Assembly (NCBI GenBank): GCA_032718475.1
Contig: JAUCBJ010006867.1
Location: 42,487-106,486, forward strand
Length of the DNA: 64,000 bases
Reading direction: 5' to 3'
From: Nemertoderma westbladi
Taxonomy: Eukaryota > Animalia > Xenacoelomorpha
Of this stretch, positions 1-64,000 are shown piece after piece (position 1 is the first letter of the stretch; every line of letters begins with the position of its first letter). Under the pieces are notes generated by a model. It worked only from the letters and a program-made list of their open reading frames with translations, was not told the origin of the DNA and ran no database searches. Position numbers and translations under genes: made by a program.

Positions 1-1299
1 CTAATCAGTAATTATTTGTTGTAACTAAGAAATAGAAATCAATCAAAGAGAAAAGGGGCGCCTACCTAAGTATTCGTAATCATAGGCACACTTCAGTAAC
101 ACACCAATCAGCGTCAGCAATCACAGATCATAATAGTACAACTTGCAATTATACAATCTGCAATTATATAATTCGCAACATAATAATTCGCAATTGACTA
201 ATTCGCAATCTACTTACTCGCAACTTACTTACTTACTGTAAGGTATGCAGGCCCCTCCCGGGTACATCTAGGCTCCCTAACTAACCCAATTCCTGCCCCC
301 CTAATACTAAATAGAGACAAAACCTGGATCATCAGCCCCCTAATTACTGTACCAGCGAGCGGTCTCCAACCTACAGTCCAAATTGCCCGACCGCAACGTT
401 GACCCCCCCGCCAGCGTTGCCCGCCTTTGAATCCTCCGCACTCCCTTAGTCGCTCAACCCCCCGATGTGCCCACCGCCTACTGGCACCTTAGCCCTCCAT
501 TATGCTAATAGCTACCGTAGCGGCGCATGCAAATCACAAAGTCTGACAGTCTCAGAAATCCCTTAGGATTATTGCGTAGAAAGGAATCACATAGAACCAT
601 TAACAAAAGGTAGAAATCATAGTTCCGGTTGTAATTAGCAGTAATCGATAGGATTAATTGAGAAACACAATCAAGAATAATCGCACTAGCAAATCATTTT
701 GAGAAATTAATCAAAATTTAGCAAATTGCAGAAATACGCTAAAGGTTGGTGATAGGTACAGCTCTACCGGCACACCGCCAATTTATAGGTGATCCGAGTG
801 GGGTGATGCAATAGGGTGACTCAATCGCTCTCCTATTGGCTCTCCAGTCCGCGCTAGCATTAGACCAACCTGGAAGCAGTTAGTCCAATAAGGAGGCCGG
901 ATTGTAGCCCTATTGCTGCCCAAACCTCAAATTATTACCATATATGGTAATGGATCATGTCCCTGGCTGCTGAATGGCCAGGACAGCATCCCTATATCTA
1001 GCCCTATCAAAACTAATAACAGCAAGCACAAAATCCAGGGTCCGACTAAACTTGCTACCCTGGAACTATCTACCTATATCCTAATACAAAATTACGTAGG
1101 TAGGGCTACATACTATACAAAATGGATGGATTCAAATATATGGGCGTTTTGATTTCCCTATCTAAATATCACCTCGCTATTATACCTTATCTAAAATATT
1201 ATGCTGCACAACGGACTAATATTGCGTACAGTATAACGGACTAATATATTATACTGCATAATGGCTAATAATGTGGATACAGCGCCATATACCGTAACA
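1..1299 (-). repeat. 3' LTR of element A (partial)
   Basis: Direct repeat of 11777-13075; begins TGTTACGG on minus at 1299, preceded by a PPT-like TTGGAGCGG. Confidence 0.95.
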
Positions 1300-1308
1300 C
1301 CGCTCCAA
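1300..1308 (-). other. Polypurine-tract-like site of element A
   Basis: Minus-strand TTGGAGCGG abuts the 3' LTR; element C has TTGGGGCGG at the same position. Confidence 0.75.
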
Positions 1309-2100
1309 GGGAAATCATATAATGTTTCCCTCCAATTGTAGAAGAGTATAAGGTGATGTATACAAACAAAATAAATTTCTTCCAAATAATCTAAATACTT
1401 GATACTATAAATCCTACTATTTACAAAATATTGCTATAGATATTGCATAATGAATTGCATACAAATTAAATTTACAAATATTATCTCTCTCATACAAATT
1501 AAATTTACAAAATATTGTTTCTCGTTCGTTCTACATAATGATTACTACATACAAAATTAAATTTACAAAATATTACTTCCTTTATTTATTTACAAATAGA
1601 CGGTCTACATATTGAAATGGAACATGGCTAGGGCAATGTCCCCCATTTCCCATCTCAATTAACGATCAACATTAACAAGATAAACTAAATATAAACGTAT
1701 TTGAGGCTAAATTTTTAACTAAATTGCATTAAAGGCCGATAATCAAATTAAATATAAAATACGTAATAATTTCTTTCATTTTCGGACTTTACTTAATTTC
1801 TTATAAAAGCGCAAATCATCTTGGTTTGATGATTGCTCAGGTAAGTGAAAGGAGTAAGCCAAACCCGCGGGTTTGTCTCCCCAATCACTTCCTTTGCCTC
1901 TTTCAATAAACTTTAGAGCAAATAAAGTCATATACACAAATCAAATATAATATAGGCTCAAAATCATATTTCCAACGGACTATAAAATAAAAGTATTTCC
2001 TTTCAATATTTTTCGGCCTTCGAAAACAAATTTCTAAAATATGGATACGACTAGTGTATATGAGTCCAGTCGAATGATTGATCAAAACCTACGATATACA

Positions 2101-5100
2101 TCAGAGCGACGATCCTTTATTCTGTGCCGCTTTATGAGCCGCGTTCAACTCGCTATTCCCTCCGACAAAGTTTGTACCCTTATCGGAGTAGAACGCCTTT
2201 ACTAGTCCTCTCCTGGCCATAAATCTCCTTAAGGCCAGGAGCAGAGATTTGGTCGACATGTCTGCCACACGCTCAATGTGTATGGCTCTACTAGCCATAC
2301 ATGTCAGCAGCAGGCCCCATCGCTTGTGGGTCAGCCGTCCACTCTTTGCTTCAATCGGACCAAAACAGTCCACCCCTGTGTTAGTAAAGGGTGGGTCATA
2401 TGCCTGCACTCTCGCTTCCGGGAGTTCAGCCATCTCCTGTTCCAATACTCTGGCGTTCACCCTCTTGCAAACCAGACAGGCGTCGTACATAGTGCCTACT
2501 GCCCTGCTTGGCTGCAATAGAATGAATCGCTGTCTCGCTGCCGACAAACAGTGTAACCTTCCCGCGTGATGTAACCGCTTGTGTATATCCCATAGAATCG
2601 CTCTTTGCAATTCTATTGGGTGACTAGGGATTATCACTGGGAACCGAAACTGTGAGTTTATGTCGACAGTCTGGATTCTCGATCTATGACAAATTAAACC
2701 CTTATGGATTAATGGACTCCATTTTTTAAGGGGTTTATAGAGAACTGGTCGTTGAGCCGATAATGAATGGAATTCTTTTGGGAAGGCACACATTTGATAA
2801 TGCTTCAAATGCTTTAATTCCGCTTGATCAATCTCATCCTCTGTCAGAGGTTGTTTCAATTTCCGAATTCGCTCACTATTGGTGCTCGATGGTTCTCCTA
2901 AATGTTCCGAATGTTTTAAACAAAGGTACGAAATGTATCGGCTTAACCACGCAGTTCTTTTACAAATTGTCAGCCAAGAGGCAGACGAATTTAGTAATTT
3001 GTCATAAACACTGCATGACTCTAATGCCAGCGACGGTTGTCCGCTAATTGATGGAAGTTTCGAATCCAAACCCGCAGGTTTGGAAACCAAAGGCTCCATT
3101 TTGTCGGTCATTTTCTGTCCGTCACTTACCAACTGTGACTCCGGTTTAGTCTGTAAGGGTGGTTTTACGTCATAACTTACCCTTCCGGACCTAGTAGTCA
3201 CATAAGTCTGTTGGTCTGACAGGTCTCCAGGCCGCTCCAATGACTTAAGTTTGGCTTTAGACTTCGACTTAGAGACTTTCTCCACCTTGACTTCTGCATC
3301 TTCGGGCATCGGATTGGTCACTATCTTCAGTCGCTCCGGCCAATGTTCCTGTGTCCTCGTTAGAAAATCAGGTCCATGCAACCAAAACTCCTGGGACTCT
3401 TCCTGACAGAATTCTGCCGGCATTGCACCTCTCGAAGTTATGTCGGCCGGGTTTAACACTCCCGGACAATGTCTCCATTGTTCCTTCGTCGAAAAGTCGA
3501 CGATCTGAGCGCGTCTGTTGGCCACAAATGTCTTTAGTGCAATATTGTCGGCCGCAATGTATACTAACACTAAGGATGCGTCCGTCCAATAGAATAAGGT
3601 CAATGTCGTGTCTAACTCCTCAGTTATTTGCTTACTTACCTCGACTGAAACTACAGCCGCCTGTAACTCTGCACGAGGGACAGTCATGTATTTGACCGGC
3701 ATTGTCTTTGATCTAGAAGTCACAAAGGCCGTCTCAAACTTGTCCTGACTTACCTCTCGGCGAAGGTAGGCTACCATACCAAAGCCGGTGTCACTTGCGT
3801 CACTGAACAGATGCAGTTCGAGATCAGCTGGAAATACCAGCTGATTCGGAAAGTAGGAACGGGGTACGTCTATGTTTTTCAATAGATGTAACTCGGCTTC
3901 CCACTCCCTCCACTGCTTTGCATGTATAGGAGATATTGGTTTGTCCCACTCTAAGTCGGACAACCAAATTTTCCTCATGCACGCTCGTGCTTGTAATATA
4001 ACCGGACTGATAAAGTTCATCGGGTCAAATAGTCTACTTAATGTCGATAAGCAAATCCTCTTAGTCAAAACTTTGTCTGGGCTACTGGGCTCAAATCTAA
4101 CTCTTACCTGGAACTTATCTGAGTTCGGGTTCCAAGCGAGTCCCAGTACTCGCGCCATGGGGATTGGTTCTACCCCCAATTCAATGTCTCCGCTCCCGCG
4201 ATCTTTCACCGGGAACGATTCTAATAGGGCCTCCGAGTTCGTAGTGAACTTGGTCAGAGGAATACCCCCTGTAGCCAAGCACTCTTGCAGGCCGTGAGCC
4301 ACTTCTATGGCTTGTTCCGCTGTGTCCTTGGACACCAATCCGTCGTCCATGTAGAAGTTTCTCAATATAGACTCAATTACCTCTACTGGATACTTACCAA
4401 TCTGGGCTGTTGCCGTTTTCTTTAGAACAAACAGCGTGCCATTTGGACTATCGCGGGCGCCAAATATCCTAACGTACATCTGGTATGTAACCACTGGGCC
4501 GGATAAGTCTTCATTCTCATACCAGAGAAAGCGAAGGCTATCCCGGTCTGCCTTACAGGCTCTTACCTGGTGGAACATCGCCTCGATGTCACAAGTAAAT
4601 GCGAATCGCCGCTGTCTAAAACGCAACAGTATTCCAATCAAATAGTTATTCAGGTTGGGACCATCCATCAACTCTGAATTCAGGGACATACCTCTATAGA
4701 CTGCTGCGCAGTCGTTGACTACTCGGACTTTGTCTGGCTTGTCAGGGTGAGTCACATAGTGGTGTGGAAGGTAATAAGTCTGGTCTGTCACTAAGTCAGG
4801 GTCCTCTACCTTCCCAGCAAATCCCTTGGCAAAATAGTTGTTGATCTGGGCGCAATACTTCTCCCTAATGCCTGGATTCTTCAACAACCGAGCCCTTACT
4901 CCGTTTAATCTTTTCAAGGCTAAGTTGTAGTTGTTCTCCAACTTAGGTGGTTGTCGACGCCACAACATTCCAACTTCAAAATGTCCAGTCGGTAGCAGAC
5001 GTATGGTGTCTTCCATCATCTCCAGCGACCGCTTCTCATCAGTGGACATGGCTAGGTCATATCCACCGGGTTCCATTGCGTCCCTATCCAGCCATTCGAC

Positions 5101-5277
5101 GGTTCTGGCTCCTGTCTCGAGGTCCTGGCGTATCAATTCCTTCTGTAGCTCCTCCTCACTGTACTGGAAAATGTCTAGGTCTCGATATTTAGCCACTTGA
5201 CCCTCCACTATGTCGGTATAAGTCAAAACGTTAGTCAGATAAGTAGCGTGGGCCGCTGAACCAGACCCACGGGTCTG
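2101..5277 (-). pseudogene. pol: BEL/Pao Pol (RT, RNase H, C-terminally truncated integrase) of element A
   Basis: YYLPHH, DIEAMFHQV, FYMDD, LHLFSDAS, HCPGVLNPAD, HHCC zinc finger, GVDCFGP and SDKGTNFVG. It then ends abruptly and lacks the integrase half present in related element C. In frame with the upstream ORF across a single TAA at 5278-5280. Confidence 0.92.
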
Positions 5278-7818
5278 TTAACAGTAGTCCTCGGGTTCAC
5301 TATCTGTCCGGTTGTTATGAAGTGGTTCCGACAACCTAACATTATCGGGAATCAACTCCTCGTCCAACTCGCTAAAGTCACTATAGTGGTCAATACAGGT
5401 TCTCCTAAACTCGTCTATGTCTGGTGGTTCTACTAACGGTGGTTGAGTTATAGGCTGTAATTCATCGTATCTGTTTATTGGCTTGTCGCCACCTGTAAAC
5501 TCATAAGACATGGGTACTCGTGTATACCAACCTAGTATGGTCCTATGGGCATGTGGTCCATTGACATGCGGCTCAGCTGGTTTCGTTTCCCATATCTGGT
5601 GTGCGATCAGCTGTTCTGCACCAATCAACATAGAAACATTCCTATAACCTACCTGATGTCTCGGTATCCTGAGCTTGTCAAAATACTCCTGTGCTATGGG
5701 ACTCATCGGCGGCACCTTTCCTAACTGCCTGCCGAATCCCTTCATAGCTAGACACTTAAATCCGTCCAATGGCAAAGCTTTCCGTTCTTGTCGAGTGTGT
5801 TGGTCTCTCGGAAGTAGGGAGTCTAGTTCTACCGAAATTCTGTGTCCCGTGAGGTCTCCTACTCCATGCATAGACTTCAACTCTATTTGGATCTCCTCGG
5901 CGTCCTGGAAGCTAGAAACGGCTCTCGCCACTTCCTCGTCGATATACGATAATGTGGACGCAGTGTCCAACATCATATATATTCTCTTCGATCCCTTATC
6001 GCCAGTAAGTTTCACCGGAATCACGCTAAATATTTCCGACGTGGCCGATGATAAATACGTCCGCGCGCTGGTCGATGAACTATCCGTGGTGAAACCTTGG
6101 CAGGTCACTTCTCTCGCGCTCAACTCGCCATCCTCGTCCGACGAACCTGGTTGGTAACCATCGTCCTGGATGCCGGTATACGTATTCCTCCTTATCGATA
6201 CGGGTTCTTTGCTCCCCTTCCTTTGAGGATTTCGCTGTAAGTAACGGTCCGTTGGGGTATGGAAATCCGCATGTAGCAACTTGTGATGTAGTCTGCCGCA
6301 CTCCATGCATCTGTCCTTGCTGTTCGGGCACTGCCGCCGTACATGACCTGGCGCAAGACATGCCCAACAGGTGTCCAACGTCCGCACTTGAACTCTTCTC
6401 TGTTCCGAATTTAATTCTTTGAACCGTCTGCAACTATCTAACTTATGATCGTCAGATCTTACCTCCTTTAGTAAACAGTATTGGCAACCTACAAATCCAT
6501 CCGGCAACTCCTGTTGCTTTAACCTAGGTCTATCTAACCGCTCACCTGACCATACTCGCGAGTCTGATCTAAAGGCTGGGGTACTCGAATTATATCTGTC
6601 TACTGAGTTAAATGTCACAGTGGTCCTGTCATCGTCAAAACTTACCATAGACTTACCGGTAACAGGTTTAGACTCTCTCATATTCTCTTCTGAGAAGTTT
6701 GATTTCATCTCTGCTACTGCGTCTGTGGCTATCATGTCATGAATATGCTGAAGTGTCAATACTTTACCTTGGCCCTCCAACTTATTCTCTAATTTGCGCC
6801 ATTTCTGTCGATAACGCATGTTTAAACGTCTTATTACGCTTTTCAAAACTTCGGCGTGATCACCATGATGAGGTAGATTCACCGTCCTCAAGATGTCCAA
6901 TGCGTTCGAAATAGCGTTCGCTAAGTTCAACAGCTCTAACGGAGTTGTAATCCTTCCGCCCTTACCCAAGTCTTCTACTATCGACTGCGCCATCTTGGTT
7001 TTATTCCCGTAGATGTCGCTAAGCGTCTTCATCGCTAACTCGAATGCTCTTTCATTGCCAACGAAGTTATCAGCAATGGCTCTAGGTTCTCGATGGAGCA
7101 TCTGAAGCAAATAGTTGAACTTCTCGTTGGGAGTAAAGGTGCTGTTGGTTAGCTGCTCGTCGACATAGGTTTTGAAGGTCCTCCAGTGTTTATGGTTGCC
7201 CATAAACTTCTGGGGTTGTTGCGTCGGCAGTCCTTGCCTAGCAGCAAACTTACCTATGTCCCTAAGGGTTGCGTCGTTCCGGGTTAACAAATGGTTTAGT
7301 TCTGCAGGGTTGTTAAGTCTGGTCCTTTCCCGGTGGTTCCAACTTACCTGCTCCGCATCCGTCCTTCTTTCCTTATAGTTTCGGGACTTCTGACGTCTCA
7401 TGTCTTCCTCTTCATCGCTTGACTCGGTGTCAGTCCTTAGCGCTCGCGATGGTTTGCGCGCCGAGGCCCTGACCCAGGCCTCCTGTATAAATTTCTCGGC
7501 CGAATTTTCGAAATTGGGATTATGAATATTCGGGACAGGCGTCCTTACCTGAGGTCTATGTGGTATAGTTTCCTCCGATATACGTACTCGTTGACTAGGC
7601 TGGACTTTATCTAACTCAGGCCTGCTGGGATTTGAATTACTTCTTACCTGGGCTGCTTCCTTTAACCGTAGGTTGCTAAGCATGTCCGTTATAGGTTGGA
7701 TGTGCGGCGATATAGCTTGCGCTAAACTAGCACTTAACTCATCCCTCGTAATAAATTCCTGGCTAGGGTTCTGTTGTATAGTCGGCTCTATCTGAGTAAT
7801 CCGCTCGCTGTCTCTCAT
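5278..7818 (-). CDS. gag: BEL/Pao Gag core plus aspartic protease of element A
   Basis: FAARQGLPTQ..KFMG Gag region; knuckles CQYC..H..C, CWAC..GH..C, CMEC..HH..LH; protease MLDTAS. Confidence 0.9.
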   Translation of the reverse strand: MRDSERITQIEPTIQQNPSQEFITRDELSASLAQAISPHIQPITDMLSNLRLKEAAQVRSNSNPSRPELDKVQPSQRVRISEETIPHRPQVRTPVPNIHNPNFENSAEKFIQEAWVRASARKPSRALRTDTESSDEEEDMRRQKSRNYKERRTDAEQVSWNHRERTRLNNPAELNHLLTRNDATLRDIGKFAARQGLPTQQPQKFMGNHKHWRTFKTYVDEQLTNSTFTPNEKFNYLLQMLHREPRAIADNFVGNERAFELAMKTLSDIYGNKTKMAQSIVEDLGKGGRITTPLELLNLANAISNALDILRTVNLPHHGDHAEVLKSVIRRLNMRYRQKWRKLENKLEGQGKVLTLQHIHDMIATDAVAEMKSNFSEENMRESKPVTGKSMVSFDDDRTTVTFNSVDRYNSSTPAFRSDSRVWSGERLDRPRLKQQELPDGFVGCQYCLLKEVRSDDHKLDSCRRFKELNSEQRRVQVRTLDTCWACLAPGHVRRQCPNSKDRCMECGRLHHKLLHADFHTPTDRYLQRNPQRKGSKEPVSIRRNTYTGIQDDGYQPGSSDEDGELSAREVTCQGFTTDSSSTSARTYLSSATSEIFSVIPVKLTGDKGSKRIYMMLDTASTLSYIDEEVARAVSSFQDAEEIQIELKSMHGVGDLTGHRISVELDSLLPRDQHTRQERKALPLDGFKCLAMKGFGRQLGKVPPMSPIAQEYFDKLRIPRHQVGYRNVSMLIGAEQLIAHQIWETKPAEPHVNGPHAHRTILGWYTRVPMSYEFTGGDKPINRYDELQPITQPPLVEPPDIDEFRRTCIDHYSDFSELDEELIPDNVRLSEPLHNNRTDSEPEDYC

Positions 7819-9769
7819 ATGATCCCTCTTCCGGTTTAACCCGGAAGTTCTCCGTCGAACTGGGTCGGCGCTCCGTCCGCGTATTCCAAACCCGCGGGTT
7901 CGGTTCGCCCAATACTCGGCCCGTCGGAGTTTCTACTCTAAATTCTTCGTTGTCGCGTTCGGTGTATAGTGGTGCGGTGTTCTGATGCCGTGGATTCTGC
8001 GCGATAGGTGAAGCACTAATACCAACTGGCGTGCGATATGTAGAGAATGGTTTAGCGATCCGTGTACTCGTAATAGCTGGACCGGGTATAGGAATTCTGG
8101 TTGTCGTCGACTCGCGTATGGTCGGAGTTCTCGCTTCCTGTTCGGCCTTCTGCAGTGCGAACAGTTCTCGCAACTCTGTCCCTACACTCGCCCCACATTC
8201 TTCGATCATTCGCATCCCCTTCTCGGCGATTTCATTCGCCTTCCTAGTCCGTTCTTCGCTCTCTAAACTTAATCTCGCTCTTTCCAACTGCGCCAGTTTA
8301 CGTTCTTCTTCTTCCCTCGCTCGTCTCGCTGCGCTCTCTTCTTCCACACGCGCCTTTTCTTCATACAACGCTTGTCGCTCTTTCTCGATCTCGAGTTCGC
8401 GTTCCTTACGTTCGCGTTCAAGTTGGAATTCGCGTTTCTTCTGTTCGCGCTCGAATTGAAGTTCGCGTTCTTTCGCTTCCCATTCGCGTTCAAGTTGGAG
8501 TTCGCGTTCTTTCTGTTCGCGTTCTTTCTGTTCACGTTCAAGTTGGAGTTCGCGTTCAAGTTGGAGTTCGCGTTCAAGTTGGAGTTCGCGTTCCTTCTGT
8601 TCGCGTTCCGCTTGCTCACGCTTACCTTTCTCTTCCAGCTCGCGCAACTTCACGTCTAACTTACGTGTTCGCTCCCTTTCCCGCTCGGCTTCCTTCCATG
8701 CTTCCGATGCACGCAAAACTTCCGCCTGTTGTTCGTCCAGTCGGCGTCTTCTCTCCTCCGCCGAGTTGTGAGAAACAAGGGATCTAGCACATATGACCTT
8801 ACCTCGCGCGTGACTAACCTGGGAATCGCCACTGTCTCTAGATGCATCATCGGGTGGAGTTAGCGTCCTCTGTTGGATGTTCTCCGTCGTCGGTAGCACC
8901 TGGCCCGGTACCACCACTCCATTCTGCATCAGCCAGCTAGTAACTTCCCTCTGATACCGGCGCTCTTCTTTATCTTGGATCTCTTCTCGCTCCACTAAGT
9001 CTCTCAACTCTGCGTCACTCACCTGAGTCGCCTGCGCTTGTGATGCCCATAGCAGCCAGTTCTCCGTCCTAACTCGTCGGAATCGCTCCGATAACTCGCG
9101 GTGCTCCAACAAGGCTGCTAAAACCCTGTCGTAAATCCTCGTCGCCACGTCGCTCGACTGAGACTCTACTGCCTTCTTCGCTAGGACTGCAAGCTCCTCC
9201 GTCTGCTTGAATAACGCTGAGTTATATCCTCTTCTAATCTCTACTAACTCTACCCTTCCGATGTTCGCTGAATCAGCTAACATCTTCCTTACCTTGTCCG
9301 TCGTCCGAGTTATATGTCCGGCGTGCGCGCGAAGTTTCTTCTTTATTGCGATATCAAGTTCTCTCTCGCTTACCTGACTCACACTCGGTGGACTTGAAGG
9401 ATTATTTCGGGAACTACGGGTACTCCTTACAGCCGTCGGGACCACGGCACTTACCATACCCACAGGTCTGGAAACCGGGCTCCGGGCTCTCGCTTCTGCT
9501 ACACTACCCTCCCTATCACTCACCTCTGTCCGGGTTGCTGTACAATCCTTCCTTACAGTAGCGGTAGGGGATCCTAATACTATTACCTGAGGTAGTTCTT
9601 CTTCCTCACTAGTCACTGTCTCGTCCTCCTGTTCACTTACGTCAGCGTCGCTCGCTGCGTCGTCATAGTCGGCATTGTCGTCAACAGTAATATTTACGCT
9701 ATCGTCAGTCGGCGGTCCGGCCGCCGTCTCATAGCTGTCCTCTAGTGCCTCTTTGTCTGAGACACTCAT
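7763..9769 (-). CDS. N-terminal Gag extension of element A (acidic region, then long coiled coil), frameshifted from the Gag core
   Basis: 668-aa ATG-initiated ORF directly upstream of the Gag core and overlapping it in another frame; E/R/K-rich repeats. Confidence 0.75.
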   Translation of the reverse strand: MSVSDKEALEDSYETAAGPPTDDSVNITVDDNADYDDAASDADVSEQEDETVTSEEEELPQVIVLGSPTATVRKDCTATRTEVSDREGSVAEARARSPVSRPVGMVSAVVPTAVRSTRSSRNNPSSPPSVSQVSERELDIAIKKKLRAHAGHITRTTDKVRKMLADSANIGRVELVEIRRGYNSALFKQTEELAVLAKKAVESQSSDVATRIYDRVLAALLEHRELSERFRRVRTENWLLWASQAQATQVSDAELRDLVEREEIQDKEERRYQREVTSWLMQNGVVVPGQVLPTTENIQQRTLTPPDDASRDSGDSQVSHARGKVICARSLVSHNSAEERRRRLDEQQAEVLRASEAWKEAERERERTRKLDVKLRELEEKGKREQAEREQKERELQLERELQLERELQLEREQKEREQKERELQLEREWEAKERELQFEREQKKREFQLERERKERELEIEKERQALYEEKARVEEESAARRAREEEERKLAQLERARLSLESEERTRKANEIAEKGMRMIEECGASVGTELRELFALQKAEQEARTPTIRESTTTRIPIPGPAITSTRIAKPFSTYRTPVGISASPIAQNPRHQNTAPLYTERDNEEFRVETPTGRVLGEPNPRVWNTRTERRPSSTENFRVKPEEGSYERQRADYSDRADYTTEP
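8380..8625 (-). repeat. Coding tandem repeats (ERELQL / EREQK units)
   Basis: Repeated GAACGCGAACTCCAACTT (18 nt) and GAACGCGAACAGAAA (15 nt) units on minus. Confidence 0.85.
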
Positions 9770-10898
9770 AGTCTAAATAATGTTTTGCCTTCCGGCAAAA
9801 ATCTCGCAAAAGTTCGAGATATAATTATAATTTAACCGAAATACGGTCAAATTAATTGTCAAATAATCAGTTGGTCCAAAATGTCAAAATAAATTCGCAA
9901 TGCAATATTGTGAATTTAATAAGATATAGTTATAGCAAATACTAGCACAATATTTAAACAAAAATATTATTATATAGCTATTATATAGCATTTAAATACC
10001 GGTATGACACAAAATAATTTCTGAATCTAATACAAAATATTCAGAATGAATTTGCCACCCAAATAATTCCAATTTTGCATATATAGCTCTAATCAACGTA
10101 ATTTTAATTTCAAATAATATATGTATCCACTAGCGCGTGGCTACATCTTCGGGTTGCGACTCTCTCTAACTCTCTCTCTAACTTGAGCGATTCAAAAAAC
10201 CATGGCCGGCTAAACCTAAATATCCTAACTAATAAATTGAGTTCAGCTTCGCAGTTAAACAACCGATAATTTTTTACTGCTTCCACAAACACAATGGTGC
10301 CAACAGAACAACTAACCTTGTTTGCTGTGAGATTCCACGTCCGCGTCCAAAGATTCAGGCTTTTCGCTGATTGCAAACCGAACCCGCAGACCCACACGAA
10401 CCCCAAACTCAGAAGTCCCGTCTTACCATGTATCTCCAGATGGTATAAAATAACTAAGCGGTTACCTAACATACCGGTACAAAACTCTAGAATTTTACAA
10501 AATAATTTTGACCGAAACTGAATTCTCGCAAACCTAGCTAAAATTTTCAAAAAACTTACTAATTACAATTTGCCCTAAGGCCTAAGGAACTGCTGTATTC
10601 GCAATTAGTAAAAACGCACTACCGTACATCCACTGTATGCAGTACAGTAAGTAAAACAGTACACCAACCTAACAGCCTAATGATACTGTATGTGGTACGG
10701 CAAAACAAATGTCCCTTCTACCGTACGCAGTAACAGCAATCAGCCTAATGTACTACTGTACTATTGTACGCAACCAGTGAATACAGTAATCTAAACAAAC
10801 AGCCTAAGGATACACTCTCTGTCTTACTGTACGCAGTACAGTGCCTAATACAGTAATCTTAATCTTACTTTACTGTACGCAGTACAGCAAAACAAAAA

Positions 10899-10910
10899 TA
10901 CATACCTTAC
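10899..10910 (-). other. Putative non-tRNA, self-complementary primer-binding site of element A
   Basis: Minus ...GTTTAACA|GTAAGGTATGTA pairs with LTR-internal TGCATACCTTAC (plus 12014-12025): 10 Watson-Crick pairs, one G-U, one more pair. The LTR end is inferred because the matching 3' LTR end lies outside the window. Confidence 0.55.
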
Positions 10911-13075
10911 TGTTAAACAACCGCGACGCCTATACTAACAGCAGAACTGTTGAACAGACAAATACCCATATACCTCTCTGCCAACCTAATGAGCTCTCGC
11001 CTAACCAATAAGACACAAAGACTGCTCTACTGTTAAGTAAAGGGGATCAGGAGCGTGCTATTACTAAATTGTAAAGGTTGCTAAATACAAAACCGCTACT
11101 TACCGTTGGATGGCGCTAATCTGCCGTCCGCTAATATATTTACTAATTTTACACAACTCCTGCAAAATCGCTTGTTCCTTTCTCTACCGATCGCTCGATA
11201 GAGAGCTAACTGTTCGAATCTATGAGCCACGCGGGAATAACCAAAACAATAAACCCGAGTCGGCTCCCTAAGCTTACTTAAGACGAGTGCGAGGGGCTTT
11301 GCACTCAGAGTATATTCTTACGCCTAATTTTACTACTGAAATACGCCAATGCTTACGTCTTTTCTAATCGCGAATACTGGGGTTTCCCTAACGGAATGTG
11401 TGAATGCGAGAATATTTAAAATAATCAAAATTGGTACAGTACAATGTCTTTCGTAGGTGATACCGCTCTGGGTCTAAACTTGCCTGCAGCTGGCTTTAGG
11501 CCAGCAACTCACTAGTGTCTTGCATACTGACTATTGCGATCTAGTTTATTGCCCGCTAATGCAAATAACCGCTTAGCGTGAATAGTTTACGGTACTCTAA
11601 ATTATTACCTTAGCTACTCTCCGCTATGCTGCGTACTAATTCTTAATTTTACTAATCAATTACAGTCACAAATATGTAACAGCGCACTAATTACTAAGAG
11701 TTCCAGAATGCGTAATTCTAATTTATTACACAACAGGTTTCACTAGTAATAGCCTAAAATGCCGTATTACTTTGACCTAATCAGTAATTATTTGTTGTAA
11801 CTAAGAAATAGAAATCAATCAAAGAGAAAAGGGGCGCCTACCTAAGTATTCGTAATCATAGGCACACTTCAGTAACACACCAATCAGCGTCAGCAATCAC
11901 AGATCACAATAGTACAACTTGCAATTATACAATCTGCAATTATATAATTCGCAACATAATAATTCGCAATTGACTAATTCGCAATCTACTTACTCGCAAC
12001 TTACTTACTTACTGTAAGGTATGCAGGCCCCTCCCGGGTACATCTAGGCTCCCTAACTAACCCAATTCCTGCCCCCCTAATACTAAATAGAGACAAAACC
12101 TGGATCATCAGCCCCCTAATTACTGTACCAGCGAGCGGTCTCCAACCTACAGTCCAAATTGCCCGACCGCAACGTTGACCCCCCCGCCAGCGTTGCCCGC
12201 CTTTGAATCCTCCGCTCTCCCTTAGTCGCTCAACCCCCCGATGTGCCCACCGCCTACTGGCACCTTAGCCCTCCATTATGCTAATAGCTACCGTAGCGGC
12301 GCATGCAAATCACAAAGTCTGACAGTCTCAGAAATCCCTTAGGATTATTGCGTAGAAAGGAATCACATAGAACCATTAACAAAAGGTAGAAATCATAGTT
12401 CCAGTTGTAATTAGCAGTAATCGATAGGATTAATTGAGAAACACAATCAAGAATAATCGCACTAGCAAATCATTTTGAGAAATTAATCAAAATTTAGCAA
12501 ATTGCAGAAATACGCTAAAGGTTGGTGATAGGTACAGCTCTACCGGCACACCGCCAATTTATAGGTGATCCGAGTGGGGTGATGCAATAGGGTGACTCAA
12601 TCGCTCTCCTATTGGCTCTCCAGTCCGCGCTAGCATTAGACCAACCTGGAAGCAGTTAGTCCAATAAGGAGGCCGGATTGTAGCCCTATTGCTGCCCAAA
12701 CCTCAAATTATTACCATATATGGTAATGGATCATGTCCCTGGCTACTGAATGGCCAGGACAGCGTCCCTATATCTAGCCCTATCAAAACTAATAACAGCA
12801 AGCACAAAATCCAGGGTCCGACTAAACTTGCTACCCTGGAACTATCTACCTATATCCTAATACAAAATTACGTAGGTAGGGCTACATACTATACAAAATG
12901 GATGGATTCAAATATATGGGCGTTTTGATTTCCCCATCTAAATATCACCTCGCTATTATACCTTATCTAAAATATTATGCTGCACAACGGACTAATATTG
13001 CGTACAGTATAACGGACTAATATATTATACTGCATAATGGCTAATAATGTGGATACAGCGCCATATACCGTAACA
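10911..13075 (-). repeat. 5' LTR of element A (about 2.17 kb; inner boundary inferred)
   Basis: 11777-13075 is proven by the repeat. The inner end at 10911 is chosen from TGTTA...TAACA termini, length similar to the LTR of C, and PBS complementarity; 11031 is an alternative. TATAAA on minus near 12558-12563. Confidence 0.7.
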
Positions 13076-14039
13076 TATAGTCCTCCAAGTAAAGTGGCTC
13101 ATAGCGCCGGGAAGAAGACAACCATCACCCAAAAGTTCAAGAAACTTTGTAAACGTTGTTCTAGAAAGAAAGATTGCTTGTTTAGAGTAGTTATTATATT
13201 AAGAAATTGTGACTCTATGTATATTTTATAGACCTAAGTCCCATTTTCTGCGAGCGGTGTTAAAGCTTTTGCGGCCAAAATGTCCCCATTTTACACAATG
13301 CGCTGGATACTCTAAACCCTTGAAAAACTCTCAAGAACTTTGTATTTTTATGAACTGATATAAACTTACTCCCTCCAGCGTTTATTCTCAGTATAACACT
13401 TTCCCCTACATTCCCACAGAAATCAAATGCTCAGATTACGAAATCACCAGCCATTGGATATTATTCCCTTTGTTTACGTCCTTCTTTGTTAGTCACCATC
13501 CAATCAGTATACTTTCACTCTTACGTCACCCCATAGACTGAATTACCAGATCCATTGGTTATGGGTTGATGGCATGGAAACTGGTCCCTGATTGGGAGTT
13601 CTCGCATGTTCCATACGTTCTATGGCGTTTGATATGATTCATGCTTTGTGAACTACTTGAGGCAAGAATATTCTTGCAGGCTTCAGTACTTACTTTTTGC
13701 CCAGAAACACCAGTGGCAAGAAAGATACAGAATGCAAATCCATTAACGTTGACACATGTTTACAACGTTTGTAAGTCCAAAATTTTACACCCCTCACTGC
13801 AATACATCCTGACTGTCTGATATTGCCACAACACCATATTTTTATACTGATTTATGCTGTTATAATCTGTTGCAATTTGTATCATAGGGATTCATGTTAA
13901 TAGTTGGAGAATACTTACGAATACCCGGTAGATCTCTTGGTTTTCATGATCATTGAGGTAAGCGGAGGGGATTACTATTCACAATTGCATAGTTCATATA
14001 ACAGTGGTTTGTATGATCTTGTAAATTACATTAGTAATG

Positions 14040-16599
14040 TGGAGGTCCGGCCACTAGAGGCCAGTGGAATGACTGGACACAATCGGCCTCACAGGCGTCA
14101 GTTATCTCCTGACTGGCTGTCTGTCTCACCCCCTACTGGAGAGAGAGCGGCAAACAATTCTTTGAGTCCCTTTCCTAATGACCTTTCTGGCCCAAACCCT
14201 GGGTCACCAGGGAGGCCAGATTGTGAGGGGGAGAGGGATTCTGGAGTTGGAGGCTACTCTCATGTTCCACGCCGACCAACAAAGCCATTGGTGAATCTGA
14301 GGCAAGTTACTAGACTAACCACAGTAAACACCCTAACACTCGGGTCCCCAATGCGACAAGGTGAGCTGACTGCCTTGGCAGATAAGCTTTCTCTTAGTGC
14401 AGTGGGTGTTCAAGAGAACCGAATGCAGACTGGACAGACAGATGAAGTTCTGATCAAAGACATGGGGGCGGTTGGCGACTTGCCCTCGCTTCAGCAGATG
14501 ATAGTGGCAATGGTGGAATTGGTCTATTGATGAATCCAACTGCACATGCAGCATTGGACAAAATAGACAAAATCTCTAACCGCATCATCCGTTGCCACTT
14601 CTCATGTTCTGGAAGACTGGCTAAGAAGTTTCCTAAGGTGGTTTTGATTGTGTGCTACTCTCCAACTAGTGTTGCCCCTGTAGAGGAGGTGGAAATTTTT
14701 TACCAGAATCTTCAAGCAGCTACTGATGGAGTGGATCAGCATGCATTCTTAACATTCCTGGGAGACTTTAATGCAAGTCTGCATCAATCACCTACATGGC
14801 CCTGGGTCTATAGCAATAGTGTCAACCGAAATTCCGTCCATCTTCAGGATTTTATCTCTGGAAATGGATTGTTTTCGGCTGGAACACAGTTTAAGAAGCG
14901 AACTGGAAAGCTATGGACTCATAGTGGACCCAGTGGTCACAAGTCCCAGATAGACCATTTCCTGTTTCGTAGGAAATACAGTAGCTCTATACAAGACTGT
15001 AATGCATTTACACTACGACCCTTCTCCAGTGATCACCGCCTTATTGTGGCTTATTGTTATTGTAAGACTTAGTCTGCGTGCTAGCAGAACAACGAAATCT
15101 GCCTTGCCGCGGCATGACTGGTCCTCTCTGTTGCAACAGCCAAGTGTGAGATCCAGCTTCACACTACAGCTGAGCAACAGGTATGAGGCTCTTGCCTCTG
15201 AGGCGGCAGATCACTGTGAGGGCTAGACTGCCTTCACAGAAACAGTTCCTGTATACCCTCGAAATGGGAAACGGGGCCCCCTGGACTGACAACAAAATTC
15301 AGAAGTGCCGAAATGACCTCTACAAGGCGCAGAAAGAGTCCCGACTCAAACAGACTACAGCGGCCAAGAATGCAGTTAAGGCTGCATCTAGGTCCCTGAA
15401 CAGGCAGTACTCGGTTAATTTACAGGAGCTAATAAACCAACAGGTTGATGCCATCAATGATGCTGACGACAGCAGGCAATCATCCCAGGCATGGAGATCA
15501 ATCAACTTGCTTGCTGGTCGAAAAAGCCAACCAACCACCAAGGTTAAGGCTGAATCACCAGCCTATCGTCTCAATGGTTAGAAGGCCCACTTTGAAAAGC
15601 TCCTCAGTAATGACAGGGTATTGCCTGATAACTTTATAGACTTATAACTTGTTCATAATTGTTGTTGACTATGTTATACGCATGTCCTTAGATCATCATA
15701 ATGATGATGGGGTGATGATAACTCCACCTACTGGCTCCAGAAGTCGAGGAAATCCTGCCAAGTACCTAACTGATCTAGACTTTGCTGATGACTCAGGAGT
15801 ACTCTCAGAATCACTAGAGGGAGCCCAACGGCTCCTCAGCTCTTTAGAACATGCTGCTTCTAGTGCTGGTCTTTTTATTAACTCCAGAAAAACCAAAATT
15901 TTGACAGTTAACTTTGAAAGTCCTCAGCAAGTCTCTGATCGGATGAGCATAAGCTCAAAAGATGGTATGCTTGAGCATGTGGATGACTTCTGTTACCTGG
16001 GATCATGGATCCGGAAGTCAGGTGAGAACCTTCGAATACGTAAGGGAAAGGCATGGGCAGCCTTGAATAGGCTTTCCAGGATTTGGAAGTCACCGAGAAT
16101 TAATCGGAAACTTAAAGTCCGGTTATTTAGAGCAGCAGTAGTTCCAGTACTCCTCTATGGGAGTCCATGCTGGGCTCTACTGCTGAGGACACCAAATCTC
16201 TGGATGGCACATTCACAAGAATGCTACGCCGGGTTCATTGTGTCAAGTTCAATGCACACATCTCCAACCAGACACTATATAACATTGGAGGTGTATCATT
16301 GCTTCCCCCAAGCTTGACACTAGAACAAAATCGCCTCCGCTTTGCGGACATTGCTTTCGCCGTGAGGACCAGCCAGTGCATAATCTTCTACTTTGGCAGC
16401 CTCATGGAGTGAATAAGCATGGTGGACAGCCCATGACTTTCTTGAGACGCATCTTAAAGGACACTGGCGTTGAAGATGCGGATGATCTAGCAAATGTCAT
16501 GGGTGATAGGGAGTTGTGGCGGCGCAATTTTGTCGACAAGCCGGCACAGCATTCTTAAAAATGCAGCTGCAATGCAGCATGCCGATCCTAGTAGTAGTT
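14040..16599 (+). mobile_element. Decayed RTE-like LINE (AP endonuclease plus internally deleted RT), (TAG)n tail
   Basis: APE motifs QENR, YSPT, LGDFNA, SQIDH, SDH at about 14290-15070. RT C-terminal half LFIIVVDY, LDFADD, FCYLGS at 15649-16317. Many frameshifts; tail TAGTAGTAGT near 16589. 5' end approximate. Confidence 0.85.
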
Positions 16600-17531
16600 A
16601 AAAGAGATTAACTTTCAATAAAAATACCTTATCGGAGTATTATAAAATTAAATTACGTACATTTTTTAGAAGGTATTTAAGGGTGTCCACTCATTAAGTA
16701 GGCCTACATTTCTAGCTTACTATTTCTAAATTACGTGAATTTATTATGATCACACAGTTATGTATCATTAAATTATAATTAAAAATATATTTTATGTTTT
16801 TATTACGCTGCTACACCAATGGAGGTCTTTGGCCTTGATTCTGATTGAACATTAAAACAAATTTATAATAAATAATAATTTAAAAATATTCCAAGGGCTG
16901 TTTTCTTATCTAGTTGTTAGTGTAATAATAGGCCCTACAAGACTCAGTCTGAGTCTGACACTTCTACAATACTGCCTTGTAAATCTAATCCCTGTCCATC
17001 CACGCAAAATCAAGCAAGCTCCATCCGCCGCCATGTCAATCACATCGCGGCTTGACCATTAACAAAAGCCAGTTCTTGGCGGGAATCTAAGTACAAAGGC
17101 ATGCCGCAGAAGAGAGATGCAAACTGTTACCTTGAAATCATTTCAATGTCATTTCAATATGAGACCGAAAGTCTGGAATTTCGGTCCGTCGATTTCAAGG
17201 TCATTTCAATATGCCATCGAGGTCATTTCAATGTCAATGCTACTTTCAATGCTACTCTATGGACACATTTTGATCAAACTTTGATCAATATTTGATCAAA
17301 GGAATGCTTTTTGAGAGCGGGACTGTATCACCTTTATAACCGGTTTGGTTAATTGTGCTGACAATAAGTTGATATCATTCGATCCAACTCCTTGACAGAA
17401 GACATCCAAGTCTTCTTTCGCATACCATTTGATCAAATCTGGGAGATTTGTATAAGATAACCCGCGCTATGTGAGTGTATTTTGTAGTTTACCATCTGGG
17501 CTACAATTTCGCGGATCAATGTACTTATAAA

Positions 17532-19753
17532 TACTATAGACTACGAGATGGGAACAAGTGGTTCAGCCATGAGGCGCGCCGCCTAAAACAACAGCGTCGT
17601 AAAGCAGAAAAAAGGTGGTGTAAAACTGGTAAAATAGAAGATAAAGTTAAGTTTAAAGAAATTCGAAACATATACGCAAAAAAACTAACAACTGATCGCC
17701 AGGAATACTATCGTGGATTAATCCGCGCATGCTCAGGTGACCAAAAGAAGCTATTTAATGTAATAAAATCATTATCTAAGCAAAATCAAGTGATTAAATA
17801 CCCACAGCATAATAATGCTCTAGAACTTGCCAACAATTTCGCAGATTACTTCGCTTCCAAGATTAAACTCATACGTGCTGAACTGGATAACGCAGCAGCT
17901 GCAAATGACGACGGAGACGTCATTGGAAACGACCATGTAGTAATCCCAGATGACACGTCTGCATCCTTAAGTAATTTTAACACTCTGTCTGCAGAAGAAG
18001 TTACGAAACTGGTCAATACTGCACCGAATAAACAATGTCCACAGGATCCCCTACCGACGCAGTTACTGAAGTCTTGTCTACTGGCTCTCATTCGGCCTAT
18101 TACTACCATGGTCAATCAATCACTGGAGACTGGAGTGGTCCCGCCACTGTGGAAAATTGGGACAATTGCACCAATACCGAAAAAACCTTCCTCAGATCGG
18201 TCAACAAATGCAATTAAAACTGTTAAAAACAAGAACTTTCGCCCAGTTAGTGGCATAGCTTTTATCTCAAAGATAACTGAGAGGGCAGTAATAGCTCAAG
18301 TTCAGCCACACATTGACACCTATTACCAATTGCCAATATTTCAATCGGCGTATAGGAAACATCATAGTACCGAAACGGCCCTCGTCAAAGTCCAATCCGA
18401 TATTCTCCGAAACATGGATAACAAACAAATAACTTTACTTGTGTTACTTGACCTCAGCGCCGCTTTCGATACTGTAGATCACACTCGACTGATGAACGTC
18501 CTTCGAAATCGCCTTCATATCTGCGGCACCTGTCTCAAATGGTTCCGGTCCTTCCTATCTGGCCGAGTCCAACGAGTAGCCACGTTAGGGGCCACATCCG
18601 ACGATCAGCTACTGGAATATGGTTTCCCTCAAGGATCATGCTTATCATGCACACTTTTCCCCAACTACAGTGCTGGCCTCTTGGAGGTAATACAGCACCA
18701 TTTACCGTTGGCTGGCCACGGTTTTGCTGATGACCATCAGGTCTACTGCTCCTCCCAACCATTAACATCGTCTAACGAAAGAGCAGCCATAGAGTCCATG
18801 GAAGCCTGCATCGCGGAGATGCGCAGCTGGTTATTAAAACATCGGCTCAAGCTAAACGACGACAAGACTGAATTTATCTTGCTCGGATCGAAATCTCAAT
18901 TGAGTAAGCTGTCCTCAATCTCAATTCGCGTTGGAAACTTTGATATCGAACCGGTTAAATCGGTCAGAAACCTTGGAGCCTGGTTCGACTCCGAGATGAG
19001 AATGAATAAATTTATATCTAAAACATGCAGCGCCGCATACTACTACCTGCACAACATTCGCTCAATTCGGAAATATCTCGACACTAAGGCCGCAGAAACA
19101 ATTATACATGCTCTCGTGACTAGCCGCATAGACTACTGTAACGCCCTTCTCTATGGAGTCCCAAGCTACCAATTACAGAAACTCCAACGTGTACAAAACA
19201 CAGCTGCTAGGTTGCTTACAGGTGTACACAAATACGACCATATATCGCCGACGTTGAAATCCCTCCACTGGCTGCCTGTGCGCAAACGTGTAGAATTTAA
19301 AATACTGCTGATGACGCACAAGGCCTTGGTCGGCCACGCTCCCAAATATATAATCGAAATGCTCCATAAAGTTAGTAGCGATCGCCTCCAAACTAGAAGT
19401 TGTAGCACAGTAAGTCTCGTCGAACCACGGTTCCAGTGCTACACTCTCGGGTGGCGGGCGTTCGAGGTATGCGCGCCCCGGCTGTGGAACAAACTACCGG
19501 CTTCGCTACGTGATATCCAGTCTACGGCATCATTCAAAGGAAAACTAAAGACTCACCTGTTCACCCACCCACCTATAAAATAGACTCATTTTTAGCCGAT
19601 CGTTTTTAAAAAACTTTGTTTTTACTTTTCTTAATTATGTACTCTACGCGGTTTTCTTTTTATTTAAATTGACTAACCTAACTCTGATTAGCGCCATAGA
19701 ATACTACCGGTAATGTTGGCGCTATACAAATCATTAAATATTAAATATTATTA
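17532..19753 (+). mobile_element. 5'-truncated L2/CR1-group LINE with TSD TTATAAA
   Basis: Uninterrupted RT frame to 19583 (NFRPVS, QSAYRKHHSTETAL, DLSAAFDTVDH, GFPQGS, FADD, LHWLP). 3' stem-loop TAGCGCCA...TGGCGCTA (19689-19724) and ATT-rich tail. TTATAAA at 17525-17531 and 19754-19760. Confidence 0.9.
17547..19583 (+). CDS. LINE ORF2 reverse transcriptase region (endonuclease lost by 5' truncation)
   Basis: Part of track ORF 17475-19583; the first ~20 codons of that ORF lie in flanking DNA. Confidence 0.85.
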   Translation, partial: DGNKWFSHEARRLKQQRRKAEKRWCKTGKIEDKVKFKEIRNIYAKKLTTDRQEYYRGLIRACSGDQKKLFNVIKSLSKQNQVIKYPQHNNALELANNFADYFASKIKLIRAELDNAAAANDDGDVIGNDHVVIPDDTSASLSNFNTLSAEEVTKLVNTAPNKQCPQDPLPTQLLKSCLLALIRPITTMVNQSLETGVVPPLWKIGTIAPIPKKPSSDRSTNAIKTVKNKNFRPVSGIAFISKITERAVIAQVQPHIDTYYQLPIFQSAYRKHHSTETALVKVQSDILRNMDNKQITLLVLLDLSAAFDTVDHTRLMNVLRNRLHICGTCLKWFRSFLSGRVQRVATLGATSDDQLLEYGFPQGSCLSCTLFPNYSAGLLEVIQHHLPLAGHGFADDHQVYCSSQPLTSSNERAAIESMEACIAEMRSWLLKHRLKLNDDKTEFILLGSKSQLSKLSSISIRVGNFDIEPVKSVRNLGAWFDSEMRMNKFISKTCSAAYYYLHNIRSIRKYLDTKAAETIIHALVTSRIDYCNALLYGVPSYQLQKLQRVQNTAARLLTGVHKYDHISPTLKSLHWLPVRKRVEFKILLMTHKALVGHAPKYIIEMLHKVSSDRLQTRSCSTVSLVEPRFQCYTLGWRAFEVCAPRLWNKLPASLRDIQSTASFKGKLKTHLFTHPPIK

Positions 19754-22088
19754 TTATAAAGGGATGATCCAAGCAGTAAGCTGTCGGATGTTTGATTATT
19801 CCTCCATCGGAGGATGAAAGCAGCTACCGAAACTGTAGATGTATCTTTAACTTGAGCTGCTTTAGAGTTTGAAACTTCCAAATAACTCTGTAATTCAATA
19901 GATGTGACATCTGCATCGACCCACCATGATTTAATGTTAGTCCCATCGTTTACTGACTCTGTTACTGGAATGATAGTAGCGACTATAACATCAGTGTTAC
20001 CCCTTCTGCCAAGTGTTAAAATGTTGGTTGATTCATTATATACAACCGGATCCGGTATACTGTTATTGTATTTGACAATAACAGTTTCATTTGTCCGGGC
20101 AATTGTTTTGAATTCTTCAACCATAGATGTTAGCTGTGTGACTAGATTATACAATACAATACAATAAACAGGTAAAGTAAAACCTAGAGTCTTAAACCCC
20201 ACAAACTAAAAAAAACAAAGTATCAGGACATTAACGCCCAAAATAGTACGCCTACTGTACTCAGCCACTAGGGCCATCAAAAACCACAAAACAATACAAA
20301 CAAGCAGCAAACAACAACATAAACAAAAAACACAAATATATTAAATCTGCTCAACATACCGGTATGTATCGCACCATAACCCTAAGCCTAACCGCCATAC
20401 ACTAAATGCCGGTACCGGTATTATACTGCACAAAAGCTAAGCGTATATTCTACTGTATAAGAAAATAATATATAACATTTTGTAACTGTAAAGGGGTAGA
20501 ACTAGGGCAAAAATAATTAATTTTATCAAAAATATGGTTGCGTTTCGTATGTTATATGTTATTTATTATTAATTGACACACATTACTCTACAATTATGAT
20601 GCTTGCTTAATGTTTGTTGTTGACAGGTTGACTACACTTTTCTGTATCTCGACTCCAACTCACCTCGGTGTTGTCACTCACTGTGTTGCGATGGCCAACG
20701 ACTACTGGCGCACTTCACTATATCGAAGGACTTCTCCAATTCTAACTCATCGTTCCGTCACATACTTTTATCCCAAATTAAGTACATTATTATTAACATC
20801 TAAATATGTTTCCCAAAATACAGTAATTATACAATTGCTTCTACAGTACCACATGTCGTGCGTGCTCGGACAGTGGAAATGAGGTACTGTACTTCCAGGC
20901 TACCCGATTCTCCTCATTTATTTGTCCTAATTTAATTTTTCCCAAGTCCAGTAGCCCTTTCAAGTTGGTCTAATCTACAATCCGATACGATTTGGCATCA
21001 CCTCCTATGGCGGCCCATTAGGCATTAGAGTCATCAAATAATCTTGGGAAATATTAGTGTAATTTTTTGACTTTACGAATACGTAATAAAACTAAAAAAA
21101 AATTTAATAAAAATATAAAAAAAATTATAATAAAAAAATTACAATAAAAAAATTATAATAAAAAAAATTAGAAAAAAATAATTATAAAAAGATTTTATAT
21201 TATTTAATATTAATAAATAAAAAGTGGATGGATGGATGGCCTTCACCCCCCCTGGTTGGCACCACCGATGGTGTCTGGTGCACAGAGGCTGAAATACTAA
21301 TTCGCCATCTAGCGGAGTCACTTGTGGTTCGGCGGGATGGTATGCGTTACGTAGAGGTGCCTCGCTTGAGTGCTGGGGGGTGTTCGCCGGCGGCTGCAGT
21401 CCGCGCTTCTCCGGTCTAGCTCCCTCTGCCTCCGTGGAGGTCGGCGTCCGTGGCGGGGCTTGGGATTTGGCGACGGCGCGGGTTTGCGTGGCGCTGATTT
21501 GGGTAACTACTGATTACATTTTAATTGTATTATATTATATTTAATCTCTGATTGTAATGATTTAAAAGCAACGTTAATATTAATTAAGCTTTATTTGCCA
21601 AGTCATTTTATAATATACAACACCAAATTAATTAATAAAAAGAAATATATATATAATTATTATTAATTTAAATTTCCACCACCACCAAAATTAAATTTAG
21701 TAAGATTATTACATCCCTCCACCAAACACTAGTCTAAAACTTGGGTTCAGTACCGGTCTTGGAGGTCAAACCCCCGCAGACCGGCACCGTCCCCATTAAT
21801 AAAAAGTAAATAAAAAAAATAAGTAAAAAAAAAATAATAATAAAAAATATAATATAAAAATAAAAAATAAATGTGATTATCTTCCCGTGGCCCATTAGAG
21901 TCAAAGGCAGTAAAAGCCAAGATGTGTGACTAATGACCTCTTGTTTACTTGTCCAGCAGTGCCCACTAAATTTAATTCTGTGTTCACGTAGTCATGTTTA
22001 ATAAAGGTGGTAGCTATAGTACCGGTACCATAGCGCCCGGCATTTGTCATGTGTTGTTTAGCTGATGTTTAGGGCTGCCATTTTAGTA

Positions 22089-22152
22089 TTCTTGTACTGT
22101 AACCATCAATTATTTATTCATTCTTGTACTGTAACCATCAATTATTTATTCA
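22089..22152. repeat. 32-bp tandem duplication
   Basis: TTCTTGTACTGTAACCATCAATTATTTATTCA twice. Confidence 0.9.
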
Positions 22153-24813
22153 AGTGATTTCCTTAGTGTCCAGGTCTCAACCCCGTAAAAAGTGTAATCG
22201 ATTTTCACGCCTCCATAGGCAAACATATAAAAATACACTCCCTCAAGATTCTGATTTTAAAAATGCAATAACCACTACATAATTATTCCCTTCACCCCCT
22301 TTCTTACCACAATATCGCATCTCCATCCGTAACCAATTTCACGGCCTATTCCTACTGTATCCAGGCAACTTTCCACCCATTCACTCTCCTACAGTACCAA
22401 CCACAATATTGCTAGCTTCCCTGCAAGCTACTGCCGTCCAATAAGGGAGTGCCCTATACAAACACTCCCTTCCTTCTCTTATTGGAGCCCCACTATACAG
22501 ACATTCCCTTATTCTTATTGCATCAAACCCTCCCAGTCATTAACAAGGGAATAATTTGTAACTAATAAAACTAATAAAACGGTTATTGGTCAGTTTAACA
22601 AACCTATATTAATCATATTTTACATGTGTTCAATGTAAACCACTTCATAGGAAAGACAAATTAGGATTAGGTGATAATTAGGGTTCAACTTCATATTGAC
22701 CCCACACCGTGTTTAAAAGGGCTATTTAGATGGGAATAGTCACTCAGTAACAACCAGCCGTAGTAGATGGCAGCATCTGCAGCTAATCTACTTTGGTCCA
22801 TTGCCACCTAGCTACTCCTGGCGTCGTGGTGAGTGATGTTTGGGCTCGTAGGTAAGGCTCCCACTGAGGACTGAGCTTTGGCCAAACAGCCCCAGAGCGC
22901 CTGGCGCACTCTGCGCTGGGTCCGCTGGCTGCTTGGTTCGTCCCAGGACCAACCATTCAGTTTAGAGGGTAAAGTAGCAGTGTCCTCACAGGCTTTGACT
23001 ATGTAAGTTACGGTGGTGGTTATGCAATCTGTCCACTGGCTATACGGTTCGTCCCAGGCTCGCCAGGACCGTCTGTACAGTTTTGAGGGCGAAATAACAG
23101 CTAACCATTTGCTTCCAATCGGTCCCACCCCTGTTTGGACTCAGACGGTAACCTGGTCTTCTGCACTATCGCCAAGTTCCAATAGCGTGAAGCTGCACCA
23201 AGTTTATTACGACTTTTTTTTCTATACCCTTTTTCACGTTTTTCAAATATAGGCCTTACCTTTTTTGTATATTTTTTCAGAGTAATTTTAGCTTTACTTT
23301 TTTTTTTACTTTACAGTAGACCCTATCTTTACTTTTACGACTAACAATACTGTATTTTCTGTATATTTTCGATACAAGTTCTATTATTTTTGAGGCGACA
23401 CTTTGGACCCAAAACACCCCTCACCCGGTTTCTCTTTTTCCCTCTTCCCAGAGGTTTTTCTATGGTGTTACACACAGTACTATGCCATAAGGGAGCATTA
23501 GGCCTATACCTTCTTGGAAAGAACAGAAATCACTTTGTTTTTGCACTATCTATATGAAGGGTTGTGGGTGGATGTCCGTAAATAACAAAGTCATTGAAGA
23601 CCGACTTACTAGTGGGAAACATTTTCATGACAGTATTGATAGCCAGAAACAAAAGCAGTAAGGCGAAAGAAAAACTTTTTGGCGACCTTAGAGATACTAA
23701 CGCCGATTTAGGAGCTTATCGTGCCAGAAGCATGAAGTACCTCCCGTGATTCAGGTGATGATTCCCTTACGTAATTCAGGTACCCCCCCCCCCCCACAAT
23801 TTTTTTTTCTACAAATCTTACTGAGATAGCATGAAATTTTGAAACAAAGAGAAATTCACCACCACCCTTATTTATTTATTTTTTATTTTCGTTTTCAATC
23901 TCTAGTTATAAGCGATTGGCGATATCCGGTATTACTTAACCCTAATTCGTCTGGCAGTTCTTGGATGGTCACACTGCCGGGTGGGGGGGGGGGGGGGATA
24001 TTTCGGGGACAGATTTTTCAACTTCTAATAACTTTGTACTGGGTTCACAAAATTCAACCAAATTTGGTGTGCATATAATTACGCCATCTACGAACTGGTT
24101 TGAAAAAAATTTGAACTAAAAATTTAATTATTGGGTGCAGAAACAGCGCACCAAAAGTGATAGTCATCAAAAAATTTCAAGTTTCTTCATATTTATTTCC
24201 CCAATGAAATGTAAAGGGTTTTAAGGTTCTTTTCAAGGTTTTTAGCAAGTGATATGTGCAAATTATTGATTTCAACAAAAACAATTGGTGTTTATTAACC
24301 GGATTTTGGGTGCGAAAAGTGCAGGTAAGTTCAAAATTATATAATTATGATAATTCGCAACGCTGTAGGGTTATTTGGATTGCTTAATGTTATTCGAACA
24401 AAAATCCAATTGTTCAGGATTCCAAAAAGTTTATTTTTCGGTGAAATTTTGAAATGAAAAGTTCAAGTAAGTTCAAAAGTATTTTATTAGCTCAGACACT
24501 GAGTCTTTTATTATCTTTAGAGACTATTACACAATATGAAAAGTGCTGGCTACTTGTATTTTTCGTCCACTGACACCCATAAAAGTACCAATCACACTGT
24601 AGCAGTGTCTATATAAGTAGTTTATTTGAAATCAGCGCTTTCGAAAAACCCAAAAGTAAGGTGAAAGGTGGTACTGTATGAGTTTATACACTATTACAAA
24701 ATGTGAAAAGTGCTGGCTACTTGTATTGTTCGTCCCCTGACACCCAATTTAGAAAATTTTGGAAAATGCTGTTGTCTTTTGTATATAAAAAATGAATTCA
24801 GTGCATTCAAAAA

Positions 24814-25381
24814 TGTGAGCGGATTCAATTCCGCCTCACTATCCCCATAAAGTTGGGAAGTGGCACCTTTGTCATCAATATTGGGGATACGAGATTAATC
24901 ATAACTAATCTCGTATCACCCCCAATAACGGGGACAAAACACGGCCCCGAAGGCCACACACAAAAGAGGTTAGAGGTCAAGCTACCTCGAGAGGGAAAGT
25001 AACAGCAGCCGGGGGGAAGCACTCCCACAGAGGTGGGAGCCGAGAATTAGTATATCAACCAATGGGAGAGGAGAGCATCCACTGAACGAAGGCCAAGGTA
25101 GTGTAGCCATAATTAGACATATATATTATATCTCATTGCCGGTCAGTAGTTCAGTCATCTCAGTCATCCAGTGCAGATCGGTGACATTTCGTACCGTCAC
25201 CGTCATTACCGGTACAACATCTTATATTACAACAACTGTGCTATTATATTCAGTTTACTCATTTACTCATATCTGCATTAAGCTATAACAATATTAGACC
25301 AACAGCAACAAACTATCTTTTCCCAATTACACGGTGACGCGTAACCTAATCAACCGGTCGGGATCCCCTGATCCCGTCACA
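24814..25381 (+). repeat. 5' LTR of element B (568 bp)
   Basis: TGTGA...TCACA; matches 55157-55723; TA-rich box near 25119-25131 followed by TCAGT initiator-like motifs. Confidence 0.95.
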
Positions 25382-25390
25382 GTACGAAAT
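25382..25390 (+). other. Self-complementary PBS of element B
   Basis: GTACGAAAT directly after the LTR is the reverse complement of ATTTCGTAC at 25186-25194; no TGG. Confidence 0.65.
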
Positions 25391-25441
25391 ACCTGAAACT
25401 GCTAAACTGTAAATGCCAGCCACCACGATAAAAGTTAAAAG

Positions 25442-28400
25442 ATGAGCACAGAGCCCCGAGATCTAGAAGGAGAGAGGACACCGCCGCGGACCCTGGACGA
25501 TACCAACGAAACGATCCGTGAGGCCGCGACGCGACGGTATCGACCCGCGACGCCAGATTCGCCGGCGAGAGACGATCCAGCAGCCCAAGCGGAGGGTGGC
25601 CGTCTACTACAAGGGGAGGACGAGTTGACGCACGACGACGGTCGAAGTGCCAAAGTCGCCGGCCAGCCACAGGCCGAGGGCGACAGACGGCCCACCGGAA
25701 CGGCGACAGTGGGGCCGCCAGTACAACGCCGAACCAGGAGAGGAAGAGGAGATGTTGGTGACGAGGACGTCGGAACCAGCTCGACGGTTTGGCTGTGGAG
25801 GGCTTCGACGGGCCTACAACGCCACAAAGAAACAGCTCAAGGAGGCCAGAGAGTTAGCAAAGGTAGACCAGGGGAAGTTGAGCCAGTGACTAGGTGAGTC
25901 GAATAAACATTTCAGATACCTAGTTCGTTTCGGGCAGGGAGAACTAGCCAGTAAGAGAGCGAGGGGGGTCGCCACCGAACTATTTGAACTGTGGTGGTCC
26001 GGGATTATGGAGCCCCAAGTAGTGTACGTAGGGCCGTATTTAGTGGATGCTAGGGGAATTAAGTTAGTGGGTTGGGCATACCCGCACGAGGGCGAATCCG
26101 AGGTTAACCCCGAGGATTCGGTCTCGTCGGTTAGCGAGAACCCCAGAAAGCGGGGGAAAGTTAGTAGGACATAGACGCGACGGGAGTCCGTCGCGACTGA
26201 GTCCGTCCGCTACATCCTCCGCAAAAGCAAGACGGGTATTAGAAATAGATCTGGCGTGTCAATTAGACATGGTGGCGCTAGACCAGAAATAATTAGAGAG
26301 GCAGTTGGATGAGGGAACTGCGTTGTTGGAGAGAGAGAGAGAGCTGGCGAGAGAGAATAGGGAGAGGGCTGAGAGGGTCGCGAGAAACTTTAGAGAGTGT
26401 GAGGAGATAGAAATAAGGGAAGGAAAGGAGCGAGAGGCGAAAGAGGCGAGCGAACGTAAAGAGCATGAGGCGGCGAGAGAGGCGAAAGAGGCGAGCGAAT
26501 GTAAAGAGCGTGAGGCGAGAGAGGCGAGTAAGCGTAAAGAGCGTGAGGCGAGAGGGGCGAACAAGCGTAAAGAGCGTGAGGCAAGGCGGCTTGAGAGGAT
26601 TGCGAGAGAGGCGGAGTTGGCCGAGCAGAGTTTGCGAGAGGATAGGGAGAGAGAGAGAATGGGAAAGCGTGTGCGGGATGAAATCCACGCCCGGTTGAGG
26701 GGGCTTATGCAATATCAGGCCAAACAGAAGCGCCAATTAGAACTGGTGCAGTTGGGGCTATCAGAGGGTGAGGCTGGCTTGGGTAGTGTTTACGAGGAGC
26801 CAGAAGTTATGGAAACATTTGTTAATACCCCACTTACAGGGACCGGATGACAGACCCACGACTGGTGTAACCGTACGGGCAGGGGGTAATAACAATACAT
26901 TAGAAGACGTTAATATTAATAGTACCGTAGTAGACAACCCTAATCAAACTTTCATTGCAGGAAATAATATTTTGCCCGATAATAATAATTTAAATCCGAA
27001 CGATCATAATTTAAATAATAATCCAAATAATTCAAATAATCTAGATTTAAATACGCAAAATAATCTAAATAATAATTTTAATTCAAACGAGCAAAATAAT
27101 CCCGATTCTAATTCAAATATACAGAATGATTTAAATAATAACCCGAATTCAGCACAGAATAATTATAATAATTTAAATAATTTAGAAAATAATATTGATA
27201 CTGGTGCTATTAATATAAACGCGGCAGATATAGGTGGCCCGGCCAACGAGAGCCTGCCAGGCCACATAATCAGTACGCATGGGGTAAGCCTGGTAGGCCA
27301 CGTAGTTAACACGCAGGGAGTAGCGAGGGTGAGTCAACCCGACGGGAGCCTGCCAGGCCACGCAGTGATAGAGGGAGAGGCGGGGGTAAATAGACCCAGC
27401 CGCAGTAGAGATAGTGCGTCGACTAGACTAGAGGGGGGCGTAGAAGTGAAGCAAGAGATAGTGAAGCGATAGGTGGCGAGTGGGGGGGGGGGGGGGCTAT
27501 AGGAGCCCCACAACGAGAGATTAGCGGCGAGAGGGGGGGGGGGGGGGCAGAGAGTCTCCCACAGGCGTCGGCGGATAATGTGCGGGGCGAATTAGGTGAA
27601 CCGCAGCCGCAGCACCCGGCGATGGAGAATAGTAGGGAGATTACGAATATCCCCAGCGGCGTGCGACCGGGTAGAGAGAGAGAGGTTGACTTCGCCAGAG
27701 GGCGAGCGACGAGACGTCGAGCCCAGTCAGAAGAGGGAAGAAGAACAGTGGAGTTTAACCGGGAGGTCGACGAGAGATCTCACGAGCGGGGACGCTACAC
27801 TGCAGAGAGAAGAAGAGAAGAGAGTAGAAGAAGTGTCGTTGCGAGCGACAGGAGAGCGAGGGTGGATAGCGAACCATCAGTAGTAGAGATGGAGTTGGAG
27901 AGTCGGTGGGGTCGAACTCCGGGAGATTGCCGTTGTCCCGGAGAGACGCGACTTGGTGAGGTGTACTATACGCCGAGAGAGGGGTACAGGGTGTACTGGT
28001 ACGAGGACGAGAATAGGAGAGGGGATTGAAGAGAAACCTCCCGACAGGATGTAACTGCCGATCGAAGGTACGGTAGCCGCGGGGAGGACTTCTTGGATTA
28101 TACGAGAAGGTTAAACTTCGGTCCGGAGGGACACATACAGACTGCAGGACATACTGTAGGCCTTACTGCACATACTATAGGCCATGCTGGGAGAGATAGT
28201 GTAGGCGATAGGGTAGCGCAGACGACGGGATTAAACCTGGAAGTTGCAGAGTACATACCGGTAGGTAGGCCAGAAGTGGATAGGCCTATACCGGTACCAG
28301 CACAGCAGTATGACTATAGCATGCAGGGACATAACATATATCCAGGGGAAGGGAGAGTTATTGCGGATAGGTGTATGGGCCCCAATATATTAACATCAAC

Positions 28401-31400
28401 CCCAGTACCAAACATACCACCGGTGGGGGGGGGGTGGGCAGGGTGACATTCCCCCATTACAATATCAACAATATACTCAAATAAACATATATAAATATAA
28501 TATAAATAAATAAATATATAAATAAATATATATAAATAAAATAAATAAGAACATCGAACCCCCTGGATGAAAACAGATCTTGCGACACGGAAATATACAT
28601 ATATATAAACGCGAAAAGCAACAGACAGGACGGGTGGACTGCACCCAACGGTAGAATCTGTACAGCATCCTTCGAACCCATTGGAAGCACAGGCGATGGG
28701 AATGGCTACATTAATCGATGCACTTAAGACCTGAATCGAGCTACCACCCGTAGAGCCATTTAAATTCGACGGAAGTAGGCCGGAAGAATACCTGCAATTT
28801 CAGCGCATGTACAGCAACGAGATATTGACCAAGAACCTGACGCAGGCGGAGTGCCTAAAATATCTACAGGTATATACAGGAGGCCCAGCGTACGACATCG
28901 TGAGGCAGTATCAGGGCATCGAGGGTGGCTTCACGACTGCATGGCGGGCCCTAGACAGGGAGTACGGGCACCCGGCCAAGATCATCCGGCAAACCCTGAG
29001 GGGTATAACATCGGGTGGCCTACAGGATAACCCCATATTCGCATAAAGACGTTTGCAAACAAAGTCGAGAAGGCGTTAATCATGCTGAACACATTAGACG
29101 CGCCATACGAACTCAACGCATCTAATAACATCACCACGATAGCGCAGGCACTACCGATCTGGCTGCGCAATAAGTAGAGAAAAATCGCTTTCTCCACCCG
29201 GGAGAAGAAGGGTGCGGAACCGGGCCTAGAAGAAATCTTCCTCAACTACGAAGCCGAATTGATCACGGACCCAGTCTACAGCGAGGATAGTCTGGGGAAG
29301 GCGCCGAGGGCCGAATACAACAGGCCGAAACCAGAGCATAACGCGGCAAATGCGTTGCCAAAATTAAGACAATCCCTACCAAACGCGGCGACACAGGGGA
29401 CTGCAAGTCCACAGATAGCTGGAAGTGGGGCCAGACTGTGGAACGAACAGGGACAAAATAACAACATGAACAAATATATCCCCAACACACCCAGTAGGCC
29501 AAATAACCAAAACACTAAGCCGGTAGACGTAAACCTACGCGCAATACGTATAGGGTTATATAGGGAACACTACAACCCAGAATATAAATGTCAATTACAT
29601 AAAGACAGAACCCATAAGACCATGGACTGTAAGCATTGGCAGGCGTTACCCGAACAGGATCGGAAAGCCTATGCGGATAAGAATGGAATTTGTCACCGAT
29701 GTGTGATAGGGGGACACAAGGTTGAGGAGTGTAAAGAAACACCAATTAAGTTTGGTCAAGGCAAAGGGCAGACAATGGCGACAAGCACTGTAGGGGCGAA
29801 GAAGAGAGGAACGGTGCTACTCGGGGTAGTACCAGTGAGGGTGATCGGAGAAGGCGGTCGATCGGTAACCACGCTGATGCTGGTCGACAGCGGAGCAGCC
29901 TTCACATTGGTCGAGAATTGGGTGGCCGAAGAGATAGGACTAAAGACGAGGCCAAGTAGGATGGCGGTAACAACAATCTCCAGCAAAGATGAGGTCCTGG
30001 AGATGAGGACCGGACGGTGCGGGATAGCACCGGGATGCGATTATGGGGCGACCATCGACCCAATCCAGGTGATAGAATCGATAAATATCAACGCCAGGCG
30101 ACCAACCAACATCGAGGTCGAACAATATAGATTCCTGGACAATATCGATTTCTCAATACCAGAGGTGGACGTTAGGAAGGTATCCATTATAGTGGGAATG
30201 GATTGCCCGACGGCCCACGAGAGAATGCAGACGGTCTTCGGCGAAGACAGACAGCGTGACCCGATGGCAATTTTAACACCATTCGGGTGGACGCTAAGCG
30301 GCCCAATTAGAACCAAGATTCCGTTTAAGATGTTGGAAACATCAGGGTGCATGTTTGCGGGAACTATGAGGGAGATGGAAGATGAAGGAGCGGAGGAGCA
30401 GCTTAGGAGACTGCTGAGACAGGACTTTGAGGGACTAAAGGAGACCGGGGTCGGAACCTCGGTAGAGGATAAACAAGCAGTAGAAAGTGTGAAGGAGTCA
30501 ATGAGATGTGAGGAGGGACGGTACACCATAGGCATGGTGTGGAAACAGCCGAAGCTACCGTTGCCTGACAACAAGAAGATGGTACTCACGAGGCTTCGCA
30601 AACTGAAGCAAACGCTGAAACGGAGCCCCGAAAAGGGTGAGTACATCCATAAGACGATAAGGAAGTACGTCGAGAAAGGATGGGCCGTGGAGTTGCCGGT
30701 CGACGAACCGAACATGGACAGGACCTACTACCTGCCACTTCATGTGGCTCTAGATCCAAAGAAAGATAAATTGCGGATGGTAGTTGACGCATCGGCTAAA
30801 ACCAACGGCAAGTGCCTAAACAACTATCTGCTGGAGGGCCCTAATATCTATAACTCGGGAATCGAGGTCCTACTGAGATTTAGAAATGGGAGACACGCCT
30901 TCACCTGCGACATTGAAGGCATGTTCAACCAAGTCCGTGTGACGGAGGAGGATAGTGACAGCCAGCGCTTCCTATGGTACAACGGCAACGAGGAACCGTC
31001 GATAATACCGATGTACAAGATGGTGGTACAGAATATGGGGGCCAAGTCGTCCTCATTACGATGACTGTGGCTGTAAGGGATACAGTAGAGGGGAAAGAGG
31101 AGAAGTATAGCGCCAAAGGCGTCGATATGATTCGACGCGGCTTCTATGTGGACGACGGAATGGAATCTGGAAATACGGTTAAAGAACTACTGGATACAGG
31201 GCGCGAGGTTCGCGACATCCTGAAGGGATCCGGGTTTAACCTGACCAAGTTCCAATCCAGCTCAGAAGAGTTTATGAAAGCCATAGAGGACAGACGGCCA
31301 GAGTCGACCATGGATAACCCCACAACAGCCAAGGGACAGGACATGGCGAACAAAAGAGTAGAGTCCCAGCAGAAGGCACTAGGGATCATGTGGAATCGAG

Positions 31401-33369
31401 AGATAGACGAGTTCAAGTATCAGCTGAGTCAGGAGGGCACGGACATCCATACAAAGAGGGGCTATGTATCGTACATAGCAAGGATATATGATCCCCTAGG
31501 CCTAGCATCCCCACTATTAGTTACGGGGAAACAGATACTTAAGAAAGTATATAAGTTAAAGGACGAGTGGGATACAGAGGTCCCGGAAGAAATCAGCAAG
31601 CAGTGGAGTAAGTGAACGGGGAGTTTAGAAAAGATGGGGACGTACAGCATGTCACGCATGTATTTCCCGGATGGGGACATGACGGATCTGGATCTATACA
31701 TGTTCTCCGATGCATCATTGGAAGCATACGGAGCGGCACTCTATCTAGTACAACAAAAGGGGGCTCATAAGCCCAAACTTGCATTCAGCAAAGCAAAGTC
31801 AATGCCGCCAGATTCAGCATCAGTCCCGAAACTTGAGTTGACAGCTGCAAGACTAGGAGTAAGGGCCACAGCCTACTTGATGGACACTATTCCCAACATA
31901 GTGGAAACACACTACTGGACGGACTCCATGGTAGTGCTAGGGTGGCTGCACAATGAGAAGATGAGATACCCTATATTCGTCGCAAATAGGGTGGACGAAA
32001 TAAGGGCGACGACAGAGTTGGAGAGGTGGCACTACTGCCCAACAGACGAGAACCCAGCGGACTTGTTATCGAGGGGTGTGGTACGCCACACTTTCTTAAA
32101 GAAGGAAGTATTGTGGCAGCACGGGCCACAGTTCCTGAATGATAGGACGGCCTGGCCACCAATGAAGAAGGTGGACCCGGGCTCAGAGGAAGTAACACTA
32201 GAGGAAGAGGGAGGAGACTCAGAAGGTGAAGAGATATATAGTCAGATGGCGAGGGAAATCAGGGAGGTGCAACCAAAGTCAGAAGAACCATGCGATAACC
32301 TGATGGATAAACTCCTCAGCTACAGTTCAAGTTGGTACAAGACCAAGAAGTTGGTGGCGTACTGGAGAGCCTTCGGGGATTTCCTCAAGTGAATTGGCAA
32401 GGACGCCAAGAGGAAACCAAACATCGATCTGGAGGGAGCGGCCAAGGCCGTGATTCGGTACGAACAGAAAAGGTACTATGGCGACGAAATGGAGCGCGTC
32501 AGTAAACAACAACATCTTCGTCAGGACAGCGAGCTCATCACACTGTAGCCACAACTCAATGACGATGGGATCCTAGTAATGAACTCCAGAGTGCTAAATA
32601 CCAACAGCCTCATCATCCCACCGAAACCCATTATCATCCCAAATAGATCGCCGATAGTCCACCAGATCATTTGGGACTCCCACAAGTCGATATTGCACGG
32701 GGCACCAACCAGACCCTCACGGAGATATGGAGAACCTTCTGGATCACACAGCTAAGAAAGAAAGTGAAGGCGGTAATGGGGCAGTGCCAGACCTGCCGAC
32801 GGACGAGGAAAGAGCGGGCCGTACAGGAGATGGCGCCATTACCGGCCAGTAGGGTGAGACAGCATGATCCGCCATTCACGCACTGCGGTGTAGATATGTT
32901 CGGGCCGATAAAGATCAGGGTGATGCGGCACACGGAGAAGCGCTACGGCATCATCTTCGTATGTAACAACACGCGGGCGTTAGGAATAGAACTTGCCCAA
33001 GACGCAACCGCATCGGCATTTATCAATGCCCTAGAGAGATTCAGAGACCGCAAAGGTGGGACGATCGCAGTGATCTACTCCGACAATGGAACCAACTTTG
33101 TGGGGGTGGAGAACGAGCTGACAGAGGCCTTAGACATCCTGGAAGGAGAGGAAGTCAGGGCAGCCATGAGGAGACGACAGGTGAAGTGGGAAAGGAGGAC
33201 GCCGTATGCTCCGCATACTTTAGGATGCGTCGAGAGACTCGTGGGTAGTTCCAAGCGTCTGATGACGAAGTTGATGAACACCCACATGGTGACAGAAGAT
33301 GTGCTAAGGACGGTGCTAGCTAAGTGCGAGGGTATCATTAATAGCAGACCGCTATACCCAGAAAATGAC
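25442..33369 (+). pseudogene. gag-pol of element B, with many stops and frameshifts, interrupted in integrase by element C
   Basis: Fragments: coiled coil (26305-26850), Asn-rich tract, Gag core (PFKFDG at about 28755), knuckles, protease LVDSGA, YYLPLH, FYVDD, MFSDAS, YCPTDENPAD, GVDMFGP, SDNGTNFVG, GCVERL, INSRPL. Confidence 0.92.
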
Positions 33370-35585
33370 TGTTTTGATTATTGAGAGGCAGCAAATTTAA
33401 CTGTTGCCAGGGTATCAGAAATAAATTTTGCGATAATAATATTTGGCGAATTTTATTTAATATTTACTGCATCCAAACATATCAATTTGTAGAACGGCTG
33501 CTTATTGCATCAGCCGGAATAATATTCGTTTCCTAATATTTTGTAATATGGTTATACTGAGTTAGCCACATACTCAGCTTTCCGAAATATCTGTTTATTA
33601 AGTTTTATACCAAATAACTTCGACATTTAATTCATCATGAAAAGTTTGTAGCTCTAGCCGTTTTGGCATGACTATTACAGATTCACTCTGTAGTCTATGA
33701 AATTAACATCGCACTAAATGTCAGACCACCAAGGGATTTTATTTACCGCCTTTGATTTACTTAAAATGCTTGTGGCAGAATCTAACACACGTCCTATGTA
33801 GAATGATTTATTTGTGTTTCTATTAGGATTGACAGATTACTTCGATTTTCAAGACTTTTGCGGATAAAATTAATAATGTATTTCAATGGGGCTGTTCTGT
33901 TATTTATTGTTAATTATTAAATTTTTAATTATATAATCTCTCTTTATGTGATAAGTTAGAATTATGCGTTAGGACCATATTTTCAAAATTATATTAGTGA
34001 ATAATTTAAATTAACTAACTATTTATGATGTACTACACTAAAATATTCATACGCGGTAATCTCATTGACCAATGGCTCATCGCCTGTTAACTATTTGTAT
34101 CGATTGCTCCATAATTATTTTGCCTTCCTTCAACTTCACAATTTGCAAACGGATGAGCCATACATTTAAAACTAAATTATTATAAATTTATCATAATGTA
34201 AATATAATACATTTGGCGTCCTTTGATGGGTCGCAATTATTAGTATATTTAATTTTATCTTTCAACACCATCATATATCTTCCTCGATGTGCTTTTAATT
34301 CAACGGGTGGGCTCTCAACCGATCATCCATGACGTAGTTAGGAAAATCTTCTCCTCTCGATGAAGGGTGCCAAGCCACGGTGACAGGTATGCGGGGAAGC
34401 AGTGTGTGACGTCAAACCGTTACTTGAGCACAGTGCGGCACGTAGCGTTACATTACTGGGGTTATTATATAGCAGGGCGTATGGGTGTCATATGTATGTA
34501 TGGGGTTGTTTAAGGTAAATTAGTCCGTGATTGTGTTAGTTGTATATGTCGGTAAGTGTTGGTTAATCCGTCTGTTTAGTTTTTTAAATTTTATTTAATC
34601 TTTATAAATCTAAGTCTGCCTTTGTTGTATCAACACATCCCTTTCTTTCCTCTCATATTTTATATCCCAGATTCCACATCCCTTTCTTTCCTCTCATATT
34701 TTATATCCCAGATTCCACATCCCTTTCTTTCCGCTCATATTTTATATCCCAGATTCTACATCCCCCTTTTTCTTCTCACATCCCACATCCTATCTTCTTA
34801 TCTTATTCTACTGTCGGGTTGTGACATGGTTTTTGTTTGTCTGTTGTGCAAGTGTAAAAATTAGATGGACACCTATTAGTGTTCTTTACACTAAGTTCAC
34901 GGCACCTAGTTAGGACCATTAGTTTCACAACTTCAGAATAATTTGTGTTATTTAGATTGCAGTTTTATTAGGGGATTTAGACGGGAAGGATTCTATTTGA
35001 CGCTAAGGGCCGGGAACTCGGTAAGTGCTTGAACCTTTCTACCTGTTGACTGCTTTCATATGACCACTTGACCTCGACTTATCACTACAGTACTTGTCTC
35101 TCCCATATGCGTGTGACTTGAGTTACATTTTAACAGTTTATAACTGCTCTATAACATCGGCTCAGATTTATATTTAAAGACTTTTACTTTTACTTGGACA
35201 ACAGATCGGGTTTTCTTGCGTGTGTGTGTCCGTAGTCCGTGAATTCTTCCTGCTATAATAGCGGTACTATTCAGCCATTATTTGTCACCACTCTCTCTCT
35301 TTTGGCTAAATTATTAAGTTGCGTAATTTTCGCTTGTCAGAATTATTATTGTAAATGCACATTGCGTCCGCGCGACTGGCAATCGCGCCTTTCGTCCTAT
35401 TGGTTTATTAGGGAGCTATTTGATCGCATTAGTTTGTCGTTTATACATATGTGCCCTTCGGGGGGTTTATTGCAAATTGTTAGGCAAGAACCCTGATAGC
35501 AAAATCGGCACATGTTTGGATGTATTACGAAACAACATCGATCGATGATGTATTACACATTGATACAGCATGGATACATTTCACA
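33370..35585 (+). repeat. 5' LTR of element C (2216 bp)
   Basis: TGTTTT...TTCACA; matches 45699-53166 once the two insertions and one extra repeat unit are removed. Confidence 0.95.
34634..34770. repeat. 41-bp tandem repeat inside LTR C (3 copies; 4 copies in the 3' LTR at about 52174-52350)
   Basis: Unit CACATCCCTTTCTTTCCTCTCATATTTTATATCCCAGATTC. Confidence 0.92.
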
Positions 35586-35597
35586 TTGATACAACAA
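35586..35597 (+). other. Self-complementary PBS of element C
   Basis: TTGATACAACAA directly after the LTR is the reverse complement of TTGTTGTATCAA at 34622-34633; no TGG. Confidence 0.72.
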
Positions 35598-36331
35598 TAT
35601 AATTGCTGTGATAAAAACTTACAGCGAGTTTTGTGCATTTAATATAGTTTTGACCTGTGGATTTTAGCGCCAAGTTGGTTAGTGGGGCTGTACCCATAAG
35701 GACAGTCTCGTGTTTCGGCAAAATTGTAGTGACATCAGTAGTTTTACTTGAGGCTGAATTGTTTATTTTAACCGAGTTACGACTTACAGGGACGTTGGAC
35801 GACGTAGCTGATAACAAGATTCGCCGACAGTCGACAAGTTTGGTACGATTGGACGGAATAGAACATCCTCATCATTGGTACGCGACGGAGGTTGTTGACG
35901 TCTCTTGGGGTAAGTTGCGTTGCTACCGGTGTACTTGTGAGCCTTGCAAAAGTGAAAGTAATTCAGTTTCACCCAAGTAAAAATGTAAAGTCACAATTTA
36001 AAATGTGCTTAATTTAATAAATTAAATTAAATCCCAAATAAATATCGGGATTGAAGGTTTCCTGAACTAAGTCAGATTGCTTGATCGTGTTGGGAGCCAT
36101 ATCATACCATTGTTTTTTTTTTATATACCATACCATAACTTGAACAATTTGACTTGATAATTTCGTTAAAATAAAATTCGAATAAAGTTATTTGAATTTA
36201 AAATTTTGACTAGAAATTTTAGAAAATTATCCCTGCTATATGCAGCCAACTTTTCGATAAAATTTAGAACAATTTAGAATTTCAACACTCGGTGGAAACA
36301 CCAGAAAACTTTAACAGGTAAGTAAGTGGGT

Positions 36332-39300
36332 ATGTCGGACTTAGAAAATTGTGAGTCAGACTTACCTTCCACCCAAATACTCTCATGTGCTGGAAGTTCA
36401 TCCCAGCAGTCAGACGAAATCAGGAGTGACGACGGACAGCGACAGCCAGGATCGCCATCCGTAACTTGGGTTTTCCCGAGTCAGTCAGGAAGTCCAGCTG
36501 GCATAGAGGCGGGTCTGGATTCAGACCAGAGCATCAGTGGGAGTGAGTATTCCTTACATGGTATCTCGTTAAGAAAGAGTGCTGGGGGCTCGATGGCTCG
36601 AGCCACTCGACTATCCGCGGAATTAATTAGTGAAGTGAGTAGCAATGCAGGGGAGCTAGATAGGAGAACTATCATGATCAGACTATGTAAATACTTTGAT
36701 CGTATAATGCAAATTATTACTTCATTTCAACAACACATAAGTCATGCCGAGGGTACAAATCTCACTTACTTGTATGATAAGATGATAGAGTTACGAGTGA
36801 AATGTATTCTGGTAAGGGATGCATGTGAGAACGCTCGACAGAAATTACCTCAAGATCCGTTGGGAACAACGATAATACAGGTAAGGCCTGGGGTGACAGT
36901 AGAGGAAGAGTCCTGTTACAAAGGCATTGCCAAACAGATTGACGAGTTAACGGCATTTCTTCAGAGGAAGAAGGTAGTTATACCAGGTTTACCCCTGCAA
37001 CTATCTGCATCGTTGAATGCGGATCAACTCAAACCACCTCATCCGTTAAGTAGCGCTTATGACAAACCCTCATCGTCAGTTAATAAGTCGATAATCGCCA
37101 CTGAAAGTCGACAAGCGGATGTAGGAGACCCTTTTACTGACATCGATTCCGACCAATACACTTTATTACCAGAATGTGCCAAACGTAAAACAGACAGTGA
37201 TCTGCAGCAGCAGATTAAACATCAAGCAGCAGTGTTAGCTGATTTACGAAGGGAGAACGAGTTGCAACGAGTAAGAATCCAACGGCTACACGCTGAGGAA
37301 AATCGACAAACTGAGGAGAGATTAGAACAACATCGGATCGACATTGAAACTAGCCGCCAACTACAAGCAGCAGCATTGGAAGCAAACCGCCAACGCGAAC
37401 GTTTGCACTTTGAGGAATTTGTACTACAGGAACGGCGCGATTTAGAGAAACGACGAGAACTGCGCGATCGTTGCGAGTATACGGAGTGCACATCTGATTT
37501 AATCAGTGAAGTTGCAGATGTTTCTGAAAGATCGCCGAGTAAGCATGTCGTGGACAACCTTGGTACAGATGGATATGCGCTCGTTGCTACTAACAAGACA
37601 CCCAAAGTCACTAGCCATCCGTGATTGTTCAAGATTGAAGCTACTGATGAAGTCAGTAGAGATGCCACTGGGGTAGTGAAAAGTATGCAACGTGTCGATT
37701 CGATGGGGCGGCGAGCAACTCCTGCCGAGTGGGTGCCGGAAGAAGAGTATCATCGGCACAAAAAAGAACGCGATGAAATAAATTCGTCATCAAGTCGAAT
37801 ATTGACTATGGACGATATGACTCAGGTTCTAAGAACTGCTGTTCAACAAGAAATGGGAGCGGTTCATCAAAAAATAGGTGCTGTCCATCGCAGTGTTCAG
37901 CAAGAGTTAAGAGAGATTAAACTAGAGGTTAAGGAAGAAATCAACGAGTCTGGAGGACAGATTATGTCACGAACACCAATCGGTGTTCCTTTAGAATCCG
38001 ATTCTGAACAAGAAGGTATGTATTCTTTTGGTGATACTTATAAACCTAGTTACAGATTTACAGACACAGCAAGCAGACGCGGAGGAGGCAATGAGCCACC
38101 TAAGCAAAATGGGTCATTCTTAGCAGATTTAAGTGGTCCTAAAGGATCGACCTCGCCTACTCAAGAAATTTCATTTTTAGGTGAGTTAACGAGATTTGCA
38201 GCTCGACAAGGTCTACCTACACAGGAGACACCTAAGTTTAATGGCAATGCGAAATATTGGAGTACGTTTATCGAGTATGTGGATCGTAACATCAAGGATA
38301 AGGACTTTCCTCCGAATGAGATGTTTAATTATCTTTTAAAATCCTTGGAGAAAGATCCACTGACACTGGCAGAGAATTTCATAGGTAGTGAGGACGCTTT
38401 TGAACAAACCTATGAACGACTGCAGTCAGTTTATGGTGGAACCAATAGACGAGCACGCTCTATCATCGATGAGTTGGGTGCAGGTGGACTCATTGAGAGA
38501 CCAGTGGACTTAGTGAAATTGGTAGATGGAATTGAGAGTGCGATTAAAGTGCTGCCTAGGATAGGTTGCGAGCACTATTTAAGTCAACCTGAAGTATTGC
38601 GATCGATCATTCGACGTTTGAACTTCCGTTACCGACAAAAGTGGCGTCGACTGGAATGTGAACGAACTCTGAATGGACGAACAGTTGGTTTAGAACAAAT
38701 ATTGACACTCATTCGCACAGAGGCATTGGCAGAATTGCGCTCCGACTTTTCCGAAGAATATTTACAGCCAGAGAGACGCAGCGAAGTAAGACGTAGGATA
38801 GGTGATAAACCAGGTATAGTATTGAGCAGCATAGAATCGAAAATGTCATCTGCATCGCTCAATAATGAATCATTATACAAACAAGCGGATATTCCCCACG
38901 AGTTTCAGCACCAATCAGTAAGAAACTAAAGAGACAGGAATTAGGTTCCGATTTCAAAGGGTGCCAATTCTGTAAGTATATCGATGAGAAATATGGTAAT
39001 CATAAATTAGGAACATGTGACGAATTTAACAGGTTTGATGTTGAGAAACGTCGACTAGTAATACGACCACTAGATGCCTGCTGGAGGTGTTTGGGGGCGG
39101 GGCACCAACGTACACAGTGTCCTGACACGCTGAAACGCTGTCCAGATTGCGGTCGCAATCACCATCGCATATTGCACACCGCATCGCACACTCCAACGAA
39201 GAGGTTTCTCATGGATAATAATATTTCACCAACTAAGGTAATGTTAAACCCCAATTCATCAAAACCTGCAAAATTTACTTTCCCACTTTATTCAATGACA

Positions 39301-39430
39301 TCAAGATTCCAGACGGGTCATCAGATGAAGAAGAATGTGAATCAGGTAAGGCTGAGACTAACGAGCGTAGCGAGGAAACGAGTGCTGGACAGACATTTCT
39401 TACAGCCGCTCAGTCAGCTTCCTTCAGTGT
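36332..39430 (+). pseudogene. gag: gag of element C (one in-frame TGA at 37622-37624, two frameshifts)
   Basis: ORFs 36326-37624, 37625-38929 and about 38900-39477. FAARQGLPTQETPKFNG; knuckles CQFC, CWRC..GH..C and CPDC..HH..LH. Confidence 0.88.
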
Positions 39431-42400
39431 GGTACCAATTAAAGTTAAGGGGCGGAAGGGTTCGAAGAGAATACTAGTAGTATTGGATCCAGCTTCTACA
39501 CACAGCTACATCGATCGTCAAGTAGCTGATGTCATAACAGATGTTCACAACGCAACAGATATTGTGGTAGAAATGGGCACTATTCACGGCCAAGGTGATA
39601 TAAACGGTAAGGTTGTTAACGTAACTTTAGATTCTCTATTACCACGTGAGTATTATTCTATTTCAGAACGTAAATTGTTACCTTTAAAGGGGCAGAAAAT
39701 TGTTGCGCTTAAAAACTTTAGTGAAGTGCTGGGAAATGTTCCAGAACTATCTGAGAAGGAACGTAAGTACTTTGGAACTTTGAATGTCCCTGAGTGTAGA
39801 GTTAATTATAGGAGTGTAGCCATGTTAATAGGGCTTGATATTTTTGACGCACACCAAGTATGGGAGACCAGGCCACATCCACCCTTGCCAGGTATGCCAT
39901 ACGCATCACGAAGCGTGCTTGGGTGGTATACTAGATCGCCAAAGAATTTCATTGATGGTACAGGTAGGGTGCAGCATAAACTGTCTGAATGTAAGTTGAA
40001 TCAAGTTACCTCGATGGTACCAGATATAAATGTAAGTTACAATAAGCAAGTACAGAGTCCACGCGCGTTATTGGCCTGCGCAGATGGAAATCTATCTTAT
40101 TCATGTGAGTCAGATGAGGATCCTCTGGAAGACGAATGGGAGTCTGCTTCAGAAGAAGATGGAGCGAGTCTGTTTCGTGATGGAGCTTGCGCTTACACAT
40201 TCTTAAGTGAGGTTCATCGATTTACTGAGTTGAGGTCCTCAGCTCCACGAATAAAACAGTTGGAAGATCCATTAGCGACACTAGTCGATCTGGAATCTGC
40301 CAGAGATCTGATAGATCAGGAGCGAGAAATGAATAATAAAATCCTGCAGTGGTTAAACAAGGATTCCGCTGAGTCTGGAAGTTACGACATTAGCATGTCT
40401 GTCGAAGATATCCGATCACTAAAAATTATGGAAAGAACTGTGAATAAACTCGAAAACGGTCACTTTGAAGTGGGTATGTTGTGGAGACGCGAGGAGCCTG
40501 TGTTGATTAACAATTACGAACTAGCAGTGAGCCGTATGAAAGCGGTTCGAAAGCGACTATTAAAGGACCCAGAGATTCTCAGACAATATAAGTTTCAGAT
40601 AGATGACTATCTTCAGAAGGGTTACGCCATAAAGATGGAGAGACCTGATATAAGTCCACAGACTTACTATCTACCCCACCATTACGTCGTTCATCCAGAT
40701 AAACCAGGACGAGTGCGAGTGGTGAACGATTGCCGCCTACCATATCAAGGTATGTCTTTAAACAGCGAATTAATGGATGGTCCAAATTTAAACAATTTAC
40801 TAGCGAGTATCCTTATGCGATTCCGACAGCGTAAAGTCGCGTTTACTTGCGATATCGAGGCCATGTTCCACCAGGTCTACGCTCTCGACGCTGATAAAGA
40901 AAGTCTTAGATTTCTGTGGTACGATAATGACGAACTGAGTGGTGAACCAGTTGTTTACCAGATGGTTGTCCGCATTTTTGGCGCTCGAGACAGTCCCAAT
41001 GGGACATTGTGGATTCTAAAACATACTGCTGACTGTCAAACAGAACATTATCCCGCAGCAGTTATAGAGAGTGTCAAGCAGAGTTTCTATATGGACGATG
41101 GATTGGAGAGTTTGGATACCGAGGAGGAAGCTATAGATCTTGCCCACGGGATAAAGAGTTGCCTAGCAACAGGTGGATTTAACCTCACCAAATTTACAAG
41201 TAATTCTCCAGCCGTTATTGATTCGTTTGATAAGAAAGAGCGGGATAAAAGTCTTAGTGAAATCGAACTGGAGTTTGATGACATTCCTACTACCAGAGTG
41301 TTAGGACTCACTTGGAACCCATCTACAGACTGCTTCAGTGTTCGGGTGCGCGATGTAACAACAGCGCCAATATTGACAAAAAGAGTTTGTTTGTCAACTT
41401 TAAGTCGACTTTTCGACCCACTCAATTTAATTAGTCCAGTTATTCTTCAAGCGAGAATTTACATGAGATCGATATGGAAGGCTGGTGTAGAATGGGATAC
41501 ACCCATTATAGGCGAGGTAAGTGCATCATGGAGCGAGTGGGAGAGCCAATTACCAATACTCCGTGAGCTTAAATTTCCCCGCGTTTATTTTCCTTCACAA
41601 AGTAAATTCCCAACCGAAATGGATCTTCATTTATTTAGCGATGCAAGTGATAATGGGTTCGGAGTCACAGCTTATCTTAGGAGACAATTATCGGAAGGTG
41701 AGTTTGAAACGTCACTAGTGACGTCACGAGCTCGAATCCGACCATTGGAATATATGTCCACACCTCGTGCTGAACTTCAAGCAGCGTTATTGTCAGTGTC
41801 AGTAGCTAAGTCGGTAATCAAAGCATTATTAACCGATTTGACGGCTTATTATTGGACAGATGCGTCGATGGTATTGATTTATTTAAACCACGAACAGGTA
41901 CAGTTTCGTACTTTTGTAGCAAACCGCAGAGCAGAAATTCTTGATTTCACAACCAGGTTTCAGTGGCGACACTGTCCAGGTGAAATAAATCCTGCGGATA
42001 TTGCGTCCAGAGGAATGATGCCTTCTGAATTCTCAAAGTCTGGGGTACTAGACCTGTGGTTACACGGACCAGACTTTCTTAGGCAGTCTCAGGAACATTG
42101 GCCTGCGTTTCTTGACTATCGTAATGTTAAGCTGCCTGATGAAGCTGAAGTGAAGGTTGCTAAACATATCCGTTCTAAAGCCAAGGTAAGTCTTCGAACT
42201 CGTAAGACAACTGGCAAAAAGATGTCAATAGCTGCTGTGGGGCGGGAACTTTTAACGTCTCAAGATATTGGCTATCGCTATAACTACAGGTTACAAGACC
42301 ACGTATTGCCGTGGCAACATCCTGTAAATATGGTAAGTAGAGTTACACCTGTAGAAGTATCTTTAGATCAGTGTGAAGTGCCAGAAGTAACAGGTAATGT

Positions 42401-44330
42401 GCGTATCAATGCTTCAGAACCCGCACATTTGACTTTATATACTTTAAGATCTCGCACTACCAATGAGGTGAGTAATAAAAGGGAAGGGCTTCCACTTCCA
42501 CTCCCCATTGCCTCTGTTGGTGATTGGGGCCCAGTGGAGTCTGATGCCATAGAGGTTATTGATCTTACGGACATTGACAATAGTGTTAATATACTGAGTA
42601 ATCCGACAACAGATTTGGATAATGTTCCAGATTATCCGCCTGAAAGTATAATGGCAAAATCAATAGATATAGCTAAGGTGAGTGACATAGTGACGTCATC
42701 GGTTGACCCAGCGCTTAAAGTGCCGTATAAACAAAGGAAAATACCAACAATTTCAGATGACGATAGATATTTATTCGACCGACTTTATCTAACAAGTTCA
42801 TCTTGGATGGACATGGTTAGGAAAGCAGCGTGGATATGTCGTATTGCGACATTCTGTGGCAAGTCTAAGGGTTGGGATAGGTCTGACTGGCGTAAGAAAA
42901 TCATACGAGAAATGCCCCGCAGACTAACGCTGGATGAACTGGACAGAGCCGAACTGCTGATAATAAGACATTTTCAGATTAGGTTCTATTTACATGAGTA
43001 CAATTCATTGGCAATTGGGAAACCGATAGGACAGTCACCACTTGCCAAGTGGAGTCCTGTCATTGAAAATGACGTTTTATGTCACAATTCCAGGTTACAA
43101 TCTTGTGACATATCAAGTAAGTTTCTTTTCCCTATTATAATACCACCACATTTTGAGTTGCAATGTGCCATGATCTGGGATGCACATCTCAGACTTAAGC
43201 ACGCTGGCAAACATCATTGTTTGTCACATTTACGGCAACGATTTATGTTGATAGCTCCAACACGGGCGTTAAATGCCGTGTTGCGTGGGTGTATTACTTG
43301 TAAGAAGTTGAATGCTAGAATGGGACAACAACAAATGGGTAAGTTGCCTATTGCCCGCACACATTCACATCAGCCACCATTTACAAACACTGGACTCGAT
43401 TGTTTCGGTCCATTTCAGGTAAGGCGAGCACGTTCAATAATTAAACGATGGGGTTTAATTTGTATCTGCATGGCTAGTAGAGCCATTCACATTGAACGTG
43501 TCTCAGACATATCAACCAACGCACTTATTTTAGCTTTGAGACGCTTTATTGCCCGTCGGGGTAACGTTCGTGCTTTCTACTGCGACAAAGGCTCTAATTT
43601 TGTCGGTGGAGAAAACGAATTGAGCGCCTCATTTGACAATTTTGACGAAGTAAAAATCGTCGGTGAATTAGTTCCGAAACGCATTACTTGGAACTATAAT
43701 ACGGTAAACAGTCCCTGGCGTGGAGGCAGCTGGGAGAGACTCATTAAGTCTATTAAACTAGCCTTCTACAAGACAATGCCTACACATAAAGTATTGACAG
43801 ATGACGAATTGGTCACACTCTTTGTAGAGATAGAACACATTTTAAACTCTAGACCAATTGCAATGATACCGGACACTGACGATACTGTAATCGCACTGAC
43901 TCCGAATCATCTGTTGATGCAAAGTCCGACTCCTTTGGTTCCACATTCGTTCCCACAAGACAGTGACTTGTACAGTAGACGAGCGTGGAAGGTGACACAA
44001 TTACTAGCTGACAGGTTTTGGGATCTATGGCGAACGTATTATTTGCCATCCATAACCGCCAGGACTAAATGGTATGAGCAGTGTAGAAACCTATGCAAGG
44101 GTGATCACGTGCTGCTCGCAGAGGCCAATATTAGACGGAGACATTGGATGACTGGGGTTGTCATAGCAACATACCCAGACGTTAATGGTGTCATCCGAAC
44201 AGTCAAAGTTAGAACATTAAATCAAGAAGTTGTTGTGCGTCCAGTGCAACAACTGGTCCTGCTTGAGGAGTCTCGCTGTGAAAGTGGAGATTATTCTATC
44301 CCCAGCAAAAAAGCGAGAAAATCAAAATGA
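39429..44330 (+). CDS. pol: BEL/Pao Pol (protease, RT, RNase H, integrase) of element C, open for 1633 codons
   Basis: VLDPAS, YYLPHH, FYMDD, LFSDAS, HHCC finger, GLDCFGP, DKGSNFVG, GGSWERL, LNSRP, C-terminal G..RTVKVRT..RPV. Confidence 0.95.
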   Translation: MVPIKVKGRKGSKRILVVLDPASTHSYIDRQVADVITDVHNATDIVVEMGTIHGQGDINGKVVNVTLDSLLPREYYSISERKLLPLKGQKIVALKNFSEVLGNVPELSEKERKYFGTLNVPECRVNYRSVAMLIGLDIFDAHQVWETRPHPPLPGMPYASRSVLGWYTRSPKNFIDGTGRVQHKLSECKLNQVTSMVPDINVSYNKQVQSPRALLACADGNLSYSCESDEDPLEDEWESASEEDGASLFRDGACAYTFLSEVHRFTELRSSAPRIKQLEDPLATLVDLESARDLIDQEREMNNKILQWLNKDSAESGSYDISMSVEDIRSLKIMERTVNKLENGHFEVGMLWRREEPVLINNYELAVSRMKAVRKRLLKDPEILRQYKFQIDDYLQKGYAIKMERPDISPQTYYLPHHYVVHPDKPGRVRVVNDCRLPYQGMSLNSELMDGPNLNNLLASILMRFRQRKVAFTCDIEAMFHQVYALDADKESLRFLWYDNDELSGEPVVYQMVVRIFGARDSPNGTLWILKHTADCQTEHYPAAVIESVKQSFYMDDGLESLDTEEEAIDLAHGIKSCLATGGFNLTKFTSNSPAVIDSFDKKERDKSLSEIELEFDDIPTTRVLGLTWNPSTDCFSVRVRDVTTAPILTKRVCLSTLSRLFDPLNLISPVILQARIYMRSIWKAGVEWDTPIIGEVSASWSEWESQLPILRELKFPRVYFPSQSKFPTEMDLHLFSDASDNGFGVTAYLRRQLSEGEFETSLVTSRARIRPLEYMSTPRAELQAALLSVSVAKSVIKALLTDLTAYYWTDASMVLIYLNHEQVQFRTFVANRRAEILDFTTRFQWRHCPGEINPADIASRGMMPSEFSKSGVLDLWLHGPDFLRQSQEHWPAFLDYRNVKLPDEAEVKVAKHIRSKAKVSLRTRKTTGKKMSIAAVGRELLTSQDIGYRYNYRLQDHVLPWQHPVNMVSRVTPVEVSLDQCEVPEVTGNVRINASEPAHLTLYTLRSRTTNEVSNKREGLPLPLPIASVGDWGPVESDAIEVIDLTDIDNSVNILSNPTTDLDNVPDYPPESIMAKSIDIAKVSDIVTSSVDPALKVPYKQRKIPTISDDDRYLFDRLYLTSSSWMDMVRKAAWICRIATFCGKSKGWDRSDWRKKIIREMPRRLTLDELDRAELLIIRHFQIRFYLHEYNSLAIGKPIGQSPLAKWSPVIENDVLCHNSRLQSCDISSKFLFPIIIPPHFELQCAMIWDAHLRLKHAGKHHCLSHLRQRFMLIAPTRALNAVLRGCITCKKLNARMGQQQMGKLPIARTHSHQPPFTNTGLDCFGPFQVRRARSIIKRWGLICICMASRAIHIERVSDISTNALILALRRFIARRGNVRAFYCDKGSNFVGGENELSASFDNFDEVKIVGELVPKRITWNYNTVNSPWRGGSWERLIKSIKLAFYKTMPTHKVLTDDELVTLFVEIEHILNSRPIAMIPDTDDTVIALTPNHLLMQSPTPLVPHSFPQDSDLYSRRAWKVTQLLADRFWDLWRTYYLPSITARTKWYEQCRNLCKGDHVLLAEANIRRRHWMTGVVIATYPDVNGVIRTVKVRTLNQEVVVRPVQQLVLLEESRCESGDYSIPSKKARKSK

Positions 44331-44959
44331 TGTTCACGTAAGTGAACATTGAATTTCAGAAACCTTGTCATCGAAGGAGAAATATTGATACCGGTAAGTT
44401 ATATTTCCCATTGGGGCGGGCTTTTCGGATACTGAAATTCAAGAATCAAACAGTTAGAGATGTTGTGCTAACTACTAAGAGTTCAAATAAATATTATAAA
44501 ATATTTTCTATTTAAAATTATTTATGTCCGATAAATAATACAAGTAGAAAAATTAGGAATAGAAACTGAAACTTTCACACCGCTTGGCTTGGAGTGCATC
44601 GTGAGTAATGTAACTTGCTTAAATGTTGATAACGTTGCCTAGCAATGAGATGGATGTGACGTCCTAAGGCGAATCTTATTATCAAGCATTCTTCTTGATA
44701 ATACATGCTTGCTTTCTTTCTTTCTTGATTTTCTTATTTACTGCTAATTCTTTCTAGGGAGAGTACGCAGCGATTTTAGAATTCGCTAGTAGGTAAGATT
44801 AAAATTGGGACAGCGTCAGAATCCTATAACACGCTTCTACGTGCTAATCTGGGTAATCGTAACCAGGTGAGGCAATGCATTACTGCATGTACCTGGAACC
44901 TGTCGTGGTGTGAATGATAAACTGAAAAACTGAAACTGATTCCTCAACTAATTTCGCAC

Positions 44960-45174
44960 TATTCATTGGCTACGAATTATATATCCATATTCATTGGCTA
45001 CGAATTATATATCCATATTCATTGGCTACGAATTATATATCCATATTCATTGGCTACGAATTATATATCCATATTCATTGGCTACGAATTATATATCCAT
45101 ATTCATTGGCTACGAATTATATATCCATATTCATTGGCTACGAATTATATATCCATATTCATTGGCTACGAATT
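44960..45174. repeat. Perfect 28-bp tandem array (about 7.7 copies) in the 3' UTR of C
   Basis: TATTCATTGGCTACGAATTATATATCCA repeated with no spacers. Confidence 0.97.
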
Positions 45175-46834
45175 TTTACATTGGCATGTTAAATACAGAT
45201 TTGTGTATTATGTATGTAGCAAATCAATAGTGTACGTCCCTTTAACAAAGGGTTGATGATAATTATATATTAATTCATGTAAACTTGAAATATTTACTTG
45301 AAGGTTCTAATAATAATTACCTTTTGTATTCTTGAAATATTTAGTTTGATTTTAATAATAATAATATTTTCTACGTGCATGGTTATGGTTATAATATTTT
45401 ATCTTTAATTTGTATTCGTAAAGAATCTAGGTATAAAGCTTCAAAATGTTGTATACGCGTATCTGGAACTCTCACGTCGTGTGCCCAAATGGCTCAATCA
45501 GAAGCGCGCCAGACACTCAATCTGGAAGTTGTGGTTTCTATAATCTTAGAGTAGAGTAGTAGTTTTTTCGTAAATTGTCTTAAATTTATAAAAGTTTCTA
45601 AAGTTGTTTTTTTTTTGCTCATTTAGGTTAAGTATATACGTTGTTTTTGGAAGCATACGCACTGTAAAACCTATGTACAGTACTTCTGCTTGGGGCGGTG
45701 TTTTGATTATTGAGAGGCAGCAAATTTAACTGTTGCCAGGGTATCAGAAATAAATTTTGCGATAATAATATTTGGCGAATTTTATTTAATATTTACTGCA
45801 TCCAAACATATCAATTTGTAGAACGGCTGCTTATTGCATCAGCCGGAATTATATTCGTTTCCTAATATTTTATAATATGGTTATACTGAGTTAGCCACAT
45901 ACTCAGCTTTCCGAAATATCTGTGTATTAAGTTTTATACCAAATAACTTCGACATTTAATTCATCATGAAAAGTTTGTAGCTCTAGCCGTTTTGGCATGA
46001 CTATTACAGATTCACTCTGTAGTCTATGAAATTAACATCGCACTAAATGTCAGACCACCAAGGGATTTTATTTACCGCCTTTGATTTACTTAAAATGCTT
46101 GTGGCAGAATCTAACACACGTCCTATGTAGAATGATTTATTTGTGTTTCTATTAGGATTGACAGATTACTTCGATTTTCAAGACTTTTGCGGATAAAATT
46201 AATAATGTATTTCAATGGGGCTGTTCTGTTATTTATTGTTAATTATTAATTTTTGTATTATATAATCTCTCTTTATGTGATAAGTTAGAATTATGCGTTA
46301 GGACCATATTTTCAAAATTATATTAGTGAATAATTTAAATTAACTAACTATTTATGATGTACTACACTAAAATATTCATACGCGGTAATCTCATTGACCA
46401 ATAGCTCTGTCGAGCGTTGAGAAAGAGATACAACTTCAATATTCCAAATACAATATAATATAATAGGCTAACATCATATAGCCTAACTAACGGTAACGCA
46501 ATACAAGTATTAATACATCAGGCACAGCTACTACAATCTGTATGTAGGCCTATATATATAACCATAGGTACGGTACCGTATTTCGCCCTGTACTACACAC
46601 TACACAAACTCTACATACTCCCCCGCTAATAAAGCTAAAATATATAATATATATTTCAGGAAAAATCCGAAGAAACCGTTACAAAGGAGGATGTCATTAG
46701 TTCCGAAAGTCTATACCTAGTTACCAATTTAGTTACAGTTTAAGACTAACAATACTAAAGAAAATATTGATTACATACCCAAAAAAGGAAACCCTACTTT
46801 ACCAGTGCAATGTCTTTATGTGTGGCCTCCTAAT

Positions 46835-49800
46835 CTATTTATATATACGACCACTCCTAGTACATGAAGTCTGAGTATTATGTGTGTTCCTTGTAGTGGT
46901 AGAGCTCTGGGGCTCTTCTCCATGATTTGAGGGACTATTCACCGCAAAATCATAACTTATATCGAACGTTTCCTCTTCTGTATTCCCAGGATTCATATTG
47001 TCATTATCGACTTGCTCCACTGAATCCACTATCGACTGGGGACAGCGCGATAGTTTAGAGATATTCACTGTGTCTATCCAACCATTGCCATCATCAACCT
47101 TTACAATCTGGTTGGAGATTACTTCTATCACTTGCGCTTTGACAAGAGACTGTGTAGGTCCCTTCTTACAGAATACCCAGTTGCCATTCCTCAACCAGGT
47201 TGGTCCCGTGAATTTTACATAGGGTTTATCGGAGCTGGATGGCCTGGGTGCGACTGTAGAGAATCTGTTAAATCTTAAGAACCTCGAGTGAGGTGTGACA
47301 CCTGTAATACGGTTAGTCAAGGCACGTATATTCCCCAATGCATTATCCAGCTCTGACTCCCATTGGTTCACATTCTTATTGGACTCTGCCAACCGAAGCA
47401 GAATGTGCCGCCAAATTATTCCGTTGTACCGTTCACACTGCCCATTACCTGAAGGATGATAGGCAGTTGTACGTGTTTTAGTAATATTCCATGATTCAAG
47501 ATAATCTCTAAATTTCTGACTTTCGAACTGTGATCCTCTGTCAGAATGGACAGACTTACATGGACCAAATAGAGTAAACAGCGATGTTAAACATCGCTCA
47601 ACAGTTTCTAACTTCATGTTTGGTACAGGAAATGCAAATGGAAATCTCGAAAACTCATCAATGCAAACGAATAAGTATTTATTTCTGGTGGCTGATGGTA
47701 TGGGTCCTTTAAAGTCAACCGAGACTCTCTCCCATGGTTCTGTAGATGATGTAATTGTCCCGGGAGTTGGTTTTACAAACCTTGGTTTCTGCTCACAACA
47801 AATTATACAGTCATGACATATCTTAGCGCAATCTTGCTTCAGCCCTGGCCAATCATAAAATTGTTTAATGAATTGATATGTCCTTTCCACACCAGGGTGC
47901 CCCAAACCTCTATGAATCGTGTCCAATGAAACAGAACCTTGTCCATCCTGTAATCCTCCATCTGACGACTGAGATGCGCAACACCGGCTCAGTGCATCAG
48001 CTATGATATTGTCTGTACCTCTCCGGTAACTGATTTCAAATGCAAACTCAGCCAACTCGATGCGCCACCTACACAATTTCCTATTCTTCACTTTTGTTTT
48101 TGGCCGTTCATCTAACAAGTATGATACTCCTTCCTGATCTGTTAATATTTCAAAACGCCGCCCCATTAGAAAGTCTCTCAGTTTATCCACACAGTAATAT
48201 ATCGCAAAGGCCTCTAGTTCTGGTGTGGACCAATATCGTTCTGTCTGACTAAGGCTGTGAGAAATAAAGGCGATGGGACGTCCATTCTGTGATAGCATAC
48301 CTCCAATAGCACTGTCAGATGCATCAGTTTCTAAAACTAAGGGATCAACTAAATTTGGTATCAATAAACACGACTCCACTATCTGTCTTTTAATTTCTGT
48401 GATAGCCTGGATACATTCACTATTCAACGGGAAGCACCCCTCTTTGAGTGATACAAAGAGTGGATTAGCTACCATAGCAAAGTTCTTCACCCATTTTGAG
48501 TAATATACGCATATTCCAACAAGCCTTTCTAAAGCTTTCTTGTTACTGGGCACTGGCAGGTCCATAAGCCCTTGATATCTAGAAGGATCCGGTTTGGTAC
48601 AACCATTACCAATAATATGACCCATAAACTGAATTTCAGTTTTGTGGAACTCACACTTAGTTAGCTTAAACCTCATTTGGGCAATTCTTGCTCTCTCTAG
48701 GAACTTCCGCACCCGCTCATCATGCTCTTTCGTATCATTACCAAATACAACAACGTCATCCACTATTACTTCAACCCCTTCTAGGTCTGAAATAATGTTC
48801 ATAATTTCTCTCTGGAACACTGCGGTTCCATTAGTTACCCCATATGGGAGTCTATTAAATTGAAACAGTTTACCCCCGGCCTCGAATGCGGTGTAAGGTC
48901 TTTCCTCTTCCTTGATAGGTAGCTGGTGATAGGCCGACCTTAAATCGAATTTTGAAAAAACCTTACCAACAGCTATACGATCAATAATTTCCGAAACCAC
49001 TGGGAAGGGGTATGCATCATGTTCAGTGAACTGGTTTATCGTCGAAGCATAATCTATGCAAAACCGACGCTTATCCCCCTCGTGGGAAATCACACACTGG
49101 GACCTCCATGGGCTTTGGGAAGGTTCTATTACCCCATCTCCTAATAGTCGTGTTACTTCGGATTGAATAAACTTACGGTCATCACTGCTCCTGTAACGGG
49201 ATGCAGAACGGATGGGAGTGGCCTCGGAATTCAGTATAATGACTGACACAGGTTCCACAGCTAACCCCACATTTTCTTCAACAAACAATTCCTGAAATTC
49301 TTCGAGTAACCCACCACTACAGCTTGAGACCCGTAAGTTACCCTGATTACCTCCAAAAGGCAACTGAACCTCGGTAAACTCCTTCAGAGCTGACACACCC
49401 AGAATTGCCGGATCACACAACTCCCTAGCAATAAACACTGGGACAACTATATAACGGTTATCAATTTCTATAATGGTTTCAACTTTCCCCAATATATTAA
49501 GCGACTGGTTCCCAATAGAAAGACATGAAGTGCCTATTGTGGACCCATTTATCTGCCATTTAAACTTCTTAGCAGTATGTAAATCAACTAGCGTTATATC
49601 CGAACCAGGATCCACAAGCCAATCTAATTGTATATCATTCACCTTTGCCGTTACAAACTTCCTTAAACTTCCACCGGTATTCTGGTGTCCGTCATTGGCG
49701 GCAACCCGAAATGCAGCCGAACTTGAACTGTTTCCCGGCGCCACATTCCCAGTAGGCTTAGAACCAGGAGTGGTAGAGCGACACATTCTAGCGAAATGGC

Positions 49801-50677
49801 CCGGTTTACCACACTTGTGGCAATCAACACTCCTTGCTCTACATTCAGTTTTAGAATGAAAAGCTGCAGAACCGCAACCAAAACACCTCCATTTCCCTGA
49901 TGGACTTGACTGTTGGGTCGCCCGACCAGAACATACATAGGCGGGGTTATGGATTGATGACCCATCCACACCGGGTCCAGTTTCAGCCAATCTTGTGAGA
50001 GCCCTTGGGACATTCGCAACTTTAGACCCATGTGACGCTGTAACGCCCCCAGAATGTTCCACAGCTGCTCTCACAGAGGACTGTTCAATCTCTGCCGTCG
50101 AGAACGCATCCTCAAATCCAAACACATTCCCCGACTTTTCCGCCGATTTATAAGCCCGGAACACTGCAACGCGAATGTCGTCCGAGGCAACTCCAGTACA
50201 AAACGCATCCCGAAGCGCCTCGTTCTCAAAGGCTGCAGGGAAACGACAAAAACTAATATTCTTCCTCAGATCCGATACAAAATCATCTAAACTCGCTCCA
50301 TCACTTTGCTTTGATGAATAAAGCTTAACTCGTTCGCTTAACGCGTTTCTCTCCATCATCAGCTTCTTTTCGAGGAAGCTAACCGCTTGAGTGAACTCGG
50401 TTTCTCCAGGATTTAAGGTTCCCCACACCTTCACCTCGTCGTAATATCTAGCTGCTTTCTCGCCGGAGTAAAGCAACAGCCAATCTACCTTTTCCGAATC
50501 GGGAACTCTGGATAGACGTATGAAGCGCTTAAACTGATTCATCCACTGAGAGAAGTCATCTTTGTCAGGGTTAAACTTCTCCAAAACACGGCTTAGTGTA
50601 GGACCGGTTCTCCGTTGTCCAGTACCAACGTCGTAGGGTTCAGTGTTAGTACCGGTACTCTGATCGGCTTCAGCCAT
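46835..50677 (-). CDS. Single Gag-Pol polyprotein of element D (1280 aa)
   Basis: Two CCHC knuckles, protease LVDPGS, RT (FDLRSAYHQ, LPYG, IVDD), RNase H ETDASD, integrase HHCC plus DFKGP / SDRGSQF / GQCERYN. No chromodomain evident. Confidence 0.96.
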   Translation of the reverse strand: MAEADQSTGTNTEPYDVGTGQRRTGPTLSRVLEKFNPDKDDFSQWMNQFKRFIRLSRVPDSEKVDWLLLYSGEKAARYYDEVKVWGTLNPGETEFTQAVSFLEKKLMMERNALSERVKLYSSKQSDGASLDDFVSDLRKNISFCRFPAAFENEALRDAFCTGVASDDIRVAVFRAYKSAEKSGNVFGFEDAFSTAEIEQSSVRAAVEHSGGVTASHGSKVANVPRALTRLAETGPGVDGSSIHNPAYVCSGRATQQSSPSGKWRCFGCGSAAFHSKTECRARSVDCHKCGKPGHFARMCRSTTPGSKPTGNVAPGNSSSSAAFRVAANDGHQNTGGSLRKFVTAKVNDIQLDWLVDPGSDITLVDLHTAKKFKWQINGSTIGTSCLSIGNQSLNILGKVETIIEIDNRYIVVPVFIARELCDPAILGVSALKEFTEVQLPFGGNQGNLRVSSCSGGLLEEFQELFVEENVGLAVEPVSVIILNSEATPIRSASRYRSSDDRKFIQSEVTRLLGDGVIEPSQSPWRSQCVISHEGDKRRFCIDYASTINQFTEHDAYPFPVVSEIIDRIAVGKVFSKFDLRSAYHQLPIKEEERPYTAFEAGGKLFQFNRLPYGVTNGTAVFQREIMNIISDLEGVEVIVDDVVVFGNDTKEHDERVRKFLERARIAQMRFKLTKCEFHKTEIQFMGHIIGNGCTKPDPSRYQGLMDLPVPSNKKALERLVGICVYYSKWVKNFAMVANPLFVSLKEGCFPLNSECIQAITEIKRQIVESCLLIPNLVDPLVLETDASDSAIGGMLSQNGRPIAFISHSLSQTERYWSTPELEAFAIYYCVDKLRDFLMGRRFEILTDQEGVSYLLDERPKTKVKNRKLCRWRIELAEFAFEISYRRGTDNIIADALSRCCASQSSDGGLQDGQGSVSLDTIHRGLGHPGVERTYQFIKQFYDWPGLKQDCAKICHDCIICCEQKPRFVKPTPGTITSSTEPWERVSVDFKGPIPSATRNKYLFVCIDEFSRFPFAFPVPNMKLETVERCLTSLFTLFGPCKSVHSDRGSQFESQKFRDYLESWNITKTRTTAYHPSGNGQCERYNGIIWRHILLRLAESNKNVNQWESELDNALGNIRALTNRITGVTPHSRFLRFNRFSTVAPRPSSSDKPYVKFTGPTWLRNGNWVFCKKGPTQSLVKAQVIEVISNQIVKVDDGNGWIDTVNISKLSRCPQSIVDSVEQVDNDNMNPGNTEEETFDISYDFAVNSPSNHGEEPQSSTTTRNTHNTQTSCTRSGRIYK

Positions 50678-50688
50678 ATCAGAATTGA

Positions 50689-50703
50689 ATTAATACTTGT
50701 ATT
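50689..50703 (-). other. Self-complementary PBS of element D
   Basis: Minus AATACAAGTATTAAT, 1 nt after the LTR end, is a perfect 15-nt complement of the LTR segment at plus 50797-50811. Confidence 0.88.
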
Positions 50704-51399
50704 TTGTCGAGCGTTGAGAAAGAGATACAACTTCAATATTCCAAATACAATATAATATAATAGGCTAACATCATATAGCCTAACTAACGGTAACGCAATA
50801 CAAGTATTAATACATCAGGCACAGCTACTACAATCTGTATGTAGGCCTATATATATAACCATAGGTACGGTACCGTATTTCGCCCTGTACTACACACTAC
50901 ACAAACTCTACAAGCTCATCGCCTGTTAACTATTTGTATCGATTGCTCCATAATTATTTTGCCTTCCTTCAACTTCACAATTTGCAAACGGATGAGCCAT
51001 ACATTTAAAACTAAATTATTATAAATTTATCATAATGTAAATATAATACATTTGGCGTCCTTTGATGGGTCGCAATTATTAGTATATTTAATTTTATCTT
51101 TCAACACCATCATATATCTTCCTCGATGTGCTTTTAATTCAACGGGCGGGCTCTCAACCGATCATCCATGACGTAGTTAGGAAAATCTTCTCCTCTCGAT
51201 GAAGGGCGCCAAGCCACGGTGACAGGTATGCGGGGAAGCAGTGTGTGACGTCAAACCGTTACTTGAGCACAGTGCGACACGTAGCGTTACATTACTGGGG
51301 TTATTATATAGCAGGGCGTATGGGTGTCATATGTATGTATTGGGTTGTTTAAGGTAAATTAGTCCGTGATTGTGTTAGTTGTATATGTCGGTAAGTGTT

Positions 51400-52098
51400 T
51401 CGTGGGCTGAGAGTAAAAACCGTCTATATCCACTTTCAGCCATTCTGAGATATATGCCTATTAAGTGAAGGCTACTCCAATTCCAAAACCGTCTATATCC
51501 AGATGGATATAGACGATTTAAAAAATAATTTTTAAACCGTCTATATCCATCCAGTTATCTGCAAAGCATGCAGTCTGCCAGTCTGTCAGGAACTGAAAGA
51601 CATAAATAGGCCTGCAGCAGATTTTCCTCCATCAGTACAGTATTCATTCTTACATTATTTAGATACCACTAGTAAACTGAATACTTTTTAAGTTTATCTG
51701 TATTCCATGTGGACATTATTTAGGCTAACTATTGATTAAACTAATGAGGGGCACATCTGGTACCGGTACCGATTGTAGTTGCAGTTGAGTCTAAAATTGG
51801 AAACTGAAAGTTTATTTTCGTTTAGTATACCGGTACCTGGCAGCCTAATGGATTCCAATTTTAAAAACCGTCTATATCCATTACTGGGTTTCGTGTTTGG
51901 ATATAAACGATTTTTAAATTCAGTGATATGTTTGAAGAATTTTACATTTTGTTGGTGGCAAATATATTACTTTCTAAAAACCCAATGTACTATTTTTATC
52001 TGTCCAGTAGATACGTGAAGCATTCAGCTATCCATTCATAAAATTCACTAATTTTTTTTGGGATTTGGATATAGACGGTTTTTACTCTCAACCCACGG
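51400..52098. mobile_element. MITE with about 32-bp TIRs and repeated subterminal motif (EnSpm/CACTA-like)
   Basis: Absent from the 5' LTR of C. TIR CGTGGG(C/T)TGAGAGTAAAAACCGTCTATATCCA; motif AAACCGTCTATATCCA recurs about 7 times in both orientations. TSD TT (or GTT). Confidence 0.85.
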
Positions 52099-53166
52099 TT
52101 GGTTAATCCGTCTGTTTAGTTTTGTAAATTTTATTTAATCTTTATAAATCTAAGTCTGCCTTTGTTGTATCAACACATCCCTTTCTTTCCTCTCATATTT
52201 TATATCCCAGATTCCACATCCCTTTCTTTCCTCTCATATTTTATATCCCAGATTCCACATCCCTTTCTTTCCTCTCATATTTTATATCCCAGATTCCACA
52301 TCCCTTTCTTTCCGCTCATATTTTATATCCCAGATTCTACATCCCCCTTTTTCTTCTCACATCCCACATCCTATCTTCTTATCTTATTCTACTGTCGGGT
52401 TGTGACATGGTTTTTGTTTGTCTGTTGTGCAAGTGTAAAAATTAGATGGACACCTATTAGTGTTCTTTACACTAAGTTCACGGCACCTAGTTAGGACCAT
52501 TAGTTTCACAACTTCAGAATAATTTGTGTTATTTAGTTTGCAGTTTTATTAGGGGATTTAGACGGGAAGGATTCTATTTGACGCTAAGGGCCGGGAACTC
52601 GGTAAGTGCTTGAACCTTTCTACCTGTTGACTGCTTTCATATGACCACTTGACCTCGACTTATCACTACAGTACTTGTCTCTCCCATATGCGTGTGACTT
52701 GAGTTACATTTTAACAGTTTATAACTGCTCTATAACATCGGCTCAGATTTATATTTAAAGACTTTTACTTTTACTTGGACAACAGATCGGGTTTTCTTGC
52801 GTGTGTGTGTCCGTAGTCCGTGAATTCTTCCTGCTATAATAGCGGTACTATTCAGCCATTATTTGTCACCACTCTCTCTCTTTTGGCTATATTATTAAGT
52901 TGCGTAATTTTCGCTTGTCAGAATTATTATTGTAAATGCACATTGCGTCCGCGCGACTGGCAATAGCGCCTTTCGTCCTATTGGTTTATTAGGGAGCTAT
53001 TTGATCGCATTAGTTTGTCGTTTATACATATGTGCCCTTCGGGGGGTTTATTGCAAATTGTTAGGCAAGAACCCTGATAGCAAAATCGGCACATGTTTGG
53101 ATGTATTACGAAACAACATCGATCGATGATGTATTACACATTGATACAGCATTGATACATTTCACA

Positions 53167-53591
53167 ATGACAACCCAGAATCACTAGATGTGCTGACACC
53201 CAGTCACTTTCTAATGGAGAGGCTGGCGACCATCGACATGCGGGGTGTAGACCCAGATGACATACACTCCCGACAGAGTTGGAAAGTCGCTAAGGCGATA
53301 AGCGCAGAGTACTGGAGCAGGTGGGTCGAGGAATACCTACCCACATTACATAGGAGGAGCAAGTGGAGAAATACCACTAGAGAGTTAAAGAAGGGTGATT
53401 TGGTGATCGTCACGGACGATACCATCATCAACAATCAGTGGAGGCTAGCAAGAATAGTAGACACTTACTCCGACGAGGACGGAAGAGTCCGATCGGTGGA
53501 AGTACGGATAGGGGGTAAGATAGGAGCAAAGGATAGGAAGACCTACAGGAGGGCTGTAGGGAAATGTTGCCTACTAGAAGGGGCACCATAG
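53167..53591 (+). pseudogene. pol: C-terminal integrase portion of element B
   Basis: LTPSHFL..YWSRWVEEYLPTL..KW..GDLV..W..ARI..DGRVRSVEV; continues the frame broken at 33369. Confidence 0.93.
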
Positions 53592-53759
53592 AGTTTAGTC
53601 GTCCAAGAGTTGGACTGAAGGGGGTGGGATTGAGGGCGAGATGCCCTTCCCACAAAAAATATAAAAAATAATAAAAATAATAAAATAAATAAAATAATAG
53701 AAAGAAAGAAAGTTAGAGAGGAGAAAGTCAGAAAGTGATAGTAGTAGATAGTATGTAGC

Positions 53760-54375
53760 ACTAAGTAGTAGATAGAAAGTTAGCAGAAGTTAGTTGTAGT
53801 TAGAAAGTTAGTAGTAATTGGAAAGCTAGCAGAAGTTAGTTGTAGTTAGAAAGTTAGTAATAGTTAGAAAGTTGATAGAAGTTAGTACCGTGAGAGCTAG
53901 AACTTAGAAACCAGGGAGTGTGGTATAGAGACATACTATGGGAGTAAGAGGGTACATAGTAACGGGAGAGTTAGAAGTTAGGAATAGGGAGTGTGGTATA
54001 GAGACATACCACAGGAGTAAGAGGGTACATAGTACCGGGAGAGGTAGAAGTTAGAGATCAGGGAGTGTGGTATAGAGACATACCATGGGAGTAAGAGGGT
54101 ACATAGTACCGGGAGAGGTAGAAGTTAGAGATCAGGGAGTGTGGTATAGAGACATACCATGGGAGTAAGAGGGTACATAGTAACGGGAGAGTTAGAAGTT
54201 AGGAATAGGGAGTGTGGTATAGAGACATACCACGAGGGTAGTAGGAGGGTACATAGTACCGTTAGAGAGTTAGTAGAGTTGGAATCTTAGTAGAGTTAGA
54301 GACTTAGTAGAGTTAGAGAGTTAATAGAGTTAGTAGTAAGAGAGTTACATGGTAAGTAGTAAGTAAGAAGTAAGT
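53760..54375 (+). repeat. Purine-rich repeats in the 3' UTR of B, including about 5 copies of a 73-74-bp unit (53913-54270)
   Basis: Unit AGGGAGTGTGGTATAGAGACATAC...GAGGGTACATAGTA...AGAAGTTAG starts at 53913, 53986, 54060, 54134 and 54207; flanked by AGAAGTTAGT-type short repeats. Confidence 0.9.
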
Positions 54376-55156
54376 AGAGATATAGGTACAAAAATGATAG
54401 CACAGACTAGGGGCAAATGTGGACAAAAAAAATCTAAATTAAAAATTAAGATTATCAGGACCACCCCCGAACTACAAAAGAGCCTCAAGGTGGCCTTCGG
54501 AGGTCTGGTAGACCACCCAGGGCTGAAGGACGAGTCGGTGTACTACAACAACCGGCATCTAGTAGACAGGGAGGTGGATACACCATATCAGAGGTGGGAG
54601 AAGTTGGAAGTTGGAAGTTGTACTGTAGTCAAGCACAACCCTTTTCCAATTACCTACTGGGACTGGGGATTAATTGACTAGGGCGACAGGACGGGACTTA
54701 GACGGTTCCCACTAACATGATGCGCACATGTGTGGGGCCCAATAAGTGTGTAAGGGATGATAGTGAGAATGAGAATCGGGGTGGGGGGGGATGGAGAGGA
54801 GGTTTGACAGGATAAGGGAAAGTGAGAGGAGTGCGATTCGGGTGTGGGGAACGAGTAAGATAGAGTAGAGTGGAGTTGGAGTGGAGCTGAAGTGAACTTA
54901 GAGTGAGAGGAGTTTTAAAATTGTGTGAGGAGTCCACAATTGTCTCAAACAGAGACGTCAGATGTCTTGGTGCAACATAGATTGCGGTTGCACCAACAGA
55001 GGGTAGTAACATCATACCCAGAGGGAGCGGCCTGGAAAGCCGACCCCAAGTAAGAGAACTCCACCCCACACCCGATAATAGATCGGGTTCAAGCGGAATT
55101 GAAGCGCACTCGAAGGTGATGCTATCTTCTCACCGGGAAGATAGCATGGGAGGGAT

Positions 55157-55723
55157 TGTTAGCAGATTCCATTCCGCCTCACTATCCCCATAAAGTTGGG
55201 AAGTCGCACCTTTTTCAGCAATATTGGGGATACGAGATTAATCATAACTAATCTCGTATCACCCCCAATAACGGGGACAACACACGGCCCCGAAGGCCAC
55301 ACACAAAAGAGGTTAGAGGTCAAGCTACCTCGAGAGGGAAAGTAACAGCAGCGGGGGGGAAGCACTCCCACAGAGGTGGGAGCCGAGAATTAGTATATCA
55401 ACCAATGGGAGAGGAGAGCATCCACTGAACGAAGGCCAAGGTAGTGTAGCCATAATTAGACATATATATTATATCTCATTGCCGGTCAGTAGTTCAGTCA
55501 TCTCAGTCATCAAGTGCAGATCAGTGACATTTCGTACTGTCACCGTCATTACCGGTACAACATCTTATATTACAACAACTGTACTATTATATTCAGTTTA
55601 CTCATTTACTCATATCTGCATTAAGCTTAACAATATTAGACCAACAGCAACAAACTATCTTTTCCCAATTACACGGTGATGTGTAACCTAATCAACCGGT
55701 CGGGATCCCCTGATCCCGTCACA
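55157..55723 (+). repeat. 3' LTR of element B (567 bp)
   Basis: Matches 24814-25381; preceded by PPT, followed by TSD. Confidence 0.95.
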
Positions 55724-56519
55724 AAAAACCTCAGTGGGAATCAAGATAACTGCAATGCAATATGTTTAAAAATTTGAAATTTCGAGCTTGCACATTAGGT
55801 GCACTTCTGGTAAACAGTAAAACTTTTAATTTTTAATAAAATTGGTAATAATTACATCACCACTCCAAAAACTTCATAGGAAAAGTGAAGACATTTCGCT
55901 GCCCTACGCCCTTTGCTTTTGGTGCTGCAGCGCACCAAAAAAACTTGTCCCCAGGATACCACTACCCCCTCCCCCCGGCCGAAATAGGGTTAAAAAGTTT
56001 AAAAATGTTTAAATTATGTTCTTGGTTGTGTTAAATTAGATTTTTGCAGTATATTTTGAGGTTTATTTTTTAGTTCGTAATAATTGATTGAATAATGTAC
56101 ATGATTTTACATTCTGTATGTACAGTTTGCATTAATTTACAATTTCTTTCTGTAATTATTTCTATTTTAATATGTACTGTATATTATAAAAAAATTTAAT
56201 GAATTTGTTTATTAAATTTAATTTATATTCAATCCCCAGCCAGGATTGAGAAGAACCCAGTTTCACCATCTAGCCGGTGTGCCTGAGATTCTTTGAATTT
56301 TTTTTAGTGAAGTAGACATACTGTACAGTACGTAAATGTACGGCTGCTTTTTTTATTCAGAAAGAAAGTTATTCGGTGCAAAAATATGTGTTTTGGTATT
56401 ATATATGTATTTTGGTATTATATGTGTTTTGGTTTCTGTTAAAATTATTTTTGAGTGATGATATTTATTTATTTTGGCAATCAAGATGTATTATTTTAGT
56501 TCAGAATGTTTTATTTGGG

Positions 56520-56865
56520 ACAAAATGGATGTTTTTTGGTCACTTCAGCAACTTGCTTGGGCTGCCACCAAACATCGAGGTGAGCCCTACAAGGAAAATA
56601 CTGTATATAACAAATATACTGTATAATAAAATATATGACAAGACGCTACCTATAGAAACAGGCCGAACTCCAAAGAAGCATTAAAAGCATGTCCAATAAT
56701 AAAGCGAGTGGATTAGATGAAATCCCAGCGGAGGTATGGAAAACATGAGTGCTAAACAGACAATTATTGAATGTTTGCAACCGGATGTTAAAAGGGGAAA
56801 AGCCACCACCAATTTGGACTAAAGGTCAACTAAAGCCTCTCCCTAAGAAAGGAGACCTCGGGGTT
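56520..56865 (+). pseudogene. RTE-like LINE RT N-terminal fragment
   Basis: Reads GHFSNLLG...MSNNKASGLDEIPAEVWKT*...IWTKGQLKPLPKKGDLG. Confidence 0.75.
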
Positions 56866-56949
56866 ATGGGTGAATGAGTGGTTTCATATTATTAAAACTT
56901 TTTGTTTGGCACAGCTTTTGCAAAGTCGGCAAGTCATGTTTTCTGGTGC

Positions 56950-57630
56950 GCTGATTCTATGGAATACATTTCTAATGCTCCAGATCATTGCTACTCGTAT
57001 TTTTCGGCGTAATATGGCAAATTTTGGTGCTAGCACAAAATTTCGTACCCAACCCATCACAAAAATTTACAAGTTTGAGATGTCCAGTGCTGTTTTTATT
57101 GATTCCATCGGATTCAGAACCCTCATGAACCAGTATAACGCAAGAAAAAAGTTGATACAATCGATTGATCAATTTGCTTATTTTCAAAAATTTCGTGCTG
57201 GCACAACAATTTTCAACCTCCGCCGAAAAATACAAGTTTGAAAACTTTTGAGCAATTTTTACTTATTCCAATGAAGTCAGAACCCTCACAAACCCATATA
57301 ACGCAAGAAAGGTGACACAATCAATTGATATATTTGATTGTTTTCAAAATTTGGCGCCACACTAAATTTTGCACCCACTTCGAAAAATATACGTTTCAGA
57401 TGTCTAGTTAGATAATTATTTATTCCATTAAATTCAGAACCCCCATAAACATATAAAATGCGAGTAATAAGTTGTCACAATCACTTGAACTATTGAATCG
57501 AAAATTTCGTGGTATCACCACATTTCCCAGGCGAAAAAACCCCTACTGTGCAAAAAACATGTTCAAACAATCAATTTAGAAAATTGACATATTTCAACAT
57601 TTGCTGTTGGCTCCAAAATTTGGCACCCGC
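56950..57630. repeat. Diverged tandem repeat, period about 160 bp (3-4 units)
   Basis: ATTCCA..TCAGAACCC..ATAA..GC..ACAATC..TTGA recurs near 57102, 57265 and 57422. Confidence 0.7.
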
Positions 57631-58049
57631 CGAAAAATCTCTCTCTCTCTCTCCCCCTATTGGCGGTGGCATAATATTGGGATGTTGTCACCATGTAGGT
57701 GTAGATATGTAATTACAATGCACTGTACCAATAAATATACTAAATATAAATATATATATAACAGCTCATATTGCGCGGTCATGTGACTACCATTGATCAC
57801 TACCATGATTCTATTGGCAAGGCAGGGAGCAGGGAGCTCCTGCTTGTACAGTAAGCTTGACCTTTGTAGCTTACAAGCTGGGATGTTAATCGTTTCCATT
57901 TTTTGGCTAATAACAGTTTAAGGTGACATATTGATTTTCTGGATGGCGCAATGCTGTCAGGGCTCGCTCCCATAACAAAATGCCTCCCCAGATGGCTGGT
58001 CCAATGTCGGTAGTACACCCACAACAGCAACAATAACTATCTTTTTATG

Positions 58050-58410
58050 ATGTTAAGAGGGAAGTCAAGGAACAACAGAAACGTGAGCAAAGCATCATAA
58101 TCCGAGGCTTACCTGTCAACAATAACGATTCAGATATAGACTATCAATGCACTACTCCAGTAGGAATTTAATACATTTGACTGTGTAGAATCTATTACTT
58201 CCAGAGCACCAGCAAAAGACTCCAAACCATCAAGGTTAATAATGAAACTCATATCAATTACTTTTATATCAATTACTTTTAAGGATGAAAGCTCTGGGCT
58301 CAAAGAAATTGTTACGTAATTTCCATGCATATTCGAATGTCTACGTTGATCAGGATCTAACCAGGCTACAATCGGAGCAACTTTTCCTCAAGCGTGAGGA
58401 AAGGTGACGC
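58050..58410 (+). pseudogene. Remnant resembling CR1/L2-type LINE ORF1
   Basis: EVKEQQKREQSIIIRGLP and, after frame breaks, NVYVDQDLTRLQ, resembling ORF1 motifs N(I/L)IIxGL and V(Y/F)IxxDLT. Confidence 0.55.
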
Positions 58411-59316
58411 TCACATATCTCGTTGCAGGCTGCTCAGGTAACTACGCCAGTCCATCTGGACTGAAGTGCCATAGGTGCCGAAACTATGGTACTGCAGCTC
58501 TCAAATAGTCCAATCCAATTAGGCTACTCTAGAACACATCCTGTGTCTTTATGGGGTCGGTAATCAGTCTCAGTTGGCCAGTCTGCCCCTAGAGGGTGAA
58601 ATGTACGAAAGTGATAACCTTCGAGATTTCCATGATCTTAATCTGTTTAAGCTGAATCTTGGAATATAGGCCCATCGACATATGTATCAGATAACATGCT
58701 GGGTCTTTTTGAGCAACGTTATTCATCTGCAATTCTCTGGTCTGACGCTGACGTCTGAAAGTGAAAATCTTCACCCATTTCCGAGATTTTAATTCGTTTA
58801 AGCTGAATCTTGGCATATATGACATATTATACCACACGTGTGATTTTGGTTTCACCATGAATGCTTCAAAGGGACTAGTCAGGGCGTATTTCCTAGGCAT
58901 ACTTTCCCAGGGCCAGGGCTGCCTTGCACACTTAAATGAATACTGGACCTCTAGGGAGTATAGTTCTTGGGGGACATCACCGGTGTAGAAGGCAACAGGT
59001 ACTACTACCCAGCATCAGGTAATAAAGTAGTTGTCATGTAATTCGTACTAATTTACAGTTGCCTTATTCAATAAGTATTTTAATTGGCAGTAATATTGAG
59101 CAATTTGTTATAGTATACATGTAATTTGGTGAAGGGCGTTTCTTGGCTCTTACTCAGTGCAGTACCAGCTGTTCAGCTTAACAAACTGGGTTGTGTTTAA
59201 AGTTATATTCTACATTATGAATTATATTACAATGAATCGAGATTTAGAGTGAATTAGATTAAAACAATTTATTTTTCCAATACAATTTTGGGTTCAAACA
59301 AGAAATCCATTACATT

Positions 59317-59326
59317 TGGCGCCCGA
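59317..59326 (+). other. Canonical tRNA primer-binding site (tRNA-Lys-like) of element E
   Basis: TGGCGCCCGA, 2 nt after ...TTACA, matches the first 10 nt of the tRNA-Lys(UUU)-type PBS TGGCGCCCGAACAGGGAC. Confidence 0.8.
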
Positions 59327-59389
59327 TAAAAAACTCTTACCATGTACTTGTGTTAAATTAATTATTGTGTACTATACGCACAACAAACA

Positions 59390-60853
59390 ATGGCGGATGC
59401 TGAGGAGTTATCCCGGAAAATTCGCTCAAGAGGCGGCGTTCGAGCCGCAGCAACAATCGCACTTAAAGACTCTGACGATATGGAGTCTTTCAATATCGGG
59501 AGAAAAATGTCTCAGGTGTCAATCTTACAAGGCTATGTCAATCGCCTAGACGAAATGGACATTGCAATTTGGGCAATTACGGACGAAGAAGATAATCAAC
59601 GCGACATACAACAATCAATGACGTACAAGGTTAGACTCACAAACGCAATAACTCAGTTACAACTGTCATTATCAGAAACAACTTTATCAGAAACTAGAGT
59701 AGAACAAGATACCGGTGGTGCTGCAATTGAATTACCCTCTCATAGAAGTAGTTTTTATGCTAATAGTAGTAATTATGCTAGATCTGTGTTACCTAAATTA
59801 GCCCCTCCAAAATTTTCTGGAAATTTATTAGAATATTGCGGGTGGCGAGATTCTTTTCGCTCCGCAATTCATGATTCCGGATTACCAGACGTATTAAAAC
59901 TACAGCATTTAATACAAAGTTTAACTGGTGAAGCGAAAGAAGTAGTATCAGGACTTTCAATATCGTCTGAAAATTATAAGGTAGCAATGGATTTATTACA
60001 AGATAGGTACGGTTCTGAAGGTCGTATCATACAAGCACACATCGATAAACTGAGGAACATTAATCACATATTTAATGGTAGGAAGTATACATTAAGGCAG
60101 GTGTATGATACTTGCCAATCACAAATACGAGCTTTGGAAGCATTAAACACAAAACCAGAGTCATATCAAATTACGGTTATCCCTGATATTATGGGTATAT
60201 TACCTTTCGAATTCGGTGCAAAACTTTTAGCAAAACAAAATAATCATATAGATGACTTGTTATGGTTAATGGAGCAAATTCGGTTACGGTTAGCAAGCGA
60301 AGAGGCAATGACCGAATTCGTAAACACAAATACAAATAAATCAAATACTCAAGGTGCACAAAAACAATTTAAACCGCAAGGTGGCGACATGGCAACAGCA
60401 GCAGCTTTAGCAATAGGTGTAAAAGTCCCAGAACACCAACAAAGAGGGCCAAGTCACAAAAGTTCAAACCAATCCACATCTACATCCCAAAAACATTATC
60501 AAACTCAAGCAACACCTAAACCGAACGCATTTTGTCCAAAATGTGTATATTGCGGTCAATTACATTTTTCAACTGACTGCCAACTTATCAAGGGAGTTTC
60601 GCCAAGAAAAATTGCACTCGATGAAAAGAATTTGTGCTACAATTGTCTACTTCCCGGACATCAAGCAAAGGATTGCACACGTAGAAAGCCGTGCTACACC
60701 TGCAAAAAATTAGGCCATCATAACTCAATTTGTTTTCGTTTGCAACACAATACTAATGCAGGAGCATTTAAATCAAATACAACACACAACATGTTAGCTA
60801 CAATGGCTCAAACGCCTTACCAATCAAACGATGAACTCTGCAGAGGAGCATAA
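59390..60853 (+). CDS. gag: BEL/Pao Gag of element E
   Basis: LPKLAPPKFSG..LTGEA..LQDRYG (DUF1759-like); knuckles CVYC..H..C, CYNC..GH..C and CYTC..GHH..C. Confidence 0.92.
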   Translation: MADAEELSRKIRSRGGVRAAATIALKDSDDMESFNIGRKMSQVSILQGYVNRLDEMDIAIWAITDEEDNQRDIQQSMTYKVRLTNAITQLQLSLSETTLSETRVEQDTGGAAIELPSHRSSFYANSSNYARSVLPKLAPPKFSGNLLEYCGWRDSFRSAIHDSGLPDVLKLQHLIQSLTGEAKEVVSGLSISSENYKVAMDLLQDRYGSEGRIIQAHIDKLRNINHIFNGRKYTLRQVYDTCQSQIRALEALNTKPESYQITVIPDIMGILPFEFGAKLLAKQNNHIDDLLWLMEQIRLRLASEEAMTEFVNTNTNKSNTQGAQKQFKPQGGDMATAAALAIGVKVPEHQQRGPSHKSSNQSTSTSQKHYQTQATPKPNAFCPKCVYCGQLHFSTDCQLIKGVSPRKIALDEKNLCYNCLLPGHQAKDCTRRKPCYTCKKLGHHNSICFRLQHNTNAGAFKSNTTHNMLATMAQTPYQSNDELCRGA

Positions 60854-63800
60854 AGATACTACAGCTATGTTATTACATATGTACAATACAACCGCCAGAC
60901 CTTCAAATGCCTTACTTCAAACCGCGACTATTGACTGCCAAACAGACCACAATGGTATAAGCAAAACAAATACATTTTTCGATTTGGGGAGTCAAAAGTC
61001 ATTTGTTATCAACAAGTTTGTGAAGGATAACAACTTACCGATTATAGGAAAGGAAAGTATTAGTGTAAACGGATTTGGTGGTAAGGAAAGTGAATTTACA
61101 TCTCTAAATGTAGCTCAAATTACCCTAGTTATGAAGGACAACTCGATATTTACAATGTCAGCATTGGTAGTAGACACAATTTGCAATCCAATACACAATA
61201 ACATTCCGTTAGAAACATATGCAAAAATTCGAGTTTCATTTGAATCAATAGAATTCAATAGGATTAGCGAATTCTTCGTATAAACAATCAACACAAGAAT
61301 GTGTGTTTCCGGTTCAACTCTTAGTTGGAAGTGATTTCTACTGGGAAATAGTAACTGGAAGATCAATTAGAGTCTCTAATACCGGCATTGTTGCATTAGA
61401 TTCTGGAGTAGGTTGGTTACTTTCAGGAAACACCGGACAATTTCACAACAATGAAATTGCATTATGTGCAAATAACTCACAACAAGGTAATATGTGCATG
61501 CTTGTTTCAACTGTGGAGGTCGATTCCTCTAACAATAGCGAGAACAACTCAACAGATGTACTAGCGACAATTTTAAAAGCATTTTGGTCTTTAGATAGTA
61601 TGGGTATTTGTCCAAAAGAGTGCCATAGTGAGCGATCAGCAAATATAATAGGAACATATACATTAGAAGAAGGTATGTACTCAGTCAGTTTACCATGGAA
61701 GCTGAATCCCGATCAATTACATGATCATTACAATATGTGTTTCAAGCAATTGTTATCATTAGTTAAACGGCTACAGAAATTAGGGCTTTTGGATCGCTAT
61801 GACAAGGTAATTAAAGAACATTATGCAAAAGGGTACATTGAAAAGGTGAATGTTGGGGAAGTAGAACACAATAGTTCAGGAGTTCATTACATTCCACACC
61901 ACGGGGTCTTAAGAGAAGAAAAGGAGTCAACAAAACTAAGAGTAGTTTATAATGCCTCAGCGCGAGTCAACCCCACTGATTTGTCATTAAATGATTGTCT
62001 CATTCGCGGTCCAAATCGCCTTCCAAATTTGGTTGGAAACCTTTATCGTTTTCGTCTAAATCGCATTGGACTAACCGCAGACGTGGAACAAGCCTTCATG
62101 CGATGCAAAATTAATGAAACAGATAGAGATTGTCTCCGTTTCCTTTGGGTCAGCAACATCAATGATAGTAAACCCTTGAAAATTCAAGCATATCGTTACA
62201 CACGTGCAGCATTTGGGTTGACATGCTCTTCGAACATTTTGTCAGAAATAATACAACACCATTTAGACATAGAATTAGAAGCAAATAAAAACCAATTTCA
62301 GGTGATAGAAAAATTAAGAGAGTTATATGTAGATGATTTAAATTCGGGAGCAGAAACAGTAGAAGAAGGTCTTCAATTTGTTAAGGAAGCGAGACAAATT
62401 CTTGGCCGAGGTGGATTTAATCTCCGCAGATGGATAACAAACTCAGACCATTTACAAGCACAGTTGCAGGACATATCAATTAGCTCAACAAAGGTTGACC
62501 AAACCAAAAATAAAACTGAAGTAAGAGAAGATGATGAAACATATGCAAAAGTGGCAATGAATCTTCCAAATCTTCAGACAGAAAAGGTGAAACGAGTTTT
62601 AGGACAAGGATGGGATATAGAAACAGACGAACTTTGTTTCAATCTGACACCAGTATTTGAATTTGTGAACTCCCTTAAGAAAACATTCAAAGCCGTATTG
62701 CAATTGTCTGCAAGGATATACGATCCAATGGGGATACTAATACCATTCACCAGTCAATTCAAACCTGAATTTCAGGCATTATGTCAAGCAAAATTAGGAT
62801 GGGATGATCCATTACCTAAATCAACAGAAGAAAAATGGGACAAGTGGGTTAAAGGATTGTTAGTGTTGAACAACATTTCTATACCTCGGTACTTATTTGA
62901 CAAAGGCAAAGAAATTAGTCAAATTGAGTTACATGGATTCTCAGATGCCAGTGATAAGTTATATGCTGGTGTTGTTTATGTGAAAGGCCAGTACACTGAT
63001 GAATCAACTACTGTAGAATTATTGACCGCAAAATCAAAGGTGTGCCCACAGCAAACCACAAAAATGGGCCACTCAACACCAAGAAAGGAATTAATGGGAT
63101 CTTTACTTCTAGCGCGATTACTATTATTTGTACACAAATCATTACGATTGAAAATCTCTAAGATCTATATGTGGATGGATGCAATGGATGTTTTGTATTG
63201 GTTAGTAGGGTCCAGCAATAAATACAACCAATTTGTGCACAATCGTGTAAAGGAAATTCGCGAAATTTCTACAGAAATATCAATCAATTGGCGTTATGTT
63301 CCAGGGCAAATTAACCCTGCAGATCTTCCAACAAGAAGTTTTTCTGCAGAATCATTACTCAATTCGAAATTATGGTTCAATGGACCTGGGTTTTTAAAAA
63401 CGCCGATAGAAACCTGGCCAAATAATCCAATAATATCGAAAGATGATGTGTCAAAATCAAGTTTATTGGAAATACATTGTATTACAACACTGTTGGATAG
63501 AGAAGTTTCCGTCACACCCCCAGCTACATCAATCTTAGGTTGTAACGATTCAAGCCACAAAATAGGATTAATTCGAAAATTATCCTGGGTGTTAAGGTTT
63601 GTCAACAACATAAAATCTAAAAGGGACAAGTCATTCGAATTTATTAGTAACCCAATGTTGACTTCAAGAGAAATAAAAAACGCCGAAAAAACAATTCTCC
63701 AATTAGTACAACAGGAATGTTTTCCACAGGAAATTAAATTTCTGAAGAGCAAAGCAAAAACAAAATGTCCAAATTTGGTTCAACAACTGAATCTTTTCAT

Positions 63801-64000
63801 GGATAACGACAACATAATTCGGTCGAAGGGTCGTATACAAGGTCCATTTGGGTCATGGCAAACAAATAACCCTATTGTTTTACCGACAAATCATGACTTC
63901 ACAAAACTAGTCATTGAAGAGGCTCACGAAATGGTAATGCATTCTAGGGTTCGTGAAACATTGGTTCAAGTAAGGGATAAATTTTGGATCCCTCGAGGTC
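60831..64000 (+). pseudogene. pol: Pol of element E (protease, RT, RNase H, start of integrase); frameshifts near 60840 and 61250
   Basis: FFDLGSQKSF in 60831-61283. Frame 1 then appears open from 61213 to the window end (absent from the ORF track, presumably because it has no stop in the window): LVGSDFYWEIV, HYIPHHGV, KLRVVYNAS, LYVDDL, LHGFSDAS, YVPGQINPADL, DKFWIPRG. Confidence 0.92.

Follow-up and report, generated by a model that had tools for sequence, protein, structure and literature searches.

Primer sites complementary to their own LTRs suggest self-priming in BEL/Pao and Gypsy retrotransposons of Nemertoderma westbladi

Three BEL/Pao elements (A, B and C) and one Gypsy element (D) of Nemertoderma westbladi carry, at the position of the tRNA primer site, the reverse complement of a segment of their own LTR. 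Judging from sequence, with a probability of roughly 0.6, the RNA of this segment serves as the minus-strand primer of A–D, in a Tf1-like self-priming whose primer would be split in most of the BEL relatives. The elements lie in a window of 64,000 nt (assembly GCA_032718475.1, contig JAUCBJ010006867.1, positions 42,487–106,486 of the forward strand), to which all coordinates below refer.

Element A is on the minus strand, with a 5' LTR at 10911–13075 (2165 bp, its 3' end being inferred), a gag-pol region in three frames at 2101–9772 (DUF1759, Peptidase_A17, Integrase_H2C2) and a 3' LTR at 1–1299 that is cut by the window start and is 99.5% identical over these 1299 nt. The LTRs of B (plus strand, 24814–25381, 568 bp, and 55157–55723) are 97.4% identical and flanked by a 5-bp target-site duplication. 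C is inserted in the integrase of B on the plus strand; it has a 5' LTR of 2216 bp (33370–35585), a gag-pol region in several frames at 36326–44330 (DUF1759, Peptidase_A17, DUF5641), and a 3' LTR (45699–53166) about 99% identical to the 5' LTR and itself interrupted by D and a 700-bp TIR element, again with a 5-bp duplication. D is on the minus strand and consists of two identical LTRs of 208 bp (5', 50705–50912; 3', 46408–46615) and a single-frame gag-pol at 46835–50689 (zf-CCHC, RVT_1, RT_RNaseH, rve), with a 5-bp duplication. A, B and C have a BEL/Pao gag-pol with the PR-RT-RH-IN order: Peptidase_A17 is present in all three, DUF1759 in A and C, and the integrase follows RT-RH. TG...CA LTRs and a polypurine tract are present in all three, and the target-site duplication is seen in B and C, that of A lying beyond the window. 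A fifth element of the window, E, is a distant BEL/Pao member on the plus strand (58984–59325) and provides an internal control of the tRNA type: its inferred 5' LTR ends at 59314 and is followed after 2 nt by TGG, and its own-LTR match is only 4 nt. No tRNA genes were found in the window by ARAGORN.

After the terminal ACA of the 5' LTR, TGG is present in none of A, B, C and D (0/4), as the preliminary description had reported. The sites found there are exact reverse complements of 9 nt in B (25382–25390 with 25186–25194), 12 nt in C (35586–35597 with 34622–34633) and 15 nt in D (50703–50689 with 50811–50797), at offsets from the LTR of 0, 0 and 1 nt, respectively. In A the exact match is 10 nt at offset 0 (10910–10901 with 12023–12014), extending to 12 bp with one G:U pair (primer-site position 10899–10910, LTR segment up to 12025). 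All four complements claimed in that description were thus recovered, the one in A at an inferred LTR end, and they withstood the shuffled controls that it had called for: among 200 dinucleotide shuffles of the own LTR, the observed match at offsets 0–1 was reached once for A and never for B, C or D, and at offsets 0–5 three times for A, once for B and never for C and D. The boundary of A is the best of 94 possible CA ends (10 nt, runner-up 8), and given these 94 boundaries its match alone is not significant, the chance being estimated at about 0.35. Independent support for this end comes from contig depth, which jumps from 5–6 thousand to 63–136 thousand between the bins 10852–10897 and 10898–10943 in three runs, the sole CA in the latter bin ending at 10911; depth dips of comparable size are also seen inside the LTR of A. 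No loose end at this boundary was seen among the mapping rows listed.

The four sites differ from each other and each fits its own LTR, and the co-variation claimed on these grounds holds in a wider set. The LTR end could be defined in 16 BEL relatives; 12 of them have an own-LTR match of 10–15 nt, as compared to 2 of 370 cross pairs used as controls. Two more fail the strict test, one requiring a G:U pair (L058) and the other a shifted boundary (L021). The remaining two (L007 and L052) have TGG and, like E, an own-LTR score of 4. The distance between the paired site and the LTR end is always 0–4 nt, and in the sister families L044 and L045 a double change is observed. The proposal that a BEL/Pao sub-lineage self-primes is therefore supported by the pattern of matches and needs to be widened, since the trait spans families only 35–60% alike in RT-RNase H, which is not a small sub-lineage. 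A single clade of all self-matching BEL rows is neither rejected nor demonstrated (p-AU 0.08), in trees built from unnamed rows, no named reference element of the Sinbad/Sparrow/Surcouf, Suzu, Tas, BEL or Pao clades being among the matches. Viral contigs yielded no relatives for the BEL or the Gypsy alignment.

Eight of the 12 self-matching BEL relatives show the complement only when a predicted GT-AG intron within the LTR is spliced out. A strict donor/acceptor pair giving a match of at least 9 nt occurs in none of the 370 cross pairs. In a boundary-free scan, spliced matches of at least 10 nt were found in 18 of 58 loci and 10 of 696 cross-pair controls, and those of at least 11 nt in 15 of 58 loci and 3 of 696 cross pairs, the intron hypothesis being derived from the same loci as those scored. 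Two of the 18 matches, in L006 (with a weak donor) and the second one in L015, are probably due to chance; 37 of the 58 loci are without a spliced match, many of their contigs lacking most of the LTR. The junction is kept while the intron length varies, from 164 and 149 to 405 nt in L011, L063 and L058, whose RT identity is 58–72%. In A, B, C and D the best scores for a split primer are 0 (strict) and 7–9 (loose), all below the unsplit match, and these elements represent the unsplit form.

For the Gypsy clade of D, an own-LTR match of 10–15 nt was found in 5/5 elements; both Gypsy controls of the TGG type (L090 and L106) are without a match, each with a score of 5.

We infer the following course of priming. 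Transcription would start in the 5' LTR, upstream of the pairing segment. TATA-like motifs near 25120 (B), at 34465 (C) and near 50857 (D) suggest starts about 35, 130 and 15 nt upstream of it, respectively, and about 500 nt in A. The segment would fold back onto the primer site. Cleavage of the RNA by the RNase H of the element, at the 3' end of the segment as known for Tf1, would provide a 3'-OH at a distance of 0–4 nt from the LTR end. After copying the remaining LTR, reverse transcriptase would transfer to the 3' LTR, which would be the template for all sequence upstream of the cut. Where the predicted intron splits the segment, as in most BEL relatives, the primer would be put together by splicing of the 5' LTR, and the intron would be inherited via an unspliced 3' copy; such retention would require differential splicing of the LTR copies. 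With slightly less confidence, we favor an evolutionary reading in which a wide BEL/Pao branch dropped tRNA priming and came to build its primer by splicing an LTR intron, so that only spliced RNA starts reverse transcription and the unspliced LTR copy transmits the intron; A, B and C would be the unsplit state, and the animal Gypsy clade of D would have reached self-priming separately.

RNA folding gives the proposed duplex mixed support. Of 10 spliced relatives, 6 have a predicted helix probability of 0.59–0.98, and none of the 10 unspliced forms exceeds 0.09; for D the value is 0.98. Absent or weak folding in the other 4 spliced relatives (0.00–0.38) and in B (0.19–0.23) counts against self-priming, and C has a value of 0.00 unspliced and of 0.94 only once a guessed downstream intron is removed. 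The lack of AATAAA or ATTAAA past the segment in B, C and D likewise counts against self-priming. A U5-IR-like helix beside the primer duplex is predicted for D and, 1.1 kcal/mol above the best fold, for B. In the latter, the predicted flanking structures on the plus strand (25195–25376), a helix of 25195–25203 with 25331–25339 and a U5 hairpin at 25359–25376, would buttress the 9-bp duplex.

The arrangement resembles that of Tf1 and Tf2 of Schizosaccharomyces pombe, Tj1 of S. japonicus, and the Tf1/sushi and Tcn1 chromoviruses of Ty3/Gypsy, which lack a tRNA site and have a 10–15 nt primer site beside the 5' LTR complementary to their own LTR-derived RNA (PMC7175516, PMC4600332, PMC6317226). 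In contrast to this group, A, B and C belong to BEL/Pao, and D shows no chromodomain match at E-values up to 5. For Tf1, RNase H cleavage and priming were demonstrated, the primer consisting of the 11 nt at the 5' end of the mRNA (PMC7175516, PMC4600332); in A–D, where self-priming is read from sequence, promoter motifs suggest that 15 to several hundred nt of transcript precede the segment, which would then not occupy nucleotides 1–11, and in most BEL relatives the segment spans a predicted intron. In the TAR lineage of Ty1/Copia (Houba, Osr-1), self-priming was predicted from sequence by a match of at least 10 bp starting 0–5 nt after the LTR (PMC6317226); A, C and D lie within these limits, and B with 9 nt falls below them. 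That lineage belongs to another superfamily with plant hosts, and no split primer is described for it in the passages covered (PMC6317226). Belpaoviridae (Semotivirus) are described with a primer site of 18 nt that matches host tRNA-Arg or tRNA-Gly and with LTRs of 0.2–1.2 kb, and their replication is called poorly understood by ICTV (PMC8742986). A, B and C agree with them in domain content and order, LTRs, polypurine tract and 5-bp target-site duplication; they differ in having no tRNA site (TGG in 0/3) and, for A and C, in LTRs of 2.2 kb. Our literature search found no description of self-priming in BEL/Pao; the term PBS does not occur in the main text of PMC3118150, PMC6238403, PMC11117352 and PMC554778, the supplements of which could list primer sites.

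The best-surviving alternative, to which we assign a minor share of probability, is that the own-RNA primer is supplied by a different molecule or a different end: a short spliced transcript of the LTR would prime unspliced genomic RNA in trans, like a home-made tRNA, or priming would follow fold-back of the 3' LTR copy. It offers the simplest account of intron survival, and 12 of 14 relatives have a poly(A)-like hexamer 6–132 nt past the segment, a raw count without a control set. In 4 of the 5 D relatives the segment itself ends in the poly(A) signal AATAAA/ATTAAA. On the other hand, Tf1, the only worked-out case, uses the 5' end of its RNA as a primer in cis (PMC7175516). In L070, moreover, one LTR copy has an acceptor exactly at the junction and the other copy has the joined form, and unsplit families are nested among split ones; both point to occasional splicing of the template copy. 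Somewhat less probable is a regulatory structure, in which the pairing masks a splice donor, the start codon or the poly(A) signal of the 5' LTR and another primer is used. The same poly(A) signals in the D relatives are consistent with it, as are the resemblance of the A primer site to a splice donor and the site of L044/L045 abutting the gag ATG. However, the constant position at the LTR end is the geometry of a primer site, the paired site replaces TGG and is not additional to it, in the BEL relatives the segment precedes the poly(A) hexamer, and no alternative primer site is visible. Priming by host tRNA halves or other small RNAs, with incidental LTR matches, is improbable: Belpaoviridae are described as tRNA-primed by ICTV (PMC8742986) and half-tRNA priming exists in Copia lineages (PMC6317226), but an outside RNA cannot explain sites that differ by family and co-vary with their own LTR, often over a splice junction. 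Chance matches in AT-rich LTRs are least probable of all, since the shuffle and cross-pair controls make them unlikely for the whole set, even if 9 of 370 cross pairs reach the 9-mer of B, the weakest case, and 3 of 80 pseudo-site windows reach at least 10 nt (10–11), each of them in A or C with their long LTRs.

If self-priming by the own LTR is true, a third LTR superfamily would share the mechanism already described in Gypsy chromoviruses and a single Copia lineage, and this would explain why LTR finders requiring a tRNA site can miss such elements. Were the primer produced by splicing, initiation of reverse transcription would be coupled to the host spliceosome, and these LTRs would offer a natural case of a retained intron. 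The elements may also be freed from silencing by tRNA fragments.

Several minor features of the LTRs were noted as well. The segment of A has a second copy at 247–238, inside the 3' LTR. The TCAGT sites, at first considered as initiator-like starts of the pairing segment, are more plausibly splice acceptors, and the earlier idea was abandoned. The 5' LTR of C contains donor-like sites at 34552 and 35021, and in A four GTAAGT donor-like sites follow the pairing segment, from 12012 on.

The primer site (PBS), the stretch following the 5′ LTR, carries no TGG signature of tRNA-type priming in any of the four LTR elements A–D (4/4). It is exactly complementary to a segment of the element's own LTR, starting 0–1 nt past the LTR and extending over 10 nt in A, 9 nt in B, 12 nt in C and 15 nt in D; both features, noted in the preliminary description, were borne out. 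These lengths were reached at offsets 0–1 by one of 200 dinucleotide shuffles for A and by 0/200 for each of B, C and D; at offsets 0–5 the respective counts were 3, 1, 0 and 0 of 200. B is the weakest of the four, 9 nt being attained in 9/370 cross pairs; in a predicted fold 1.1 kcal/mol above its best one, a further 9-bp helix and a U5 hairpin are both stacked beside the primer duplex.

Self-comparison, ORF and Pfam analysis of the window revealed that the LTR elements are nested within one another; their types mark the host as an animal. A (BEL/Pao) lies on the minus strand, its 3′ LTR truncated by the window start; B (BEL/Pao) is on the plus strand with 568-bp LTRs; C (BEL/Pao, LTRs of 2.2 kb) sits inside the integrase region of B; and D, a Gypsy element whose two 208-bp LTRs are identical, sits inside the 3′ LTR of C. 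The gag-pol regions of A, B and C contain stops or frame changes; that of D is a single long frame. B, C and D are flanked by 5-bp target duplications, which define their LTR ends without recourse to the self-priming hypothesis. For A, the chosen end is the best among 94 CA positions, which is not significant by itself. In three runs, contig depth climbs 11- to 28-fold at the bin containing 10911, the sole CA of that bin; the step supports this end but does not prove it, because summed contig depth is noisy and also dips within the LTR. The fifth element, E (58984–63420), a distant BEL/Pao member (28% to C in RT–RNase H) whose 3′ LTR lies outside the window, has a TGG-type primer site: the TGG lies 2 nt past the end inferred for its LTR, and its self-match spans 4 nt.

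Using a query alignment of C and 29 homologues, we retained the best 80 of 482 loci from metagenome contigs. A long-range direct repeat was present in 31 of the 80 and a usable LTR end in 16; the 15 loci whose repeat ended at a contig end or fell in coding sequence were excluded. Among the 16, two have TGG (L007, L052) and four have a continuous (unsplit) self-match of 10–12 nt (L015, L044, L045, L070). Unsplit matches in the remaining relatives are 5–9 nt long and start immediately 3′ of an AG acceptor. When a single GT-AG intron is allowed under strict rules for the splice signals, exact matches of 10–15 nt appear in eight relatives (L011 and L048, 11 nt; L017, L018 and L063, 12 nt; L025 and L034, a single family, 10 nt; L043, 15 nt), with predicted introns of 67–186 nt, 5–7 nt of match from the downstream exon and 4–9 nt from the upstream one. 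Two loci miss the strict test: in L058 a match of 12 requires G:U pairs, and in L021 a match of 11 requires a shifted boundary. The LTRs of L015, L017, L021, L044 and L058 end in TA, not CA, in one or both copies.

Among cross-family pairs, 10 nt in any form was attained in 2/370 and a spliced 9 nt in 0/370; downstream pseudo-sites reached 10 nt in 3/80 cases, all from A and C. Because the intron idea arose from the same loci, we added a boundary-free scan covering those loci whose gag start could be located (59/80, of which 58 were counted). Spliced matches of at least 10 nt were found in 18/58 loci versus 10/696 cross pairs, and of at least 11 nt in 15/58 versus 3/696, adding six families (L006, L026, L027, L036, L046, L075). 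The L006 match and a spliced match in L015 look like chance. No spliced match was found in 37 of the 58 loci, many of which are collapsed contigs without most of the LTR.

The co-variation of primer site and own LTR proposed earlier holds in the relatives, where the matched words vary between families on both sides. L044 and L045 (RT identity 74%) differ by a double change inside the helix, and L046, L048 and L070 (58–64%) have three distinct matched pairs. The junction is retained in L011, L063 and L058 although the intron measures 164, 149 and 405 nt. On one L070 contig, the acceptor falls exactly at the primer junction in the 5′ LTR copy (1–326), and the joined sequence is present in the 3′ copy (6694–7103). 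This hints at precise intron loss and is no more than a hint, since the LTR copies are 88% alike and may derive from different elements, and the donor lies beyond the contig. In predicted spliced RNA, the helix probability is 0.59–0.98 in 6/10 relatives; of the other four, one has 0.38 and three do not exceed 0.02. The unspliced value stays at or below 0.09 in 10/10; start points were guessed, and longer complements by construction pair better.

In every case the paired site lies 0–4 nt from the LTR end and takes the place of TGG, the geometry expected of a primer site. In Tf1, pairing with the primer site involves the first 11 bases, and RNase H cleaves after base 11 (PMC7175516). By analogy, a cut at the 3′ end of the segment likely turns the LTR segment into a primer. 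In split families the cleavage point would be a few bases inside the downstream exon. The 3′ LTR of the RNA would then serve as template for everything upstream, including the intron, which would persist if that copy stays unspliced and would be lost if it is spliced, giving rise to families of the unsplit type. Counted with no control, a poly(A)-like hexamer lies 3′ of the segment in 12/14 relatives, an arrangement that strand transfer needs; none follows the segment in B, C or D, and that of A is 286 nt downstream. In A and C, ~1 kb separates the segment from the primer site, and this interval contains donor- and acceptor-like motifs; with a guessed intron taken out, the pairing probability climbs to 0.79–0.95 (A) and 0.94 (C). 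We infer this whole mechanism from DNA. Alternatively, the element's own RNA may prime in trans or from its 3′ end, or the pairing may have a masking role.

In the RT–RNase H tree, whose rows are all unnamed elements, A has C as its sister, and the long branch of B attaches to this pair with moderate support (93/94). Rows of the split, unsplit and TGG types are intermixed: the three relatives with TGG cluster in one starred group, and the unsplit L044, L045 and L070 fall inside starred groups containing split families. A topology uniting the 22 self-matching rows in a single clade is not rejected (p-AU 0.08); the tree does not show such a clade.

For D we analyzed 36 related loci on animal-type contigs within genome records. 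D and eight loci form one starred group, in which all five scorable loci self-match (L082, L086 and L088, 14 nt; L084, 15 nt; L085, 10 nt), with the LTR ends of L082 and L084 placed by eye and L085 and L086 close to each other. Two TGG Gypsy elements outside the group have a self-match of 5. The paired segment terminates in AATAAA or ATTAAA in 4/5 D relatives, and this shared motif accounts for cross matches of 10–11 nt in 4/54 pairs. The primer sites of L082, L085, L086 and L088 pair with the poly(A) signal of their own LTR. The contigs carrying the animal-type Gypsy elements L081–L112 are filed as prokaryote genome records, probably through host contamination. No chromodomain match was found in D.

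The primer site described for Belpaoviridae spans 18 nt and takes host tRNA-Arg or tRNA-Gly (PMC8742986), and self-priming is known from Tf1/sushi, Tcn1 and the Copia TAR lineage (PMC6317226, PMC4600332, PMC6934838). Full-text literature searches, read as titles and abstract beginnings and with Repbase, GyDB, supplements and most subscription journals outside their scope, returned no BEL/Pao self-priming or splice-built primer. A term search for PBS gave no occurrence in PMC554778, PMC3118150, PMC6238403 and PMC11117352, and the accessible parts of PMC8220671, PMC3601003 and PMC3286476 held nothing further on it. The observation first made on the primer sites of A–D is real, and its self-priming interpretation is supported and widened. 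By sequence signature A–D resemble Tf1-type self-primers. A, B and C, as BEL/Pao elements, stand outside that group, and D probably does as well; all four would show a variation on the known self-priming mechanism. The splice-built primer of the relatives is the bolder part of the interpretation.

Several other features of the window were observed. The LTRs of A (10911–13075) and C (33370–35585), both ~2.2 kb, exceed the 0.2–1.2 kb range of the ICTV profile (PMC8742986) and contain several GTAAGT donor-like sites 3′ of a TATA-like motif. A non-coding element of 700 bp, bounded by 30-bp terminal inverted repeats (51400–52097), is inserted in the 3′ LTR of C next to a donor-like site. Long acidic frames with no Pfam match are located upstream of the DUF1759 region in A (7763–9772) and C (36326–37624), and in both elements an in-frame stop separates consecutive frames. 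A second non-LTR element (17475–19583) has an RT frame of 702 codons and low depth. The first, a LINE fragment with endonuclease and RT matches (13900–16600), has contig depth up to 1.8 million, far exceeding neighbouring sequence; by this depth its family is very abundant.
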